Shown here piece after piece: positions 1-64,000 of a stretch of 64,000 nucleotides of DNA (the first letter of the stretch is position 1; each line of letters begins with the position of its first letter). Location: the NCBI RefSeq assembly GCF_004010195.1, contig NC_057746.1, positions 2,196,777 through 2,260,776 of the forward strand, in the 5' to 3' direction. Origin of the DNA: Chiloscyllium plagiosum. Taxonomy: Eukaryota. The notes below the pieces were generated by a model, which searched no databases, had not been told where the DNA came from, and saw only the letters and a list, made by a program, of their open reading frames with translations. Both the position numbers and the translations under genes were made by a program.

Positions 1-431
1 GGTCAGTTTCCCAAATTTCAGGAAACTCATGTTGCTCCAGAAATATTTGGATTGACTGTGAGAGACGTCAATCAGAGAGCCCACCCACTCTGCCCATTGT
101 CTCCTTTTCCTCTTCCAGAGCTGGTTCACTTCCTATAGGGACTGAAAACCAAGTGAGGAGATGGTGAGTGAAGGAGCAGCTTTTATACAAATTGTATCCC
201 ATAATATCCACACCAATCTTCAGGCAGTCTGACTATCCTGTGGGCAGTCAGGGGTGGAAATGTCCCTTATGCTGTGTGAGAAGATCCAGCTGAGAGAGCT
301 GTTTACTCGGTGCTTTGTGCTGAACTGTGTGACTGGAGCTGTGTGTTGGATATTGAGTGTGTTTATTGGAAGCATTTCCCTCTGATTTCCAGACTGAGTT
401 TTGTTGATGGCTCATTCCTGAATATGGGAAG
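1..431 (+). repeat. ZNF 5' cassette, copy 1: putative micro-exons 119-163 (45 nt) and 393-431 (39 nt)
   Basis: Pyrimidine tract+CAG before 119 and 393; GTGAG donors at 164 and 432. Same block recurs upstream of every ZNF ORF in gene orientation. Confidence 0.7.
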
Positions 432-659
432 GTGAGGTGTAATTATCTGGGAGGTGCAGAGTGTCTGAGGATTCTTACTGATTTCCTATTGTTGAATTCT
501 GTATGTGTTGGGAGCTGGTTATTATCCTGAGTTTTGTTGATGGCTCATTCCTGAATATGGGAAGGTGAGGTGTAATTATCTGGGAGGTGCAGAGTGTCTG
601 AGGATTCTTACTGATTTCCTATTGTTGAATTCTGTATGTGTTGGGAGCTGGTTATTATC
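394..659. repeat. Exact 133-bp tandem duplication
   Basis: 394-526 is repeated at 527-659 with CTG microhomology; absent from the other cassette copies. Confidence 0.9.
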
Positions 660-961
660 CTGTGAACTGGAATTAATTCAGTTCCTCTGAGGGAATGTTG
701 CCCTGTCAGAGGGGAGCTACTGAGAGAATGTTGCCTTTTTGGCAGACTGTACACAAGAACAGGAATCAGCCATTTAATGTCTCAAGTATGTCCTACATTC
801 ACTGGGATCACAGCGCATCTGTAAAAGGACCTTAGATACTTGCTGTTTCCCCAAATCCCCTCAAACCTTCAGTGAACAGAAATCTAAGATTTAATATTAC
901 CAATCAATTTAGCGTTTATTGTCAAATTGCCTGGTTCCAAGCTTCTCCCACTCTTTGTGTG

Positions 962-2025
962 CCAGTGTTTTCCAGGGTGGGGTTTTGCAGGTCCACCTGG
1001 AGGTATGAGAAGGCCGATTTCCAGTTTCCTGACACCAGGTTAAACATTTGCTGCTTTCTCATTAGGGTCAGATTTTGTAACTGCTATCTTGGGGACCAGT
1101 TTGACATTTATTAACATGTCATGAATACTCCTTAGTTCCCCAGGACAGTGGGATTTTTGGCTGATCTTTTCAGAAGCCTGGCGACACAAAGGAGGTACAT
1201 ATCCAGTGGCGGAGAATGCATCCTCCAGGCTCTGGTGGCTACACCTTCACATATGCGGTTCCTTCAGAAGCAAGCTGGATGTTAATGCGAAGTCTCGGTG
1301 TCACAGTTGAAGTATCTATGTGTTGGTCAGCCTTGTGACAATTCTGTCACTTATAGTCTGGCTTGTTGTTGTCAAACGGTATTTACTATAAAGACTGCCA
1401 GGGCCTTCCTGATGCCTTGGGGACAGGCAAGTGGGGCTGACCACAAACAGCCATCCTTTCCCCATGCAATAGTTTGTTCAGAAACTATCAGGGGTGTACG
1501 TTCTCCTATTTGTAATGAAAGGTCAGTGACCTCTTATGTTTTTAAGTGCGAACCTTCATGTTTGAAGTGTGAAAAGTGTTGAAGTGTGAAGTTTAAAGGT
1601 AGATTTGCGAGGGGCAGTACCATTGTGGTGCCAGGAGCGTTCCATTGCTAACTACACGGACAGCACACAAGGTATCTGATGGAGGTGCCAGACACAAACC
1701 TCCTGTGTCAGTTCTCTGCACTGACAATCTAACAAATGCTAACTCGCTTTTATAGGGCCATGAAGTATTGAGTAGGCAAGAGCATGTATCCTCGCGGAGT
1801 GTAGCAGTTGATTTGTCCTCGTGCGGCACTGGAGCTGCAGCCACCCATATCCAGACTCTGAATGGCCTCTCATTGCCATCCACAGTGAAAGGAACTCCTC
1901 GTCTCTTATGGACAGCCTTCAGGAAGACCACGTTTTTGCCCTCTCTCAGTTGCCTTCAGGGACTGTTAGGGCTGATGAGCAGAGAGACAGAGAGAGGTAG
2001 GAGCCATCAGTGTGTATTTTAAACA
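962..2025 (-). mobile_element. Possible decayed Harbinger-like DNA transposon (Myb/SANT-like ORF relic)
   Basis: Minus ORF VFLKAVHKRRGVPFTVDGNERPFRVWIWVAA resembles, from memory, Harbinger Myb/SANT proteins (LLEAVxxRREVLFPxDGxxRP..W.EVA). TIRs not resolved. Confidence 0.3.
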
Positions 2026-2309
2026 GGGCCCAGAAAGTCCTCATGAGGCAGACCTTCCTTAAGCCGACTGTTACAATTTAACATTTATCTGTTTCTGAAC
2101 ATTGGGCAAAGCAGATGTTAGATATGTGGGGTAACCAAGCCTAGCCCAATCAGAGGGCCCTTCCACTGTTCAGCCTGTTTCTCTACTTAATCACAGAATT
2201 GAAAATTCCCTTCCACATTTCATTCCTGATTGGTCTGTCTCTAAGTTTTAGACATTGTTCTTGTCCTAGACTTCTCAACCACTGAAAATAATTTCAGCAC
2301 TGTCTTCAT

Positions 2310-4475
2310 CACCCTCTCCCAGTGACCAGCGCTGTCTGCACCGCCCTCTCCCTATGACCTGCGCTGTCTGCACCGCCCTCTCCCTATGACCTGCGCTGTC
2401 TGCACCGCCCACTCCCAGTGATCAGCGCTGTCTGCAGTGCCGTCTCCCAGTGACCAGCGCTGACTGCAGTGCCGTCTCCCAGTGACCAGCGCTGTCTGCA
2501 CCGCGCTCTCCCAGTGACCAGCGCTGTCTGCACCGCCCTCTCTCAGTGACCAGCGCTGTCTGCACCGCCCTCTCCCAGTGACCAGCGCTGTCTGCACTGC
2601 CCTCTCTTAGTGACCAGCGCTGTCTGCACCGCCCTCTCCCAGTGACCAGTGCTGTCTGCACCGCCCTCTCCCAGTGACCAGTGCTGTCTGCACCGCCCTC
2701 TCCCAGTGACCAGCGCTGTCTGCACCGCCCTCTCCCTGTGACCAGTGCTGTCTGCACCGCCCTCTCCCAGTGACCAGTGCTGTCTGCACCGCCCTCTCCC
2801 AGTGACCAGTGCTGTCTGCACCGCCCTCTCCCAGTGACCAGTGCTGTCTGCACCGCCCTCTCCCAGTGACCAGTGCTGTCTGCACCGCCCTCTCCCAGTG
2901 ACCAGTGCTGTCTGCACCGCCCTCTCCCAGTGACCAGTGCTGTCTGCACCGCCCTCTCCCAGTGACCAGTGCTGTCTGCACCGCCCTCTCCCAGTGACCA
3001 GTGCTGTCTGCACCGCCCTCTCCCAGTGACCAGCGCTGTCTGCACCGCCCTCTCCCTGTGACCAGTGCTGTCTGCACCGCCCTCTCCCAGTGACCAGTGC
3101 TGTCTGCACCGCCCTCTCCCAGTGACCAGTGCTGTCTGCACCGCCCTCTCCCAGTGACCAGTGCTGTCTGCACCGCCCTCTCCCAGTGACCAGTGCTGTC
3201 TGCACCGCCCTCTCTCTGTGACCAGCGCTGTCTGCACCGCCCTCTCCTAGTGACCAGCGCTGTCTGCACCGCCCTCTCCTAGTGACCAGCGCTGTCTGTA
3301 CCGCCCTCTCCTAGTGACCAGCGCTGTCTGCACCGCCCTCTCCCAGTGACCAGCGCTGTCTGCACTGCCCTCTCCTAGTGACCAGCGCTGTCTGCACCGC
3401 CCTCTCCCAGTGACCAGCGCTGTCTGCACTGCCCTCTCCTAGTGACCAGCGCTGTCTGCACCGCCCTCTCCCTGTGACCAGTGCTGTCTGCACCGCCCTC
3501 TCCCAGTGACCAGCGCTGTCTGCACCGCCCTCTCCCAGTTATCAGGGCTGTCTGCACCGCCCTCTCCCAGTGACCAGCGCTGTCTGCACCGCCCTCTCCC
3601 AGTGACCAGCGCTGTCTGCACCGCCCTCTCCTAGTGACCAGCGCTGTCTGCACCGCCCTCTCCCAGTGACCAGCGCTGTCTGCACTGCCCTCTCCTAGTG
3701 ACCAGCGCTGTCTGCACCGCCCTCTCCCTGTGATCAGTGCTGTCTGCACTGCCCTCTCCTAGTGACCAGCGCTGTCTGCACTGCCCTCTCCCAGTGACCA
3801 GCGCTGTCTGCACCATCCTCTCCCAGTGACCAGCACTGTCTTTACTGCCCTCTCCCAGTGACCAGCGCTGTCTGCACCGCCCTCTCCCAGTGACCAGCGC
3901 TGTCTGCACCGCGCTCTCCCAGTGACCAGCGCTGTCTGCACTGCCCTCTCCCAGTGACCAGCGCTGTCTGCACTGCCCTCTCCCAGTGACCAGCGCTGTC
4001 TGCACTGCCCTCTCCCAGTGACCAGCGCTGTCTGCACTGCCCTCTCCCAGTGACCAGCGCTGTCTGCACTGCCCTCTCCCAGTGACCAGCGCTGTCTGCA
4101 CTGCCCTCTCCCAGTGACCAGCGCTGTCTGCACTGCCCTCTCCCAGTGACCAGCGCTGTCTGCACTGCCCTCTCCCAGTGACCAGCGCTGTCTGCACTGC
4201 CCTCTCCCAGTGACCAGCGCTGTCTGCACTGCCCTCTCCCAGTGACCAGCGCTGTCTGCACTGCCCTCTCCCAGTGACCAGCGCTGTCTGCACTGCCCTC
4301 TCCCAGTGACCAGCGCTGTCTGCACTGCCCTCTCCCAGTGACCAGCGCTGTCTGCACTGCCCTCTCCCAGTGACCAGCGCTGTCTGCACTGCCCTCTCCC
4401 AGTGACCAGCGCTGTCTGCACTGCCCTCTCCCAGTGACCAGTGCTGTCTGCACCGCCCTCTCCCAGTGACCAGCA
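2310..4475. repeat. 32-bp GC-rich minisatellite, ~67 units (CCAGTGACCAGCGCTGTCTGCACCGCCCTCTC)
   Basis: Direct reading; degenerate units extend to about 4560. Confidence 0.97.
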
Positions 4476-4629
4476 ATTGTCTATACCTCTCTATCCCAGT
4501 GATCACTGTTGTCTACGCTACAATCTCCATTTCCTGGTGACCAGCACCTTCTGCACCTCTAGTCTTCCCCTCCATCCCTCACCTGGACTAGCCATACAAA
4601 AACAGTGGCTACAAGAGCAGGTCAGAGAC

Positions 4630-4855
4630 ATAGAACATAGAACATAGAAGAATACAGCGCAGTACAGCCCTTCGGCCCTCGATCCAAGCCCACCTAACCT
4701 ACACTAGCCAACTATCCTCCATATGCCTATCCAATGCCCGCTTAAATGCCCATAAAGAGGGAGAGTCCACCACTGCTACTGGCAGGGCATTCCATGAACT
4801 CACGACTCGCTGAGTAAAGAACCTACCCCTAACATCTGTCCTATACCTACCCCCC
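4630..4855 (-). mobile_element. CR1/HER1-type LINE 3' fragment nested in an older LINE
   Basis: RTDVRGRFFTQRVVSSWNALP motif on the minus strand; (ATAGAAC)n tail. Confidence 0.85.
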
Positions 4856-5380
4856 TGGAATCCTTCAGCAAATAACTCACCTCCTGACTCCCCAAAGCCT
4901 GTCCACAAGGCATTAGTCAGGAGTGTGATGGAATACTCCCACTTGCCTGGATGAGTACAGCCCCACCAACACGCAAGAAGCTTGACAACATCCAAGACCA
5001 AGCATCTACTTGATTGGCACCACATGCACAAACATCCACTCTCTCCACCACCGACACTCAGTAATAGCAGTGTGTACTATCTACAAGATGCACTGCAGAA
5101 ATTCATCAAACATTCTTAGATAGCACCTTTGAAAGCCACGACTACTTCCATCTAGAAGGACAAAGTCAATAGATATATGAGAACACCACCACCACCTGTA
5201 AGTTCCTCTCCAAGCCACTCACCATCCTGACTTGGAAATATATCTCCATTCCTTCACTGTCACTGTGACAAAATTCTGGAGTTCTCTCCCTCACTCCACA
5301 AATTGCACTGGCTTAAGAGGATAGTTCACCACCATCCCTCCAGGGTAATAAATGTTGGTTCAGCCAGTACTACCCATCAC
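4856..5380 (+). mobile_element. CR1/L2-related LINE RT C-terminal fragment (left part 4583-4629)
   Basis: VRSVMEYSHLPG/KKLDNIQD-like relic; same family as 62270-64000. Confidence 0.75.
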
Positions 5381-5864
5381 CTCCTGTTATAGTTTAAGGA
5401 AGTAAATACAGGGGTCCATCCTTTCAGCAAATTAGGAGAGAGAGTTGATGGAAATCATGTGTCCCTTTCCTATTTTACAGAAGGATTGTACTGTACTAGA
5501 CCAGCGAAGGATAGACATCAAAGATGGAACCTGCCCATCCCCCAAGGAAATGTTGCAATCAGCCAGTCCCTTCACAGCATTGCTGAACACACAGAAGGTT
5601 GGGTGAAACCATCATTTGGAAATTGGTCGAGTCAGGGGAGCTTTGACACATCATCAAATCTTAAACTAGTCAGTGGTGTGGGCCTTCCATCAGAACCAAT
5701 CTTTCTGAAGGTTCGGCTGTGGGTGATGGGTCAGGGTGAGTGGCTCCAAGTGTGGTGAGAGTTTCAATCATTCACCGAGGCTCGTGAACAATTGACTCAT
5801 TCCTGCAGAGGAGAGGCTGCTTACAGTGCATCTGTTGTAGATCTGTTAACATAAGAGTAGCTTC

Positions 5865-7136
5865 ATGGAAGAGAATCCCTTCAAGTGTGAAGTCTGCAAC
5901 CGAACCTTTGCACGGCCATCAACACTTGTGAATCACCGACGCATTCACACTGGGGAGAAGCCGTTTAAGTGTGAGCTGTGCAACCGAGCCTTTGCACAGT
6001 CATCAACACTTGTGAATCACCGACGTATTCACACTGGGGAGAAACCATTCAAATGTGAGGTGTGCAACCAAACATTTGCAAAGTCATCCACACTAGTGAA
6101 TCACCGACGCATCCATACTGGTGAGAGGCCATTTTCATGTGATTTCTGTAACAAAACATTCTCGCAGCCATCAAACCTCCGTGTACACCAACACATTCAT
6201 ACAAAAGAGAAACTATTTACATGCGATGTATGTGATAAATCATTTTCAATGTTAGCGAATCTCCGTGTGCACCAACGCATTCACACCGGGGAGAAACCAT
6301 TCACGTGTAAAATATGCATCAAATCATTTTTGAACTCAGTACATCTCCGCGTACACCAACGTACACACACAGGGGAGAAACCATTCACGTGCAAGGTATG
6401 TGAGAAATCATTCTCCCAGTCATCAAGCCTTTGTGTACATCAACGTATTCACACAGGAGAGAAACCATTTACATGTGAGGTGTGTGACAAATCATTCTCA
6501 CAGTCGTCACACTTCCTCGTGCACCAACGCATTCACACAGGGGAGAAGCCATTCACATGTCAGATATGCAGCAAATCATTCTGTGACTCATCAAAACTCC
6601 TGCTCCATCAGAGGATTCACACAGGGGAGAAACCATTCACATGTGATGTATGCAACAAATCATTCTCAGATTCATCAACTCTCCGCAAACACCAACGCAC
6701 TCACACAGGGGAGAAACCATTCAAATGCGAAGTTTGCAACAAATCATTCTCGAGGTCATCAAAGCTCCTGGTTCATCTGAGAATCCACACAGGGGAGAAA
6801 CCCTTCACATGTGAGGTTTGTGAGAAATCATTTTCAGAGTCATCAAAACTCCTGCTGCATCAGAGGATTCACACAGGGGAGAAACCATTCAGGTGTGAGG
6901 CTTGTGACAAATCGTTCTCCCAGTCATCGATCCTCCGTGTTCACCAACGTATCCACACAGGGGAGAGACCATTTACATGTGAGATATGTGACAAATCTTT
7001 CTCACAGTCCTCAACCCTGTACACACACCAGTGCATCCACACGGGGGAGAAACCATTCGCGTGTGAGGTGTGTGACAAATCATTCTCACGGTCATCGAAC
7101 CTCCTGCTCCATCAGAGGATCCACACAGGGAAGTAA
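5865..7136 (+). CDS. C2H2 zinc-finger protein A, 15 tandem fingers, no effector domain seen
   Basis: 423-aa ORF of CxxC-x12-HxxxH units with TGEKPF linkers; acceptor TTTTACAG at 5473-5480. Confidence 0.93.
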   Translation: MEENPFKCEVCNRTFARPSTLVNHRRIHTGEKPFKCELCNRAFAQSSTLVNHRRIHTGEKPFKCEVCNQTFAKSSTLVNHRRIHTGERPFSCDFCNKTFSQPSNLRVHQHIHTKEKLFTCDVCDKSFSMLANLRVHQRIHTGEKPFTCKICIKSFLNSVHLRVHQRTHTGEKPFTCKVCEKSFSQSSSLCVHQRIHTGEKPFTCEVCDKSFSQSSHFLVHQRIHTGEKPFTCQICSKSFCDSSKLLLHQRIHTGEKPFTCDVCNKSFSDSSTLRKHQRTHTGEKPFKCEVCNKSFSRSSKLLVHLRIHTGEKPFTCEVCEKSFSESSKLLLHQRIHTGEKPFRCEACDKSFSQSSILRVHQRIHTGERPFTCEICDKSFSQSSTLYTHQCIHTGEKPFACEVCDKSFSRSSNLLLHQRIHTGK

Positions 7137-7380
7137 CTCTTTAACTGTGAGGTTTGTGATGAACCTTTTGTCATGTCTTTGACTATCTGGGTCGCCACAG
7201 GATTCAGATACAGGAAGAACACTCTTCAGTTGCAACATTTCTGACAAGGTTTTCACAGTCAGTGGATGTTGTAGCCAATCAATACACTCAAAGAGGGATG
7301 AAGCTCTATCCGTGTGAGTTCTGTATTACATACTTGACACAGTTGTTGGACCTCATAATACATCAGTGAACTCATATGAG
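7137..7380 (+). pseudogene. Degenerate zinc fingers after the stop of gene A
   Basis: FNCEVCDEPF, FSCNISDKVF and YPCEFC relics with stops and frameshifts. Confidence 0.75.
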
Positions 7381-7700
7381 GACTGCCTGACAAAGTTCTT
7401 CACTGTCTGTCCTCAGAGTGTTTACCTGTACACAGTCTCACTGTGCAGGGTGTTCAGTGGGACTGGGACACAGAACAAGAAGCAGCTTTCACTCCCATCA
7501 AACAACTAGTGATGACATCATCAGTGCTGAGGGATTATGATGTAACAATGGAGTCACCCTGCAGTGTGATGTCAGTGAAACAGGACTTGGACTAACCCCC
7601 AGGCAGTGAGGGCAACCCGCTGTGTTTGTATCCAGAGGGTTTACACAAACTGAACAACACTGTGTACAGATTGAGAAACAGAGACTGGATACTGTTTTTG
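7381..7700 (+). mobile_element. Gypsy pol (RT thumb/RNase H) relic
   Basis: VQWDWDTEQEAAF..VLRDYDV..VTLQCDVSETGLG..QPAVFVSRGFTQTEQ..QIEK; homologous to 59660-59930. Confidence 0.85.
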
Positions 7701-7893
7701 CTTCTGAAGGAAGTTGACAATTGCTGAAAAAGAATACTTGTTTTAAAGCTACCCATCTTGAACCCATCACGATAATTTGCAAGATATTCAAAACAGAAAA
7801 AACATTTATATTGTATGATAAAAGAGTAGTGATTGGCAGAGAATTGTCATGAAGAATACACCGGCTAATGACTGACGGTTAATTGCAGAGCTT

Positions 7894-8377
7894 TTGTTAG
7901 AAATGAAAATCGCTTCTCAATAATCGCTCTAGACAAATTCAGGAAAACAAAGTTTTATTAACAAGTCAAGTCTGCAGAGTTGGGCACCCTTGAAGAAAAG
8001 GCGCGCTGAGGCTTCCAAAGTCTCCCATTATATACAGTACAAGTCCCTCCTCTCCTTGGCTCTAACAAGCCATGAGGTTCACATTCTTAAAAACATCATT
8101 ATTTTTATCACAAAGTCTGCAACAAAAGGCTCCAGAGTCTCCAAAGTTTGTTGTTTTTCTCACCCTGTAGTCTTATCAGTCAAAGGCTTTAATCTGAAAC
8201 AGATGTCTCTCAAGTCGTTCCCCCATCCTGGAGTCTTATCAGTCAAGGACTCATCCTTCCCTGCCTGTGTTAATGGTTTCATCAATCAAGGGCCTGTTTG
8301 TTTTTACTCTGCTCACAAATTGTCAGCATTCTGCACAATTTAAACTATTCTACTTTTGAGTATATAAAATGTTCTAG
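7894..8377 (-). mobile_element. Probable solo LTR
   Basis: TG start; AATAAA and TATA-like motifs in LTR order on the minus strand; internal short direct repeats. Right end uncertain. Confidence 0.45.
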
Positions 8378-8857
8378 AAAAGAAACAAAAGTTTTGTCTT
8401 TTATTATAGACCAGTCCGTGGTCCAGGCACATCTTAAAGTTTAAACCGAAATTACCTCTCACAGCTTTGTTTATATTTTAAATCAGGCAGACTGATTCTG
8501 GTGGGTCAAGGCATTGTCCTGAGAAAATTAGGTGTGGCTAACAGCAGCTCTTTGATAATGTGCAGACACCAGATGAATAACCAACAACTTGCACATCTAC
8601 CAGAAGAAGAGTTGAACACTTCAGAGATTAAATACGCAACGTGTGTGTGGGACAGAAACAATTGTAACAGACGAGAGAGAACAAGTAGTGTTTTTTGCAA
8701 TATTTTGGCTTGCTATACTATTGTGACCTCTGATGTCATTAGATTTCAATACAGGTCTCAGGGCAGTAGACATTTTACACACCATATGGAAAGCTGTTTA
8801 AAATGACAAAGGCTCCAACTACTTCTGAAAAGCAGATCAAGGTTTAAACTTGGTTTT

Positions 8858-9057
8858 GTCTCATCTGAATAAAATCTCACTTATTGCAGCTGCTGTCTCA
8901 GTTTCCCTGGTAAATGTTTGACAGAGATTTCCAGTGTGGAAAAAGCATTCTTCATCTTTGGAGTGTTTCAAACTGACAGCATCAGTGTGGGATGTGTATC
9001 CTTGGATGTGTTTGACAGAAGATCAGCAAAGGAAGACCCATAGCATCCAAGGCAGTG
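8858..9057 (-). pseudogene. Orphan copy of the upstream exon of the ZNF cassette
   Basis: Homologous to 38850-39050 and (reverse) 54850-55237; ends GCAATAA|GTGAG. No minus-strand ZNF follows it. Confidence 0.75.
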
Positions 9058-9787
9058 GATAGGATGGTTACAAGAACAGGAGGGAGGGGGGCATGAGCAA
9101 TTATTTCTCCTCCTCCTCTTACACCTTCTTATCTATCCCTTTTCAAAACCCTTCCTTCTTTCTCTCTCTGATCTTTCCACCTGTTTCCTATGCTTACCTT
9201 TCAGTCCCTTCCTCCATCGCTCCTCTGATATTATAAAGGTGAGAGGGATAGACAGTATGTGTGGCATTTTAAACTCGTATCGTAAAGGGAAAAAATTAGG
9301 AACTCTCTGCAGCATTATTGAGGTAATAATATCGTTATGGCTATATTAAAGTATTTTAACTATTTCTCCTGTTTATGTAATATAACAGAAATAAACAGAA
9401 CATCCAAAAACCAAATGTAATTTGAGGAGCCACCTCAAAACAGGGGCAGTCAACAGAAACTCACCACTCTCATTATTCCCATTCGGGCCTGTGGTCATTT
9501 CTGTGGTTCCTAGCTGATGTTTCATAAACGTGTTAAAGATTACAATAATGTAATTTACGTTTGTCAAAATGTACATCTGAAACTCCTGACATGATCAATT
9601 TCAGGCCATGTATGTTGATAAAGCTAATAGAGGCTGTGTAAACTTTAACATGCAACTGATGTGCTTGTGGCTATTGCATATTTGCAAAAGAATTTTACAA
9701 ACCAAGTGGTCAAAACAAAACTCTGTGAGACCAATGGCAGCAGTTTTATTTAAGGTTGGTACATTGTGATCTCAGACGCTTCATGTG

Positions 9788-10138
9788 TAGATTAGATTAG
9801 ATTACTTTTTAGATTAGATTAGATTAGATTACTTACAGTGTGGAAACAGGCCCTTCGGCCCAACAAGTCCACACCGACCCGCCGAAGCGCAACCCACCCA
9901 TACCCCTACATTTACCCCTTTAACCTAACACTACGGGCAATTTAGCATGGCCAATTCACCTGACCCGCACATTTTTTTTTTTGGATTGTGGGAGGAAACT
10001 GGAGCACCCAGAGGAAACCCACGCAGACACGGGGAGAATGTGCAAACTCCACACAGTCAGTCGCCTGAGTCGGGAATTGAACCCGGGTCTCTGGCGCGGT
10101 GAGGCAGCAGTGCTAACCACTGTGCCACCGTGCCGCCC
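9788..10138 (-). mobile_element. HE1/V-SINE-like tRNA-derived SINE
   Basis: GGGCGGCACGGTGGCACAGTGGTTAGCACTGCTGCCTC head with A/B boxes, central TGTGTGGAGTTTGCAC domain, (AATCT)n tail. Confidence 0.9.
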
Positions 10139-11331
10139 ACAAGATATCTACAAGATAATTTTTTAAGACTTTAGATATATTTTAACCCCCTCTATAGTTT
10201 ATAGTCTGTGTAATTCTTGGTCATTATAATTAGTGCGCTAATTTTTTTTTTAGTGCTTTAATCTGGTTTTTGTATTTAGATATCAATGATTGACAGCTAT
10301 CTAGAATCCCATGGGTGGGAAATGGACAAAAGGGTGGTTGAAGAGAGGAAGGCAGCAATGAAAAAAATCTACAATGGACATCCTTGTGATCTCCATTTAG
10401 TGGACAAGAGTCAAAAGGTGTGTTTTTCTTCTCCTAACAACTGCAAGAACTTATTATTTTCCAACTGAGCCTGACAAGCTGAGACCTGAGAGTATTTACT
10501 TTTAAGAAGGCCTTGGATAATAAATGCCCAAGTTGTTTGTTCCAACTAAAGATAGAACTCTGATGAATCTACACAAACTGGTTTAATATGGGAGAAAGCT
10601 ACAAGCTAGGCAGGGGCAAAAGTGAACATATTTGCTTGACAACAACTGCAGATCAGAGGGGATTGGATAATTATTTGTACCAGTATTTCTGACATCCCAA
10701 AAGAAATATCAGCATCACAAGGGGAAGATATATTTTCTTGGAGAAACTACATTATATATCAGATTAAAAACATCGATACATGACACACTTGTTTTGCATT
10801 GTTGTGTAACCAGAGGAAGACCAGAGTCTAGAAGTGGACAGTCCAAGTAAAAGATGAGGTGTCTACAATTTCTTCAATTTTGTACAATGTGGCTGTGTTG
10901 AATAACTGGTGGTCAGGAGCAAGGACTGTTTGTACCAGTACCTCAGAGTGGCCTGCTATCAGCTTTAATCCATATTTATAGAATAATCCAGATCGAGTTG
11001 GACTTGAACCCACAGCCTTATTCTGAGTCGGAGGGTTGTGGGTTCAAATCCGAATCCATAACTTGAGCACAAAAAGTCCCAAATGACACTCCAGTGCAAG
11101 ACTGAGAGATAGAAAAGATTAGAGATAGGGAGGAGCAAGGCCAGGGAGGGATTTGAAAGGAAGTTCAAAGTCCTCACTAAAACTAACACTGCACTTTCCT
11201 GGGAAGAGTAGACTGTTCCTCAAATTTTATTCCTGTCACACTGATTGAACAGTGTCTAAACTATGGAATTTTCCTGTGTGAATGAAAGCAGAATGGTCCA
11301 TCAGCAGCACTGATTAAAGAGAATCCCTTAA

Positions 11332-11897
11332 TGTTATGAACCAGACCAAATTCCCTCAAAATATTAAGAAGATAGCTTAGACGCTAAGCAATTTTTTCTT
11401 AATCTAAAGACAAGCGCCAGGCGTTGCATTTTGGATGCAATTCAGGTGGTCAAACTATCAGTTTTGAAGCAAAATACACTTTATTCACACTTTATAGTTA
11501 AAAGACAACAAAGGAAAGAAGAAATTGGAATACTTAAATCTATTGGAAAACCTAACAGAATAATAGATTATTGAACTCCTAAACAGTAACTGTTCGAATA
11601 TAGTAACATCCTATAAACACACCCTTGCAGCAGGAAGAGAACCCCAGCTTTTAGCTGCCTGAGAGAGAGGGAAAACAGCGTCCACATCCAGTTTCAAGAC
11701 CCCACCAACCACTACTGAAGGTTAAAACTAAAACCTCCTGGTTCTGTGGGAGCTTGACCCCGCCCATTGTATTTCTATTGTTCCAACTTAAAAATAACCC
11801 AAGGCCTCACAAGCAGTTTACTTATGCGCTTTGGAGCAACCTCTCTTTAAAAAAAAACTGGACAAGAAAAACTTTTTAAATCCATAGTATTGTCACA
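11332..11897 (-). mobile_element. Solo LTR
   Basis: TGTTATGA...TTGTCACA termini, flanks CTTAA/GTTAA, AATAAA on the minus strand. Confidence 0.6.
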
Positions 11898-12099
11898 GTT
11901 AAGATATCCATTCCAGCTGACATTAGAGACTACACCTTTCACAGCTTCAGGAACCCAGACACAAAGACAACGCTGACACCTGCAGCTCAAGTTAGTTGCT
12001 ACTTTTAATCAAAATCAAACTTTTTGGCTGCGATTTTGCAGGGGGAAAAGCATTCTGTTTATAGACTGGGAACGAAAGCCCTGAGAAACTGAATCTAGA

Positions 12100-12620
12100 C
12101 CCTGATATAGGAAAAATGTTGTTAAACTTGAAAGGAGTCAGAAATGATTTACAAGGAAGTTGCTGGAACTGGAGGGTTTGAGTTACAGGGAGAACCTGAA
12201 TAGGCTGGGGCTTTTTTCCCTGGAGCGTTGGAGGGTGAGGGGTGACCAATTCGAGTGTTATAAAATCATGAGGGGCATGGATAAGATGAATAGCCAAGGT
12301 CTTTATCCAGGGTAGAGAAGTCCAATACTAGAGGATGTAGGTTTCAGGTGATAGGGGATAGATTTTAAAGGAAACTGAGGGGCAACATTTTCACGCAGAG
12401 TGTGGTGTGAATGGAATGAGCTGCTGGAGGAAGTGGTGGAGACTGGTAAAATTACAACATTTGAAAGGTATCTAGATGGGTACATAAATAGGAATGGTTT
12501 AGAAGGATATGGGCCAAATTCTGGCAAATGGGTCGAGATCACAATAGACTATCTGGTCAGTATGGGTGAGTTGGACTGAAGGGTCTATTTCTGTGCTGTA
12601 TAACACTATGATTATGACTG
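12100..12620 (+). mobile_element. CR1 LINE 3' fragment
   Basis: LGLFSLE..RGD, FTQ(S)VV..WNEL relics; CTATGA-like tail. Confidence 0.85.
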
Positions 12621-14039
12621 TAAGAGAAATATAATCAATTGACATCCATGGTTTAGTCAGTACTCTCGTCTCTGAGTGAGATGATTGTGGATTCAAGCCT
12701 CACTCCAGAGTCTTGAGCATTGAGGCTGATATTCCAGTGTATGACAGAGAAACTTAAATTCAACTGAGGGGGCAGATGGAGCCTTGCATTAACTTCTCAA
12801 GAAGATGGTATCTCTGGCGGTTTCACTAAGACTGCATTGTGGAAAAACAGGGGCGTTCTCCCTGATGTCCTGACAAATACCGACATCGCAATCAACTTCA
12901 CCAACCATAGTTCCAATGATGGAGAGAGCATCCCAGCCCACACTGACATTGACTAATATATTGTGGACAGGACTCTTACTGTAGCATCCTGAGTGCTTCA
13001 GTGAATAGGTTTTCAGTAAATTGAACCAAATGAATTATGGGTTAGACATCTATGTAGATGAATGATGCAGCATTAGACAAACAAAAACACAATATTTAGC
13101 TGAAATTAGTCAACCAAATTAACAAAGCATTTGAAAATGACTCAAATTCTTTCCCAGAACGTGAAACAAATCTTGGAAGTGTTAGGTAAACATATCATTA
13201 TTATTACATTGAGGTATGATGAGCTGAGGGAACTCAGGTCTGTAAAAGCTCACTCCCACTCCCTCACCATACTCAAGATAGTCATCCTCCCAGACAGGAC
13301 AGTACAAACATTCTCCATGGTATAAAACACCCATCACCTGAAGAGGATCTGCCTATAATTCACATTCCCAATTAAAGCAGAGTCTGATTCTGCCCTATAC
13401 CCAGTCCTGAGAGTTGGCTCACTTTACTAACACACACACATACACACACATACATCAGGGGAAACTCTCTCAGAATACTACAGACAAAAATTTATTTAAA
13501 ATCCCTGTGCTCTTGTCTTGTTCCCAATTTTGATGGTCAGAAATATAACCAAACTTTAGTGACACAGGATGTAGCTGATTTCCAACATTCAAACTCACCA
13601 AAGGTTATAGAGATCCAGCGATCACATTGGTCCATGGACCAATCAGTTTCCATTCCTGAAAGACCCTCTTTCCCCAAGGGAGTTGGAAAGTGCTATCTAA
13701 TTCACAACCCTCTGCTCTTTGGTCTTACATTTAATGCAATGCTTCTGTGGCACAAATTGGTTTAATAACTCCCTCATATCTACCCTCTACACTCGTTTCC
13801 AAAATGCCCTTTACTCCCTTCCACATCAATATCCCTGCTTCTCAAGTTCAAGACATGAAAATCTGTTTAATCCATCCATGATCAGACCTGACTGGACCAC
13901 ACCAAGGACTAGTGGTCCCGCTTTCTTCTGTCAAAACTACTCGTTAGTCCAGGGCCCACATGAGGAGAAAAGATAACCCATAACTTCTCCTCCCCAAAAC
14001 CAACTGTGTCCTTGTGGAAATTACGTTCCTGTTTTACAG

Positions 14040-14520
14040 AGCTCTATTTAGACCCTATCTGGAGAACTGTGTTCATTTTTGGGCACTGCTCCTCAGAAAG
14101 GTGACAATTGGCTTTGGAGGGAGTGCAGAGTAGATTCCCCAGAATGTTCCTGGGGATAAAAGTGTTAAATCATTCTGAGCCTGTATACACTTAAATGTAG
14201 AAAATTAAGTAATAATCTAATTGAAGTGTTTAAGATGATTAAACAAGTTAACCAAGCAGTTTCCTTTGAAAGGAAAGTCCAGAACAAGGGACAGAGCATT
14301 AAAATTAAGAGCGAGGCTGTTCAGAGTGATGTTGGCAAACAGTTTTTCACACAAAGGGGACTGGAAATCTGGAACTCTCCCCACAAAAATCTGTTGAAAC
14401 TGGAGGTCATTTGAAAACTTCAAAACTAAGATTGATAGGTTTACTGTTATGAAAGGAGGTTAAGGGCTACAGAATCAAGGCAGTTAGATAGAGTTAAGAT
14501 ATAAGATCCAACTGAATGTT
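14040..14520 (+). mobile_element. Old CR1 LINE fragment
   Basis: RPYLENCVHFW, FFTQRGLEIWNSP relics. Confidence 0.7.
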
Positions 14521-14763
14521 GCGATGGCTCAAGGGATTACTCCAATTGCTACACTCTCCCTTTCCCTGTTCACTCTCATCTCCAACAACAATTTAGTCAG
14601 TGTTGCTGGATTCAACCTTTGGCTGAGATTCCAACACCATACCCTCTCCATCACAAAGATCACCGACTTTCCCCTGTGTGAGTCCACTAATTGACCCAAA
14701 GAATCGCTGTCAATGTGAAATTGTTGTCATGCCTGAATTATTTGTTTACAAATATTTAACCTA

Positions 14764-15110
14764 TTTTTCTAATCAACATGTTCAGAGCTGTTATAGCATG
14801 TCTCTGGAGCAGGTAGGACTTGAACCTGGGATTCCCAGTTCGGTGTCGGGATACTATCACTGTACCACAAGAGGGCCCCACTGAAATGTTTATTCTAACT
14901 GAACCTATTATTCTAATCCAACTTTTCATAGATGTTATTGTACACCTCAGGAGCAGGTATAACTTGAATGCAGGACTCCAGTGTTCGGTTGGGACGCTAC
15001 ACTTTGCCACAAGAGGTCTCCGTTGAATTACTTTTGGGTTAACCAGTTTTTCCATTCACCTGTTCAGAGATATTTGTACATACATCTGGAGCAGGTGGGA
15101 TTTGAATTCA
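14764..15110 (-). repeat. Three tandem diverged copies of a short tRNA-derived SINE head
   Basis: Units at about 14764-14880, 14909-15021 and 15047-15109; a single related copy lies on + at 55666-55780. Confidence 0.6.
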
Positions 15111-15313
15111 ATGTTGTGATTGCAACAAGGTCAGCCAGTTGGACGTGCATTGGTGCAAATGGAGGTTCCCTGACTTCATGAAGCCTTTGTCATACACACT
15201 GCGTTTAAATAATTTCCCTTCAATTGTGGCTGCCCTTGTGCTATAACGGTGGTGCACCTTGGGTGTCAGGAGCTCATATGTGGAAAAGGACTCACACACA
15301 CTCACAACTGCCA

Positions 15314-15950
15314 GGCAGCTGCAATAAGTGAGGTTTCATTCAGATGGGACAATGACAAGTTTAAATCCCCACCTGATCTGCTGCTCAAAGTCACCTCCGT
15401 TTCCCCGGTCAGTTTCCCAAGTTTCAGGAAACTCATGTTGCTCCAGAAATATTTGGATTGACTGTGAGAGACGTCAATCAGAGAGTCCACCCACTCTGCA
15501 CATTGTCTCCTCTTCCTCTTCCAGAGCTGGTTCACTTCCTATAGGGACTGAAAACCAAGTGAGGAGATGGTGAGTGAAGGAGCAGCTTTTATACAAATTG
15601 TATCCCATAATATCCACACCAATCTTCAGGCAGTCTGACTATCCTGTGGGCAGTCAGGGGTGGAAATGTCCCTTATGCTGTGTGAGAAGATCCAGCTGAG
15701 AGAGCTGTTTACTCGGTGCTTTGTGCTGAACTGTGTGACTGGAGCTGTGTGTTGGATATTGAGTGTGTTTATTGGAAGCATTTCCCTCTGATTTCCAGGC
15801 TGACTTTGTTGATCGTTCATTCCTGAATATGGGAAGGTGGGATGTCATTACCTGTGAGGTGCAGAGTGTCTGAGGATTATTACTGATTTCCTGCTATTGA
15901 GTTCTATGTGTGTTTTGAGAGCTAGTTATTATCCTGTGGACTGGGAATGG
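15314..15950 (+). repeat. ZNF 5' cassette, copy 2: micro-exons 15525-15569 and 15799-15836
   Basis: About 4 mismatches to copy 1 over ~390 bp; canonical splice signals. Confidence 0.75.
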
Positions 15951-16039
15951 TCAGTGCTCTGAGTGATGGGATCTGGATGCTGGATGTCTTTTCAATCTCT
16001 CCAGGTTTCCTAATGCCCTATCACTGTGGATCTCATCAG

Positions 16040-16190
16040 AAAACATAAGGAATAGAAGGACATGTATTTATATAGAACCTTTGAGAAACACGAGATGTCC
16101 CAGCGTGCTTTATTTGTAGTGAAGTACATTTTAAGTGTGGTCACTGTTGGATATGGGTACCTAAATGTGTGCACAGCAAGTTCCCACATA
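16040..16190 (-). mobile_element. Deu-SINE-like (SacSINE/AmnSINE) fragment; paralogous copy at 44135-44285
   Basis: TGTGGGAACTTGCTGTGCAC..ACAGTGACCACACTT..TATATAAATAC on the minus strand resembles the Deu domain. Confidence 0.55.
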
Positions 16191-16194
16191 TTTT

Positions 16195-16460
16195 AAGGTG
16201 AGAGGAGCAAGATTTTAAAAAGAGATGGGGGCAATTTGTTTGCACAGGGAATGGTTTGTGTGTGAAATGAATGCTCTGAGGAAGTGGTGTTTGTAGGTGC
16301 AGTTTCAATGTTTAAAAGACATTTAGATAAGTGCATGAATCAGGAATGTTTGGAGGGAAATGGGCCAAGTGCGGGCATATGGATTATGTTTAGTTTGGGA
16401 TTATGGTCCTCTTGGACTGAAAGGTCTGTTTCTATGATGTCTAACTCTATGACTTTAAGT
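16195..16460 (+). mobile_element. CR1 LINE 3' fragment
   Basis: FKRHLDKCMN motif; CTCTATGA tail. Confidence 0.75.
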
Positions 16461-16761
16461 GATCATGACCACAAAAGATGATGTGATGTGATGTGATGTG
16501 ACGAGATCTCTCATTGAGCTGTTTGTGGTTTTCATACCATCCCCAAGGAGACTGATAACTTTTGAACGGGTTTTGAATTCCCAGTAACGAAGTTGAAATT
16601 GCATTATAATTATGAAAGTTAAGATTTTTACTTTGGCAACAAAGAGCAACATAGATTAGATAATAATCAATAGGCAATTATTATATTAAAGGACAGCAAA
16701 AATATCTCCTGTTAATGTTTCACGTGAATATATGCTGAATGTCACAATTATATTTTACATT

Positions 16762-16864
16762 CAAAGTTTGTGAGAAGATTTGTAGCTCGGGTGCTCGGAT
16801 GTCACCTAGACAGGGGACGAAACGTTTGCAACAAAAACTTCCAGCTCGGCGAACAGAGCCACAG
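16762..16864 (+). mobile_element. Penelope-like short element, family C, with truncated hammerhead
   Basis: 13-bp TSD TATATTTTACATT (16749-61/16865-77); GA-T-GTCACCT-AGAC-AGGGGAC-GAAA-CGTT core lacking CUGA. Confidence 0.7.
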
Positions 16865-17421
16865 TATATTTTACATTTCAGTCTCGGCATTATTAGAGGT
16901 TTTACAGATACCAGTCCACCCTGCCCCTCAGCTTCTGATAGGCTCACTCCTCCCTGCTTACTGAATTGTAACTTTGAGTCACTGTCAAAAGCTTTTTTCT
17001 GAGTTTCCAAAGATATCTGAACCCACTGCCAACAATGAGGCCTCCTCCAGTGACTCCTCCTCTGGCCTCACAAGGACAAATCTAGTGGAGTCTTTAGATT
17101 GTCACAGAATGTATCTGTTTAACTGGAGACTGTGTTCATTCTCATATTCTGTTAATACTCAGTCCACAGAAAGTACTCCCTCTCCTCTATACTGACTCTC
17201 TCTCTCTCTGTCTGCCTCTCTGTCTCTTTATCTCTCTCTCTCTCTCATAACTGCCCTTGTCTCTGTCAATAATCTCAGAGTTGGAAAATCTGTCTAGTCA
17301 GCCCCAGGTACTCTGGCCTTTGTTTTTGGTTGTGATAACTTTGCATCTTGCTCAGCAAGTTCAAAAGTATCACTATAGTAACAAATCCACCTGACTTTTC
17401 GCCTGGCATAATAATATAATG

Positions 17422-17635
17422 GTCGAAGAGTGTGGTGCTGGAAAAGCACAGCCGGCTAGGCAGCATCTAAGGAGCAGGAGAGTTCACGTTTCGAGCATAA
17501 GCCTTTTATCCTGATGAAGAGCTTATGCTTGGAATGTCGACTGTCCTGCTCCTCGGATGTTGCCTGACCAGCTGTGCTTTTCCAGCACCACACTCTTCAA
17601 CTCTGATCTCCAACATCTGCAGTCCTCACTTCCTC
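17422..17635 (+). mobile_element. Penelope-like hammerhead element, family A, inverted repeat (decayed core)
   Basis: 15-bp TSD CATAATAATATAATG; ~85-bp inverted arms; CTGATGA at 17511 but GAAA mutated. Confidence 0.8.
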
Positions 17636-17795
17636 CATAATAATATAATGTCCCAGCAACATCATTTCTGAGAAATTCCATTTTTTTAAAGTATAAAGAT
17701 AGTTTAAAATATGATAATCTTCTGGATTTCACATTCATAACACACTTAGGCTTTCTCGATTGTGGGGAGGATTGGAGTAGCCTGGAGGGGAGTTC

Positions 17796-17939
17796 GAGGT
17801 AAAAACAATGACTGCAGATGCTGGAAACCAGATTCTGGATCAGTGGTGCTGGAAGAGCACAGCAATTCAGGCAGCATCCGAGGACAGGCAAAATCGGGCA
17901 AAAGCCCTTCATCCTGCTTTATTCCTGATGAAGGGCTTT
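17796..17939 (-). mobile_element. Penelope-like hammerhead element, family A (internally deleted)
   Basis: 13-bp TSD TGGAGGGGAGTTC (17783-95/17940-52); short inverted CCTGATGAAGGGCTTTT end. Confidence 0.8.
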
Positions 17940-18339
17940 TGGAGGGGAGTTCCCCCAGCTCCTCAGGAAGAGGCTGGGTTTGATCATCCACTCAATATTT
18001 CTGCCTCAAGAACGTTAACATTGCGTCTTGTTCCCGTGTGCTGGGCTCTAGCATGGCTGTGAATGGTGGTGTCATGGAACTACCTTCTCCTGTTACTCAA
18101 CTAGTTGTCCACAATTCTCAAGAAGGTGTGGTAGGACTACAGAGCTTTGTTCTAACCTGTTGGTTGTGGGGCTGTTTAGTTCTATTTATTTATTACTTGT
18201 TACTATTGGTGTCCAGGTTCCACTTCGTCTTCTGCAGTATGTTCACTGGGTTAGAAAGCAACCTGCAGAGTTTGTTCTGTGCTGTTCCAGTCATGCCTAT
18301 CGACTGGTTTGATAATACAAACATGGAAAAACAAGAAAG

Positions 18340-19050
18340 ATAGAAACAAGTAATAGGAGCAGACCATTTGGCCCATCAAGTCCAATCTGCTATTCAACAT
18401 GATGCTGGCTGATCATCTGTCTCAATGCCGTACTCCCCGCCCCCCTCCTCCCCATACACTTCGACACATTTAATCTCTACAAATCCATCCATTTGTTTCT
18501 TAAATATATTCATTGTTAAGGCCTGCAAAGCATTTTGTGACAGAAAATTCCACAGGTTTGCCACCCTCTGAGTGAAGAATGTTTCATCATCTCAGTCTAA
18601 AATGGCCTACCCTACATTCTGAGACTGTGATCCTTTGTCGTGGAGTCTCCAACCATCATCCCGGCATTGAATATATCCAGCCCAGTCAGAGTTTTATATG
18701 TTTCAGTGAGGTCCTGTCTTCTAAACTCCAATGAATACAGGCCCAGCTGATCCAAACTTTCCGAATATGACAAACCTGCCATTCTAGGAATCAGCCTGGT
18801 GAACCTTTGCTATATTCATTCGATGGCAAGTATATCTTTTCTGTTTCTCTTAGCAAAGTGGACAGCTTCACAGTTATCCACGTTACACTGCATCTGTCAT
18901 ATATTTTCCCATTCATTCAATGAGGTTAAATCACCCTGAATCCACTTTACATCTTCCTTACCACTGACAATCCCAATTAATTTCATGCCATCAACAAACT
19001 TGGAAATAGTACATCTAAATACCTCATCAAAATTATTAATATATATGGTC
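18340..19050 (-). mobile_element. CR1 LINE RT/3' fragment
   Basis: IYINNFDE..ISKFVDGMKL (FADDTKL relic). Confidence 0.8.
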
Positions 19051-20577
19051 ATTGTTGCAATGCATGCATTCACTCCTAAAATATTAACCATTGCCTATTC
19101 ACTGTCATGAATTTTAATGGAATCATCCAGTCAATTCCAGTCAATTGCAGACACTTATATCATTGTAGTTTCTTTTGTTCAGATTTAGGAGCCTAGTTTT
19201 AGATTGGACTACTTCAGTTTCTATCCATATGAGAAATTCTGTCACTTTCTTTGAAGGGATCGCTCACAACAAGAAATTAACTCTTTCTCATTGCAAAAAA
19301 CTAGATCTAGGATTGTCTTTCCTGAGTTGGTTCCTCAAAGTACTTGTCTGAAAAAATTTTTGTACACACTCTCAGAATTTACTGAACACAGTATTGTTTA
19401 TGAATGTGGTTTGCCTAGTCTATACACAGATTAAGGTCACCCATGAATATTGTAGCACCCTTACTGTGAGTGTCTCTAATTTTGTGTAGAAAGCCATCCT
19501 CTGCCTCATCACTACTGTTTGGAGGCCTGTGAGATTTGGGTGGAAAATAATCCTGATGCTGCTGATGGCTCACTGCGCCTCTAAGACACCCAGTTTTGGG
19601 ACCTGTCCTGAGTCTACTTCTTTCGTGATGATGAACATGGTGAAGGACTCATTTATCATTTGGGAGGGGATTGGTAGTTTTCCTTGAATTTGTTTGACCT
19701 GAAGGCATTAGACCTTATGGAACCAATATTAAAGACCTTCCTGTCCTGCCAGTGGAATGGACAATCCCAGGGATGGAGACAAAGGAGTCTGGGATGTTTT
19801 CAGATTGATACGATTCAGTCATATTAGCTCACAGTGATTGAGAACCCATTTCAAACTCCACCCAGAAGGTGTTTATCTTTTTCAATGTCCTTGCAATGCC
19901 TGGGAAGATGGTCTGGGGAAGGAAAGAAAGCAGCCATATTGTCTGCTCCTAGGTGTGACAGTCAAGTGAGGAAAAAAAAATCAATTTGTATCTGATTTCC
20001 CCAAACAGGGGAATAGCAGACTGGCACTCACTGTGGAACAGTCTCTCACCGAGGAGTCAGTCTCTTTAGCAAAGGAGGAGAGGGATTTGGAGGAACTCAT
20101 GATTTCTTTTCCTGTTTTACAGAAGGATTGCACTGTACTACACCAGAGAGGATAGACACTGCAGATAGATCCTGAACATCACCCAAGGAATGACTGCACA
20201 ACCGTGGGAAGACATCCAGACCCTTCACAGCATTGCTCAACACAGAGAAGGTTGGGCAGTTAAACCATCATCTGGAAATTGGTTGGGACAGGGGAACTTT
20301 GATACATCATCAGATCTGAAACTGGTCAGTGGGGTGGAGCCTTCCATCAGAACCAACCTTTCTGAGGGTTCGGCTGTGGTGATCAGTCAGGGTGAGGCTG
20401 GGAAGAAGTGTGAGTGGCTTCAAGTGTGATGAGAGCTTCAATCGTTCATGAAGCCTCATGAACCACTGATTCATTCCTACAGGAGAGAGGCTGTTCAAGT
20501 AGGGAGAGGGCTCCACATAACATTTCCAAATACGAAAGGTGCATTTGATGTATTACTGTTAAAAAAAGGACAGGTTC

Positions 20578-21345
20578 ATGGAAGAGAAACAATTCCAGTG
20601 TGAGGTCTGCAAACGAGCTTTTGCAAAGTCATCAACATTGGTGAATCATCGACGCATTCACACAGGAGAGAAGCCTTACAAATGTGAGGTTTGTGACAAG
20701 GCCTTTGCACAATTATCAGCCCTAGTGAATCACCGGCGCACTCACACAAGGGAGAAACCATTCACGTGTGAAGTGTGTAACAATTCATTCTCAGAATCAT
20801 CGACTCTTCGCAAACACCAACGCGTTCACACAGGGGAGAGACCTTTCGTGTGTGAAGTGTGCGACAAATCATTCTCACAGTCATCGACCCTTCATAGGCA
20901 CCAACGCATTCACACGGGGGAGAAACCATTCATATGTGAGGTGTGTGACAAATCATTCTCAAATTCATCACATCTCCGCCGACACCAACCCGTACACACA
21001 GGTGACAAGCCATTCACGTGCAATGTGTGTGACAAATCCTTCTCAGATTCATCAAGTGTCCTACTCCATCAGAGGATTCACACAGGGGAAAAACCATTTA
21101 CATGTGATGTGTGTGACAAATCATTCTCAGTCGTATCTTCCCTTTGTAAGCACCAACGCATTCACACAGGAGAAAAGCCTTTCACATGTGAGGTATGTAA
21201 CAGGTCATTCTCAGTGTTATCAAACTTCCGCAGACACCAACGCATTCACACAGGGGAGAAACCATTCACGTGTGAGGTTTGTGACAAATCCTTTTCAGTG
21301 TCGTGGAATCTCCTGCTCCATCAAAGGAATCACACAGGGGAGTAA
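20578..21345 (+). CDS. C2H2 zinc-finger protein B, 9 fingers
   Basis: 255-aa ORF; acceptor at 20122; decayed fingers continue to about 21590. Confidence 0.9.
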   Translation: MEEKQFQCEVCKRAFAKSSTLVNHRRIHTGEKPYKCEVCDKAFAQLSALVNHRRTHTREKPFTCEVCNNSFSESSTLRKHQRVHTGERPFVCEVCDKSFSQSSTLHRHQRIHTGEKPFICEVCDKSFSNSSHLRRHQPVHTGDKPFTCNVCDKSFSDSSSVLLHQRIHTGEKPFTCDVCDKSFSVVSSLCKHQRIHTGEKPFTCEVCNRSFSVLSNFRRHQRIHTGEKPFTCEVCDKSFSVSWNLLLHQRNHTGE

Positions 21346-22658
21346 TCCTTCATATGTGAGATTGCGGAGAACTTTTCAGGGTCTTTTCGACCATTTGGAA
21401 TGCACCAGGATTCACACAGGGGAGAAACTCTTCAGGTTGATGTTTGTGACAAGTCTTTCACAGTGTCAGTGAAGCTCCTGGTCCATCAATGTATTTACAT
21501 TGGGAGGAATCCTATCAGTGGGAGTTCTGTCATAAAGCCATCATATAAATGTTGGACTTCCTGAATCATCAGCAAACCCACACAGGAACTACCCAACCAT
21601 GCTCTTAGCTGGTTTTCACTCAGTTATATCACTGCAACAGACTTGGAGCAACCCCCATGCAGTGAGGCCAACCCATTGTGATTTGTGATATTACAGACTT
21701 CAGAACTTTAATAACTGTTTATGGATTGAGTGAATCAACAAAGATAAACAGTTACACACATAAAGCAGCAGCAATAGCTGTCTGAAGTAAACTGTTAAGG
21801 GACAAAGACAAGCTGAGATTAAAGGCAATCAACAATGTCTGGGAAAATAAGGAGTCGAGATTACATAAACCAAACAGCTTGGATACCTGCTTGATAGCTG
21901 GATGCCTCACGCCACAAGGATGAATGACTGATCTGTTGAAGAATTTAAGGAGTAATTCCAAGACAGGATGTGTCTTTCAGCAAACAGTTAAGGCCAAATG
22001 TCACAAGGAACAAAGAAGTTACTTCTGGTAAGGAAGCAAGCTGCAGTCTCAGAGACTCTAAATGAGTAATCAATATTTTCAATAAAAGGATTCTAAAAAA
22101 TCATCAATTATATTACATCATGGAACTGAAAGACATAAAAAAGTTCTTTTAGAATCGAACACCAGAACTCTGGAGAACAACATTGCATAAGGATCAAACC
22201 AAGGACACACGCAGGGAAAGACACTGTATATGGAATCAAGGCCAGCATTAATTGGGTAATAGCCAAGTTGGGTTGTGAGGCTTAACTTGCTCATTCGAGG
22301 GGTCTTATTTTAGTTGCTAAATTCAATAAATTTTCAATCACTGTTTCAGTACTTGGTTGTATGTGAGATTTCTTAACAAGTAGCTGAACTAAAGTAGCTT
22401 GTGGTGATTTGTCCACAACAAATTAGCGTCCCTGGGTGGTCTTTGATAAGGAATGACTTTAAGTTGCTCCGAAGTTGAACCTACTAGCCTTTTATTCTCA
22501 GAAATCCTGCCTGAGCCTGATTTAAGAGGCAGCTGCCCATTGTATGGCCGGGACTCAAGTGGGTGGATAAGAATAGAGGCACAAATTTTCAGATTTCATT
22601 TTGTATTTGGCATTGGAACTTAGCTTTGAAATCATGGCAGAGAATCGATCTGAATGGA

Positions 22659-22967
22659 GGGGCAGCCCAGTGGCTCAGTGGTTAGCACTGCTGCCTCACA
22701 GCACCAGGGATCTGGGTTCGATTCCAGCCTCAGATGACTGTCTGTGTGGAGTTTGCACATTCTCCCTGTATATACATGGGGTTTCTTCTGGGTGCTCTGG
22801 TTTCCTCCCATAATCCAAAGGTGTGCTGTTAGGTGAATTGGTCATGCTAATTTGCCCATATGTGTATGTTAGGTGCATTAATAGGATAGTGCAGTGGAGG
22901 AGTGGGTCTGGGTGGGTTACTCTTGTTGGGCCGTAGGGCCTGTTTTCCACACTGTAGCGATTCTGTG
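22659..22967 (+). mobile_element. HE1/V-SINE-like SINE
   Basis: Same head and core as 9788-10138. Confidence 0.88.
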
Positions 22968-23406
22968 ATGACAGAGAGCTTGGTTAAGGCATATTTGAAT
23001 AAGGAATTGCTGAAGTGGACAGAGTATTGGAAAGCTTATGATGCTATGAGTCCCAAGGCATTGGATCATTGACAGTCAGTTAGGAAGTCTGTGGGAAGGA
23101 ATTTGTTGTTTATTCGCAGAAACTTGATACATGACACAGGTGTTAAAGTGGAGAAATGCTGAGATAAGTGAGTTAAAGTCAGAAAGTTGATGCCTTAGAG
23201 GCCGTCAGGCAGAAAAGGACTGTTTACCAGTTGGAAAACACAGTATTCAAGGGAAAGGTTAAATCCCTAGAGATTGCTAATCAAGTGAAGGTAATTTACC
23301 TCTCAACTTATCAATGTCAATGTAAGACAGCAAACAGAAATGCTGAGAAGGCACATAGGCAGGTACAGGAGTCAGAAATTAAGACTAAAGAACTGGAAAG
23401 TCATAA

Positions 23407-23657
23407 TTCGGAGATGCCGGTGTTGGACTGGGGTGGACAAAGTTAAAGATCACCCAACACCAGGTTATAGTCCAACAGGTTTAATTGGAAGCACTAGCTT
23501 TCGGAGCGACGCTCCTTCATCAGGTGATTGTGGAGGGCTCGATCGAGCGTAAGTTACGATCGAGCCCTCCACAATCACCTGATGAAGGAGCGTCGCTCCG
23601 AAAGCTAGTGTGCTTCCAATTAAACCTGTTGGACTATAACCTGGTGTTGTGTGATTT
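23407..23657. mobile_element. Penelope-like hammerhead element, family B, ~97-bp inverted arms
   Basis: Arms about 23449-23545 and 23557-23655; GAACTGGAAA on both flanks. Confidence 0.85.
23576..23610 (+). ncRNA. Minimal type-I hammerhead ribozyme (second intact copy on - at 23492-23526)
   Basis: CAC-CUGAUGA-A-GGAGC-GUC-GCUCC-GAA-AGCU-A-GUG: stem I CAC/GUG, stem II GGAGC/GCUCC, palindromic AGCU; predicted cut after 23607. Confidence 0.8.
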
Positions 23658-24677
23658 GGAACTGGAAAATAAATGTAAACATCTCCAGGCAACACTTACA
23701 AAGTACTGCATCAAGCACAACCTGAGCAACAAGTGCAGCGTGCTGATCATTCTAAATACCAACAAGCAATTCAAGTTTTCCAGTCAGAGAGGGTTTCACT
23801 GCACTTTAGGACCCAGACAAACATTAGGGAATGGAAAGAGTAATGGAAAGAGGATTGGTTGAGAGTGAAATTATATACTATTCAGAGTAGAGCAGGGAAT
23901 ACAATTATAATCCCGATCAGTGTGCCCCTCTGCCACCCTGGAATAAAGGTTCTCTTTATCTCCCTGTATCAGCTATATCATCCGAGTCACTGCCCCTGTC
24001 CACTGTGCCCTAAGGCATCTCAGCCTTTGGGGCAGGAAGTTAAGAAGGAGTCTGTCAATCCTTTCGAGATCAGAGAGTAAAGCGCAAAAGTAGCCTCCTC
24101 TGGTAAATCCAACAAATCCCATTCAAAAAGTCTGAATAGGATTTCAAGATGGGAATATTCAGTACAATACCTCTTATTCTGTCACACAATTACAAGATAA
24201 TGCTTGGAGCATGCCCACTCTTTCACCAGGCAATGACCTGTTTAATGCCTCTCATGATCTGAGAAGGTTACACAGCCTCGATAAAACAGAGGAGGTGAAA
24301 CTTCCACTTGCCTGCTTAGTGATTCAATATGAGATGCACTTCCTGATCCACAAAGCATGGCAGGGGAGCGGGGGGAAAGAATCCCTGGCTGACACGGAGA
24401 AGGCAATCTTGATACCAATAGATTATAGTGGAAGGGATAAAATAGAGAGGATGCTGTAGATGGACTGAAAAATATAAACAAAGGAAAGAACATTCAATGG
24501 TGTTTGCCTCTCATCTCTGAAACTAGTTTATTACTGTATTTGGGACTCAGCAGGGAAATAATCTTGATGACAGACAGCGCAGCTTTTGATTGTGAACCTG
24601 AATAGAACATTCCACTGAGGCATCTGGGAAAGCTTGTAAAGCCTTTGACCACAAGGAGAAAACATACTCGGATGTGT

Positions 24678-24965
24678 GGGCAGTACAGTGGCTCAGTGGT
24701 TAGCACTGCTGCCTCAAAATGCTAGGCACTGGTTTCGATTCCACCCTCGGGCAACTGTCTGTGTGCAGTTTGCATGTTCTCCCCAGTTTCGTCCGGGTGC
24801 TCTGGTTTCCTCGCACAGTCCAAAGATGTGCAAGTTAGGTGGATTGGCCGTGCTAAATTGTCCATAATGTTCATGGATATGCAGGCTAGATGAGTTAGCC
24901 ATGGGAAATGCAGTGTTCTCGGGTAGGGGGATGAGTCTGAGTGGGATGCTGTTCGGAGGGTCTAT
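24678..24965 (+). mobile_element. HE1/V-SINE-like SINE (diverged)
   Basis: SINE head and core; 3' end hit by a family A element. Confidence 0.8.
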
Positions 24966-25200
24966 AGATTACAGTGGTGCTGGAAAAGCACAGCAGGCCA
25001 GGCAGCATCCAAGGAGCAGGAAAATCGACGTTTCGGGCAAAAGCCCTTCTTCAGGAATACAGCTCTATTCCTGATGAAGGGCTTTTGCCCGAAATGTCGA
25101 TTTTCCTGCTCCTCGGATGCTGCCTGACCTGCTGTGCTTTTCCAGCACCACTCTAATCTAGACTCTGGTTTCCAGCATCTGCAGTCATTGTTTTTACCTC
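24966..25200 (+). mobile_element. Penelope-like hammerhead element, family A, inverted repeat
   Basis: Cores at 25071-25098 (+) and 25026-25054 (-, intact CUGAAGA-A-GGGC-UUUU-GCCC-GAA-ACGU-C); imperfect TSD GAGGGTCTAT/GAGGATCTGT. Confidence 0.85.
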
Positions 25201-25842
25201 GAGGATCTGTATCTGTCTGGATTCTGCAGCATTATCATTCCAGAGTCTTTCAGCACAGTCACATTTGGCCAAGGCTTGTTTCAATTTCCTAGCGAGCCTC
25301 ATTTATTGTCCCTTTTTTTCATAAATCCATTATTTTGAGCAGCCCCTCTGGCCCCACCTTAATGTCAGTATCAATTTGCGTTTATCTTTCAAGGACAACA
25401 ATATACTTGGACCACAAGGTTTTCCACAAGGGTTCCATAATTCCCTGTACATATTCCATCAAAGATTACCAAAGGGATTACAGCGTTTTTCCAACCCCAA
25501 CTGTCTAGTACAGTATGTAGAATGATTTTCTGCAACACATCAAACAGGAATACCTGGTCCTACTACATGAGCTTTTATCTCTGCTCACAGATGTGGGGTT
25601 GAAGGTTAACCCTAAGAAAGTGCAGATCTTGAAGCAGAAAGTCTCTTTTTTGGGTATGGTGATGGCACCTGATAAATTGGAAATAGATACGAAATGGATT
25701 GATGTGATCTGGAATCAGTCTTTACCTAAAAGTGTGGGTGTTTTGAGATCGTTCTTAGGGTGATTGGGGTGCTGTAGAAATCATGTTGACAGCTTTGCTA
25801 CTAAAGGAGCACCACTGGCAGATTTACTAAAGAAACACAGTC

Positions 25843-26143
25843 CTTAGCACTGCTGCCTCACAGCACAAGGGTCCCAGGTTCGATTCCAGCCTCGGGCGAC
25901 TGTCTGTGTGGAGTTTGCACATTCTCCCCGTGTCTGCATGGGTTTCCTCTGGGTGCTCCGGTTTCCTCCCACAGTCCAAGGATGTGCAGGCCAGGTGAAT
26001 TGGCCATGCTAAATTGTCCATAGTGCTAGGTGCATTAGTCAGAGGGAAATGGGTCTGGGTAGGTTACTCTTCGGAGGGTCGATGTGGACTGGTTGGGGCG
26101 AAGGACTGTTTCCATACTGTAGGGAATCTAATCTAATCTAATC
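25843..26143 (+). mobile_element. HE1/V-SINE-like SINE (5'-truncated) inserted in the retroviral RT
   Basis: SINE core and (AATCT)n tail. Confidence 0.88.
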
Positions 26144-26379
26144 TCTGTGGGAATGAACAGAACAACATACACAAACAATCAGTGAATTGAAACAAGTGTT
26201 TATTCAAGCCGCAGCACTCCGAGCTACCCTTTGGAGTTGAAGTAGCAGTCACCACACTAGTAGCTGTACTGTTAGAAAACAGACATTAGCATTTAGGTCC
26301 TGTCTCTGACACCTCCAGGCTATTACAATATGTAGAACCAGGTCTCATGTTCCATTAAAAAGCATTTGCTTGCTTTTAG

Positions 26380-27612
26380 GACAAATAGGACAGAGTGTAT
26401 GGAAAGGGTTAGCCTCAAATTTCAAGTACACTGGACAAACAAATGACAATGAGAAGAGGGACAGTTAATACAGGACTGAAGGTGTTATATCTGAATGCAC
26501 ACAGTATGGGAAATAAGGTAAATGAGCTTGTGGTACAGATCAAAATTGACAGGTACGATGTGGTGGGCATCACACAGACGTGGCTGCAAGGGGATCAGGA
26601 TTGGGAGCTGAATATTCAAGAAGAGGGCGGCACGGTGGCACAATGATTAGCACTGCTGCCTCACAGCACCAGAGACCCGGGTTCAATTCCCGCCTCAGGC
26701 GACTGACTGTGTGGAGTTTGCACGTTCTCCCCGTGTCTGTGTGGGTTTCCTCCGGGTGCTCCAGTTTCCTTCCACAGTCCAAAAGATGTGCAGGTCAGGT
26801 GAATTGGCCATGCTAAATTGCCCGTAGTGTTAGGTAAGGGGTAAATGTAAGGGTATGGGTGGGTTGCGCTTCAGCGGGGCGGTGTGGACTTGTTGGGCCG
26901 AAGAGCCTGTTTCCACACTGTAAGTAATCTAATCTAAAAAAAATATACATCCTATCAAAGATGGGCAGAGGGGGAGCGGTTGCCTTATTAGTAAGAAATG
27001 AAATTAAATTAATAATAAGAAATTAAGTAGGGTCAGATGGTGTAGAATCTGTGTGGGTAGAATTGAGGAACCGCAATGTTAAAAAAAAAACAAGTTGGAG
27101 TTCTGTACAGGCCTCCAAACAGTCGTCAGGAGCTGGGGTGCAAGATACACCAGGAGGTAGAAAAGATGTGTAGGAAAGGCAAAATTACAGTGATCATGGG
27201 GGCTTTCAATGTGCAGGTTTGTAGTGGATTGAAAGTAAAGGAATTTGTGGAATGTCTACAAGATGGTCTTTTGGAGCAGCTTGTAGTGATGTCTACTAGG
27301 GAACAGGCAATACTGGATTTAGTATTGTGTAATGAAGCAGACTTGATAATGGAGCTTAAGGTGAAGGAATCCTAAGGGGGCAGTGATCATAATATGATTG
27401 AATTTACTCTGCAATTTGAGAGGGAGAACATAGAATCAGAGGTAACAGTATTACCGCTAAATAAAGTCAACTACAGAGTCATGAGGGTGGAGCTGGTTAG
27501 AATTGACTGGGAGAGGAGCCTAGCCAGAAAGACAGTGGAACAGCAATGGCAGGAATTTCTGGACGTAATTTAGGAGACACAGCAGAGATTCATCCTGACG
27601 GAAAAGAAGCAT
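26380..27612 (+). mobile_element. CR1 LINE ORF2 endonuclease region
   Basis: LKVLYLNAHSMGNK..VVGITQTWL, GVLYRPPNS, MGAFN, AILDLVL, SDHN motifs. Confidence 0.9.
26625..26943 (+). mobile_element. HE1/V-SINE-like SINE nested in CR1
   Basis: Full head, core and tail. Confidence 0.9.
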
Positions 27613-27614
27613 GG

Positions 27615-27965
27615 TGAGAATGTGTATAAGGTATAAGCAGGTAGGGAAAGAGTTAAGTTCTGAGTTTTGTGAAACCAGAGGTTCAGCTGAGCATGAATCA
27701 GATCAGATAAGAACTTATAGTTAACAATGGGGTGCTGAAGGCAAGGGTAATGGGTTAACAAGGTGGAAAAGCAGTCATTATGTAGAACCATTTAACAAGA
27801 TGAGGTTGCATTCAGTATGTAACATCAGTTAACAAGGTGAAAACTATTCACAATGTGAAGCCAGTTAACAAGGTTAAGAACATTCATTGTTTAACAGCAG
27901 ACGGCTTAATCTTTACTGTTGACACTCACTGATTGTAACGGTCACCCAATTAATTTGTATGACAC
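27615..27965 (+). mobile_element. Partial LTR (U3) of the ERV family at 50979-52493
   Basis: Starts TGAGAATGTG; reverse-complement match to 51200-51496 and 52160-52493; repeated GTTAACAAGG motifs. Confidence 0.75.
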
Positions 27966-27974
27966 CTAGGACAT

Positions 27975-29600
27975 TGCTAGTGAGGGATTCAATAATGGCA
28001 ACGCTATCAACTGTCATAGACAATAGACAATAGGTGCAAGAGTAGGCCATTCTGCCCTTCGAATGACGGCAAGTGATAGAGCTAAGCAATTCCACAATCA
28101 ACGGATCAGATAAGCTATGCAGTCCTGTCATGGGGCGGTAGTTAAATTGTTTCTTATTAGTGAAGGTCATTGCCTGGCCTTTTTGTGGTGCAAATGCTAC
28201 TGCCACTTTTCAGTCCAAGCCTGGATCTTGCTGCATTAGGACATGGACTGCTTCAGGTTCTGAAGAGTTATGAATGGTACTGAACATTGTGTAACTAGTG
28301 GCAAAGATCTCCACCTCTGACCTTGGGATGGAAGGAAGGTCATTGATGAAGCTGAGAATGGTTGAGTCTCAGACATTAACTTAAGGAACTCCTGCAGTCA
28401 TGGACAAGTGGAGTGAAGGGTCTGTTTCTGTGCTGTATATCTCTATGACTCTAAGATAATTGATCTCCAACAACCACAACCATCTTCCTATGTGTCAAGT
28501 ATGACTCTAACCAGTGGAGAGTTTGCCCCTGCTTTCCATTGACTCCAATTTTGCTGGGGGTCCTCAATGCCATAGTCAATAGAATATGCCTTGATGGTAA
28601 GGGCTGTCACTCTCACCTCACCTCTTAAATTCAGCTTTTTTGTCTATGTTTGAAGCAAGGCTGTATTGAGGTCAGGAGCTGAGTGGCCCTGGCAGAACCC
28701 AAACTGGGCATCACTGAGCAGGTTATTGCTGAGTAGGTACTACTTGATAGCCCTTGAGGACACCTTCCACCATTTTACTGATGATCAAGGGTAGACCAAT
28801 GTAGCGGTAACCGGCCCAGTTGGATACATTCTGCTTTTTATGTATAGGACATAACTGGGCAATTTTCCATGTTGCCAGGTAATACCAGTGTTATGAGCTG
28901 AAAATGTGTTGCTGGAAAAGCGCAGCAGATCAGGCAGCATCCAGGGAATAGGAGAATCGACGTTTCGGGCATAAGCCCTTCTTCAGGAATGAGGCTTGCT
29001 GCATTAGGACATGGACTGCTTCAGGTTCTGAAGAGTTATAACTATACTGGAACAGCTTGGCTAGGTATGCAACTAGTTCTGCAGCACAAGTCTTTTGTAC
29101 TATGGCTAGAATGTTATGTGGGCCCATAACTTTTGCTGTATCCAGTGCCTCTTACCACTTCTTGATATCACATAGAATGAATCAAACTAGCTGGAGGCTG
29201 GCATCTATGATGGTGGAGGCCACTGGAGGAGGCCGAGATGATTCATCGACTTGGCCTTTCTGCTGAAAATTGTTGTGAATGCTTGAGCTTTGTCTTTTGT
29301 ACTGATGTTGAGCACTTCCATCAGTGTGGATGGGGATATTTGTGGAGATTTCTCCTCCAGTGAGTTATGTAATTCACTTTTGGACATGGCAGGACTACAT
29401 AACTTATCTGATCTGTTGATTGTGGAATTGCTTAGCTCTATCACTTGCTGTTATGCAGTTTGCCACACATGTAGTCTGCCACAACACCTAATGGATGCCT
29501 GGTCTTGAATTGCTTGATCTCTTCAAAGTCTGTCATATTTAGCATCATGATAGTGCCACACAACATGACGGAGGATATTCTCAATGTGAAAATGGTATGC
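27975..29600 (-). mobile_element. CR1/L2-related LINE RT fragment
   Basis: Collinear with 62950-64000; KTCAAELVAYLAKLFQYSY motif. Confidence 0.8.
28895..28994 (-). mobile_element. Family A hammerhead element with intact core
   Basis: Minus strand ATTC-CTGAAGA-A-GGGC-TTAT-GCCC-GAA-ACGT-C-GATT. Confidence 0.85.
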
Positions 29601-30234
29601 CTGTGAAGTACTTGTTGTCACCCTGAGTTTGTGGAAGTTTACAAGAGTCTTTATTTCTTTAGGAAACATACAGCTTCCTGTTGATGGAGAAATTGTCCCA
29701 TTCCACAAAGACACTGACCAATATATTGTGTACAGGAGTCTTACTGTAGGATCCTAAGTATTTCAGTGAATAGAAACACTACACTGACAAATCAGGTTTT
29801 GCCAAAATATGATTTATTATGTGTTATAAATCTATGCAGAAGATTGAAAGAACAGGAGGAAAGGAAGGCAAAATTCAATTTACGCCAAAATAATAAAGTC
29901 TTTCAAAGTGACTTATGATCTATCCCAGAAAGTTGAAATGAATCTTGGAAGAGCGTAAGGTGAACATATCACACTTTTATTATATTATACTGAGGGAACT
30001 CACCCCACTCCCTCACTATACTCAGGATAGTAGTCCTCCCAGACAAAGATCAATCTGGAGAACTGTATTCAGTTCTGCGGGCCACTCCTCAGGAGAATAT
30101 ATTTTTCTTGGAGGGAGTCCAGCGTAGATTCACTGGAATGTTTCTGAGGTTAAATGATGAGAACAGGTTTCACAGACTGAGCTTGTATGTATTCTGTAGA
30201 GTACAGAAAAATTAAGGGATAATCCAATTGAGGT

Positions 30235-32302
30235 AACAGTGGCTGAAGGACCTGAACTTAAGGGAATTTATATTTGCCAGGATTTGGTGTTGGAGAGACT
30301 GTTAGGTCTGAAGGTTGATAAGTCTCCGGGGCCTGATGGTCTGCATCCCAGGGTACTGAAGGAGGTGGCTCGGGAAATCGTGGATGCATTGGTGATTATT
30401 TTCCAGAGTTCAATAGATTCCGGGTCGGTTCCTGAGGATTGGAGGGTGGCAAATGTTATACCACTTTTTAAGAAAGGTTGGCGAGAGAAAGCAGGAAATT
30501 ATAGACCAGTTAATCTGACCTCAGTGGTGGGAAAGNNNNNNNNNNNNNNNNNNNNNNNNNNNNNNNNNNNNNNNNNNNNNNNNNNNNNNNNNNNNNNNNN
30601 NNNNNNNNNNNNNNNNNNNNNNNNNNNNNNNNNNNNNNNNNNNNNNNNNNNNNNNNNNNNNNNNNNNNNNNNNNNNNNNNNNNNNNNNNNNNNNNNNNNN
30701 NNNNNNNNNNNNNNNNNNNNNNNNNNNNNNNNNNNNNNNNNNNNNNNNNNNNNNNNNNNNNNNNNNNNNNNNNNNNNNNNNNNNNNNNNNNNNNNNNNNN
30801 NNNNNNNNNNNNNNNNNNNNNNNNNNNNNNNNNNNNNNNNNNNNNNNNNNNNNNNNNNNNNNNNNNNNNNNNNNNNNNNNNNNNNNNNNNNNNNNNNNNN
30901 NNNNNNNNNNNNNNNNNNNNNNNNNNNNNNNNNNNNNNNNNNNNNNNNNNNNNNNNNNNNNNNNNNNNNNNNNNNNNNNNNNNNNNNNNNNNNNNNNNNN
31001 NNNNNNNNNNNNNNNNNNNNNNNNNNNNNNNNNNNNNNNNNNNNNNNNNNNNNNNNNNNNNNNNNNNNNNNNNNNNNNNNNNNNNNNNNNNNNNNNNNNN
31101 NNNNNNNNNNNNNNNNNNNNNNNNNNNNNNNNNNNNNNNNNNNNNNNNNNNNNNNNNNNNNNNNNNNNNNNNNNNNNNNNNNNNNNNNNNNNNNNNNNNN
31201 NNNNNNNNNNNNNNNNNNNNNNNNNNNNNNNNNNNNNNNNNNNNNNNNNNNNNNNNNNNNNNNNNNNNNNNNNNNNNNNNNNNNNNAGTGACCAGTGGGG
31301 TACCGCAGGGATCAGTGCTGGGACCGTAGCTTTTTACAATATACATTAATGATAGAGAAGATGGTATTAGCAATAACATTCGCAAATTTCATCAGCTGGG
31401 TGGCAGGGTGAAATGTGATGAGGATGTTAGGAGATTACAGGGTGACCTGGACAAGTTAGGTGAGTGCTCAGATGCATGGCAGATGCACTTTCACGTGGAT
31501 AAATGGATCCTTATCCACTTTGGTGGCAAGAACAGGAAGGCAGATTACCACCTAAGTGGAATCAATTTAGGTAAAGGGGCAGTACAGAGAGATCTGGGGG
31601 TTCTTGTACACCACTCAATGAAGGTAAGCATGCAGGTACAGCAGGTAGTGAAGAAGGCTAATAGCATGCTGGCCTTCATAACAAGAGGGATTGAGTATAG
31701 AAGCAAAGAGGTTCTTCTGCAGCTGTACAGGGCCCTGGTGAGACCACACCTGGAGTACTGTGTGCAGTTCTGGTCTCTAAATTTGAGGAAAGACATTCTG
31801 GCTATTGAGGGAGTGCAGCGTAGGTTCACGAGGTCAATTCCTGGAATGGCGGGATTATCTTACACTGAAAGACTGGAGCGACTGGGCTTGTGTACCCTTG
31901 GGTTTAGAAGACTGAGAGGGGATCTGGTTGAGACATATAAGATGATCAAAGGATTGGACACTCTGGCGGCAGGCAACATGTTTCCGCTGCGGGGTGAGTG
32001 CCGAAACAGAGGACACAGCTTAAAAATACGGGGTAGACCATTTAGGACAGAGATGAGGAGAAACGTCTTCACCCAGAGAGTGGTGGCTGTGTGGAATGCT
32101 CTGCCCCAGAGGGCAGTGGAGGCCCAGTCTCTGGATTCATTTAAGAAAGAGTTGGATAGAGCTCTCAAGGATAGTGGAATCACGGGTTATGGAGATAAGG
32201 CAGGAACAGGATACTGATTAAGGATGATCAGCCATGATTATATTGAATGGCGGTGCAGGCTCGAAGGGCAGAATGGCCTATTCCTGCACCTCTTGTCTAT
32301 TG
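30235..32302 (+). mobile_element. Young 5'-truncated CR1 LINE ORF2 (RT), spanning an N gap
   Basis: KSPGPDGLHPRVLKE, NYRPVNLTSVVGK, GVPQGSVLGP, LVRPHLEYCVQFW, FTQRVVAVWNALP; 3' UTR and tail present. Confidence 0.95.
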
Positions 32303-32639
32303 TTTTGAAGATGAGTAGACAAGCTGATCGAATAGTTTGAGAGAATAGTTCCTCGGAGAGTCTAGAACAAGGGACTGAGCATTAAAATTAAAGTGAGGCT
32401 GTTCAGGGTGATGTCAACAAACATTTCTTCACAAAAATGGGACTGGAAATCTCAAACTCTGTACCCACAAAAATCTGTTGAAGCTGGGGGTCAATTGAAA
32501 AATTCAAAACTGTGATTGATAGATTTTCTGTTAGGCAAGAGGATTAAAGGTTAGAGAATCGAGACAGGTAAGAGCTAAGATACAGATCAGCCATGATGTA
32601 CCAGGCTCAATGAATCAATGCATGCTAGAGGATCCAATT

Positions 32640-32940
32640 TAACTCTTGAGGTGTGACAACTGTGTGAGGGATTTCGAACAGATTCAAACCCATTCTGTTG
32701 GGGTTTCTCCCAGGGGTCTGTGTACCTGTGTTGATGGATCAAGAGCTACACTGGCCGTGTGAAAGACTTGTCACACATCTCATATCTGAAAGGTTTCTCA
32801 CAATGTGGATTCGCTGGTGCTTCAGAAGTTTGGAGGAGTGGGTAAAAGCCTCGTCACAAACATTTCACCTGAAGGGTTCTCCCCAAGTGAGTCCTCAGAT
32901 ATTCGAGGAGGGTGAAGTTGTTATGAATGCTTTACCACCT
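32640..32940 (-). pseudogene. Degenerate fingers 3' of ZNF C, separated from it by a CR1 insertion
   Basis: CDEAFTHSSKLLKHQRIH and MCDKSF relics on minus; continuous with 34080-34249. Confidence 0.8.
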
Positions 32941-34076
32941 ATAAGACCATAAGGCACAGGAACAGAAGTTAGGCCATTCGGCCCTTCGAGTCCACTCTGC
33001 CATTCACTCATAGCTGATAGGTTTCTCAACCCCATTCTCCCGCTTTCTCCCTGTCACCCTCAATCCCCTTCACAATCAGAACTTTTCCACCTCTGTTTTA
33101 AATATACTCAATGACCTGGCCTCCACAGCCTTCTGAAATATACTCAATGACCTGGCCTCCACAGCCTTCTGTGGCAATGAATTCCATAGATTCACCATTC
33201 CCTGGCTGGAGAACTTTCTCCTTATCTCCGTTCTAAAAAGTCTTCCCTTTACTCTAAGGCTGTGCCCTCAGGTCCTAGTCTCTCCTACCAATGGAAACAT
33301 CTTCCCAACATCCACTCTGTCCAGGCCATTCAGCATCCTGTAAGTTTCAATCAGATATCCCCTCATCCTTCTAAATTCCATCAACTTCTAAATTCCCAGA
33401 GTCCTCAAACGTTCCTTTCATTCCTGGGATCATTCTCGTGAACCTCCTTTGGACCTGCTCCAGGGCCAACACATCCTTCCTGAGGTATGGGGCCCAAAAT
33501 CACTCCAAATGGGATCTCTACAGAGTCTACTACTGACTCAACTTGCAAGTTTATCTTAAGAGAAACCTGGACTAGGACTCCCAAGTCATTTTGCACGTTA
33601 GATTTCTGAATTTTCTCCCCATTCAGAAAAATATTGTATTTTATCTGCCACTCTTTTTACCTGTCCAAATCCTTCTGCAGCCTCCCTGCCTCCTCAGTAC
33701 TATCTGCCCTTGAACTATATTTGTATCATCTGCAAACAAAGTTGTGGTCCCAACACCAACCCTTCTGGAACACCACTTGTCACTAGTTTCCATCCTGAGA
33801 AAGACCTTGTTATCCCCACACTCTGCTTTCTGCCAGACAGCCAAGCTTCTATCCATGTTGCCTCTAACACCATGGACCCTTATCTTACTCAGCAGCCTCC
33901 TGTGCAGCACCTTATCTAAGGCCTTCTGGAAGTCTAGATAGATAATATCCATTAGCTCTCCTTGGTCCAACCTGCTCATTACCTCCTCAAAAGAATTCCA
34001 ACAGATCTGTCAGGCATGACCTCCCCTTGATGAAACCATGTTGACTTTGCCCTATTTTACTATGCACTTCCAAGTA
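32941..34076 (-). mobile_element. CR1 LINE RT fragment
   Basis: MDIIYLDFQKALDKVLHRRLLSK, FADDT; flanks TTTACC(C)ACCT. Confidence 0.9.
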
Positions 34077-34249
34077 TTTACCCACCTTGCATGTTAATGA
34101 TCACTGCCTTGTGTGAATGATCTGGTGTCATACCAGGCTCTATGATTGTTCAAAGTCCTTGTTACACACCTCACACTTGAGTAAACTGTGCTCTTTGTGA
34201 AACCTTTGGTGCCTCAGGAGAGGACTGGTTGGAAGCCTCTTCAGTAAAT

Positions 34250-35449
34250 TCATACCTGTAGGGTTTGTCCTGTGTGGACTCTCTGATGTCTCAGGAGGCT
34301 CGTAGACTGTGTGAAACGTTTATCACAAACCTCACATTTGAAGGGTTTCTCCCCTGTATGGACTGTTTGATGAACTAGGAGGCTTGATGAACACGCAAAG
34401 GCTTTGTTACACACTCCACACACGAATGGCTTCTCCCCTGTGTGAATGCGGTAATGTACACGGAGACTCACTGAATGCGAGAATGATTTGTCACACACCT
34501 CGCATGTAAACGGCTTCTCCCCTGTGTGAACAAGTTGGTGGGAACGAAGTTTTGAGGAGCGGGAGAATGATTTGTTACATACGTCACACGTGAAAGGTTT
34601 CTCTCCTGTGTGAATACGTTGATGTATGCGGAGTGTTGATGACTCTGAGAATGATTTGTCACACACATCACACATGAATGGTTTCTCTCCTGTGTGAATA
34701 CGTTGATGTGCATGGAGATTGGATGACTTTGAGAAGGATTTATTGCACACCTCACATTGGAAGGGTTTCTCTCCTGTGTGAACACTCTGGTGCATCAGAA
34801 GCCTGGTAGATGTTGTGAAAGCTTTATCGCAAACCTCACATTTGAAGGGTTTTTCTCCTGTGTGGATTGACTGATGGACCAGGAGGTGTGATAACTGTGT
34901 GAAAGCTTTGTCACACACCTCACAGGTGAACGGTTTCTCTCCTGTGTGAATGCGATGGTGCACATGGAGGGTCACTAAAGATGAGAATGACTTGTTACAT
35001 ACCTCACATGTGAATGGTTTGTCCCCTGTGTGACTATGTTGGTGTATGTGAAGATTCGATAACTGTGAAAAGGATTTGTCACACACCTTGCACTTGAATG
35101 GTTTTTCCCCAGTGTGAATACGTTGATGTCTGCGGAGATTTGATAACTGTGAGAAGGATTTCTCACACACCTCACACTTGAAGGGTTTTTCCCCTGTATG
35201 AATGCGTTGATGTACGCGGAAATTCATTGAGTGTGAGAATGATTTGTTGCACACCTCGCATGTGAAGAGTTTCCCCCGTGTGTGAATAAATTGGTGTTTG
35301 TGAAGACTTGATGAGAATACAAATGATTGATTGCATTCCTTACGTGTGAATGGCTTCTCCACAGTGTGATTGCTCTGGTGCATGTGAAAATTTGAGGAAT
35401 CTGGGAAATCCTGATCATACAGCCCAGACTTGACTGGATTCTCCTCCAT
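34250..35449 (-). CDS. C2H2 zinc-finger protein C, 12 intact + 2 degenerate N-terminal fingers
   Basis: ORF 34250-35500; start set at MEENP (35449) by paralogy; acceptor at 35880. Confidence 0.9.
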   Translation of the reverse strand: MEENPVKSGLYDQDFPDSSNFHMHQSNHTVEKPFTRKECNQSFVFSSSLHKHQFIHTRGKLFTCEVCNKSFSHSMNFRVHQRIHTGEKPFKCEVCEKSFSQLSNLRRHQRIHTGEKPFKCKVCDKSFSQLSNLHIHQHSHTGDKPFTCEVCNKSFSSLVTLHVHHRIHTGEKPFTCEVCDKAFTQLSHLLVHQSIHTGEKPFKCEVCDKAFTTSTRLLMHQSVHTGEKPFQCEVCNKSFSKSSNLHAHQRIHTGEKPFMCDVCDKSFSESSTLRIHQRIHTGEKPFTCDVCNKSFSRSSKLRSHQLVHTGEKPFTCEVCDKSFSHSVSLRVHYRIHTGEKPFVCGVCNKAFACSSSLLVHQTVHTGEKPFKCEVCDKRFTQSTSLLRHQRVHTGQTLQV

Positions 35450-36941
35450 GGGGAAGATCAATAGATGCACTTTACACGTCTTATGACATGATGGGCCCAA
35501 CTCAAACTTGAACAGTCTCTCATATGTAAGAATCAGTCAGTAGTTCATGAGGCTTGATGAATGATTGAAGCTCTCACCACACTTGGAGCCAATCATACTT
35601 CTTCCCAGCCGCACCTTGACCGATCACCCACAGCCGAACCTTCAGAAAGGTTGGTTCTGATGGAAGGCTCCACACCACTGACCAGTTTCAGATCTGATGA
35701 CGAGTCGAAGCGCCCCCCGACCTGACCGATTTCCAGATGATGGTTTCACTGCCAAACCTTCTCTGTGTTGGGACTGGATGTCTTCGCACAGTTGTGCAGC
35801 TGGTCCTTGGGTGATGATCAGGATCTGTCTGCAGTGTCTATCCTCGCTATATTCTCTGGTGTAGTTCATTGCAATCTTTCTGTAAAACACAAAAAGGAAA
35901 AATTATTTCCTTCAACGCCCTCTCTTCCTTTGCTGAAGAGGCTGAATGCTCAGTTTACAGACTGTTCCACAGTGAGTGCCAGTCTGCTATTCTCCTGTGT
36001 GGTGGAATTAGATACAAATTATTTATATTTCCTCACTTGACTGTCACATATCCTCTGTTTCTAGCAGGGACACTGGATAGTGACGAAGAGCAGACAATGT
36101 GGCTCCTTTCTTTCTTCCACCCAGATCTCCATCTTCCCAGATACCATTAAAGTAATGGAAAAGACAGTTGGGCTGAGTGTAAAATGGGTTATCGATTGAC
36201 CTTGAATTTGTGTTGTGCTAGCGTGGACCAGTTTTACCCTTCAGGATTGTGTGTCATACAAAAACACTCAAGAAAAATATGTTAATTCAGTGGAGGTCTA
36301 AAAGGCTAGTTTTTGAAGAAAATTATTTGAAGAAAGCACACTGAGCAGGAAGTGCAAGAAGCTGAGGAAAACATTGTTTCAGTTAGCTGATGGAAGGGTT
36401 CTGGTTTATAGTGGGAAATTAGATATAAATGCATTGCATTCACTCAGACGGCACGTCCCAAATTCAGTCATCAGCCACAGCACTGGGCCAAACGATCAAA
36501 TCCAAACCCAGGCTTTTGGGAAAGATTTTCAGGAAAACTCTTTAAGGAAGATATTAGAAGATGTTGCAATCAGTGTGTCTCCAGGTATGGCAGTTGAAAT
36601 GCTATGGTGCTGGATTAACAATCACAGAAAGTTACACACATATAATTATGGTGAGAAACAGGCCATTTGGCCCAATTCGATATGCTTCACATGAGCCTCC
36701 TCTCAATCTCTTCATCACACCCCATCAGCAGATCCTTCTGATCCTTTCTCTCTCATGTGCACCGGGGGTTCAATTCCCATCATCGGTATGAGGTTATCAT
36801 GAAGGACTCTCAACCTCTTCCCTCACCCAAGTTCTGGTAGCCCTCAGGTTAAATCACCACCAATTGCTCCTCTCTAATAAGAGAGTAGCCCCTATGGTCT
36901 GGTAAGACTATGGTGACACAACAGCTTATCTAGTTTTTTTT

Positions 36942-37244
36942 TAGATTACCTACAGTGTGGAAACAGGCCCTTCAGCCCAACAAGTCCACATCAACCCTCC
37001 GAAGAGAAACCCACTCCCCTATATTTACCCTTGACTAATCCACCTAACATTACGGGCAATTTAGCACGGCCAATTCACCTGACCTGCACAGCTTTGGACT
37101 GTGGGAGGAAACCGGAGCACCCGGAGGAAACCCACGCAGACACAGGGAGAATATGCAATGTCCACACACAGATGCCTGAGGCGGGAATTGAACCCAGGTC
37201 CCTGGTGCTGTGAGGCAGCTGTGCTAACCACTGAGCCACCGTGC
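36942..37244 (-). mobile_element. HE1/V-SINE-like SINE
   Basis: SINE head, core and tail. Confidence 0.88.
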
Positions 37245-37705
37245 CTTAAAGGTATCTCTGCTCTTCAGATTGTGAAAGTGAACTTAATCAATATTAGAAT
37301 TTGTGGAATAGAATCAAAACAAAAACACAAACACTTTCAGCTTATCCTAAATATCCAAATACTGATCTTCACAAAAGTGAACCTTCTACAACTGCATGGT
37401 CTGGTTTCATGTGACTCTAGTCCTGTGCAACGTAGTTACGTTTGAACTGACCTCTGAAGAGGTTAACCAAACACTGTAAATAATCACTACAAAGTCCAAT
37501 AACAAGAGGAAAATCACTGAAGCTTGGACATTCCTGACATGTTGTAAGAATAAGATGAAGGTGATGTTTGCACAGTGAAATCACTTACCAAGAGCTGAGG
37601 ACACGTGCCTAAGTGAGGAGGCCCCCAGACTGGTCAATGAGCAGTGACACTCGCTGAATCGTATCGATGTGGAAAAGTCCCAGACTCGTCCATCACCCTC
37701 AATGA

Positions 37706-37850
37706 GCAGAACACTGCAGATGCGGGTAATATGAAATAAAGATAGAAAATACTTTTAAATGTCAGCAGGTCAGGCTGGATCAATGGAGAAACGGACAAAT
37801 GGATGTTACATTTCATGTCTATAACCTTTCATCAGTATTGTGAGAAGTTG
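37706..37850 (-). mobile_element. Old Penelope-like end with decayed hammerhead
   Basis: Minus strand CTGATGA-AAGGTT-ATA-GACAT-GAAA-TGTA followed by CCTGACCTGCTGA..GCATCTGCAG tail. Confidence 0.55.
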
Positions 37851-38049
37851 GAAATGGAATAGGTTTTGAATGAGCTGTGGATGGGACAAGGAGAAAGACA
37901 GAAATCTGTTGCGAGAAAAGGCAGAGATATAGAATTACAAAAATGGAATGCTCCAAGGTCAAAGGCAATGGAGATTGGGCAAGAGATAAATAAATACACA
38001 CTATTACAAACTACTTAAATACACACTATGAAGTGACCACTCACAGTGC

Positions 38050-39050
38050 ACAGGATAACAAACAGCTTCCAATACACACACAGAACACAGGAAATTAGTA
38101 AGAATCTTCAGACACTCTGCACCTCCCACATATTGACACCTCACCTCCTCATATTCAGGAATAATCCATCAACAAATCTCAGCCTGGAAATCAGAGGGAA
38201 ATGCTTCCAATAAACACACTCAATATCCAACACACAGCTCCAGTCACACAGTTCAGCACAAAGCACCGAGTAAACAGCTCTCTCAGCTGGATCTTCTCAC
38301 ACAGCATAAGGGACATTTCCACCCCTGACTGCCCACAGGATAGTCAGACTGCCTGAAGATTGGTGTGGATATTATGGGATACAATTTGTATAAAAGCTGC
38401 TCCTTCACTCACCATCTCCTCACTTGGTTTTCAGTCCCTATAGGAAGTGAACCAGCTCTGGAAGAGGAAGAGGAGACAATGGGCAGAGTGGGTGGACTCT
38501 CTGATTGACGTCTCTCACAGTCAATCCAAATATTTCTGATTTATCATGGTATTCAATTAGATGAAAGACTTAACAGACAATCAATTCTTTAATGTATAAT
38601 TTCAGTTACATCACATTAATTTTTGCTGTAAATTCTGTTAGGATCGAGCCCTCCACTATCACCAGATGAAGGAGCGACGCTCCGAAAGCTAGTGCTTCCA
38701 ATTAAACCTGTTGGACTATAACCTGGTGTTGTGTGATTTTTAACCAAATATTTCTGGAGTAACATGAGTTTCCTGAAACTTGGGAAACTGACCGGGGAAA
38801 TGGAGGTGACTTTGAGCAACAGATCAGGTGGGGATTTAAACTTGTTATTGTCCCATCTGAATAAAACCTCACTTATTGCAGCTGCTGTCTCAGTTCCTCG
38901 GGTAAATGTTTGACAGAGATTTCTAGTGTGAGAAGAGCATTCTTCACACTAAGAGGCTTTCAAACTGACAACATCAGTGTGGGATCAGTATCCTCAGTTG
39001 TGTTTGATAGAAAATCAACACAGGAAGACCCACAACTTCCCAAGGCAGTG
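38050..39050 (-). repeat. ZNF 5' cassette, copy 3: micro-exons 38457-38413 and 38183-38145, upstream exon ending near 38873
   Basis: Reverse-complement near-identity to copies 1 and 2. Confidence 0.78.
38539..38743 (+). mobile_element. Family B element inserted in cassette copy 3
   Basis: 13-bp TSD CCAAATATTTCTG; paralogous empty sites at ~38-50 and ~15444-15456; core reads CAGATGA (mutated). Confidence 0.9.
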
Positions 39051-39748
39051 ATGACGTGCTGTGATGTTAAGAAAGCACCATATTTCCAGTGGGGAGATCA
39101 TCAAAGGTCAGATGGTGCATGAGACATTTCTGCTGTCAGTTCATGTGCTGGATATAGTGATAATGTTATAAGCATTTTTCTCAAAGATACATACTGAACT
39201 TGAAACATAACACAACAATTAAAGCATATATGAGTGGTCCAGAGATGATTGGACAATGTGCATGCTGAAAGGATGCTACTCCTTGTGGGAGAACTAGATT
39301 AGGAGGCACAGTTTAGAAAATAACAGTTTCTCACTTAAAATGGAGATAAGAATTTTTAGTATCAGTGATTGTGAGTTTCTAGAATTCTCTTCCACAGATA
39401 ACAGTATTGGCAGGGATACTAAGACTTTGACTAATATGAGTACCAATCAGAATCGGGGTAGACAGCTATGTGTCTCCAAGGCCACAATCAGTTGATAATC
39501 ACTGAATCTTACGGAGTTGCAGAGCTGGCTTGAGGGCACAATGGCCTGCTGTTCCTATCTCACATGTTTGTATTTTCTCACTGGAGTAAACCAGAAGAAT
39601 CACTGTAAGTAACCTATAGGTGGCACTGGGATAATTTATCAGAGACATTGGGAGGAATCAATAATAGATACTTAGTGTAATCTATAGGAGCAAAAACAGA
39701 CTTCTGTCAAGTTCTCCAATGCACAATCCCATGAACAAAGGCCTTACG

Positions 39749-39847
39749 CATTCCTGATGAAGGGCTTATGCTTGAAACGTCGATTCTCCTGCTCCTTGGA
39801 TGCTGCCTGACTGACTGTGCTTTTCCAGCACCACACTTCTCAGCTCT
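39749..39847 (+). mobile_element. Family A hammerhead element
   Basis: CTGATGA (39754)-A-GGGC-TTAT-GCTT-GAA-ACGT-C. Confidence 0.8.
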
Positions 39848-40232
39848 ACACTTTACCCTCTTAACACTATTGTATAAGCTTTTGAGAATTGACCAACAAC
39901 CTACTCCCTATATGAGATATTCCAAATGTGACAATGTTACGGGATTCTGAGTAATCAATGTTAAAACATCGGACAAAAATAATTACCCAGACTGAGAGTA
40001 CCAAAATCTGAATAATATACAATAATTCCCCATGATCTGTGTAAAAGTGTGCGAACTCTCCACAAGTCTGAGATGTAAAATCCAGGATTGTGCTGCACTC
40101 CTTCCTACCATGCTCTGTACCTGGACAGCAAACCAACCAGGGATTCAGCTTCAAGTCCACAGCTTGAACCCCCCCCCCCCAACCACACACACACACACCC
40201 CACCCGGCAACCTTGCTGCTGAAATTGCTGAG

Positions 40233-40444
40233 CTGGAAATGTGTTGCTGGAAAAGCGCAGCAGGTCAGGCAGCATCCAGGGAACAGGAGAATCAACGTTT
40301 CGGGCATAAGCCCTTCTTCAGGAAAGAAGGGCTTATGCCCGAAACATCGATTCTCCTGTTCCCTGGATCTGCCTGACCTGCTGCGCTTTTCCAGCAACAC
40401 ATTTCCAGCTCTGATCTCCAGCATCTGCAGACCTCACTTTCTCC
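40233..40444 (+). mobile_element. Family A hammerhead element, inverted repeat
   Basis: 15-bp TSD GCTGAAATTGCTGAG (40218-32/40445-59). Confidence 0.88.
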
Positions 40445-40984
40445 GCTGAAATTGCTGAGAAAGACAAACGGATCCCACATTGACCATAAAACCTCAACAA
40501 CAGATTATTGGTTTTTAATGAGCCACTAACATGTGGATGTAACTTATTTGGTGAGACAACAGTTGACGTTGGACGCTGACTATGTCTCTATAAAAGCTGT
40601 GTCCACAACTTCCACAGCACAGTGACCATTACAGCTGGTTTCACACAAAATAATCCAACATTTCAACACTTCCTCACAAAATGTTCCTGTAATTTGTGAT
40701 AAAAATGTTTTATATTGAGATTGTAATATCTCTAATAGAAGAATAGATGTCAACATTTATCAGTTTTGTCCCAAAATCTTGTGAAACTCAACATCTCCAG
40801 AAATACCTCGGTCATTGCAACAATAGCTCACATTTGGTGAGAAAATGTTGAAGAGATTTTCTCTGGAAGTGTCTACCTGTATTTGTTGGAGAGAGGGACA
40901 GGCCATCTACTCAAACATGACTGAATTGCAGTCCCAAGCCCAGAAAGCTTCCCCTTCACTGAGATTCTTCCACAGGAACTCAGC

Positions 40985-41440
40985 TCAATTCGAACCGCAC
41001 ACAATCCCGCTTCGAACTACATTACCCATGCTGCATGTGGGACCCCACGCCTGAGCAGTGAGAGGCGGCCGCATGAAATCTGGGGAGAGCCAGTCCGCGG
41101 TGCCTGACGGGGGTTGTAGTTCTGATACACGCAACGGCGATGGGCGCCCAGCGATCGGGAATTTGAGGTCAACCCCTGTACATGGCTAAAAGTCACACAA
41201 CACCAGGTTATACCAGGTGCCCACAACCACCTGATGAAGGAGCAGCGCTCCGAAAACTAGTGCTTCCAATTAAACCTGTTGGACTGTAACCTGGTGTTGT
41301 GTGATTTTTAATTTTGTACACCCCAGTCCAACACCGGCATCTCCAAATCCTGTAAATGGCGGCCTCTGGTGGTTGGAGTCGCGATCGCAACCCGTTCCCC
41401 TCCTCGGGAGTTCCCCATGTCCGTTCAGGCCCTCGTCCCT
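40985..41440. promoter_or_regulatory. Candidate CpG-rich bidirectional promoter with two ZNF143/SBS motifs and a YY1-like site
   Basis: GAACTACATTACCCATGCTGCA (+, 41014-41035); GAACTACAACCCCCGTCAGGCACCGCGG (-, 41095-41122); AAATGGCGGC at 41354. Lies between divergent genes C and D. Confidence 0.65.
41187..41348 (+). mobile_element. Family B hammerhead element in the promoter
   Basis: TSD CCTGTA(C/A)ATGGC; CTGATGA at 41231; short inverted 5' end. Confidence 0.85.
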
Positions 41441-41629
41441 CCTTCAATGTAACCCCAATGCCTCCTCTTTCTCTTTCTTAAGCTAATTTCTAACGCTCTG
41501 AAGACCTGTGCAGTGGAACTATCTGTGCTCTTAGCCAAGCAGTTCTAGTTCAGCTGCAATATCTATGTGACAATGTGAAAAATTGCCAAGGTGTGTCTTC
41601 AAATTTGCATGACGTTAACTGTCCTCCAC

Positions 41630-42200
41630 TCCTCCAGGTGGGAAATAGACTGATTAGTAAAGTTAGATCACATGGGAAAAATGGACAGCTTATCAATTGG
41701 ATACAAAATTGGCTTGACTGGAGGAGACAGACTGTGGTCATGAAGGGTTGTTGTTCAGACTAGAGGCCTGTGACTGGTGGTGTTCCACAGGGATCAATGC
41801 TGGGTCCACTGTTTTTTGTTATTTACATGAACAATTTAGATGAAAATATAGAAGGCATGATTATTAAATTTGTGGATGATATGAAAATTGGTGGCATCGT
41901 GGACAGTGAAGAAGGTTATCTAAGAGTACAATAGTACCTTGATTAGATAGGCCAAGGGGGACTAGGAATGGCAAATGGAATTTAATTTGGATAAATGTGA
42001 GGTGTTGCATTTTGATAAGATAAACAAATGCAGAGTTTACACAGTTTAGGGTTGTCAGTGCAGGCATCACAGGTAGATAGGACAGTGAAGAAGAAGATGT
42101 TTGGTACACTTGGTCAGAACATTGTATGTTGCAGCTAAACAAGATGTTGGTGAGGCCATTTTTGGAGTACAGTGTGTAGTTCTGGTCACCCTGCTTTGAA
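41630..42200 (+). mobile_element. CR1 LINE RT fragment
   Basis: GVPQGSMLGPLFFVIYMNNLD, KFVDDMKIGG. Confidence 0.85.
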
Positions 42201-42201
42201 A

Positions 42202-42500
42202 GGGGCAGCACAGTGGCTCAGTAGTTAGCACTGCTGCCTCACAACACCAGGGTCCCAGGTTTGATTCCAGCCTTGGGCGACTGTCTGTGTGGAGTTTGCA
42301 CATTCTCCCCGTGTCTGTGTGGGTTTCCTCTGGGTACTCTGGTTCCCTCCCACAGTCCAAAGATGTGCAGGTTAGGTGAATTGGCCATGCTAAATTGACC
42401 AAAGTGTTAGGTGCGTTAGTCAGAGGGAAATGGGACTGGGTGGGTTACTCTTCGGAGGGTTGGTGTGGACTTGTTGGGCCGAAGGGCCTGTTTCCACACC
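42202..42500 (+). mobile_element. HE1/V-SINE-like SINE
   Basis: SINE head and core. Confidence 0.88.
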
Positions 42501-42519
42501 ATCCCACTAAGTGTGGGAT

Positions 42520-43410
42520 GAGGAGCCCTAGAAAAATTTGAATTAATGGGCTGGTTGGGCTCATATGTGGCACACAGAAAGATCGCTCTTTGTTGTAGGT
42601 CAGTCACCTCAACTCCAGGACATCTCTGCATGAATTTCTCAGGGTAGTGTCCTACACCAAATAATCTTCAGCTGCTTAATCAATGACCGTCCCTCCAGCA
42701 TAAGGTCAGAAGTGGGGATGAAGGAACGTATGTGCCACCCAAATACCAAGCAAAGATCAGCAAGAGAAACTCCAACCATGGTCTGTTGATACTCTTCATA
42801 TCACTGAATTCCACCACCATCAACATCCCAGGGGTAATCATTGACCAGAAACTGAACTGGACTAGCCATGTAAATACAGTAGCAAGAAGAGCAAGTCAGA
42901 GGCCAGGAATCCTGCAGGGAATAACTCACCTCCTGACTCCCCAAAACCTGTTCAGCATCTGCAAGTATGATCGAATACTCCCCACTGGCCTAGAGAAGTG
43001 CAGCTCCAACAACACTCATGAACATTAACACCATCCAGGACTCAGCAACCCATTTCTTTGGAAATCCATACACCACCAACACTCAGCATTTGCATCATGT
43101 ACAAGAAGCACTGCAGAAATTCATCAAGGACCTTGACCAACTAGAAGGACAAGGCCAGCAGATACATACAAATTTCACCACTAAAAGTTGCCCCCAAAGG
43201 ATCAATTCATTCATACTTGGCACTTCTCACTGCTTTTTAAACTGTCACTAGCTCAAAATCTGGGAACTCCCGAACAGGACTGCGGTTGCACCGGTATCAT
43301 ACAGACTCCAACAATTCAAGAAGTCAGGTCATCACCTCTTACTCCAGAGTAATTAGGAATACTCTATAAATGCTGACAGTCAGTGAAGCCCACTTCCAGT
43401 GAATGAAAGA
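42520..43410 (+). mobile_element. CR1/L2-related LINE fragment
   Basis: INIPGVIIDQKLNWTSHVNTVARRA motif. Confidence 0.75.
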
Positions 43411-43474
43411 AACCTCCCTCAATCTGGGTAAATGTCTGAGGTAAAATCACTTGCTGAATCACATTGTTATCGGG

Positions 43475-43575
43475 AGTTCTGAGCAAGGGTCACTGGACAC
43501 GAAATGATGACTCTGATTTCTCTCCAAAGATGCTGCCAGACCTGATAAGCTTTTCCAGCAACTTCTGTTTTTGTT
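43475..43575 (+). mobile_element. Penelope-like end, family D (decayed hammerhead), abutting cassette copy 4
   Basis: CTGAGCA-AGGGTC-ACTG-GACAC-GAAA then GATGCTGCCAGACCTG..TTTTCCAGCA tail. Confidence 0.6.
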
Positions 43576-44085
43576 GCTCCAGAAATATTGTGATTGACTG
43601 TGAAAGATGTCAATCAGAGAGCCCACCCACTCTGCACATTGTCTCCTCTTCCTCTTCCAGAGCTGGTTCACTTGCTTTTATACAAATTGTATCCCATAAT
43701 ATCCACACCAATCTTCAGGCAGTTTGACTATCCTGTGGGCAGTCAGGGGTGGAAATGTCCCTTATGCTGTGTGAGAAGATCCAGCTGAGCAGTCTGACTA
43801 TCCTGTGGGCAGTCAGGGGTGGAAATATCCCTTATGCTGTTTGAGAAGATCCAGCTGAGAGAACTGTTTACTCGGTGCTTTGTGCTGAACTGTTTGACTG
43901 GAGCTGTGTGTTGGATATTGAGTGTGTTTATTGGAAGCATTTCCCTCTGATTTCCAGACTGAGTTTGTGATGGCTCATTCCTGAATATAAGAAGGTGAGG
44001 TGTCATTATCTGGTAATTGCAGAGAATCTGAAGATTCTTACTAATTTCCTGGTGTTGAGTTCTATGTGTGTTGGGAGCTGGGTAT
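43572..44085 (+). repeat. ZNF 5' cassette, copy 4 (rearranged)
   Basis: 45-nt exon truncated with donor deleted after 43673; 70-bp duplication 43719-43858; second exon 43958-43994. Confidence 0.75.
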
Positions 44086-46482
44086 GTTCTGTCTTTTCAA
44101 ATTTGTCCAAGACCTCCCACCATTCTCTTGCTATAAGAAATGAAAAGTTGTATTTATATCGAGGCTTTCACGACTACAAGAAATTTGAAAATGCTTTACC
44201 ATTAATGAAATATTTTTGAAGGTGGTCACTGTTGTAATGTAGGAGATGTGACAGTTCATGTGCAAATAGCAAGATCCCAAATGTGTTAACACTCTCACAA
44301 TTTACCATGGATCATTGAACTGTGTTTAAGGTCCTGTATAAATGCAAATTATTGTTTATTGTGTAAAATGTCAGATTGTGACCAGGCATTCAGTTATAGC
44401 AGCGTAATTCCCCTTATACTTCACCATCCAACTGAACCTTTGCTGTGAAGCAGTTTCCCAGACTCCCAGTAAAAGAAGATATAGTTATAACCTCAGATCT
44501 TCAGCACTGCAGGGTAGGAATGGATGAACACGGGTTCAAACTCGATGTGTTAAGGAGCATTGCAAGATGACCACTTGGGCTGTGGTTGCTCTCCCAGTGT
44601 GACTGGCAGGGATTTGGTTCCTGCTATTAATCTAGGTAGACAGAGAAAGAAATAGTTAGAGGGACAGCAGTAAAGGGAGAGCCATTACTCCTGTTGACAT
44701 GTCTATTTACTCGTTTAATGATAATCATGAAATGAGGGCTGCGCTGGGCTGTGAGATTGTGGTGGAGTCTAATCCTGCTGCTGCTGATGGCTCACTGCAC
44801 CTCAAGGACATCTAGTCTACATCCCTTTTAATGATGAACATGATGAAGGACTCATTTATCAGTTGGGCAGAGAGCAATAGATTTCCTTGAAATTTGCTCG
44901 ACCTGAAGCTGTAGGTTGGATGCCTTGGGTTTGTGATAGGGGTCAGTCAGTCATGTCAGGTGAGGATAATTTTTGCGAGGTAATGAGGGCAGTTGGGTGG
45001 ATTGGGATTTTGTGTGGGTTGGCAAAGGTCAGTGTAAGTGATTGCTGTGTTTGTTCTGGAATTGTCCAGATGTTGGACTAAGAAATTTTATTTCTACCTA
45101 AAATTTCTTGGTTAACTATTGGTTAAGTACTGTACCATATAAATGTCCAAAGTCTCTAACTCTGAATCAAAATCAAAGACATTTATGTTCAAGGGAGCAG
45201 GCAAATTGTCCATCTTCTGATGTATTCTGGGGTATTCCGGTCAATGAGTCAGGACTTCGACAGGGTCCTGAAGTACACATTAGGTCATCTATCTGGCCTC
45301 TGAACATCTCAACATTTGGTCCACTGGTTGAAAAGTCCATTTTTTTCCAGAACGCTTCATTATTTCCCAAACGCATGGGCTTGGATTTGATCATTTTTGC
45401 CCAGAGCTGTGGCTGAAAACTGAATTTGGGATGTGCAATCTGAGTGAGTGCAATTGATCTAAATTGGTAGATTAAACGGTACCCTTCAGTCAGCTACACT
45501 GAAACAGTATTTTCCTTAGCTTCTAGAACTTCCTCCTCAGTGTGTTTTCCTCAAATAAGTTTGGAAAACAAAGGGAGAACTTTCAAAATCTTTATTGAAT
45601 TAATATTTCTCCAGAATGTTTTTACATTAAGCAAAGACTCTAAGGTCTTCATCAGGAAGAGTCAAGCTCACAGTGGACTGACAGCCAGTGTTACATTCTA
45701 CCCAACTGTTTTTTCCATTGTCCTCACAATGCCTGGAAAGATGAGGTTCTTGGAGGTGGGAACAATGTGGCCATGTTGTCTGCTCCTGGCCACTATGCAG
45801 TGTTCCTGCTGGAAACAGGGATACATAGCAGTCAAGTGAGGGAAACGAAAATACTTTATCTGACACCTCCCCCCCCGCCTCCGTGCCCACCACCACCACC
45901 AAAGAAAAGCCCCCCACATAGGGAATAGCAAACTCACTGTGGAGTCAGCCCCTTCAGTAAAAGAGAGGAAGTTGGAGGAAATCATACTTCCTTTTCCTGT
46001 TTTACAGAAGGATTGCCCCGTACTACAGCAGAGAATACAGGGAGGACAGACACTGCAGAGAGATCCTGACCATCACTGAAGGAACAACTTCACAACTGTG
46101 GGAAGACATCCAGTCCCTTTGCAGGATTGCTCAACACAGAGAAGGTTGAGCAGTCTAGCCATCATCTAGGAATCAGTCAAGTCAGGGGAGCTTTGACACA
46201 TCATCAGATCTGAAACTGGTCAGTGGAGTGGAGCCTTCCATCAGAACCAGCCTTTCTGAAGGTTCGGCTGTGGGTGATCGATCAGGGTGAGGCTGGGAAG
46301 AAGTGTGAGTGGCTCCAAGTGTGGCGAGAGCTTCAATCATTCATTGAGCCGCATTAACCAGTGACTAATTCCTTACAGGGGAGAGGCTGTTTGAGTGTGA
46401 GGTGTGAGAGGAGGGCTTTACAGCCTCATAAGATCCTTCAACACACAAGGTGCATCGGTTTTATAACTGTTAACACATCAAC

Positions 46483-47694
46483 ATGGAGGAGAAGCTGTTC
46501 AGGTGTGAGGTTTGTGAGGTGCGTTTTACTCGATCCTCTGATCTCCTGAGGCACCAGAGGATCCACACAGGGGAGAAACCCTTCCAGTGTGAGGTGTGTG
46601 ACCGAGCCTTCGCACATTCATCAACACTAATGAATCACCGGCTCATCCATACTGGGGAGAAACCATTCAAGTGTGAGGTTTGTGATCAGGCCTTCACACG
46701 GTTATCGACTCTCATGAATCACCGATTCACCCACACAGGGGAGAAGCCGTTCAAGTGTGAGGTGTGTGAGCAAGCCTTTACTTGGCCAACCACTCTCATG
46801 AAACACCGACGTGTTCACACTGGGGAGAAACCATTCAAGTGCGAGGTGTGTGACAAGAACTTTGCGCAGTCATCAGCCTTGGTGGATCACCGACACATTC
46901 ACACAGGGGAGAGGCCTTTCATGTGCGAGGTTTGCACCAAATCATTCTCGCAGTTATCATCCCTCCGCGTACACCAGCGCATTCACACAAGGCAGAAGCT
47001 GTTCAAGTGCGAGGTATGTGACAAATCCTTCTTGCACTCATCTCATTTTCGTGTACACCAGCGCATTCATGCAGGGGAGAAGCCATTCAGTTGCGGGGTA
47101 TGTGACAAATCGTTCTCACATTCATCGACCCTCCGTGCACATCAACGTATTCACACAGGAGAGAAGCCATTCAGGTGCGAGGTTTGTATGAAGGCTTTCA
47201 GCTACTCCTCAAATCTGCTGAGGCATCAGAGGATTCACACAGGGGAGAAACGCTTTAAGTGTGAGATGTGTGACCGAGCATTCACACATGCAGCAACTCT
47301 CGTAAATCATCGACGTGTGCACACCGGGGAGAAGCCATTCACGTGTGAGGTATGTAACGAGGGCTTTGCAGGATCGTCAGGCCTGGTGAATCACCAGCGC
47401 ATTCACACAGGGGAGAAACCGTTCACTTGTGAGGTGTGTGGCAAATCATTCTCACGGACTTCGACTCTTCGTGAACACCAACGCATTCATACAGGGGAGA
47501 AGCCATTCGCGTGCGAGGTATGTGAGAAAACTTTCTCAAATTCGTCCCACTTTCGCGTGCATCAACGTATTCACACGGGAGAGAAACCCTTCACCTGTGA
47601 GGTGTGTGACAAAGCTTACAGAACCTCCTCGAATCTCCTAATTCATCAGAGAATCCACACTGGGGGAGAAACCCTTCAAGTGAGAAATTTATGA
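46483..47694 (+). CDS. C2H2 zinc-finger protein D, 14 fingers
   Basis: 403-aa ORF; acceptor at 46007; ends by a frameshift in the last linker, followed by decayed fingers to about 48020. Confidence 0.92.
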   Translation: MEEKLFRCEVCEVRFTRSSDLLRHQRIHTGEKPFQCEVCDRAFAHSSTLMNHRLIHTGEKPFKCEVCDQAFTRLSTLMNHRFTHTGEKPFKCEVCEQAFTWPTTLMKHRRVHTGEKPFKCEVCDKNFAQSSALVDHRHIHTGERPFMCEVCTKSFSQLSSLRVHQRIHTRQKLFKCEVCDKSFLHSSHFRVHQRIHAGEKPFSCGVCDKSFSHSSTLRAHQRIHTGEKPFRCEVCMKAFSYSSNLLRHQRIHTGEKRFKCEMCDRAFTHAATLVNHRRVHTGEKPFTCEVCNEGFAGSSGLVNHQRIHTGEKPFTCEVCGKSFSRTSTLREHQRIHTGEKPFACEVCEKTFSNSSHFRVHQRIHTGEKPFTCEVCDKAYRTSSNLLIHQRIHTGGETLQVRNL

Positions 47695-48669
47695 TAAAAC
47701 TCTGAATATTTCAAACCTCCTGAGATCCCAGGGGCTGCATTCTGGTCAGAAATTATTCAGATGTGAGTTGTGTGACAAGGTTCTCACGTTCTTCTGGTTT
47801 CATCCGGTCCATCAATGCACTCATACCAGAAGAAACCCTATCAGTGTGGGTTCTGTGATAAAGTCTTCACAGCGTTGTTTCACCTCCTGGAACATCAGTG
47901 AACCTACCTGAGAGACAGACTCTTCCAGTATGACATGTGCCAGGATTGATGCCTGTCACTGTACACTGACATCTGTCTACGTTGTTTACCATCCAATGCT
48001 CACACAGGGGGAGCTGACATTCTAAGGGACTGTCTGTCTCAGCTGGGTCTAACTCAAACCACTCCCACCATCAGGTCAATCATTTCAACAAGGTCAATTT
48101 CACATTTGTCTAGATCTGCAAACTTCACCAAAAGAGGACATCAATATGAATAGAAGCTCCTGGATAAATTCATCATCCTTTCAGTAGAGGGTCAGGTTTA
48201 AATCACTCACTGACTCTCACCATGACCAAGAAGACAATCAGATACTCACTGGTTAGAAATGCTTCAAGTTCTCATCATCCAGCACAAGCATCCGGGGAGG
48301 GGCCATCCTTGGGTAATAATGGAGGTACCTCAATTACCCTCAGTCTCTCTGGTCTGTGGAGGAGGAGAAGAATCAGCCAGGAATCAGCTGGGAAGGCAGA
48401 GGGAAGGGCAGGATGTGCCTCGGCTGTGACAGTCTCCATTGTCTCATAACATTCACTGTCTGGCTCTCCACATGCTGAATGGCCACACAAATAGAGCACC
48501 AGAGGCCAATCAATGCCCACAGTTTGTAGAGTACAGTCTTCTTCCTCTTGGACTTCAGGTCTTGTGGTGTCATTGTGCTGCATGAATGTTCATCACTGAT
48601 CGAACAATTTGATGATCTGTCTGTCAGAACCAGTTCCCACATGGAGCGAGTGGTATAGTCATTACTTCA

Positions 48670-48840
48670 AATTTTGACTTGGGTTTAGATTTTCCAGAGG
48701 AACCTCTGACATGTTATTTATTACCAGAAAAATGCAAGCAAAATGTCAATGACTACATCAGGAATCCATCAATGCATTCATTGATCTGACCAAATATTTG
48801 ACTCAGTCAGTCATGGGGCTCTGTGAATTGTGCTCCAATT
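48670..48840 (+). mobile_element. RTE-clade LINE RT relic (3' relic at 49540-49800)
   Basis: GFRFSRGTSDMLFITRKMQAKC..AFIDLTK; SIDLNDWEEL..NRSEW. Confidence 0.7.
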
Positions 48841-49889
48841 GTTAGTAGAATTGGGTGTTAAGACTTAATTTCATTGATTAACCAATCTGGTAATAGTGGC
48901 AGTCAGTTTTATTTCAAGTGCCTGTATAAATAGAAATCAGTTACAATTAATTCAAAATCTTCATTGAGATCTGCATATATTAATTGAGTTACAGTATTGA
49001 TTTGTCAGGTTTTGATAAGGTGGAGGTTTGAACACTCAATTTTGGACAATCTTAGACCTCGAACTCCCAGTTACTTGCGATTTTAATTCTCCATCTTGGT
49101 CCCATTCTGACCTCTGTCTGCAGTGGTATTCCAGTGAAACTCATCATATTGTACCTTAGCAGCCACTTCTCTCAAAAGTCTGCCATTTGTTTGGAGATCC
49201 ACCATCTTCTGGAGGGCTCGCTCTGAAAAGAGTACAGAGTTTTAAAAAAAAGAAAGACTTGTGAAGATGTAACACATACGGAAGATGGAATATTGGCTGC
49301 AGTTCCTTTACAAGCCAACACAAGTCCTAGTGTACAGAATAGTTGCTGTCACCTTCCTTCTGAAGCCCAGACTGTGTAACAGTATTGCATAACAACACTA
49401 GAGAAAATTAATTAGCAAAGCAGTAGCATTCCATTAGCATTCAGAGGACCATTGAACACTCACTGTTGTCCTTCCTGAAGCCAGGTCCACAAGCATTCAA
49501 ACAAACTATGAGCAAAATCAACTTGGAAATCTGTCCACGTGGCTGAAAATCAAGCCCTGCCCAGATGCCACTCTCTTATATTCCAGATGAGGACAGAAGG
49601 CACTGTGAGGCTTTCCCTGAGGAACAGCAGCATTGATCTTAATGACTGGGAGGAGCTTACTACCAATCGCTCAGAGTGGTGACAACTCGTCTATCAAACT
49701 GCGTCACACCTTCATGATGAGGCAGAGCCACAGGAGAGAAGGAAAGAAAAGGAAGACAATCCTAGTCTCCAGATCTCACTTCCCATGGGATGGCCCAGCC
49801 ACATGAAGACCCCATATTGGAAGAAACTCAATGACCCTATAGAGACATCATCCTTCAACTGACAGTCAGCTGATGAGGAGGAGGAGGGG

Positions 49890-50420
49890 ATGATTGAAAG
49901 TTTAGTCAAAGAGATGAGATTTGAGAAAGGTTTGAAATGAGAGGAGAGAGAGAAAGATGCAGAGCGATTTAAGGTGGAAATTGAGCAGCACGGATATCTG
50001 GATGGCTGAAGAAACAGCCATTAATGGGCAACTGAAGGAAATGGGACAGAATTGGAGGAGCAGTGATCTTGGAGGGAGATGGGGTGGAGGTGACAGAGAG
50101 GGAGAGTGTGAGATCCTGGAGAAATTTGTACTGGGGCCAGAGATTTTTAAATTGGAGGTATTGGGGACTGCAAGGTGTAGGTCAGTGAGCACAGGAGTGC
50201 TAGCTGTGAAAGTTAGGATAGAGAGCGCTGAGTTTTAGCTGAGATGAAATTTATAGAGGGTGGAAGATGGGGTGGGTGCTGGGCCGGAGAACATTGGAAT
50301 GGTGTAGTCTAGCCTGGAAACAGCAACAGCATAGATGAGGATTTCAACAGCAGATGGACTAATGTGGTGTTGGAAATGGGCAGTATTACAGAGGGGTAAG
50401 CAGGTGATCTGTGTGATGGA
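49890..50420 (-). mobile_element. L2-like LINE 3' fragment
   Basis: AVEILIYAVAVSRLDY, FQTFLKSHLFD. Confidence 0.7.
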
Positions 50421-50978
50421 ATAGTTCATTTTGACTTGATTGGCTTGATTAATCATCTTCAACACCTCAATTAGATTACCCCATCATTTTCTACATTCAA
50501 GGGAATACAAGCTCAGTCTGTACAACTTGTTCTCATAATTTAATCCTTTAAACCCTTGGAATATTCTGTGAATATATACTGCACTCCCTCCAAGGCCAGT
50601 ATATCCTCCCTGAGGTATGGTGCCCAGAACTGGATAGAGTAGCTGGAACATGACTTCCACATTGACACAGGGTCCTGCAGTAATAAGCAATTTTAACAAA
50701 GTGAAGCAGGACCTTGGTGCTTGATGTGGCCCAGATTGGGTGATGGACGAATAAACCAGTTGTGCTCTAATCTTCATGTCTTGAACTTGAGAAACAGTGA
50801 GATTGACCAGGATAGGATTAAAGGAAAGTTTGGGAACAAGGGTGTAGCAGGTGGATCTGATTGCATGATTAACCAGATTGTTTCTGTAGCTGTCAATGTA
50901 GTTAATGGAGGGCCAAGGGGCAGGGAGTTGGGAATTAGATAGCACCATCCAACTCACCTGGGGTAGAGGGTCTTCCAG

Positions 50979-52493
50979 TGTTGTCCTGTTTCCACCATCT
51001 ATAGAAGCAAAATGCTCAGCGATACAGTATAGTTTTACCTCCTTCATCTTTATTCCGGGCCCTGGAGGGAGAGAGAATGATCGCTCATGTGCATAGAGAC
51101 ATGAGTTCACGGTCTTTTGTGGAAGAGCAGTTTCTCAATAAACTATATAGTCATTTTACAGGGAGGAGCATCCAGATAAGGCAATGGACATATTAATTGG
51201 GTGACCATTACAATCAGCGAGTATCAACAATAAAGATTAAGCCAACTGCTGTTACACAATGAATGTTCTTAACCTTGTTAACTGACATTACATACCGAAC
51301 ACTACCTCATCTTGTTAAATGGTTCTACATAATGAGTGCTTTTCCACCTTGTTAACCCATTACCCTTGCCTCCAGCACCCCATTGTTAACTCTTAAGTTC
51401 TCATCTGATCTGATTCATGCTTAGCTGAACCTCTTGTTTCACAAAACTCAGAATTTAACTCTTTCTCTGCCTGCTTATACTGTATACACATTCTCATTCC
51501 CTCCTTTTATCATTTCGTACCAACCAATGGCATTGCCAGCTTTCATAAGAATCTAATAGCCTGTATTTAGCAAGTTATTAATACACACCATGCAGTGATT
51601 ATAATAACAAAAATTACTAGTCTATTCCTCTCATGTGAAAAAAAAACACCAGTAAAGTTCTTAAATCCACAGTCCTTAATGACCACTCCATCCCCTCCAA
51701 GTCGAGTGGAAATAAGCCAATTCTCCAAAATCTCCTTTAGTAAAGTCCAACCTGAAAACAAAATTCAGTCTGTCCTTGCATCACTCCTTGGAGAAATCTG
51801 AATTCTTGGATAAGAGCAATTAAATACTTAACAAAACTGATGAGACTGCTATCCTTGCAGAGATGCTTCAGATGGAGGATACCAGCGCATCTGAGTGTGC
51901 AGTGCAGCAGCTGCAGCACCAGGCTAGGTGAATGCAGCATTCTTTGCTGCTTCTGCTCCCACTCTGCTATTAAATGTAACAAAATCAAATGGCTGTTGTG
52001 ATGTTAGCTTGATCAGTGAACTTCATATCCTTTAAATGATCGAAAGACAAGGTAAAGCTCATGTGGTTTAATGTCCATAGGAAGGCCACTGACAAAAAAT
52101 GTACCGAACCCCTCTTCACTGTTGTTAGCTTCTTCACTTTCCGTGCTCAAGACTGATGAGCTGCTGTTACGCAATGAATGTTCTTAACCTTTTAAACTGG
52201 CTTCACATAATGAATAGTTTTCACCTTGTTAACTGATGTTACATACTGAACGCTATCCCATCTTGTTAAATGGTTCTACATAATGACTGCTTTTCCACCT
52301 TGTTAACCCATTAACCTTGCCTCCAGCACCCCATTGTTAACTATAAGTTCTTATCTGATCTGATTCATGCTCAGCTGAACATCTTGTTTCATAACACCCT
52401 ATTTTATCTGAGTCATGTTCAGCTGAAACTCTTTTTCACAAAGCTCAGAACTTAACTCTTTCCCTACCTGCTTATACCCTATACACATTCTCA
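50979..52493 (-). mobile_element. Internally deleted ERV: partial 5' LTR 52160-52493, PPT 51497-51508, full 3' LTR 50979-51496
   Basis: TG..CA termini; TATA and AATAAA in order; PPT AAAAGGAGGGAA; flanks CCAG/CTAG. Confidence 0.75.
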
Positions 52494-54877
52494 CTAGAAA
52501 TAGAAACTGATTGGTCCAAGGTCACTGGATCTCTGTAACCATTGGTGGGATCCTCTTCCGATGATGAGTGTTTGACTAATACCATGGGTAATGTTGTACT
52601 CTCCTTTCTGGGTGGACTGCTATCCTGAGTATGGGGAGGGAGTAGGGTTGAGTCTCTACAGATCTGAGTTCCCTCAGTCCATTATACTTCAATGTAATAA
52701 TGGTGTGATATGTTCACCTTACACTCTTCCAAGATTCATTTCATGACCTGGGAAGGATCTTGAATAATTTTGAAATGCTTTGTTATTTTGGTTGATTTAA
52801 AATTTGATGCACACTGAATATTCCATTGATTCATGTTATTTAGGACGGTTTTACCAATTTCTGTACAGGTTTATAATTTGATAAATTAATTTATCAGCTG
52901 ACACAAAGCTCTCTGATCTGTCAGCCTGGTGTGTTCCTATTCAAAATGCTGAATATCCTACAGTAAGAGTTTTGTATGCAATATATTGCTCAATTTCCCT
53001 GTGGGATGAGATCCTTTCTCTATCAATAGGTTTATAATTTCTAGTTCCCAGGAAGCAGATCATTTCCAGATGAAAGAAAGATTTGTTTTTATATATCAAT
53101 TTTCACAATCTCGATCTGTCTGAAAGCACCTCCCTTTTAATAAAGTGCTTTTGAAGAGTAGTTAGTTATGATGAAAGAAACATTGGCAACTATTTTTTGC
53201 AAATTGGGTGGCTACAAAATGTGATGCTAACCAGATGATATATTTTTGTGAGAGTGTATTGATATCTACATTGATCAGGGCATGAAGGATAACTCCAGTC
53301 TTCCACAGTTATAGCAGGTGGCTTGGAATTTTAATCACTTCAAGTTTATCAATGTATTAAAATAAATAGAAAAGTATCTCTCCTTTGGAAATGGGTTGGA
53401 CTGAAGAGGTAAAGCACTAGTTTTCTTAGGTTTGCAATGTGTTTATTCAGACCCCCAGCTGTTGTTTCAGTTCAATCTATAAGTAGTTTGTGGATTATGT
53501 CTAAAGATCCTCAAATCTATGGTATAAAAGAATAAGAGTATTTATTACTTATTTATCATAATTTCTATTGTTAATAAGCCTATGCTTTGTTTTATTATTA
53601 AAATAAAGACTGCAACATTCCGTGCTTATATTTTANNNNNNNNNNNNNNNNNNNNNNNNNNNNNNNNNNNNNNNNNNNNNNNNNNNNNNNNNNNNNNNNN
53701 NNNNNNNNNNNNNNNNNNNNNNNNNNNNNNNNNNNNNNNNNNNNNNNNNNNNNNNNNNNNNNNNNNNNNNNNNNNNNNNNNNNNNNNNNNNNNNNNNNNN
53801 NNNNNNNNNNNNNNNNNNNNNNNNNNNNNNNNNNNNNNNNNNNNNNNNNNNNNNNNNNNNNNNNNNNNNNNNNNNNNNNNNNNNNNNNNNNNNNNNNNNN
53901 NNNNNNNNNNNNNNNNNNNNNNNNNNNNNNNNNNNNNNNNNNNNNNNNNNNNNNNNNNNNNNNNNNNNNNNNNNNNNNNNNNNNNNNNNNNNNNNNNNNN
54001 NNNNNNNNNNNNNNNNNNNNNNNNNNNNNNNNNNNNNNNNNNNNNNNNNNNNNNNNNNNNNNNNNNNNNNNNNNNNNNNNNNNNNNNNNNNNNNNNNNNN
54101 NNNNNNNNNNNNNNNNNNNNNNNNNNNNNNNNNNNTGTAGTTTTGAGTTTTCTTTAATTAAGGAGACCAAAACTCTGGCCAGTACTCGAGATGGGGTCAC
54201 ATTTTTGCCACTGGTTTTAGGGCTGGGACTAACTGATGATAACCTAGACAATTCACTGGGGGAAACACACAGCAGTTATTGGAGCAATATAAAGGAGTGA
54301 AAACAGCTCTTTGCCAAGTTGTCAAATGCACAAACTCATAAACAGAGGTGCCAGACCAGGCGCAGAGACTGACAAATGTTACCTTTAATGTGTTTTTGCA
54401 AGAAACCTTGTCGGACCTTATTAACAACATTCATCATTTGAGATATTCCAAATGTGACAATGTTACTAGCTTATGAGAAAATGACCTGAAAACAAAGGAC
54501 AAAAATAATTCTCCGGACTGAAAATAACAGAATCTGAATAATACACAACAATAATTCTTCCAGACCTATGTAAGAATGTGTGTACCTTCCACAAGTCCAA
54601 GATGTAAAATCCAGGATTGTGGTGCACTTCTTCCTGCCATACTTCATGTCGTACCTGGAGATCTTTTAACCTGGTAGGTTGTATTTCTGATGCATACATT
54701 TCAAATTTGTGTGTGTGCAGGAGGGATTATCATTGTTAGCAGTTTGGAACAGGAACACCTGTAAGTCCCAGGAATGTGTGAACCTCCTTCCTGTTCCCGT
54801 CTTTCTCCCCTTTCCTGTGCATGTGCCGATCTCATCATTACACAACATCAGTGTTGCTGTGGGTCTACCTCTTCTGA

Positions 54878-55067
54878 GGAGAAAGTGAGGTCTGCAGATG
54901 CTGGAGATCAGAGCTGAAAATGTGTTGCTGGAAAAGCGCAGCAGGTCAGGCAGCATCCAGGGAACAGGAGCTCATTCCTGAAGAAGGGCTTATGCCCGAA
55001 ACGTCGATTCTCCTGTTCCTTGGATGCTGCCTGACCTGCTGCGCTTTTCCAGCAACACATTTTCAGC
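54878..55067. mobile_element. Family A hammerhead element in the upstream exon of cassette copy 5
   Basis: 14-bp TSD TCTACCTCTTCTGA; intact core 54978-55005 on +. Confidence 0.88.
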
Positions 55068-55605
55068 TCTACCTCTTCTGACCTGCTTACGAACACACAT
55101 CCACTGACACTGTTAGTTTGAAACTCTCCGAGGATGAAGGATGCTATTCCCACACTAGAAATCTCTGTCAATCATTTACCAGGGGAACTGAGACAGCAGC
55201 TGCAATAAGTGAGGTTTTATTCAGATGGGACAATGACNNNNNNNNNNNNNNNNNNNNNNNNNNNNNNNNNNNNNNNNNNNNNNNNNNNNNNNNNNNNNNN
55301 NNNNNNNNNNNNNNNNNNNNNNNNNNNNNNNNNNNNNNNNNNNNNNNNNNNNNNNNNNNNNNNNNNNNNNNNNNNNNNNNNNNNNNNNNNNNNNNNNNNN
55401 NNNNNNNNNNNNNNNNNNNNNNNNNNNNGTGTGTTTATTGGAAGCATTTCCCTCTGATTTCCAGGCTGAGTTTTGTTGATGACTGATTCCTGAGTATGAG
55501 AAGGTGAACTATAGTTATCTGGGAGATGCAGAGTGTCTGAGGATTCTTACTTATTTCCTGCTGTTGAGTTCTGTGTGCGTTGGGTGTTGGTTATTATCAT
55601 GAGGT
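55068..55605 (+). repeat. ZNF 5' cassette, copy 5 (core falls in N gap); micro-exon 55465-55503
   Basis: Both gap flanks match the cassette. Confidence 0.75.
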
Positions 55606-57009
55606 TTGTAATTTGTACAGTTCCTAGGAGAATGTTGCCTCATTGCATGGAATAGGAGTTGTGTTGAAGCTCTTATGGTGCAGTGGTTGTGACCATACCT
55701 CTGAGTCTGGAGGCCCAAGTACAAGGCCCACATGATCTAGCGGTGTATAATAACATATCTGAAAAGGTTGATTTTAAAAAATGGAGTCAGCCACGTCGTG
55801 TCTCGAGTATGCCCCACCATTTACCAAGATCATAGTGTTTCTGTAACCTCCATATTTCTGCTCTTTCCCTAATTCCCTTCAAAACTTTGGTGAAAAAAAA
55901 ATCCATCTCAGATTTGATAGAAGTTGCAGATTTAGCATTAATTGTCAATTATGGCAATGAGTTCCAATCTTCTCCCACTCTTTGTGTGTCACAGTAGTTC
56001 CTTATTTCACTCCAAAAAGATCTGACTGTGTTCTTTGGATAATGCCCTGGATCTAGACTCCCCATCCGATAAAAATAAGTTACTTCCATTGGCGTGAATT
56101 CTTCACTTTAATATTTCAAAAACGTTCATCAGATCATCTTTTAACCTTCTAAGCACTGAGGAATATAACCCTATTTGTTTAAGCTCTCCTCATTATGTAA
56201 CCCTTGCAGCTCAGGGATCATTCCAGTACTGTAAATCTGTACTGCATTCCCCCCAAGGCCAATACCTTATGTGTGGTGAGTTATCTAGAATTGTTCTCAG
56301 TAGTCTAGTGATAATCAAACCAGGGCTTTGTGTCACTGAAATATGTTGTTTCTGTGTCGCCATAGTCTTATCAGAACGTAGGGACTGCTTTCATATTAGA
56401 GAGAGACAGAAGTGACTGTGGTCATTTAACCTGAGGGCCACCAGATCTCAAGCGAGGGAAGAGATTGAGAAGGAGAGTCCTTCATGGTAGCCTCAAACCA
56501 GTGATGGGAACTGAACCCACACTGTTGGCATCACACTGCTCTGTAAACCAATGATGCAACCAACTGAGCTAAGCATTCTCACTGAAATATGACTTCTACC
56601 CCATAATATTCCTTTTCTCAAGCCATTTCCATTATCCTATACTTTATGTATCTCTTCATGACATTTTAATGATGTCAATACCTTGGTCCCCAGGTCTCTT
56701 ATTACCTTTTTCAGTATCCTGTTCATTACTATTTATGAAATAACAACCCCTCTACCCTGTTCCACTCCCAATGCCACTGACTCACCACTTCTATCCCACA
56801 TTTACAGCTGATCGGATCAACAAAGAACTTGAGAAGGCAAATTTGCTGGAGAGATACCGTGTGAGTGGAGTAGCAACTCCTCACACCTTCTATCCATTCT
56901 GTTTCTGGGGCCAGCCGTCCTCTGATTGGTCACCCTATTGTTGCATTTCCCTGAGCATCTTGCAGGTTTTTTTGCCATATATGTACCCGTTATCTGCATG
57001 TATTTAAGT

Positions 57010-57680
57010 GCAGATTGTGGGGTTAATATTGACCAGAAGTTGAGCTGGATCAGCCATGTAAACACAGTGGCTGCAAGGGGCTAGGAATCCTGAGTGAGTA
57101 ACTCACTTCCTGACTCCATAGATCCTGTCCACCATCTATAAGACACAGATCAGGAGTATGATGAAATATTCTCCTCTTGCCTGGAAGTGTACAGCACCAG
57201 CAATACTCAGAAAGCTCAACAGCACCACCAGGACAACAAAGCCCACTTGACTGCCACTCCATCCATCACTTGCATTGTTCATTCCCTCCAAACTGTCAGA
57301 CAGTGGTAGCACTCCTGAAGATGCACTGCAGCAACTCATTAAGATTCCATCCACATCACCATCCATACCCATGATCCCCACCACTTGGAAGGTTAGGACA
57401 AAAGGTGTCTTAACAGTAAAACCTGTAAGATCCACCACTGCCACTGCCATCCCCCCCACCCACCCACCGCCAAACTTCACGCCACCATGGCTTGGAACTC
57501 TACTTTGATTCCTTCACTGTCACTATTCAAACTTCTGGAACTCGCTTCCAGACAGTACTATGTGTGTCCTGACATCCCAATGGCTACAATGGTTCAAGAA
57601 GGCAGCTCATCACCACCTTCTCAAAGGCTGTTAAGAAAGGGTAGTAAATTCTGGCTTAACCTGTCATGCAGTCTTCCTAT
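57010..57680 (+). mobile_element. CR1/L2-related LINE fragment
   Basis: TIYKTQIRSMMKYSPLAW relic. Confidence 0.7.
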
Positions 57681-58112
57681 GAAGGTTTAGGTAAAGAAAA
57701 CTGTTCACCGAGGGTGGAAAGGGTGATGGAGGAAGTCACGATTCCTCTTCCTGTTTTACACAAGGATTGCACCGTATTGTATCACAGAGGATGGAGGATT
57801 TTGCAGATACAAAAAGGATTGATACGATAGATAGATCCTGACAACCCAAGGAATAACCTAAATCAGACAGTACAGAGAAGGTTGGGCAGTGAAACCATTG
57901 TCTGGAAATAGATTAGGTCAGGAGAATTTTGACACATCATCAGATTTGAAACTGGTGAGTGGTGTGGATCCTTCCATCAGAACCAACCTTTCTGGAGGTT
58001 TGGCTGTGGGTGATCAGTCAGGGGAGGTTGGGAAGAAGTGTGAGTGGAGTCCAATGTGGTGAGAGCTTCAGTCATTCACCGAGGGTCATGAACCACTGAC
58101 TCATTCCTACAG

Positions 58113-58231
58113 TGGAGGAGCCAGTGTTGGACTGGGATGGACAAAGTTCAAAATCACTCTGCAGAAACTTGATGTCTGTGTCACTTCCAAATAAACCTGT
58201 TGGACTATAACCTGGTGTTGTGTGTTTTTTA
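58113..58231. mobile_element. Family B remnant (no ribozyme core) in the leader of ZNF E
   Basis: 14-bp TSD ACTCATTCCTACAG; paralogues lack it. Confidence 0.85.
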
Positions 58232-58339
58232 ACTCATTCCTACAGGTGAGAGGTGTGTGAGGTGACTGATACAGGCTCCCAGGATCTAATATCATTCAGG
58301 ATGCTTCTGTTACACAACTATTGACTTAAAGACAGCAAC

Positions 58340-59443
58340 ATGGAAGAAAAGCCCTTCAAGAGTGAGATATGTGACCGAGCCTTCATGCAGACATCAGCAC
58401 TCGGGGAACGCCAATGGATTCACACTGGGAAGGAGCCGTTCGAATGTGAGGTGTGTAAGCAGAACTTTACAAAGTTATCAGGCCTGGTGAATCATCGCCG
58501 TGTTCACACTGAGGAAAAACCATTCACGTGCGAGACTTGTGACAAATCGTTCTCACAGTCATCAAAGCTCCTAATGCATCAACATATTCACACAGGGGAG
58601 AAACCCTTCACATGTGAGGTGTGTACCAAATCATTCTCTGATTCTTCGACCCTCTGCAAACACCAACGCATTCACACACAGGAAAAACCATTCACATGTG
58701 ACACATGTGACAAATCGTTCTCACACTCAGAAAACCTCCGTAGACACCAACGCATTCACACAGGAGAGAAACCATTCAATTGTGAGGTTTGTAACAAATC
58801 ATTCTCACAATCAGTGAACCTCCGTGCACACCAACGTATTCACACAAGGGAAAAACCATTCAAATGCGAGATGTGTGACAAATCATTTTCATCGTCATCG
58901 AACCTCCGCACGCACCGACGCATTCACACGCGGGAGAAACCATTTACTTGTAAAGTGTGTGACAAGTCATTCTCGGATTCATCCGCCCTTCGTAGACACC
59001 AACATCTTCACACAGGAGAGAAACCATTTGTGTGTGAGGTCTGTGACAAATCATTTGCAGACTCATCAAGACTTCTGCTCCATCAGAGGATTCACACAGG
59101 GGAGAAACCATTCACATGTGAGGTGTGTAACAAAGCATTTTCAGTGTCATCGGCCCTCCACAAGCACCAGGGCATTCATGCAGATGTGAAGCCATTCACA
59201 TGTGAGGTGTGTGACAAATCATTCTCACAGTCAGAGAACCTCCGCACGCACCAACGTATTCACACAGGGGAGAAACTGTTCATGTGTGAGGTGTGCAACA
59301 AATCATTCTCACGGTCGTATAACCTTCGCAGACACCAATATGTTCACACGGGAGAGAAACCATTCACATGCAATGTGTGCAACAAATCATTCTCGAGGTC
59401 TTGGGACTTCCTCGTCCATCAGAGGATCCACACAAGGAAATAA
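58340..59443 (+). CDS. C2H2 zinc-finger protein E, 12 intact + 1 degenerate finger
   Basis: 367-aa ORF with TGEKPF linkers. Confidence 0.9.
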   Translation: MEEKPFKSEICDRAFMQTSALGERQWIHTGKEPFECEVCKQNFTKLSGLVNHRRVHTEEKPFTCETCDKSFSQSSKLLMHQHIHTGEKPFTCEVCTKSFSDSSTLCKHQRIHTQEKPFTCDTCDKSFSHSENLRRHQRIHTGEKPFNCEVCNKSFSQSVNLRAHQRIHTREKPFKCEMCDKSFSSSSNLRTHRRIHTREKPFTCKVCDKSFSDSSALRRHQHLHTGEKPFVCEVCDKSFADSSRLLLHQRIHTGEKPFTCEVCNKAFSVSSALHKHQGIHADVKPFTCEVCDKSFSQSENLRTHQRIHTGEKLFMCEVCNKSFSRSYNLRRHQYVHTGEKPFTCNVCNKSFSRSWDFLVHQRIHTRK

Positions 59444-59659
59444 TTGTTAAAGTCTGAGATTTGTGATGAGCCACCCAGGAAACCACAGGATTTAAGAGGG
59501 AGAAAGTCTTCAGGTACAATATTTGTGACAAGTCTTTTGAACAGTCAGCATATCTCCTGATCCATTAACATACTCACAAGAAAGAAATTGTACCAAGATG
59601 AGTTTTGTAATAAAGCCTTCACACAGTCTCGGACCTCCTGGAACATTAATGATCCCATA

Positions 59660-61640
59660 CAGGCCCACTTGTACCAATCTGCCCTCAGACTGTGAACCTG
59701 TACACAATCACACTGTGCAGGATGTTCAGTGGGACTGGGACGCAGAACAAGAAGCAACTAGTGATGACATCACCGTGCTGAGGGATTATGATGTAACAAT
59801 GGAGTGACCCTGCAGTGTGATGTCAGTGAAACAGGACTTGGAGTAACCCCCAGGCAGTGAGGACAACCCGCTGTGTTTGTATCCAGAGGGTTTACACAAA
59901 CTGAACAACACTGTGCACAGATAGAGTGTAAGTGTAAGATTATTTTTTTTGTGAACAGTTCAACCAGTTCTAATCAACTCCAAAGCATCAACAAAGGATA
60001 TTTCTTGACTTGGAGTAACCCCCAGGCAGTGAGGGCAACCCGCTGTGTTTGTATCCAGAGGATTTACACAAACTGAACAACTCTGTGCACAGATAGAGTG
60101 TAAGTGTAAGATTATTGTGCTCTGGTTATTGTGTCCTGTAAAGAATATAACTTCATGTACAGAGATATCACTGGGAAGTGAAGTACAAGCTAGGGAAGTA
60201 GGTGTACATCACTGACATGCTGTCAAGCACTGCACTCTCTCTGAAGGAAGTTGATGCTGGTACGCAGTGTGAAATATTCCAGATTCAACAAGAAGCAACA
60301 GCATGACATGTCATACTCTGGTACTCATCAAACCAACAGAGACATTAATTCTGACAGATAGGTGTCTTGTTCAGATCAACCAAATTTCACTGAGATGCAC
60401 TTCTTCAGGTGTTATAGTAAGTTGTGTTGAAAGGATGGTCTGAAACCACCAAGAACGCTGTTGTTGTAAGAGAAGTATTGGACAAACAGAGGTGAGATCA
60501 TGACCCAAGGTGACATCTTGTAAAAAAGGAGCAAGATCATTAACCTAAATAGAAGAGTAAAGAGATGCTAAAACATCCTACACAACCCATCAAGGAATTG
60601 AATCTAGTCTGAGGTAAGAGTAGTGCTCTACTGGCCAAACGTGAGAAATAAGATGAAGGACACATCAGCCAGTGCAGTGCTTGTAATAAACATCCAAGTA
60701 AATAAGATAAAGAGCTGCTCATGACTTGTGACTTACCAGACAGTCCGTAGATGAAACTCCCACTGGAACTGATTCTCTCGTCACAGTTGACTACTGTTTG
60801 TCAGCGGGGAGTTCGAGTAGAGATGTCACTGACTGTCAGTGAGATCATAGAATGTCTGAAAGCACACTTCAGTCATCATGACATCCCTGACATTGTGTTC
60901 AGGGAGAATGACCTCGATTCATGAGTGAAGAATTCAAACACTTTCTGAATGTTTGAGAAATTCAGCATCACACGTCATCTCCATACAACCCAGTCAAATG
61001 GAAAGACTGAGGCAAAAGTGAAAATTATCAAAGGGATTGTGAATAAATCAGTTATATCCAACAGAAGCCTGTACAAGGCAATCTTAGAGTAGAGAGACAC
61101 ACTCACTGAAGAAATGGCAAGTTGTCCAGTCCAGCAACTCATGTCACACCACACCCAAACTATTTTTCCAATAATTGAAAAGCTATTTAGGCTAGAAATA
61201 GCGATGTGAGTGCTGGCAGCCAAGTAAAACAACAGATAAATTTCATTTTGATAAAGGTGCCACAAGCATGCAATGCACTCAATAAAAGTTAGTCCACTTG
61301 GCAAACTGTTAATTGTGTACTGTATTTGAAACTGAATGACCAGATTTAGTGAAAGCACAGACATGTCTGTGCACATGGAGAAGATGCTCCATCATAGCAG
61401 AAGAGGTAGCTCTGACTATACCGGCAGATCAAGAAAATTAATAACCATCAGTTCTGGAAGTCAGCCATTTCCGAACAAGTGCAATGGTTTGGCACCAGCA
61501 ATCACACAACAATATCCTTAGAGAGACAAAGTCACCTCCAGAACCAGCAAACATCAGATGAATAACCAACAGAAATTCCTATGCATACCTTAAGGAGACC
61601 TGCACACTTTAAAGATTATATGTGCAATACTTTGTAGAAC
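59660..61640 (+). mobile_element. Decayed Gypsy pol (RNase H + integrase)
   Basis: TLQCDVSETGLG; CSAC; VTVDY; LKAHFSHHDIPD; TSSPY..QSNGKTE; RPAHFKDY. Internal duplication 59836-59943/60006-60115. Confidence 0.85.
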
Positions 61641-61872
61641 CAGAGAAAATGTGAACAGTCCAGAAAAATATAACTTTTTACTTATGTGATAACTGTGTTT
61701 CTGAAATATGTGTACAGAATAACTTACAAATGATTCTGCATGCAATTTATTTTTCTTGTAAAATGGATGGTTTCTTTTGAAAACTCAATTGTCATCTTGA
61801 TCTGACTTCTTGTCATCTTAGGGAAATAAAGATTTTGAGCAAAACCATTTTTCACGCAATTATAGTTGACTG

Positions 61873-62173
61873 TTGTCCAGTGTGAACTCGCTGATTCTGT
61901 GCTCGCTATCCAGTTCAGAACGAGCGAGCCCTGTCCTCTGCGTCCAGTTCAGATCGGGAGATTCCTGTGCTCCCTGTCCAGTTCAGACCAGGAGATTCCT
62001 GTGCTCCCCGTCCAGTTCAGACTAGGAGATTCCTGTGTTCCCTGTCCAGTTCAGAGCGGGAGATTCCTGTGCTCTCTGTCCTGTTCAGACTGGGAGATTC
62101 CTGTGCTCCCCGTCCAGTCCAGACTGGGAAATTCCTGTGTTCCCTGTCCAGTTCAGACCGGCTGATTCCTGTG
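61873..62173. repeat. 34-bp minisatellite, ~8-9 units (GGAGATTCCTGTGCTCCCTGTCCAGTTCAGACYR)
   Basis: Direct reading; outer units degenerate. Confidence 0.9.
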
Positions 62174-62269
62174 CCTTTGGAATAGTGTCAAATCTTGACC
62201 AAGTCTTTCCATGCCTTAGGACTTTAGTGTTGTGAGTAAGTGCATGTGAAAGGATTTTTAAAAAGTACT

Positions 62270-64000
62270 GCAGCTGCATTTTTATTCACTCATAGGAAGT
62301 GGGTTGTCCTGCATTTATTACCTGTCTCTAGTTGCCCTTTTGAAGGTAGTGGTGAGGTACATTCTTGAACCTCCACAGTCCACATGCTATGGGTTGGTCC
62401 ACGATGTGATTTGGGAGTTAATTCCAAGAATTTGACCCAGTAACACTGAAGGAATGGCAATATATTGAGTCAGGATGCTGAGTAGCATGTAAGGGGACTT
62501 GCAGTCAATGGTGTTCCCATGTATCTGCTGTCCTTGTCATTCAAGGTGGAAGTGTTACGTGTTTGGAAGGTGCTGATTGAGGATTATTGGTGAATTTCTG
62601 CAGTGCATCTTGAAGATAGTACCCACTGCTGCGACTGAGCATTGGTGGTGGAGGAAGTGGATGCTTGTGTGTTTAGTCCCAATCAAGTAGGTTACTCTGT
62701 CCTGGATGGTGTCAAGCATCTTAAGTGTTGTTGGAGCTGCACTCATCCAGGCAAGTGTGGAGTATTTCATCACACTCCTGACTTGTGCCTTATAGATGGT
62801 GGACCGGTTTTGAGGAGTCATAAGATGAGTTATTCACCACTGCATTCCTCACCTCCAACCTGCTCTTGTAGATATTGTGGCTATGTGGTGAGTCCAGTTG
62901 AGTTTCCAGTTAATGGTAACCTCAAGGATGCTGATAGTCAGTGGGGAGGTTGGGGGGGAAGCTGGGGAGGGTGGGGGGGGGGGTTGTTCAGTGACAGTAA
63001 CACCATTGAATGTTAAGGTCTGTTGGTTAGATTGTCTCTTATTGAAGATGTTCATTGTCTGGCCTTTGTGTGGTGCAAATGTTACTTGCCACTTGTCAGC
63101 ACAAGCCTGGATAATGTCCAGATCTTGTTGCATTTAAACATGGACTGCTTCAGCGTCTGAGGAGTCATGAATGGGGCAGAACATTAAGCAATCATCAGAG
63201 AAGATTCCCACTTCTGACTTTATGAGAGAGGGAAGGTCATTGATTGAGCAGCTGAAGATGGTTGGGCCTGAGGAACTCCTGCAGAGATGTTCTGGAGCTA
63301 AGATGACAACTACAACCATCTTCCTCTGTGCCAGATATAACTCCAAACAGCAGAGAGTTTGTCCCTGCTTCCCACTGATTCCAGTTTTGTTCGGGCTCCT
63401 TGAAGCCACAATCAGTCAAAAGCAGCCTTGATATCAAGGACTGTCACTCTCACCTCACCTCTGGAATTCAGCTCTTTTGTCCATGGCTGTAATGAGTTCA
63501 GAAGCTGAGCAGCCCTGGTGGTACCCAAACTGGGTGTCACAGAGCAGGTTATTGTTGAGCAAGTGCTGCTTGATAGCACTGTTGATGACACCTTCCATCA
63601 TTTTACTGATGATCGAGAGTAGACAGATAGGGCAGTAATTGCCTGGGTTGGATTTGTCTTACTTTTTTGTAAATTTCACGTACCTGGGAAATTGTTCATA
63701 TTGGGGAGTAGATACCAGTGTTGTAACTATAAAGAAATAGTTTGGTTCTATGTGCAGCAAGTCTTCAGTACTATTGCTGGAATGATGCTGGGATTCATAG
63801 CCTTTGCAGTACCCAGTATCTCCAACCGTTTCTTGATATCATGTGGAGTGAATTGAATTAGCTGAAGACTGGTATCTGTAATGCTGGGGACCACTAGTGG
63901 AAGCTGAGATGGATCATCCACTTGGTACTTCTGGCTGAAGATTGATGCAATTGTTTCATTCTTGTCTTTTGCACTAATGTGCTGGGCTCTTCTATCGTTG
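62270..64000 (-). mobile_element. CR1/L2-related LINE RT and C-terminus
   Basis: GPTIFSCSINDLPS..FSDDC; TIYKAQVRSVMKYSTLAWMSAAPTTLK. Confidence 0.85.

Follow-up and report, generated by a model that had tools for sequence, protein, structure and literature searches.

Evidence for an old tandem cluster of zinc-finger-only genes with a conserved leader in the shark Chiloscyllium plagiosum

INTRODUCTION

In sharks, poly-finger ORFs number in the hundreds to thousands, yet a KRAB-ZNF system is apparently lacking. KRAB families are reported to be under-represented in cartilaginous fishes (PMC8455134; PMC11603059), and the supplement of Wells et al. 2023 (PMC10547256) gives 703-3586 ZNF ORFs over at least 6 shark rows, although the main text of that paper has no mention of shark, chondrich or cartilaginous. 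ZNF-only polydactyl genes have been recognised as a class of their own, counting 212 models in human and hundreds in each species (Liu et al. 2014, PMC3971581). Genes of this kind, and high ZNF counts in sharks, have thus been published before; a head carried by shark ZNFs was not found described in our literature search. Here we asked how such arrays are built and whether they lack an effector at one locus of Chiloscyllium plagiosum, a window of 64,000 nucleotides (contig NC_057746.1, positions 2,196,777 to 2,260,776, forward strand; assembly GCF_004010195.1).

RESULTS

Five ORFs consisting of zinc fingers

The window contains five poly-C2H2 ORFs of 255-423 aa (Z1-Z5; Table 1). The C, C, H, H residues were complete in 62 of the 65 28-residue units, the broken ones being units 1 and 2 of Z3 and unit 1 of Z5, and each ORF kept 9-15 intact fingers. 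Pfam analysis of the proteins returned finger-type or spurious small-domain families, with KRAB, SCAN and BTB not found among the matches listed (25 of 26 for Z5). The initial annotation had described five finger-only ORFs without these domains, and the Pfam results and finger counts agree: on genomic DNA all five are ZNF-only genes, with at least five tandem fingers and no effector domain. ESM Atlas searches with the finger proteins gave generic finger clusters, and Rfam and ARAGORN gave no matches. The KRAB-ZNF plan is followed in part (single exon, tandem C2H2 fingers, TGEKP linkers, clustering). All five genes share one exon-like order, in which an acceptor is followed by a leader of 384-578 nt, the ATG, the fingers, a stop and further decayed fingers. 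The insert that separates the Z3 trailer from its remnant looks LINE-derived by eye.

Table 1 Features of the cluster (window positions)
Feature	Position	Strand	Remarks
Z1 leader	5481..5864	+	acceptor 5480/5481; decayed linker frame and finger; 3 upstream ATGs; core 5608-5787
Z1 ORF	5865..7136	+	423 aa; 15/15 fingers intact; decayed fingers after stop
Z2 leader	20123..20577	+	5 upstream ATGs; core 20265-20444
Z2 ORF	20578..21345	+	255 aa; 9/9 fingers intact
Detached decayed finger remnant behind Z3	32701..32888	-	divided from other trailer by inserted sequence
Z3 ORF	34250..35449	-	399 aa; 12/14 units intact, first two degenerate
Z3 leader	35450..35879	-	5 upstream ATGs; core 35563-35742
Candidate bidirectional promoter, divergent Z3/Z4	40900..41500		CpG patch; SBS2-like (ZNF143/THAP11) site 41016-41035
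Z4 leader	46008..46482	+	0 upstream ATGs; core 46159-46338
Z4 ORF	46483..47694	+	403 aa; 14/14 fingers intact
Z5 leader	57762..58339	+	main acceptor AG -> AC; 6 upstream ATGs; core 57895-58074
Z5 ORF	58340..59443	+	367 aa; 12/13 units intact

The start codon lies in the linker register

The proteins begin MEENPF, MEEKQF, MEENPV, MEEKLF and MEEKPF (Z1-Z5), and the first cysteine is residue 8 in each, as in TGEKPFxC. Thus the earlier proposal that the MEE-N/K-x-F/V starts occupy the linker register, with M-E on T-G, holds exactly in all five. The first 18 nt of the ORFs matched the unit majority at 11-13 positions; ACG accounts for 5 of 59 internal linker Thr codons, and ACG to ATG is a single transition. 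A decayed finger lies 70-110 nt 5' of the ATG, or in Z5 about 245 nt. Immediately before the ATG, the final 15-30 nt resemble a finger tail only weakly, all log-odds being negative, and at 15 nt this segment ranks in the top 1-4% of background in three of the five genes. A G at +4 in every gene favours the MEE ATG as the start, whereas a pyrimidine at -3 in Z1-Z3 and the 3-6 upstream ATGs in the Z1, Z2, Z3 and Z5 leaders count against it.

A splice acceptor and a conserved leader

The leader acceptors have 16-17 pyrimidines in 20 positions in all five genes, which ranks them in about the top 1% of the window's AG sites. The AG is intact in four, and its loss in Z5 counts against the model preferred below. 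Each leader holds a decayed linker frame and a decayed finger; that of Z5 also has a repeat insertion of about 120 nt (about 58113-58232) bounded by 13-nt direct repeats. A 180-nt leader core showed 82-91% identity in all ten paralogue pairs, against 48-67% for the neutral-like flanks behind the stop. The acceptor and leader common to all five had been missed in the initial annotation, and the leader is the most conserved DNA among the paralogues.

The core has a weak third-position bias, which a purely non-coding element would not predict. RNA structure of the core was unsupported: sense-strand z ranged from -2.6 to 0.0 for 100 nt and from -1.2 to +0.4 for 150 nt, folds differed across paralogues and only 5 of 62 consensus pairs showed two-sided change. 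Recoding or readthrough of the leader frame was rejected because the breaks differ between paralogues.

Leader homologues were found in shark gene models only, from two shark orders, in line with the shark origin suggested at the outset. In the Scyliorhinus canicula model XP_038663154.1 the match to the leader frame starts at the third residue; we take this to mean that the same acceptor is used. A Chiloscyllium gene model crosses several leader frames. Conservation of the 180-nt core across paralogues and in gene models of two shark orders is the new observation here. Protein searches with fingers returned generic ZNFs at identities of at most 55% and at most 65%, with no named shark protein among the best 120 of each, so finger queries are uninformative on the range of the family. 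The leader peptide gave 0 matches among 35 candidates in a protein search and none in Pfam or ESM Atlas, and exact look-up in a protein collection found none of the five window proteins. Metagenome scans with a 31-letter pattern gave no matches; the 67 matches to a 17-mer were dismissed as chance, none extending beyond 24 nt.

A constrained scaffold with variable helix positions

Scaffold dN/dS was 0.22-0.24, or 0.28-0.29 once the C/H positions are removed (p<1e-34, two trees; three degenerate finger units dropped and codons 1-2 of first fingers masked). By this measure the scaffold of Z1-Z5 is under purifying selection. At helix -1, omega was 1.8-3.0 (p 0.0003 with shared dS; 0.03-0.04, uncorrected, with own dS); it was near neutral at +3 and +6 (0.5-1.0), and 0.87-1.13 for -1/3/6 pooled (p>0.5), all on a poorly resolved finger tree. 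Position +2 was conserved (0.11-0.27). For positive selection on the helix, the signal from these codons is borderline, at -1. Entropy was 3.33, 2.82 and 3.09 bits at -1, +3 and +6, and 1.44 bits at +2, which is Ser in 47 of 62 fingers. The predicted uniform scaffold with a fast-changing helix was thus recovered; wide divergence of recognition residues was confirmed at -1, +3 and +6 and failed at +2.

The ORFs are open while fingers on either side carry frameshifts, and stop-free survival by chance at 10% neutral divergence would be 0.9-5.4% per gene. The disrupted frames with dN/dS near 1 that define a pseudogene cluster were not what we found.

Age, repeats and a candidate promoter

No finger pair exceeds 87% identity and the flanks are at 48-67%, so the copies are old duplicates, and the earlier suggestion that the family is expanding is not upheld. 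Within-window comparison, which sets a lower bound, found another copy in the window for 36.6% of the non-ZNF, non-satellite bases (17,892 of 48,829). The putative Z3/Z4 promoter, proposed from its motifs, has a second ACTACA motif on the opposite strand at 41120 and a YY1-like motif at 41354. The 13-letter THAP11 motif occurs at chance level (3 against 1.7 expected), and the 20-letter form once against 0.08 (8 of 100 shuffles). A single promoter-like patch for five genes counts against the preferred model.

Alternative readings

Could a short FiNZ-like exon have escaped recognition and be spliced in frame to the fingers, through a cryptic acceptor within the ORF or close to it? KRAB-ZNF and FiNZ-ZNF genes share a two-exon plan (PMC10547256), and FiNZ-sized exons fall below the limit of our upstream scan, which took frames of at least 42 aa in sequenced DNA within the window. 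However, in-frame stops lie 15, 15, 87, 9 and 15 nt 5' of the ATG in Z1-Z5, closing the frame within 9-15 nt in four genes with no pyrimidine tract. AG sites between stop and ATG have at most 12 pyrimidines in 20, and Z4 has none; in these four genes no acceptor there could serve a FiNZ-like short acidic in-frame exon, as read from acceptors rather than a FiNZ profile. The exception is Z3, where one fair AG at +6 (15/20 pyrimidines) could admit an in-frame exon. ATG-GAR is kept in all five. KRAB, SCAN, BTB and SET gave no matches in 293 upstream sense-strand frames (the sole match was RVT_1), and no KRAB exon in frame with the finger exon was found there. The nearby stops, the lack of a good acceptor behind them and the absence of effector matches together argue against a fused effector, as the finger-only reading had proposed, and make a spliced one very unlikely.

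It is somewhat less improbable, but still doubtful, that the leader linker frame is translated, or was until recently, as a separate short protein or uORF together with an upstream exon, the core being a coding remnant. The majority leader keeps a long frame between the acceptor and a TGA common to the paralogues, interrupted by a single stop at a column variable among them; breaks in this frame are private to each gene; and parts of it are translated in three shark gene models, one of them with the same end position. The last 95 nt show 12 synonymous versus 9 non-synonymous changes (5.9 expected, p=0.005 uncorrected), but this segment was chosen post hoc among 30 region-frame tests, the whole-leader signal is absent (41/98, p=0.21) and the antisense frame has the same bias. 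Moreover, the frame is broken in every paralogue, the Chiloscyllium model spans several frames and Pfam and Atlas gave no match. Slightly harder still to credit is a cluster of mostly pseudogenes with leader identity due to gene conversion. Both ends of every array have decayed, the first fingers of Z3 and Z5 are broken and the Z5 acceptor is dead; against this stand five open frames, the scaffold dN/dS of 0.22-0.29 and a core kept in two shark orders, for which gene conversion within one cluster is insufficient. Since low dN/dS on the finger tree partly records older selection, one or two copies, such as Z5, may have died recently.

DISCUSSION

Taken as a whole, we consider it probable that Z1-Z5 form an old tandem cluster in which functional poly-C2H2 genes lack an effector, and that they arose and work as follows. 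The family ancestor would have had a KRAB-ZNF-like last exon of acceptor, linker of about 90 codons and finger array, whose front part is no longer translated together with the fingers. A linker Thr-Gly position would have become the Met-Glu that now starts the protein, with the 3' end trimmed by stops. A non-coding first exon would splice to the leader acceptor; in Z3 and Z4 it would come from the candidate CpG/ZNF143-type promoter at about 41.0-41.4 kb. Ribosomes may scan the leader as far as the MEE ATG. The 9-15-finger protein would bind DNA through paralogue-specific helices and regulate by occupancy or finger-bound cofactors rather than a fused domain, and the core would be a selected cis-element in translation, splicing or transcription control. 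That the fingers bind transposons, by analogy with related families, is a tentative suggestion.

Like the published ZNF-only polydactyl genes, Z1-Z5 have many tandem C2H2 fingers without KRAB, SCAN or BTB; the human ones are described as mostly old and conserved (PMC3971581), whereas Z1-Z5 are paralogues with a common derived linker start and a common conserved leader. The cluster also resembles KRAB-ZNF clusters (Tadepally et al. 2008, PMC2443715) in tandem arrangement, an acceptor and linker opening a single finger exon, TGEKP linkers and finger gain and loss. Effector domains can be lost or decay in those clusters too, but no KRAB exon was found here and head loss would be ancestral to all five rather than sporadic. 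The candidate Z3/Z4 promoter also resembles KRAB-ZNF promoters, at which a ZNF143-type site is enriched (PMC3627581). Cyprinid FiNZ-ZNF genes (PMC10547256) are likewise poly-finger genes with fast-changing helices in repeat-rich DNA, and are lineage-specific, as Z1-Z5 may be. In FiNZ genes, however, an acidic exon of 28 aa is joined in frame to the fingers, whereas the frame of Z1-Z5 is closed 5' of the ATG; TE repression is demonstrated for FiNZ and would be conjecture for Z1-Z5.

Our results suggest that one shark family carries no head yet evolves in the manner of a DNA-binding repertoire. Unlike finger sequences, whose queries are swamped by unrelated ZNFs, the 180-nt core is a family-specific probe, and it makes a family census and a reporter test straightforward. 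We regard as rather speculative the wider idea that sharks maintain effector-less ZNFs as a large family whose old N-terminal part is now a shared, strongly selected leader module, acting as cis-acting RNA/DNA or a separate peptide, that co-regulates the whole family. If true, an effector-less family with a leader module would join KRAB and FiNZ as a third way of turning fast-evolving finger arrays against repeats.

Finger arrays and selection

Six-frame translation recovered, at the same coordinates, the five poly-C2H2 reading frames (Z1–Z5) of the initial annotation, and the observation behind it is real: all five begin MEE-N/K-x-F/V in the register of the TGEKPF linker. Cut into 28-residue units from the start Met of each ORF, they gave 65 units, 62 of which keep all four zinc ligands, and Pfam detected no effector domain in the five proteins. 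The wide helix variability claimed between paralogues was concentrated at −1, +3 and +6, whereas position +2 was Ser in 47 of 62 units.

Coordinates of the finger ORFs and palindromic elements in the window
Feature	Position	Strand	Length	Basis or description
Z1 ORF	5865-7136	+	423 aa	six-frame translation
Z2 ORF	20578-21345	+	255 aa	six-frame translation
Z3 ORF	34250-35449	-	399 aa	six-frame translation
Z4 ORF	46483-47694	+	403 aa	six-frame translation
Z5 ORF	58340-59443	+	367 aa	six-frame translation
Palindromic element	17422-17636			head-to-head repeat copies
Palindromic element	23441-23663			head-to-head repeat copies
Palindromic element	24965-25160			head-to-head repeat copies
Palindromic element	40230-40411			head-to-head repeat copies
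Palindromic element	54910-55070			head-to-head repeat copies

Codon modelling of the fingers, run on two trees, put the scaffold dN/dS at 0.22–0.24, or 0.28–0.29 with the ligand positions excluded. At helix position −1 the ratio was 1.8 when dS was shared (p=0.0003) and 2.4–3.0 when the position had its own dS (p=0.03–0.04, uncorrected), +3 and +6 gave 0.5–1.0, and −1/3/6 pooled were indistinguishable from 1. Because the finger tree is poorly resolved, we read the helix positions as diversifying, with positive selection only suggested. Finger identity averaged 68% within genes and 67% between them. Thus the copies are old, and the expansion proposed for the family left no recent sign within the window, where the best finger pair was 87% identical.

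Origin of the start and the leader

The change from T-G to M-E is two transitions away from codons present in internal linkers (ACG in 5 of 59; GGG or GGA in 48 of 59). A decayed finger lies 70–110 nt 5′ of the ATG (~245 nt in Z5, beyond an insertion), and the bases immediately 5′ of the ATG are only weakly finger-like. The stop codon occupies one common linker site in Z1, Z2 and Z5, a frameshift within the last linker terminates Z3 and Z4, and decayed fingers follow the stop codon in all five genes. Each gene is thus a piece cut from a finger exon that was once longer, its start and its end both being new.

All five genes share a leader of 384–578 nt, running from an acceptor-like site to the MEE ATG and containing a decayed linker-like frame, a decayed finger bearing a shared stop and 0–6 upstream ATGs. 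The acceptor-like sites have 16–17 pyrimidines in 20, counts attained by 1.2% and 0.4% of the window's AG dinucleotides; their AG is intact in four leaders and altered in Z5. We infer these splice sites and the MEE start from genomic DNA. The Z5 leader carries a ~120-nt repeat insertion (58100–58245) flanked by a 13-nt direct repeat, whose T-rich end could possibly serve, at 58245, as acceptor in place of the dead 57761 site.

The 180-nt core of the leader was 82–91% identical in all ten paralogue pairs, compared with 48–67% for decayed fingers 3′ of the stop, 35–63% for the intron and ~50% at fourfold sites, a large gap (Fisher p 3e-4 to 3e-19) for a core picked after inspection. One 15-mer of the leader is exact in every gene and occurs once in each. 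The translated core matched seven proteins among 1.84 billion representatives: three genuine matches are gene models of sharks from two orders (Chiloscyllium punctatum, 85%; Scyliorhinus torazame, 79%; S. canicula, 51%), and the other four (two inspected) resemble repeats or chance. The S. canicula model aligns to the leader frame starting at its residue 3 (72%, 47 aa), which we read as probable splicing at the same acceptor. In Z5 the 5′ part of the leader falls to 50–56% identity, yet the core stays at 82–87%; as this gene lacks the acceptor AG, constraint on the core is independent of that acceptor. A conserved RNA fold of the core was unsupported.

Alternative readings

Translation of the leader as a peptide is unlikely. 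The last 95 nt of the core show a third-position bias (12 vs 9, 5.9 expected), borderline given 30 tests, and the biased frame is broken in all five paralogues. An antisense frame with an ATG, showing the same bias, overlaps the core (Z4: 46178–46360, ~52 codons; paralogues too).

Still less likely is that Z1–Z5 are decaying copies: under 10–20% neutral divergence, their frames would rarely have stayed open. Least probable of all is a cryptic exon joined in frame to the fingers. An in-frame stop precedes the ATG by 15, 15, 87, 9 and 15 nt in Z1–Z5, the AGs in that interval are preceded by 12 pyrimidines in 20 at best (Z4 has no AG there), and the sole fair AG near the starts is in Z3, at +6. 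Pfam found no effector domain in 293 upstream frames (all stop-free, N-free sense-strand frames of at least 42 aa that lie within the window), the single match being an RVT_1 fragment.

Candidate promoter and repeats

The sole CpG patch outside ORFs, leaders and repeats lies at 40.9–41.5 kb, between the divergent Z3 and Z4. In this candidate promoter an SBS2-like site, observed once where 0.08 matches are expected, is accompanied by a second ACTACA motif on the opposite strand and by a motif that we take to be YY1-like. A repeat copy at 41221–41348, of a family also present at 23406–23533, separates the two motif groups. Human KRAB-ZNF promoters are enriched for ZNF143 sites (PMC3627581). Promoters for Z1, Z2 and Z5 were not found in the window, and there is no non-repeat CpG patch 5′ of Z2 (7137–20122) or Z5 (47695–57761); these two genes could possibly draw on a common promoter by way of alternative last exons, or have their own inside the N gaps at 53636–54135 and 55238–55428.

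At least 36.6% of the local DNA is repetitive, a figure without a genome background for comparison. A GC-rich 32-bp tandem repeat (2295–4474; 68 copies, 95% matches) lies ~1 kb 5′ of the Z1 acceptor, and another (61893–62174) has a 34-bp period and 8.3 copies. The palindromic elements are short-repeat copies with 81–94% arm identity.

Relation to known finger families

ZNF-only genes form a recognised class (PMC3971581), and effector decay is known in mammalian ZNFs (PMC2443715). ZNF ORF counts in PMC10547256 (supplement file 2) are 703–3586 among six shark rows, 1223 in skate and 475 in chimaera. No description of the family, the linker start or the leader was found in the full-text literature covered, which includes only a minority of subscription papers, under the topics of ZNF genes in sharks, FiNZ, the ZNF-only class and internal start codons. 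By Pfam on genomic DNA, Z1–Z5 share with the ZNF-only class finger arrays lacking an effector domain.

Taken together, the reading we favour, and consider probable, is that a non-coding first exon would be spliced to the leader, the ribosome would scan past the upstream ATGs to initiate at the MEE ATG, and the bare finger array would bind DNA, working by occupancy or through cofactors bound to the fingers. Transposons may be the targets, by analogy with PMC10547256 only. Z1–Z5 are not members of the KRAB or FiNZ families, and they may work like KRAB-ZNF and FiNZ-ZNF proteins.

What the first reader, a model, noticed from the sequence alone, without database searches (positions are those of the whole stretch)
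16762..58231. Dense population of short non-coding hammerhead-ribozyme retroelements (4-5 families) with shared insertion architecture
Seen: about 14 inserts of 100-250 bp with no ORF (16762, 17422, 17796, 23407, 24966, 28895, 37706, 38539, 39749, 40233, 41187, 43475, 54878, 58113). Most contain CUGANGA-stem II-GAAA followed by a 4-nt palindrome (ACGU or AGCU) and a UH site. Stem II differs completely between families (GGGC/GCCC, GGAGC/GCUCC, GUCACCU/AGGGGAC, GGGUC/GACAC) while the core is kept, i.e. covariation. Most are asymmetric inverted repeats with 12-15 bp TSDs. Known: minimal hammerheads lacking helix III and cleaving as dimers mark Penelope-like pLTRs and retrozymes, and inverted truncated ends are typical of Penelope insertions. 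Inference: several non-autonomous ribozyme-bearing families have been active here. I cannot tell whether they are already catalogued.
Basis: partly seen in the sequence, partly recalled or inferred. Interest (0 to 1): 0.85.

Follow-up and report, generated by a model that had tools for sequence, protein, structure and literature searches.

The report
Penelope retroelement ends carrying minimal hammerheads
The short inserts are real but ordinary: they are stub copies of the ribozyme-motif-bearing ends of at least four protein-coding Penelope-like jumping-gene lineages, a kind described since 2014, and they are no denser in this window than elsewhere in this (likely shark) genome.

Summary
All 14 inserts exist. 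A complete minimal hammerhead core is present in 7 of 14 (9 cores against 0.06 in shuffles). 9 of 14 are head-to-head inverted and 9 of 14 have a 10-15 bp TSD.

They are not stand-alone non-coding families. Elsewhere in the genome each end continues upstream into a reverse transcriptase + GIY-YIG frame: A 24/30, B 18/20, C 24/25 and D 16/25 protein-anchored loci. They are the pLTR ends of Penelope-like elements: three Neptune-type lineages and one Poseidon-type.

The window is average: 13 inserts against 13.8 expected from 0.97 Mb of unselected DNA, or about 0.8 million genome-wide. Helix I and the central palindrome covary between families. Individual copies are decaying at CpG.

Two measured regularities: (1) 54 of 59 classifiable inverted inserts join one tailed arm to one arm ending about 40 nt short; (2) 5' ends pile up just before CUGA, not at the cut site.

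Minimal hammerheads in pLTRs, the inverted copy, the tail and TSDs are all published. This scan has noted the same elements in many other windows of this genome.

The parts
16762..16864 (.). Family C (Poseidon-type) stub: inverted 36-nt tail (- strand) plus tailless arm (+) starting inside the core (CUGA missing); TSD 13 bp 16749-16761 / 16865-16877
17422..17635 (.). Family A two-armed insert, tailless (-) plus tailed (+); core mutated (GGAA); TSD 15 bp 17407-17421 / 17636-17650
17796..17939 (.). Family A1 insert, tailed arm (-) with a deletion in the core plus a very short + arm; no complete core; TSD 13 bp
23400..23658 (.). Family B two-armed insert, tailed (-) plus tailless (+); complete cores at -23523 and +23579; TSD 10 bp 23390-23399 / 23659-23668
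24966..25200 (.). Family A1 two-armed insert, tailless (-) plus tailed (+); cores at -25054 (ACGU) and +25071 (AUGU); TSD degenerate
28895..28994 (-). Family A2 single tailless arm, complete core at -28986; no TSD found
37706..37870 (-). Old, degenerate copy related to family D/A ends (relatives 69-89% identical); CUGAUGA...GAAAUGUA at -37835 with broken stem II
38539..38743 (+). Family B single tailless copy reaching about 120 nt into the element's 3' UTR; core mutated (CAGA); TSD 13 bp 38526-38538 / 38744-38756; empty paralogous sites at 15444-15456 and 38-50
39749..39847 (+). Family A2 single tailless arm, complete core at 39754; no TSD found
40233..40444 (.). Family A2 two-armed insert, tailless (-, complete core at -40321) plus tailed (+, starts inside the core); TSD 15 bp
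41187..41348 (.). Family B insert, short tailless arm (-) plus tailed arm (+), core at 41231 with AACU; TSD 12 bp with 1 mismatch
43475..43575 (+). Family D single tailless arm, degenerate core; no TSD found
54878..55067 (.). Family A2 two-armed insert, tailed (-) plus tailless (+, complete core at 54978); TSD 14 bp
58113..58231 (.). Family B insert, tail-only arm (-) plus tailless arm (+) starting 3' of the core; no core; TSD 14 bp; lies just upstream of a zinc-finger frame, and the paralogous genes lack it

Best explanation
The inserts are short copies of the 3' end module (pLTR with a minimal hammerhead motif, with or without a ~40-nt tail) of at least four Penelope-like retrotransposon lineages whose longer copies in this genome encode a reverse transcriptase and a GIY-YIG endonuclease, and they were likely made by target-primed reverse transcription and are likely dead now. 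SHOWN: linkage of each end to an RT/GIY-YIG frame; TSDs; two fixed 3' ends about 40 nt apart; one of each per inverted insert; 5' ends peaking just before CUGA; covariation between families; CpG decay within copies. INFERRED: the endonuclease nicks both strands about 10-16 nt apart. Each nick primes a cDNA on the same RNA, one at the tail end and one at the internal site (twin priming with strand displacement), and the two cDNA ends are then joined head to head. The hammerhead is under selection only in the source elements. It probably needs a dimer or the element's protein to cut, and these stubs were copied from RNA not cut at this motif.
For: Linkage: the family's own end lies downstream, same strand, in A 24/30, B 18/20, C 24/25 and D 16/25 protein-anchored loci, against at most 1 locus per set with it upstream on the same strand. 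Each set includes its one seed locus; 5 of the 6 A misses have more than 1,300 N downstream, and both B misses are at contig ends. Single stop-free frames with RT + GIY-YIG: B L112, 480 aa, its end unit about 750 bp downstream; C L245, 359 aa, running into the hammerhead. Pfam RVT_1 passes cutoff for A (L086, L070) and C (L245) and is below cutoff for B and D; GIY-YIG is a sub-cutoff hit on A L004. A2 ends have endonuclease C-terminal coding 90-155 nt upstream in 4 of 14 long arms and an RT hit in 1 more. B protein relatives are shark and turtle RVT_1/GIY-YIG proteins. Unselected sample of 100 stretches, 966,588 bases: 213 inserts, 69 two-armed; 54 tailed+tailless, 1 tailed+tailed, 4 tailless+tailless, 10 unclassifiable (P 1e-11 against 0.5). 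Arms overlap in element coordinates in 29 of 30 pairs, and the tailless arm reaches further 5' in 17, the tailed in 7, equal in 6. RNA reads reproduce the two 3' ends (loose ends at L251:1737 and 1775-1777). 5' ends: 68 of 274 arms start 1-6 nt before C3, only 2 exactly at the cut product. CpG decay at the catalytic G12 is 14-40% and at the palindrome 13-36%. Literature: PMC4209133, PMC8557442, PMC3846280, PMC11167929.
Against: No intact full-length pLTR-ORF-pLTR element was found; two candidates checked were separate insertions. 160 of 213 inserts are 150 nt or shorter and many start at one spot, which random 5' truncation alone does not predict. Non-CpG core positions differ from the column majority less (1.6-4.4%) than downstream positions (7.5-9.1%). 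I read this as subfamily variation plus alignment-end bias but did not separate it from selection on copies. TSDs were found in only 10 of 91 single-arm inserts, against 22 of 39 two-armed. No cleavage or insertion step was tested.
Confidence: 0.9

Rival explanations
1. Most stubs are a SINE-like, non-autonomous population. Short RNAs starting just 5' of the hammerhead (in a solo pLTR, or the leader of a full element) are copied in trans by the Penelope protein, so the stubs are complete copies of a short template and not truncations.
For: Sharp 5' peak 1-6 nt before C3 in 68 of 274 arms, with unrelated upstream flanks. 160 of 213 inserts are 150 nt or shorter. pLTRs hold the promoter/TSS in Penelope and Chlamys (PMC8557442 passage), and pLTRs suffice for mobilisation in trans (PMC3846280 passage). 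This can coexist with the best explanation.
Against: The same ends are attached to RT/GIY-YIG frames, and copies grade continuously to kilobases. There is no clear extra cap-G: G precedes 10 of 28 peak single arms. An RT stop at the hammerhead fold would give the same peak. No stub-specific subfamily was shown.
Confidence: 0.3
2. The inverted arm is made by fold-back self-priming of a single cDNA, or priming on an antisense RNA (as proposed in PMC3846280), not by a second target-primed cDNA.
For: Junctions often fall in the self-complementary UUCCUGAA segment. Both arms share subfamily marks in the examples seen.
Against: The tailless arm reaches further 5' than the tailed arm in 17 of 30 pairs, so it cannot be a copy of the tailed arm. 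A copy of the tailless arm cannot supply the tail.
Confidence: 0.15
3. They are non-LTR retrozymes (tandem, rolling-circle hammerhead repeats) or MITE/DNA-transposon-like palindromes.
For: Type-I hammerhead motif; inverted appearance; one pair of family D copies 255 bp apart (L154/L155).
Against: No tandem arrays of these units in the window. The inverted arms are unequal and differ from copy to copy, TSDs are variable at 10-17 bp, and the ends are linked to RT frames.
Confidence: 0.04

Closest known systems
Minimal hammerheads (min-HHR) in pLTRs of metazoan Penelope-like elements (Cervera and De la Pena 2014, PMC4209133)
   Same: No helix III; extra base between 9 and 10.1; G10.1-C11.1 pair; palindromic 15.2-16.2; several covarying families per genome; mostly single motifs, some pairs on opposite strands; found there in fish Xena, Poseidon and Neptune.
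   Different: Cartilaginous fish are not named in the parts I read. The estimate here of about 220,000 strict cores far exceeds the 4,000 (coelacanth) and 9,000 (Xenopus) reported, though the descriptors differ.
Canonical EN+ PLE insertion unit with inverted 5'-truncated copy and 30-40 bp tail (Arkhipova et al. 2013, PMC3846280; Craig et al. 2021, PMC8557442)
   Same: Head-to-head inverted copy, tail on one arm, TSD, heavy 5' truncation.
   Different: Stated there as 'optional' or 'often at one end'; here measured as 54 of 59. TSDs here are mostly 10-16 bp against 8-10 bp in the rotifer examples.
Poseidon from Anolis, PAc (Frangieh et al. 2024, PMC11167929)
   Same: Two RT start sites bracket the tail; both strands are nicked and extended; AT-rich targets (TSDs here 67% AT against 59%); uncleaved RNA is the template.
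   Different: In PAc the ORF starts inside the hammerhead. Here family C's ORF ends inside it, and I did not locate any 5' ORF start.
Non-LTR retrozymes (bioRxiv 10.64898/2026.07.22.740005)
   Same: Type-I hammerhead, pLTR-related, reported in one chondrichthyan.
   Different: Defined as tandem units; these inserts are dispersed singles or inverted pairs.

Membership tests
EN+ Penelope-like element (canonical, C-terminal EN) | RT followed by C-terminal GIY-YIG endonuclease in one frame, upstream of the end unit | tested here: met
   B L112 480 aa and C L245 359 aa hold both in one frame; A and D have both in frameshifted copies
EN+ Penelope-like element (canonical, C-terminal EN) | CCHH motif in the endonuclease | tested here: met
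   Read by eye in translations of A, B and C: two Cys before the YIG motif, two His after; not checked for D
EN+ Penelope-like element (canonical, C-terminal EN) | Inverted 5'-truncated copy, 30-40 bp tail on one end, TSD | tested here: met
EN+ Penelope-like element (canonical, C-terminal EN) | Full-length partial tandem (pLTR-ORF-pLTR) | tested here: inconclusive
   Two candidates were separate insertions; many long copies contain N runs
EN+ Penelope-like element (canonical, C-terminal EN) | RT groups with PLE/telomerase RTs in a phylogeny | not tested
   No named reference PLE set was available; only pairwise identities
Neptune/Nematis-type PLE (families A, B, D) | CX2-5CxxC linker between RT and EN | tested here: met
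   A L017, B L112, D L254/L229/L167 have C-x4-C-xx-C; definition from PMC8557442; Neptune versus Nematis not separated
Penelope/Poseidon-type PLE (family C) | No CX2-5CxxC linker between RT and EN | tested here: met
   None in L245 or L251
min-HHR | CUGANGA and GAAA-NN-UH core with no helix III | tested here: met
   7 of 14 window inserts; all four families genome-wide
min-HHR | Extra base at 9.1, G10.1-C11.1, palindromic 15.2-16.2, short helix I | tested here: met
   helix I pair 2.1:1.1 is C-G in A/B, A-U in C, U-A in D; 2.2:1.2 is U-A, A-U, C-G, U-A; 15.2:16.2 is C-G in A and C, G-C in B, and mostly CpG-decayed in D
min-HHR | Self-cleavage as dimer or with protein help | not testable with these tools
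   Monomer folds are no better than shuffles, as expected; needs an assay
Non-LTR retrozyme | Two or more tandem units each with a complete hammerhead | tested here: not met
   No such tandem array in the window; inserts are single or inverted

The most novel reading that the evidence does not exclude
The roughly 0.8 million stubs are a fossil record of an unresolved Penelope mechanism. Every inverted insertion would come from obligate twin priming of one RNA: one target nick primes at the tail end, the other about 40 nt inside, and the trailing RT displaces the leading cDNA. Most copies would run off a short RNA whose 5' end lies 1-6 nt before the hammerhead core, so the ribozyme would head the template and not cut it.
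Probability: 0.35. Interest if true: 0.5.

Novelty: new member of a known kind. Interest (0 to 1): 0.2.

Why it matters
As found, it adds shark examples to a class described in 2014 and corrects a false lead: these are not new non-coding ribozyme families. The only wider value is quantitative. The copy number is very large, and two sharp rules (one tailed plus one tailless arm; 5' ends just before the core) constrain how Penelope elements integrate and what their hammerhead does. Both questions remain open after the 2024 in vitro work.

Tried and rejected
Rfam: no hammerhead model matched; only spurious miRNA-hairpin hits on the inverted arms.

Local enrichment: rejected, 13 inserts against 13.8 expected.

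A pile-up of 5' ends at the ribozyme cut site looked possible in the first 60 stretches. With 100 stretches it did not hold: 2 of 274 arms exactly at the site, 14 within 2 nt.

Cap-derived extra G: no clear signal. Full-length tandem element: not found. tblastn of A and B proteins against the window: no hit.

RNA: no listed holder was on record as RNA. Raw run X23 laid 771 reads on a family C stretch; 74% run on into unlike sequence, so they are likely host read-through. No start or end pile-up was listed, which is no test in such a library. X24 laid none.

The 37706 family was not linked to an ORF; only weak relatives were found. Paper searches for a shark-specific description found none. Dfam and Repbase could not be searched, and no supplements were read; the 2014 supplements list motifs by species and may include cartilaginous fish. 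The unselected sample stopped at 100 stretches.
Full report
CONTEXT. The window is G000:C37:2196777-2260776 of a 3.56 Gb assembly. It holds five long C2H2 zinc-finger frames. The closest named relatives of a retroelement protein from this genome are from bamboo, epaulette, cat and sevengill sharks, 70-91% identical, so the host is likely a shark (inference).

OBSERVATION. All 14 inserts exist. A strict descriptor finds 9 complete cores in 7 of the 14, against 0.06 per dinucleotide shuffle; the other 7 inserts have a missing or mutated core. Nine of 14 are head-to-head inverted. Nine of 13 scored have a 10-15 bp TSD, against 3 of 400 for mismatched flanks. The 38539 TSD is present once at two paralogous empty sites in the window, and zinc-finger paralogs lack the 58113 insert. 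The inserts fall into families A (A1, A2; 7 inserts), B (4), C (1), D (1) and one old D-like relic.

WHAT THEY ARE. Genome searches with the ends returned copies that continue upstream to varying lengths into GIY-YIG and RT coding sequence. I then anchored on the proteins. The family's own hammerhead end lies downstream on the same strand in 24/30 (A), 18/20 (B), 24/25 (C) and 16/25 (D) loci, each set including its one seed locus; it lies upstream on the same strand in at most 1 locus per set. B (L112, 480 aa) and C (L245, 359 aa) have RT and GIY-YIG in one stop-free frame. Pfam RVT_1 passes cutoff for A and C and is below cutoff for B and D; GIY-YIG is sub-cutoff on A. A, B and D carry the C-x4-C-xx-C linker and C lacks it; by the definition in PMC8557442 that makes A, B and D Neptune/Nematis-type and C Penelope/Poseidon-type. 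No tree against named references was built. No intact full-length tandem copy was found.

DENSITY. In 100 stretches taken at fixed round coordinates of large contigs (966,588 non-N bases), six reference ends detect 213 inserts. That is 13.8 per window-equivalent against 13 observed, or about 780,000 genome-wide (rough, and older families are missed). Strict cores numbered 36 in the first 60 stretches (582,290 bases), about 220,000 genome-wide; the window's 9 is mildly above the expected 3.9.

RIBOZYME. Between families, pairs not required by the descriptor change in step. Helix I 2.1:1.1 is C-G (A, B), A-U (C) or U-A (D). 2.2:1.2 is U-A, A-U, C-G, U-A. 2.3:1.3 is U.U in A, C-G in B and G-C in C and D. 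15.2:16.2 is C-G or G-C. An extra base at 9.1 and G10.1-C11.1 are kept (strict hits from all loci then held, so anchored loci are included). These are the features listed for min-HHRs in PMC4209133. Within copies, CpG sites decay even at G12 (14-40%) and at the palindrome (13-36%). Against a purely neutral reading, non-CpG core sites vary less (1.6-4.4%) than downstream sites (7.5-9.1%); I attribute that to subfamily variation and alignment-end bias without having separated them. A transcript across a two-armed insert folds into one long hairpin (-179.6 kcal/mol, z -23), which buries the core and explains the spurious miRNA hits in Rfam. Monomer folds are no better than shuffles. Cleavage was not tested.

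INSERTION RULES. 3' ends are bimodal, at the element end and about 40 nt short, and RNA reads from a raw run of a related or identical species show the same two ends. Of 69 unselected two-armed inserts, 54 are tailed+tailless, 1 tailed+tailed, 4 tailless+tailless and 10 unclassifiable. In the first 60 stretches the arms overlap in 29 of 30 pairs, and the tailless arm reaches further 5' in 17, the tailed in 7; that argues against fold-back copying. 5' ends peak 1-6 nt before C3 (68 of 274 arms), with only 2 exactly at the cut product. I looked at 5' ends first, after two earlier scan notes had flagged the clustering.

MECHANISM (inferred). The endonuclease nicks both strands of an AT-rich target. 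The two nicks prime at the two RT start sites of one RNA, and the cDNAs are joined head to head, giving unequal inverted arms and a 10-16 bp TSD. PMC11167929 shows both-strand nicking and extension, two start sites bracketing the tail, and use of uncleaved RNA for an Anolis Poseidon element. That one insert uses one site per strand is my inference from the 54/59 count. Whether the 5' peak is an RNA start or an RT stop is open.

KNOWN OR NEW. Min-HHRs in pLTRs, opposite-strand pairs, the inverted copy, the tail and TSDs are published. Papers seen: PMC4209133, parts 1-2 of 4 (abstract to start of methods); PMC11167929, parts 1-2 of 4; PMC8557442, passages; PMC3846280, passages; bioRxiv 10.64898/2026.07.22.740005, part 1 of 5 and passages; PMC6155905 and PMC8455134, passages (the latter lists Penelope in the whale shark). 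Searches found no description of these shark families; Dfam, Repbase and supplements were not seen. The scan's index lists 169 notes fitting 'Penelope hammerhead pLTR' in this genome. Verdict: real, a new member of a known kind at most, interest 0.2.

Noticed in passing
window 5850-7136 +, 20563-21345 +, 34250-35536 -, 46474-47694 +, 58325-59443 +: Cluster of five long C2H2 zinc-finger frames with related upstream segments.
   Followed up: partly
L245:1731-1760, L251, L139 (family C): The family C frame ends ...PSTEDVT-stop across CUGAGGA and stem II, so the hammerhead core overlaps the last codons of the protein.
   Followed up: partly
window 28995-29039 and 28227-28271: A 45-nt exact copy of nearby upstream DNA directly follows the 5' junction of the single-arm insert at 28895; possibly a template jump or local duplication at integration.
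   Followed up: no
window 38-487, 15331-15803, 38089-38869, 43572-43859: A multi-copy segment of about 450 bp, 97-100% identical between some copies; inserts 38539 (B) and 43475 (D) lie at or next to the same position in two of its copies.
   Followed up: partly
window 2295-4474: GC-rich 32-bp tandem array, 68 copies, 95% matches.
   Followed up: no
window 30200-32217: LINE-like reverse transcriptase fragments across an N gap (CR1/L2-like by recall, not tested).
   Followed up: no
L032, L040, L058, L112: Family B has a CA-rich simple-repeat 3' UTR of about 450-850 nt between the endonuclease and the hammerhead.
   Followed up: no
L154/L155 (G000:C22:51834225-51834581): Two family D ends in direct orientation 255 bp apart; a possible short tandem.
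   Followed up: no
L295, L267, L313: Further hammerhead variants not in the window: a C-like stem GUUACCU/GGUGAC and a GGGU/ACCU stem.
   Followed up: no
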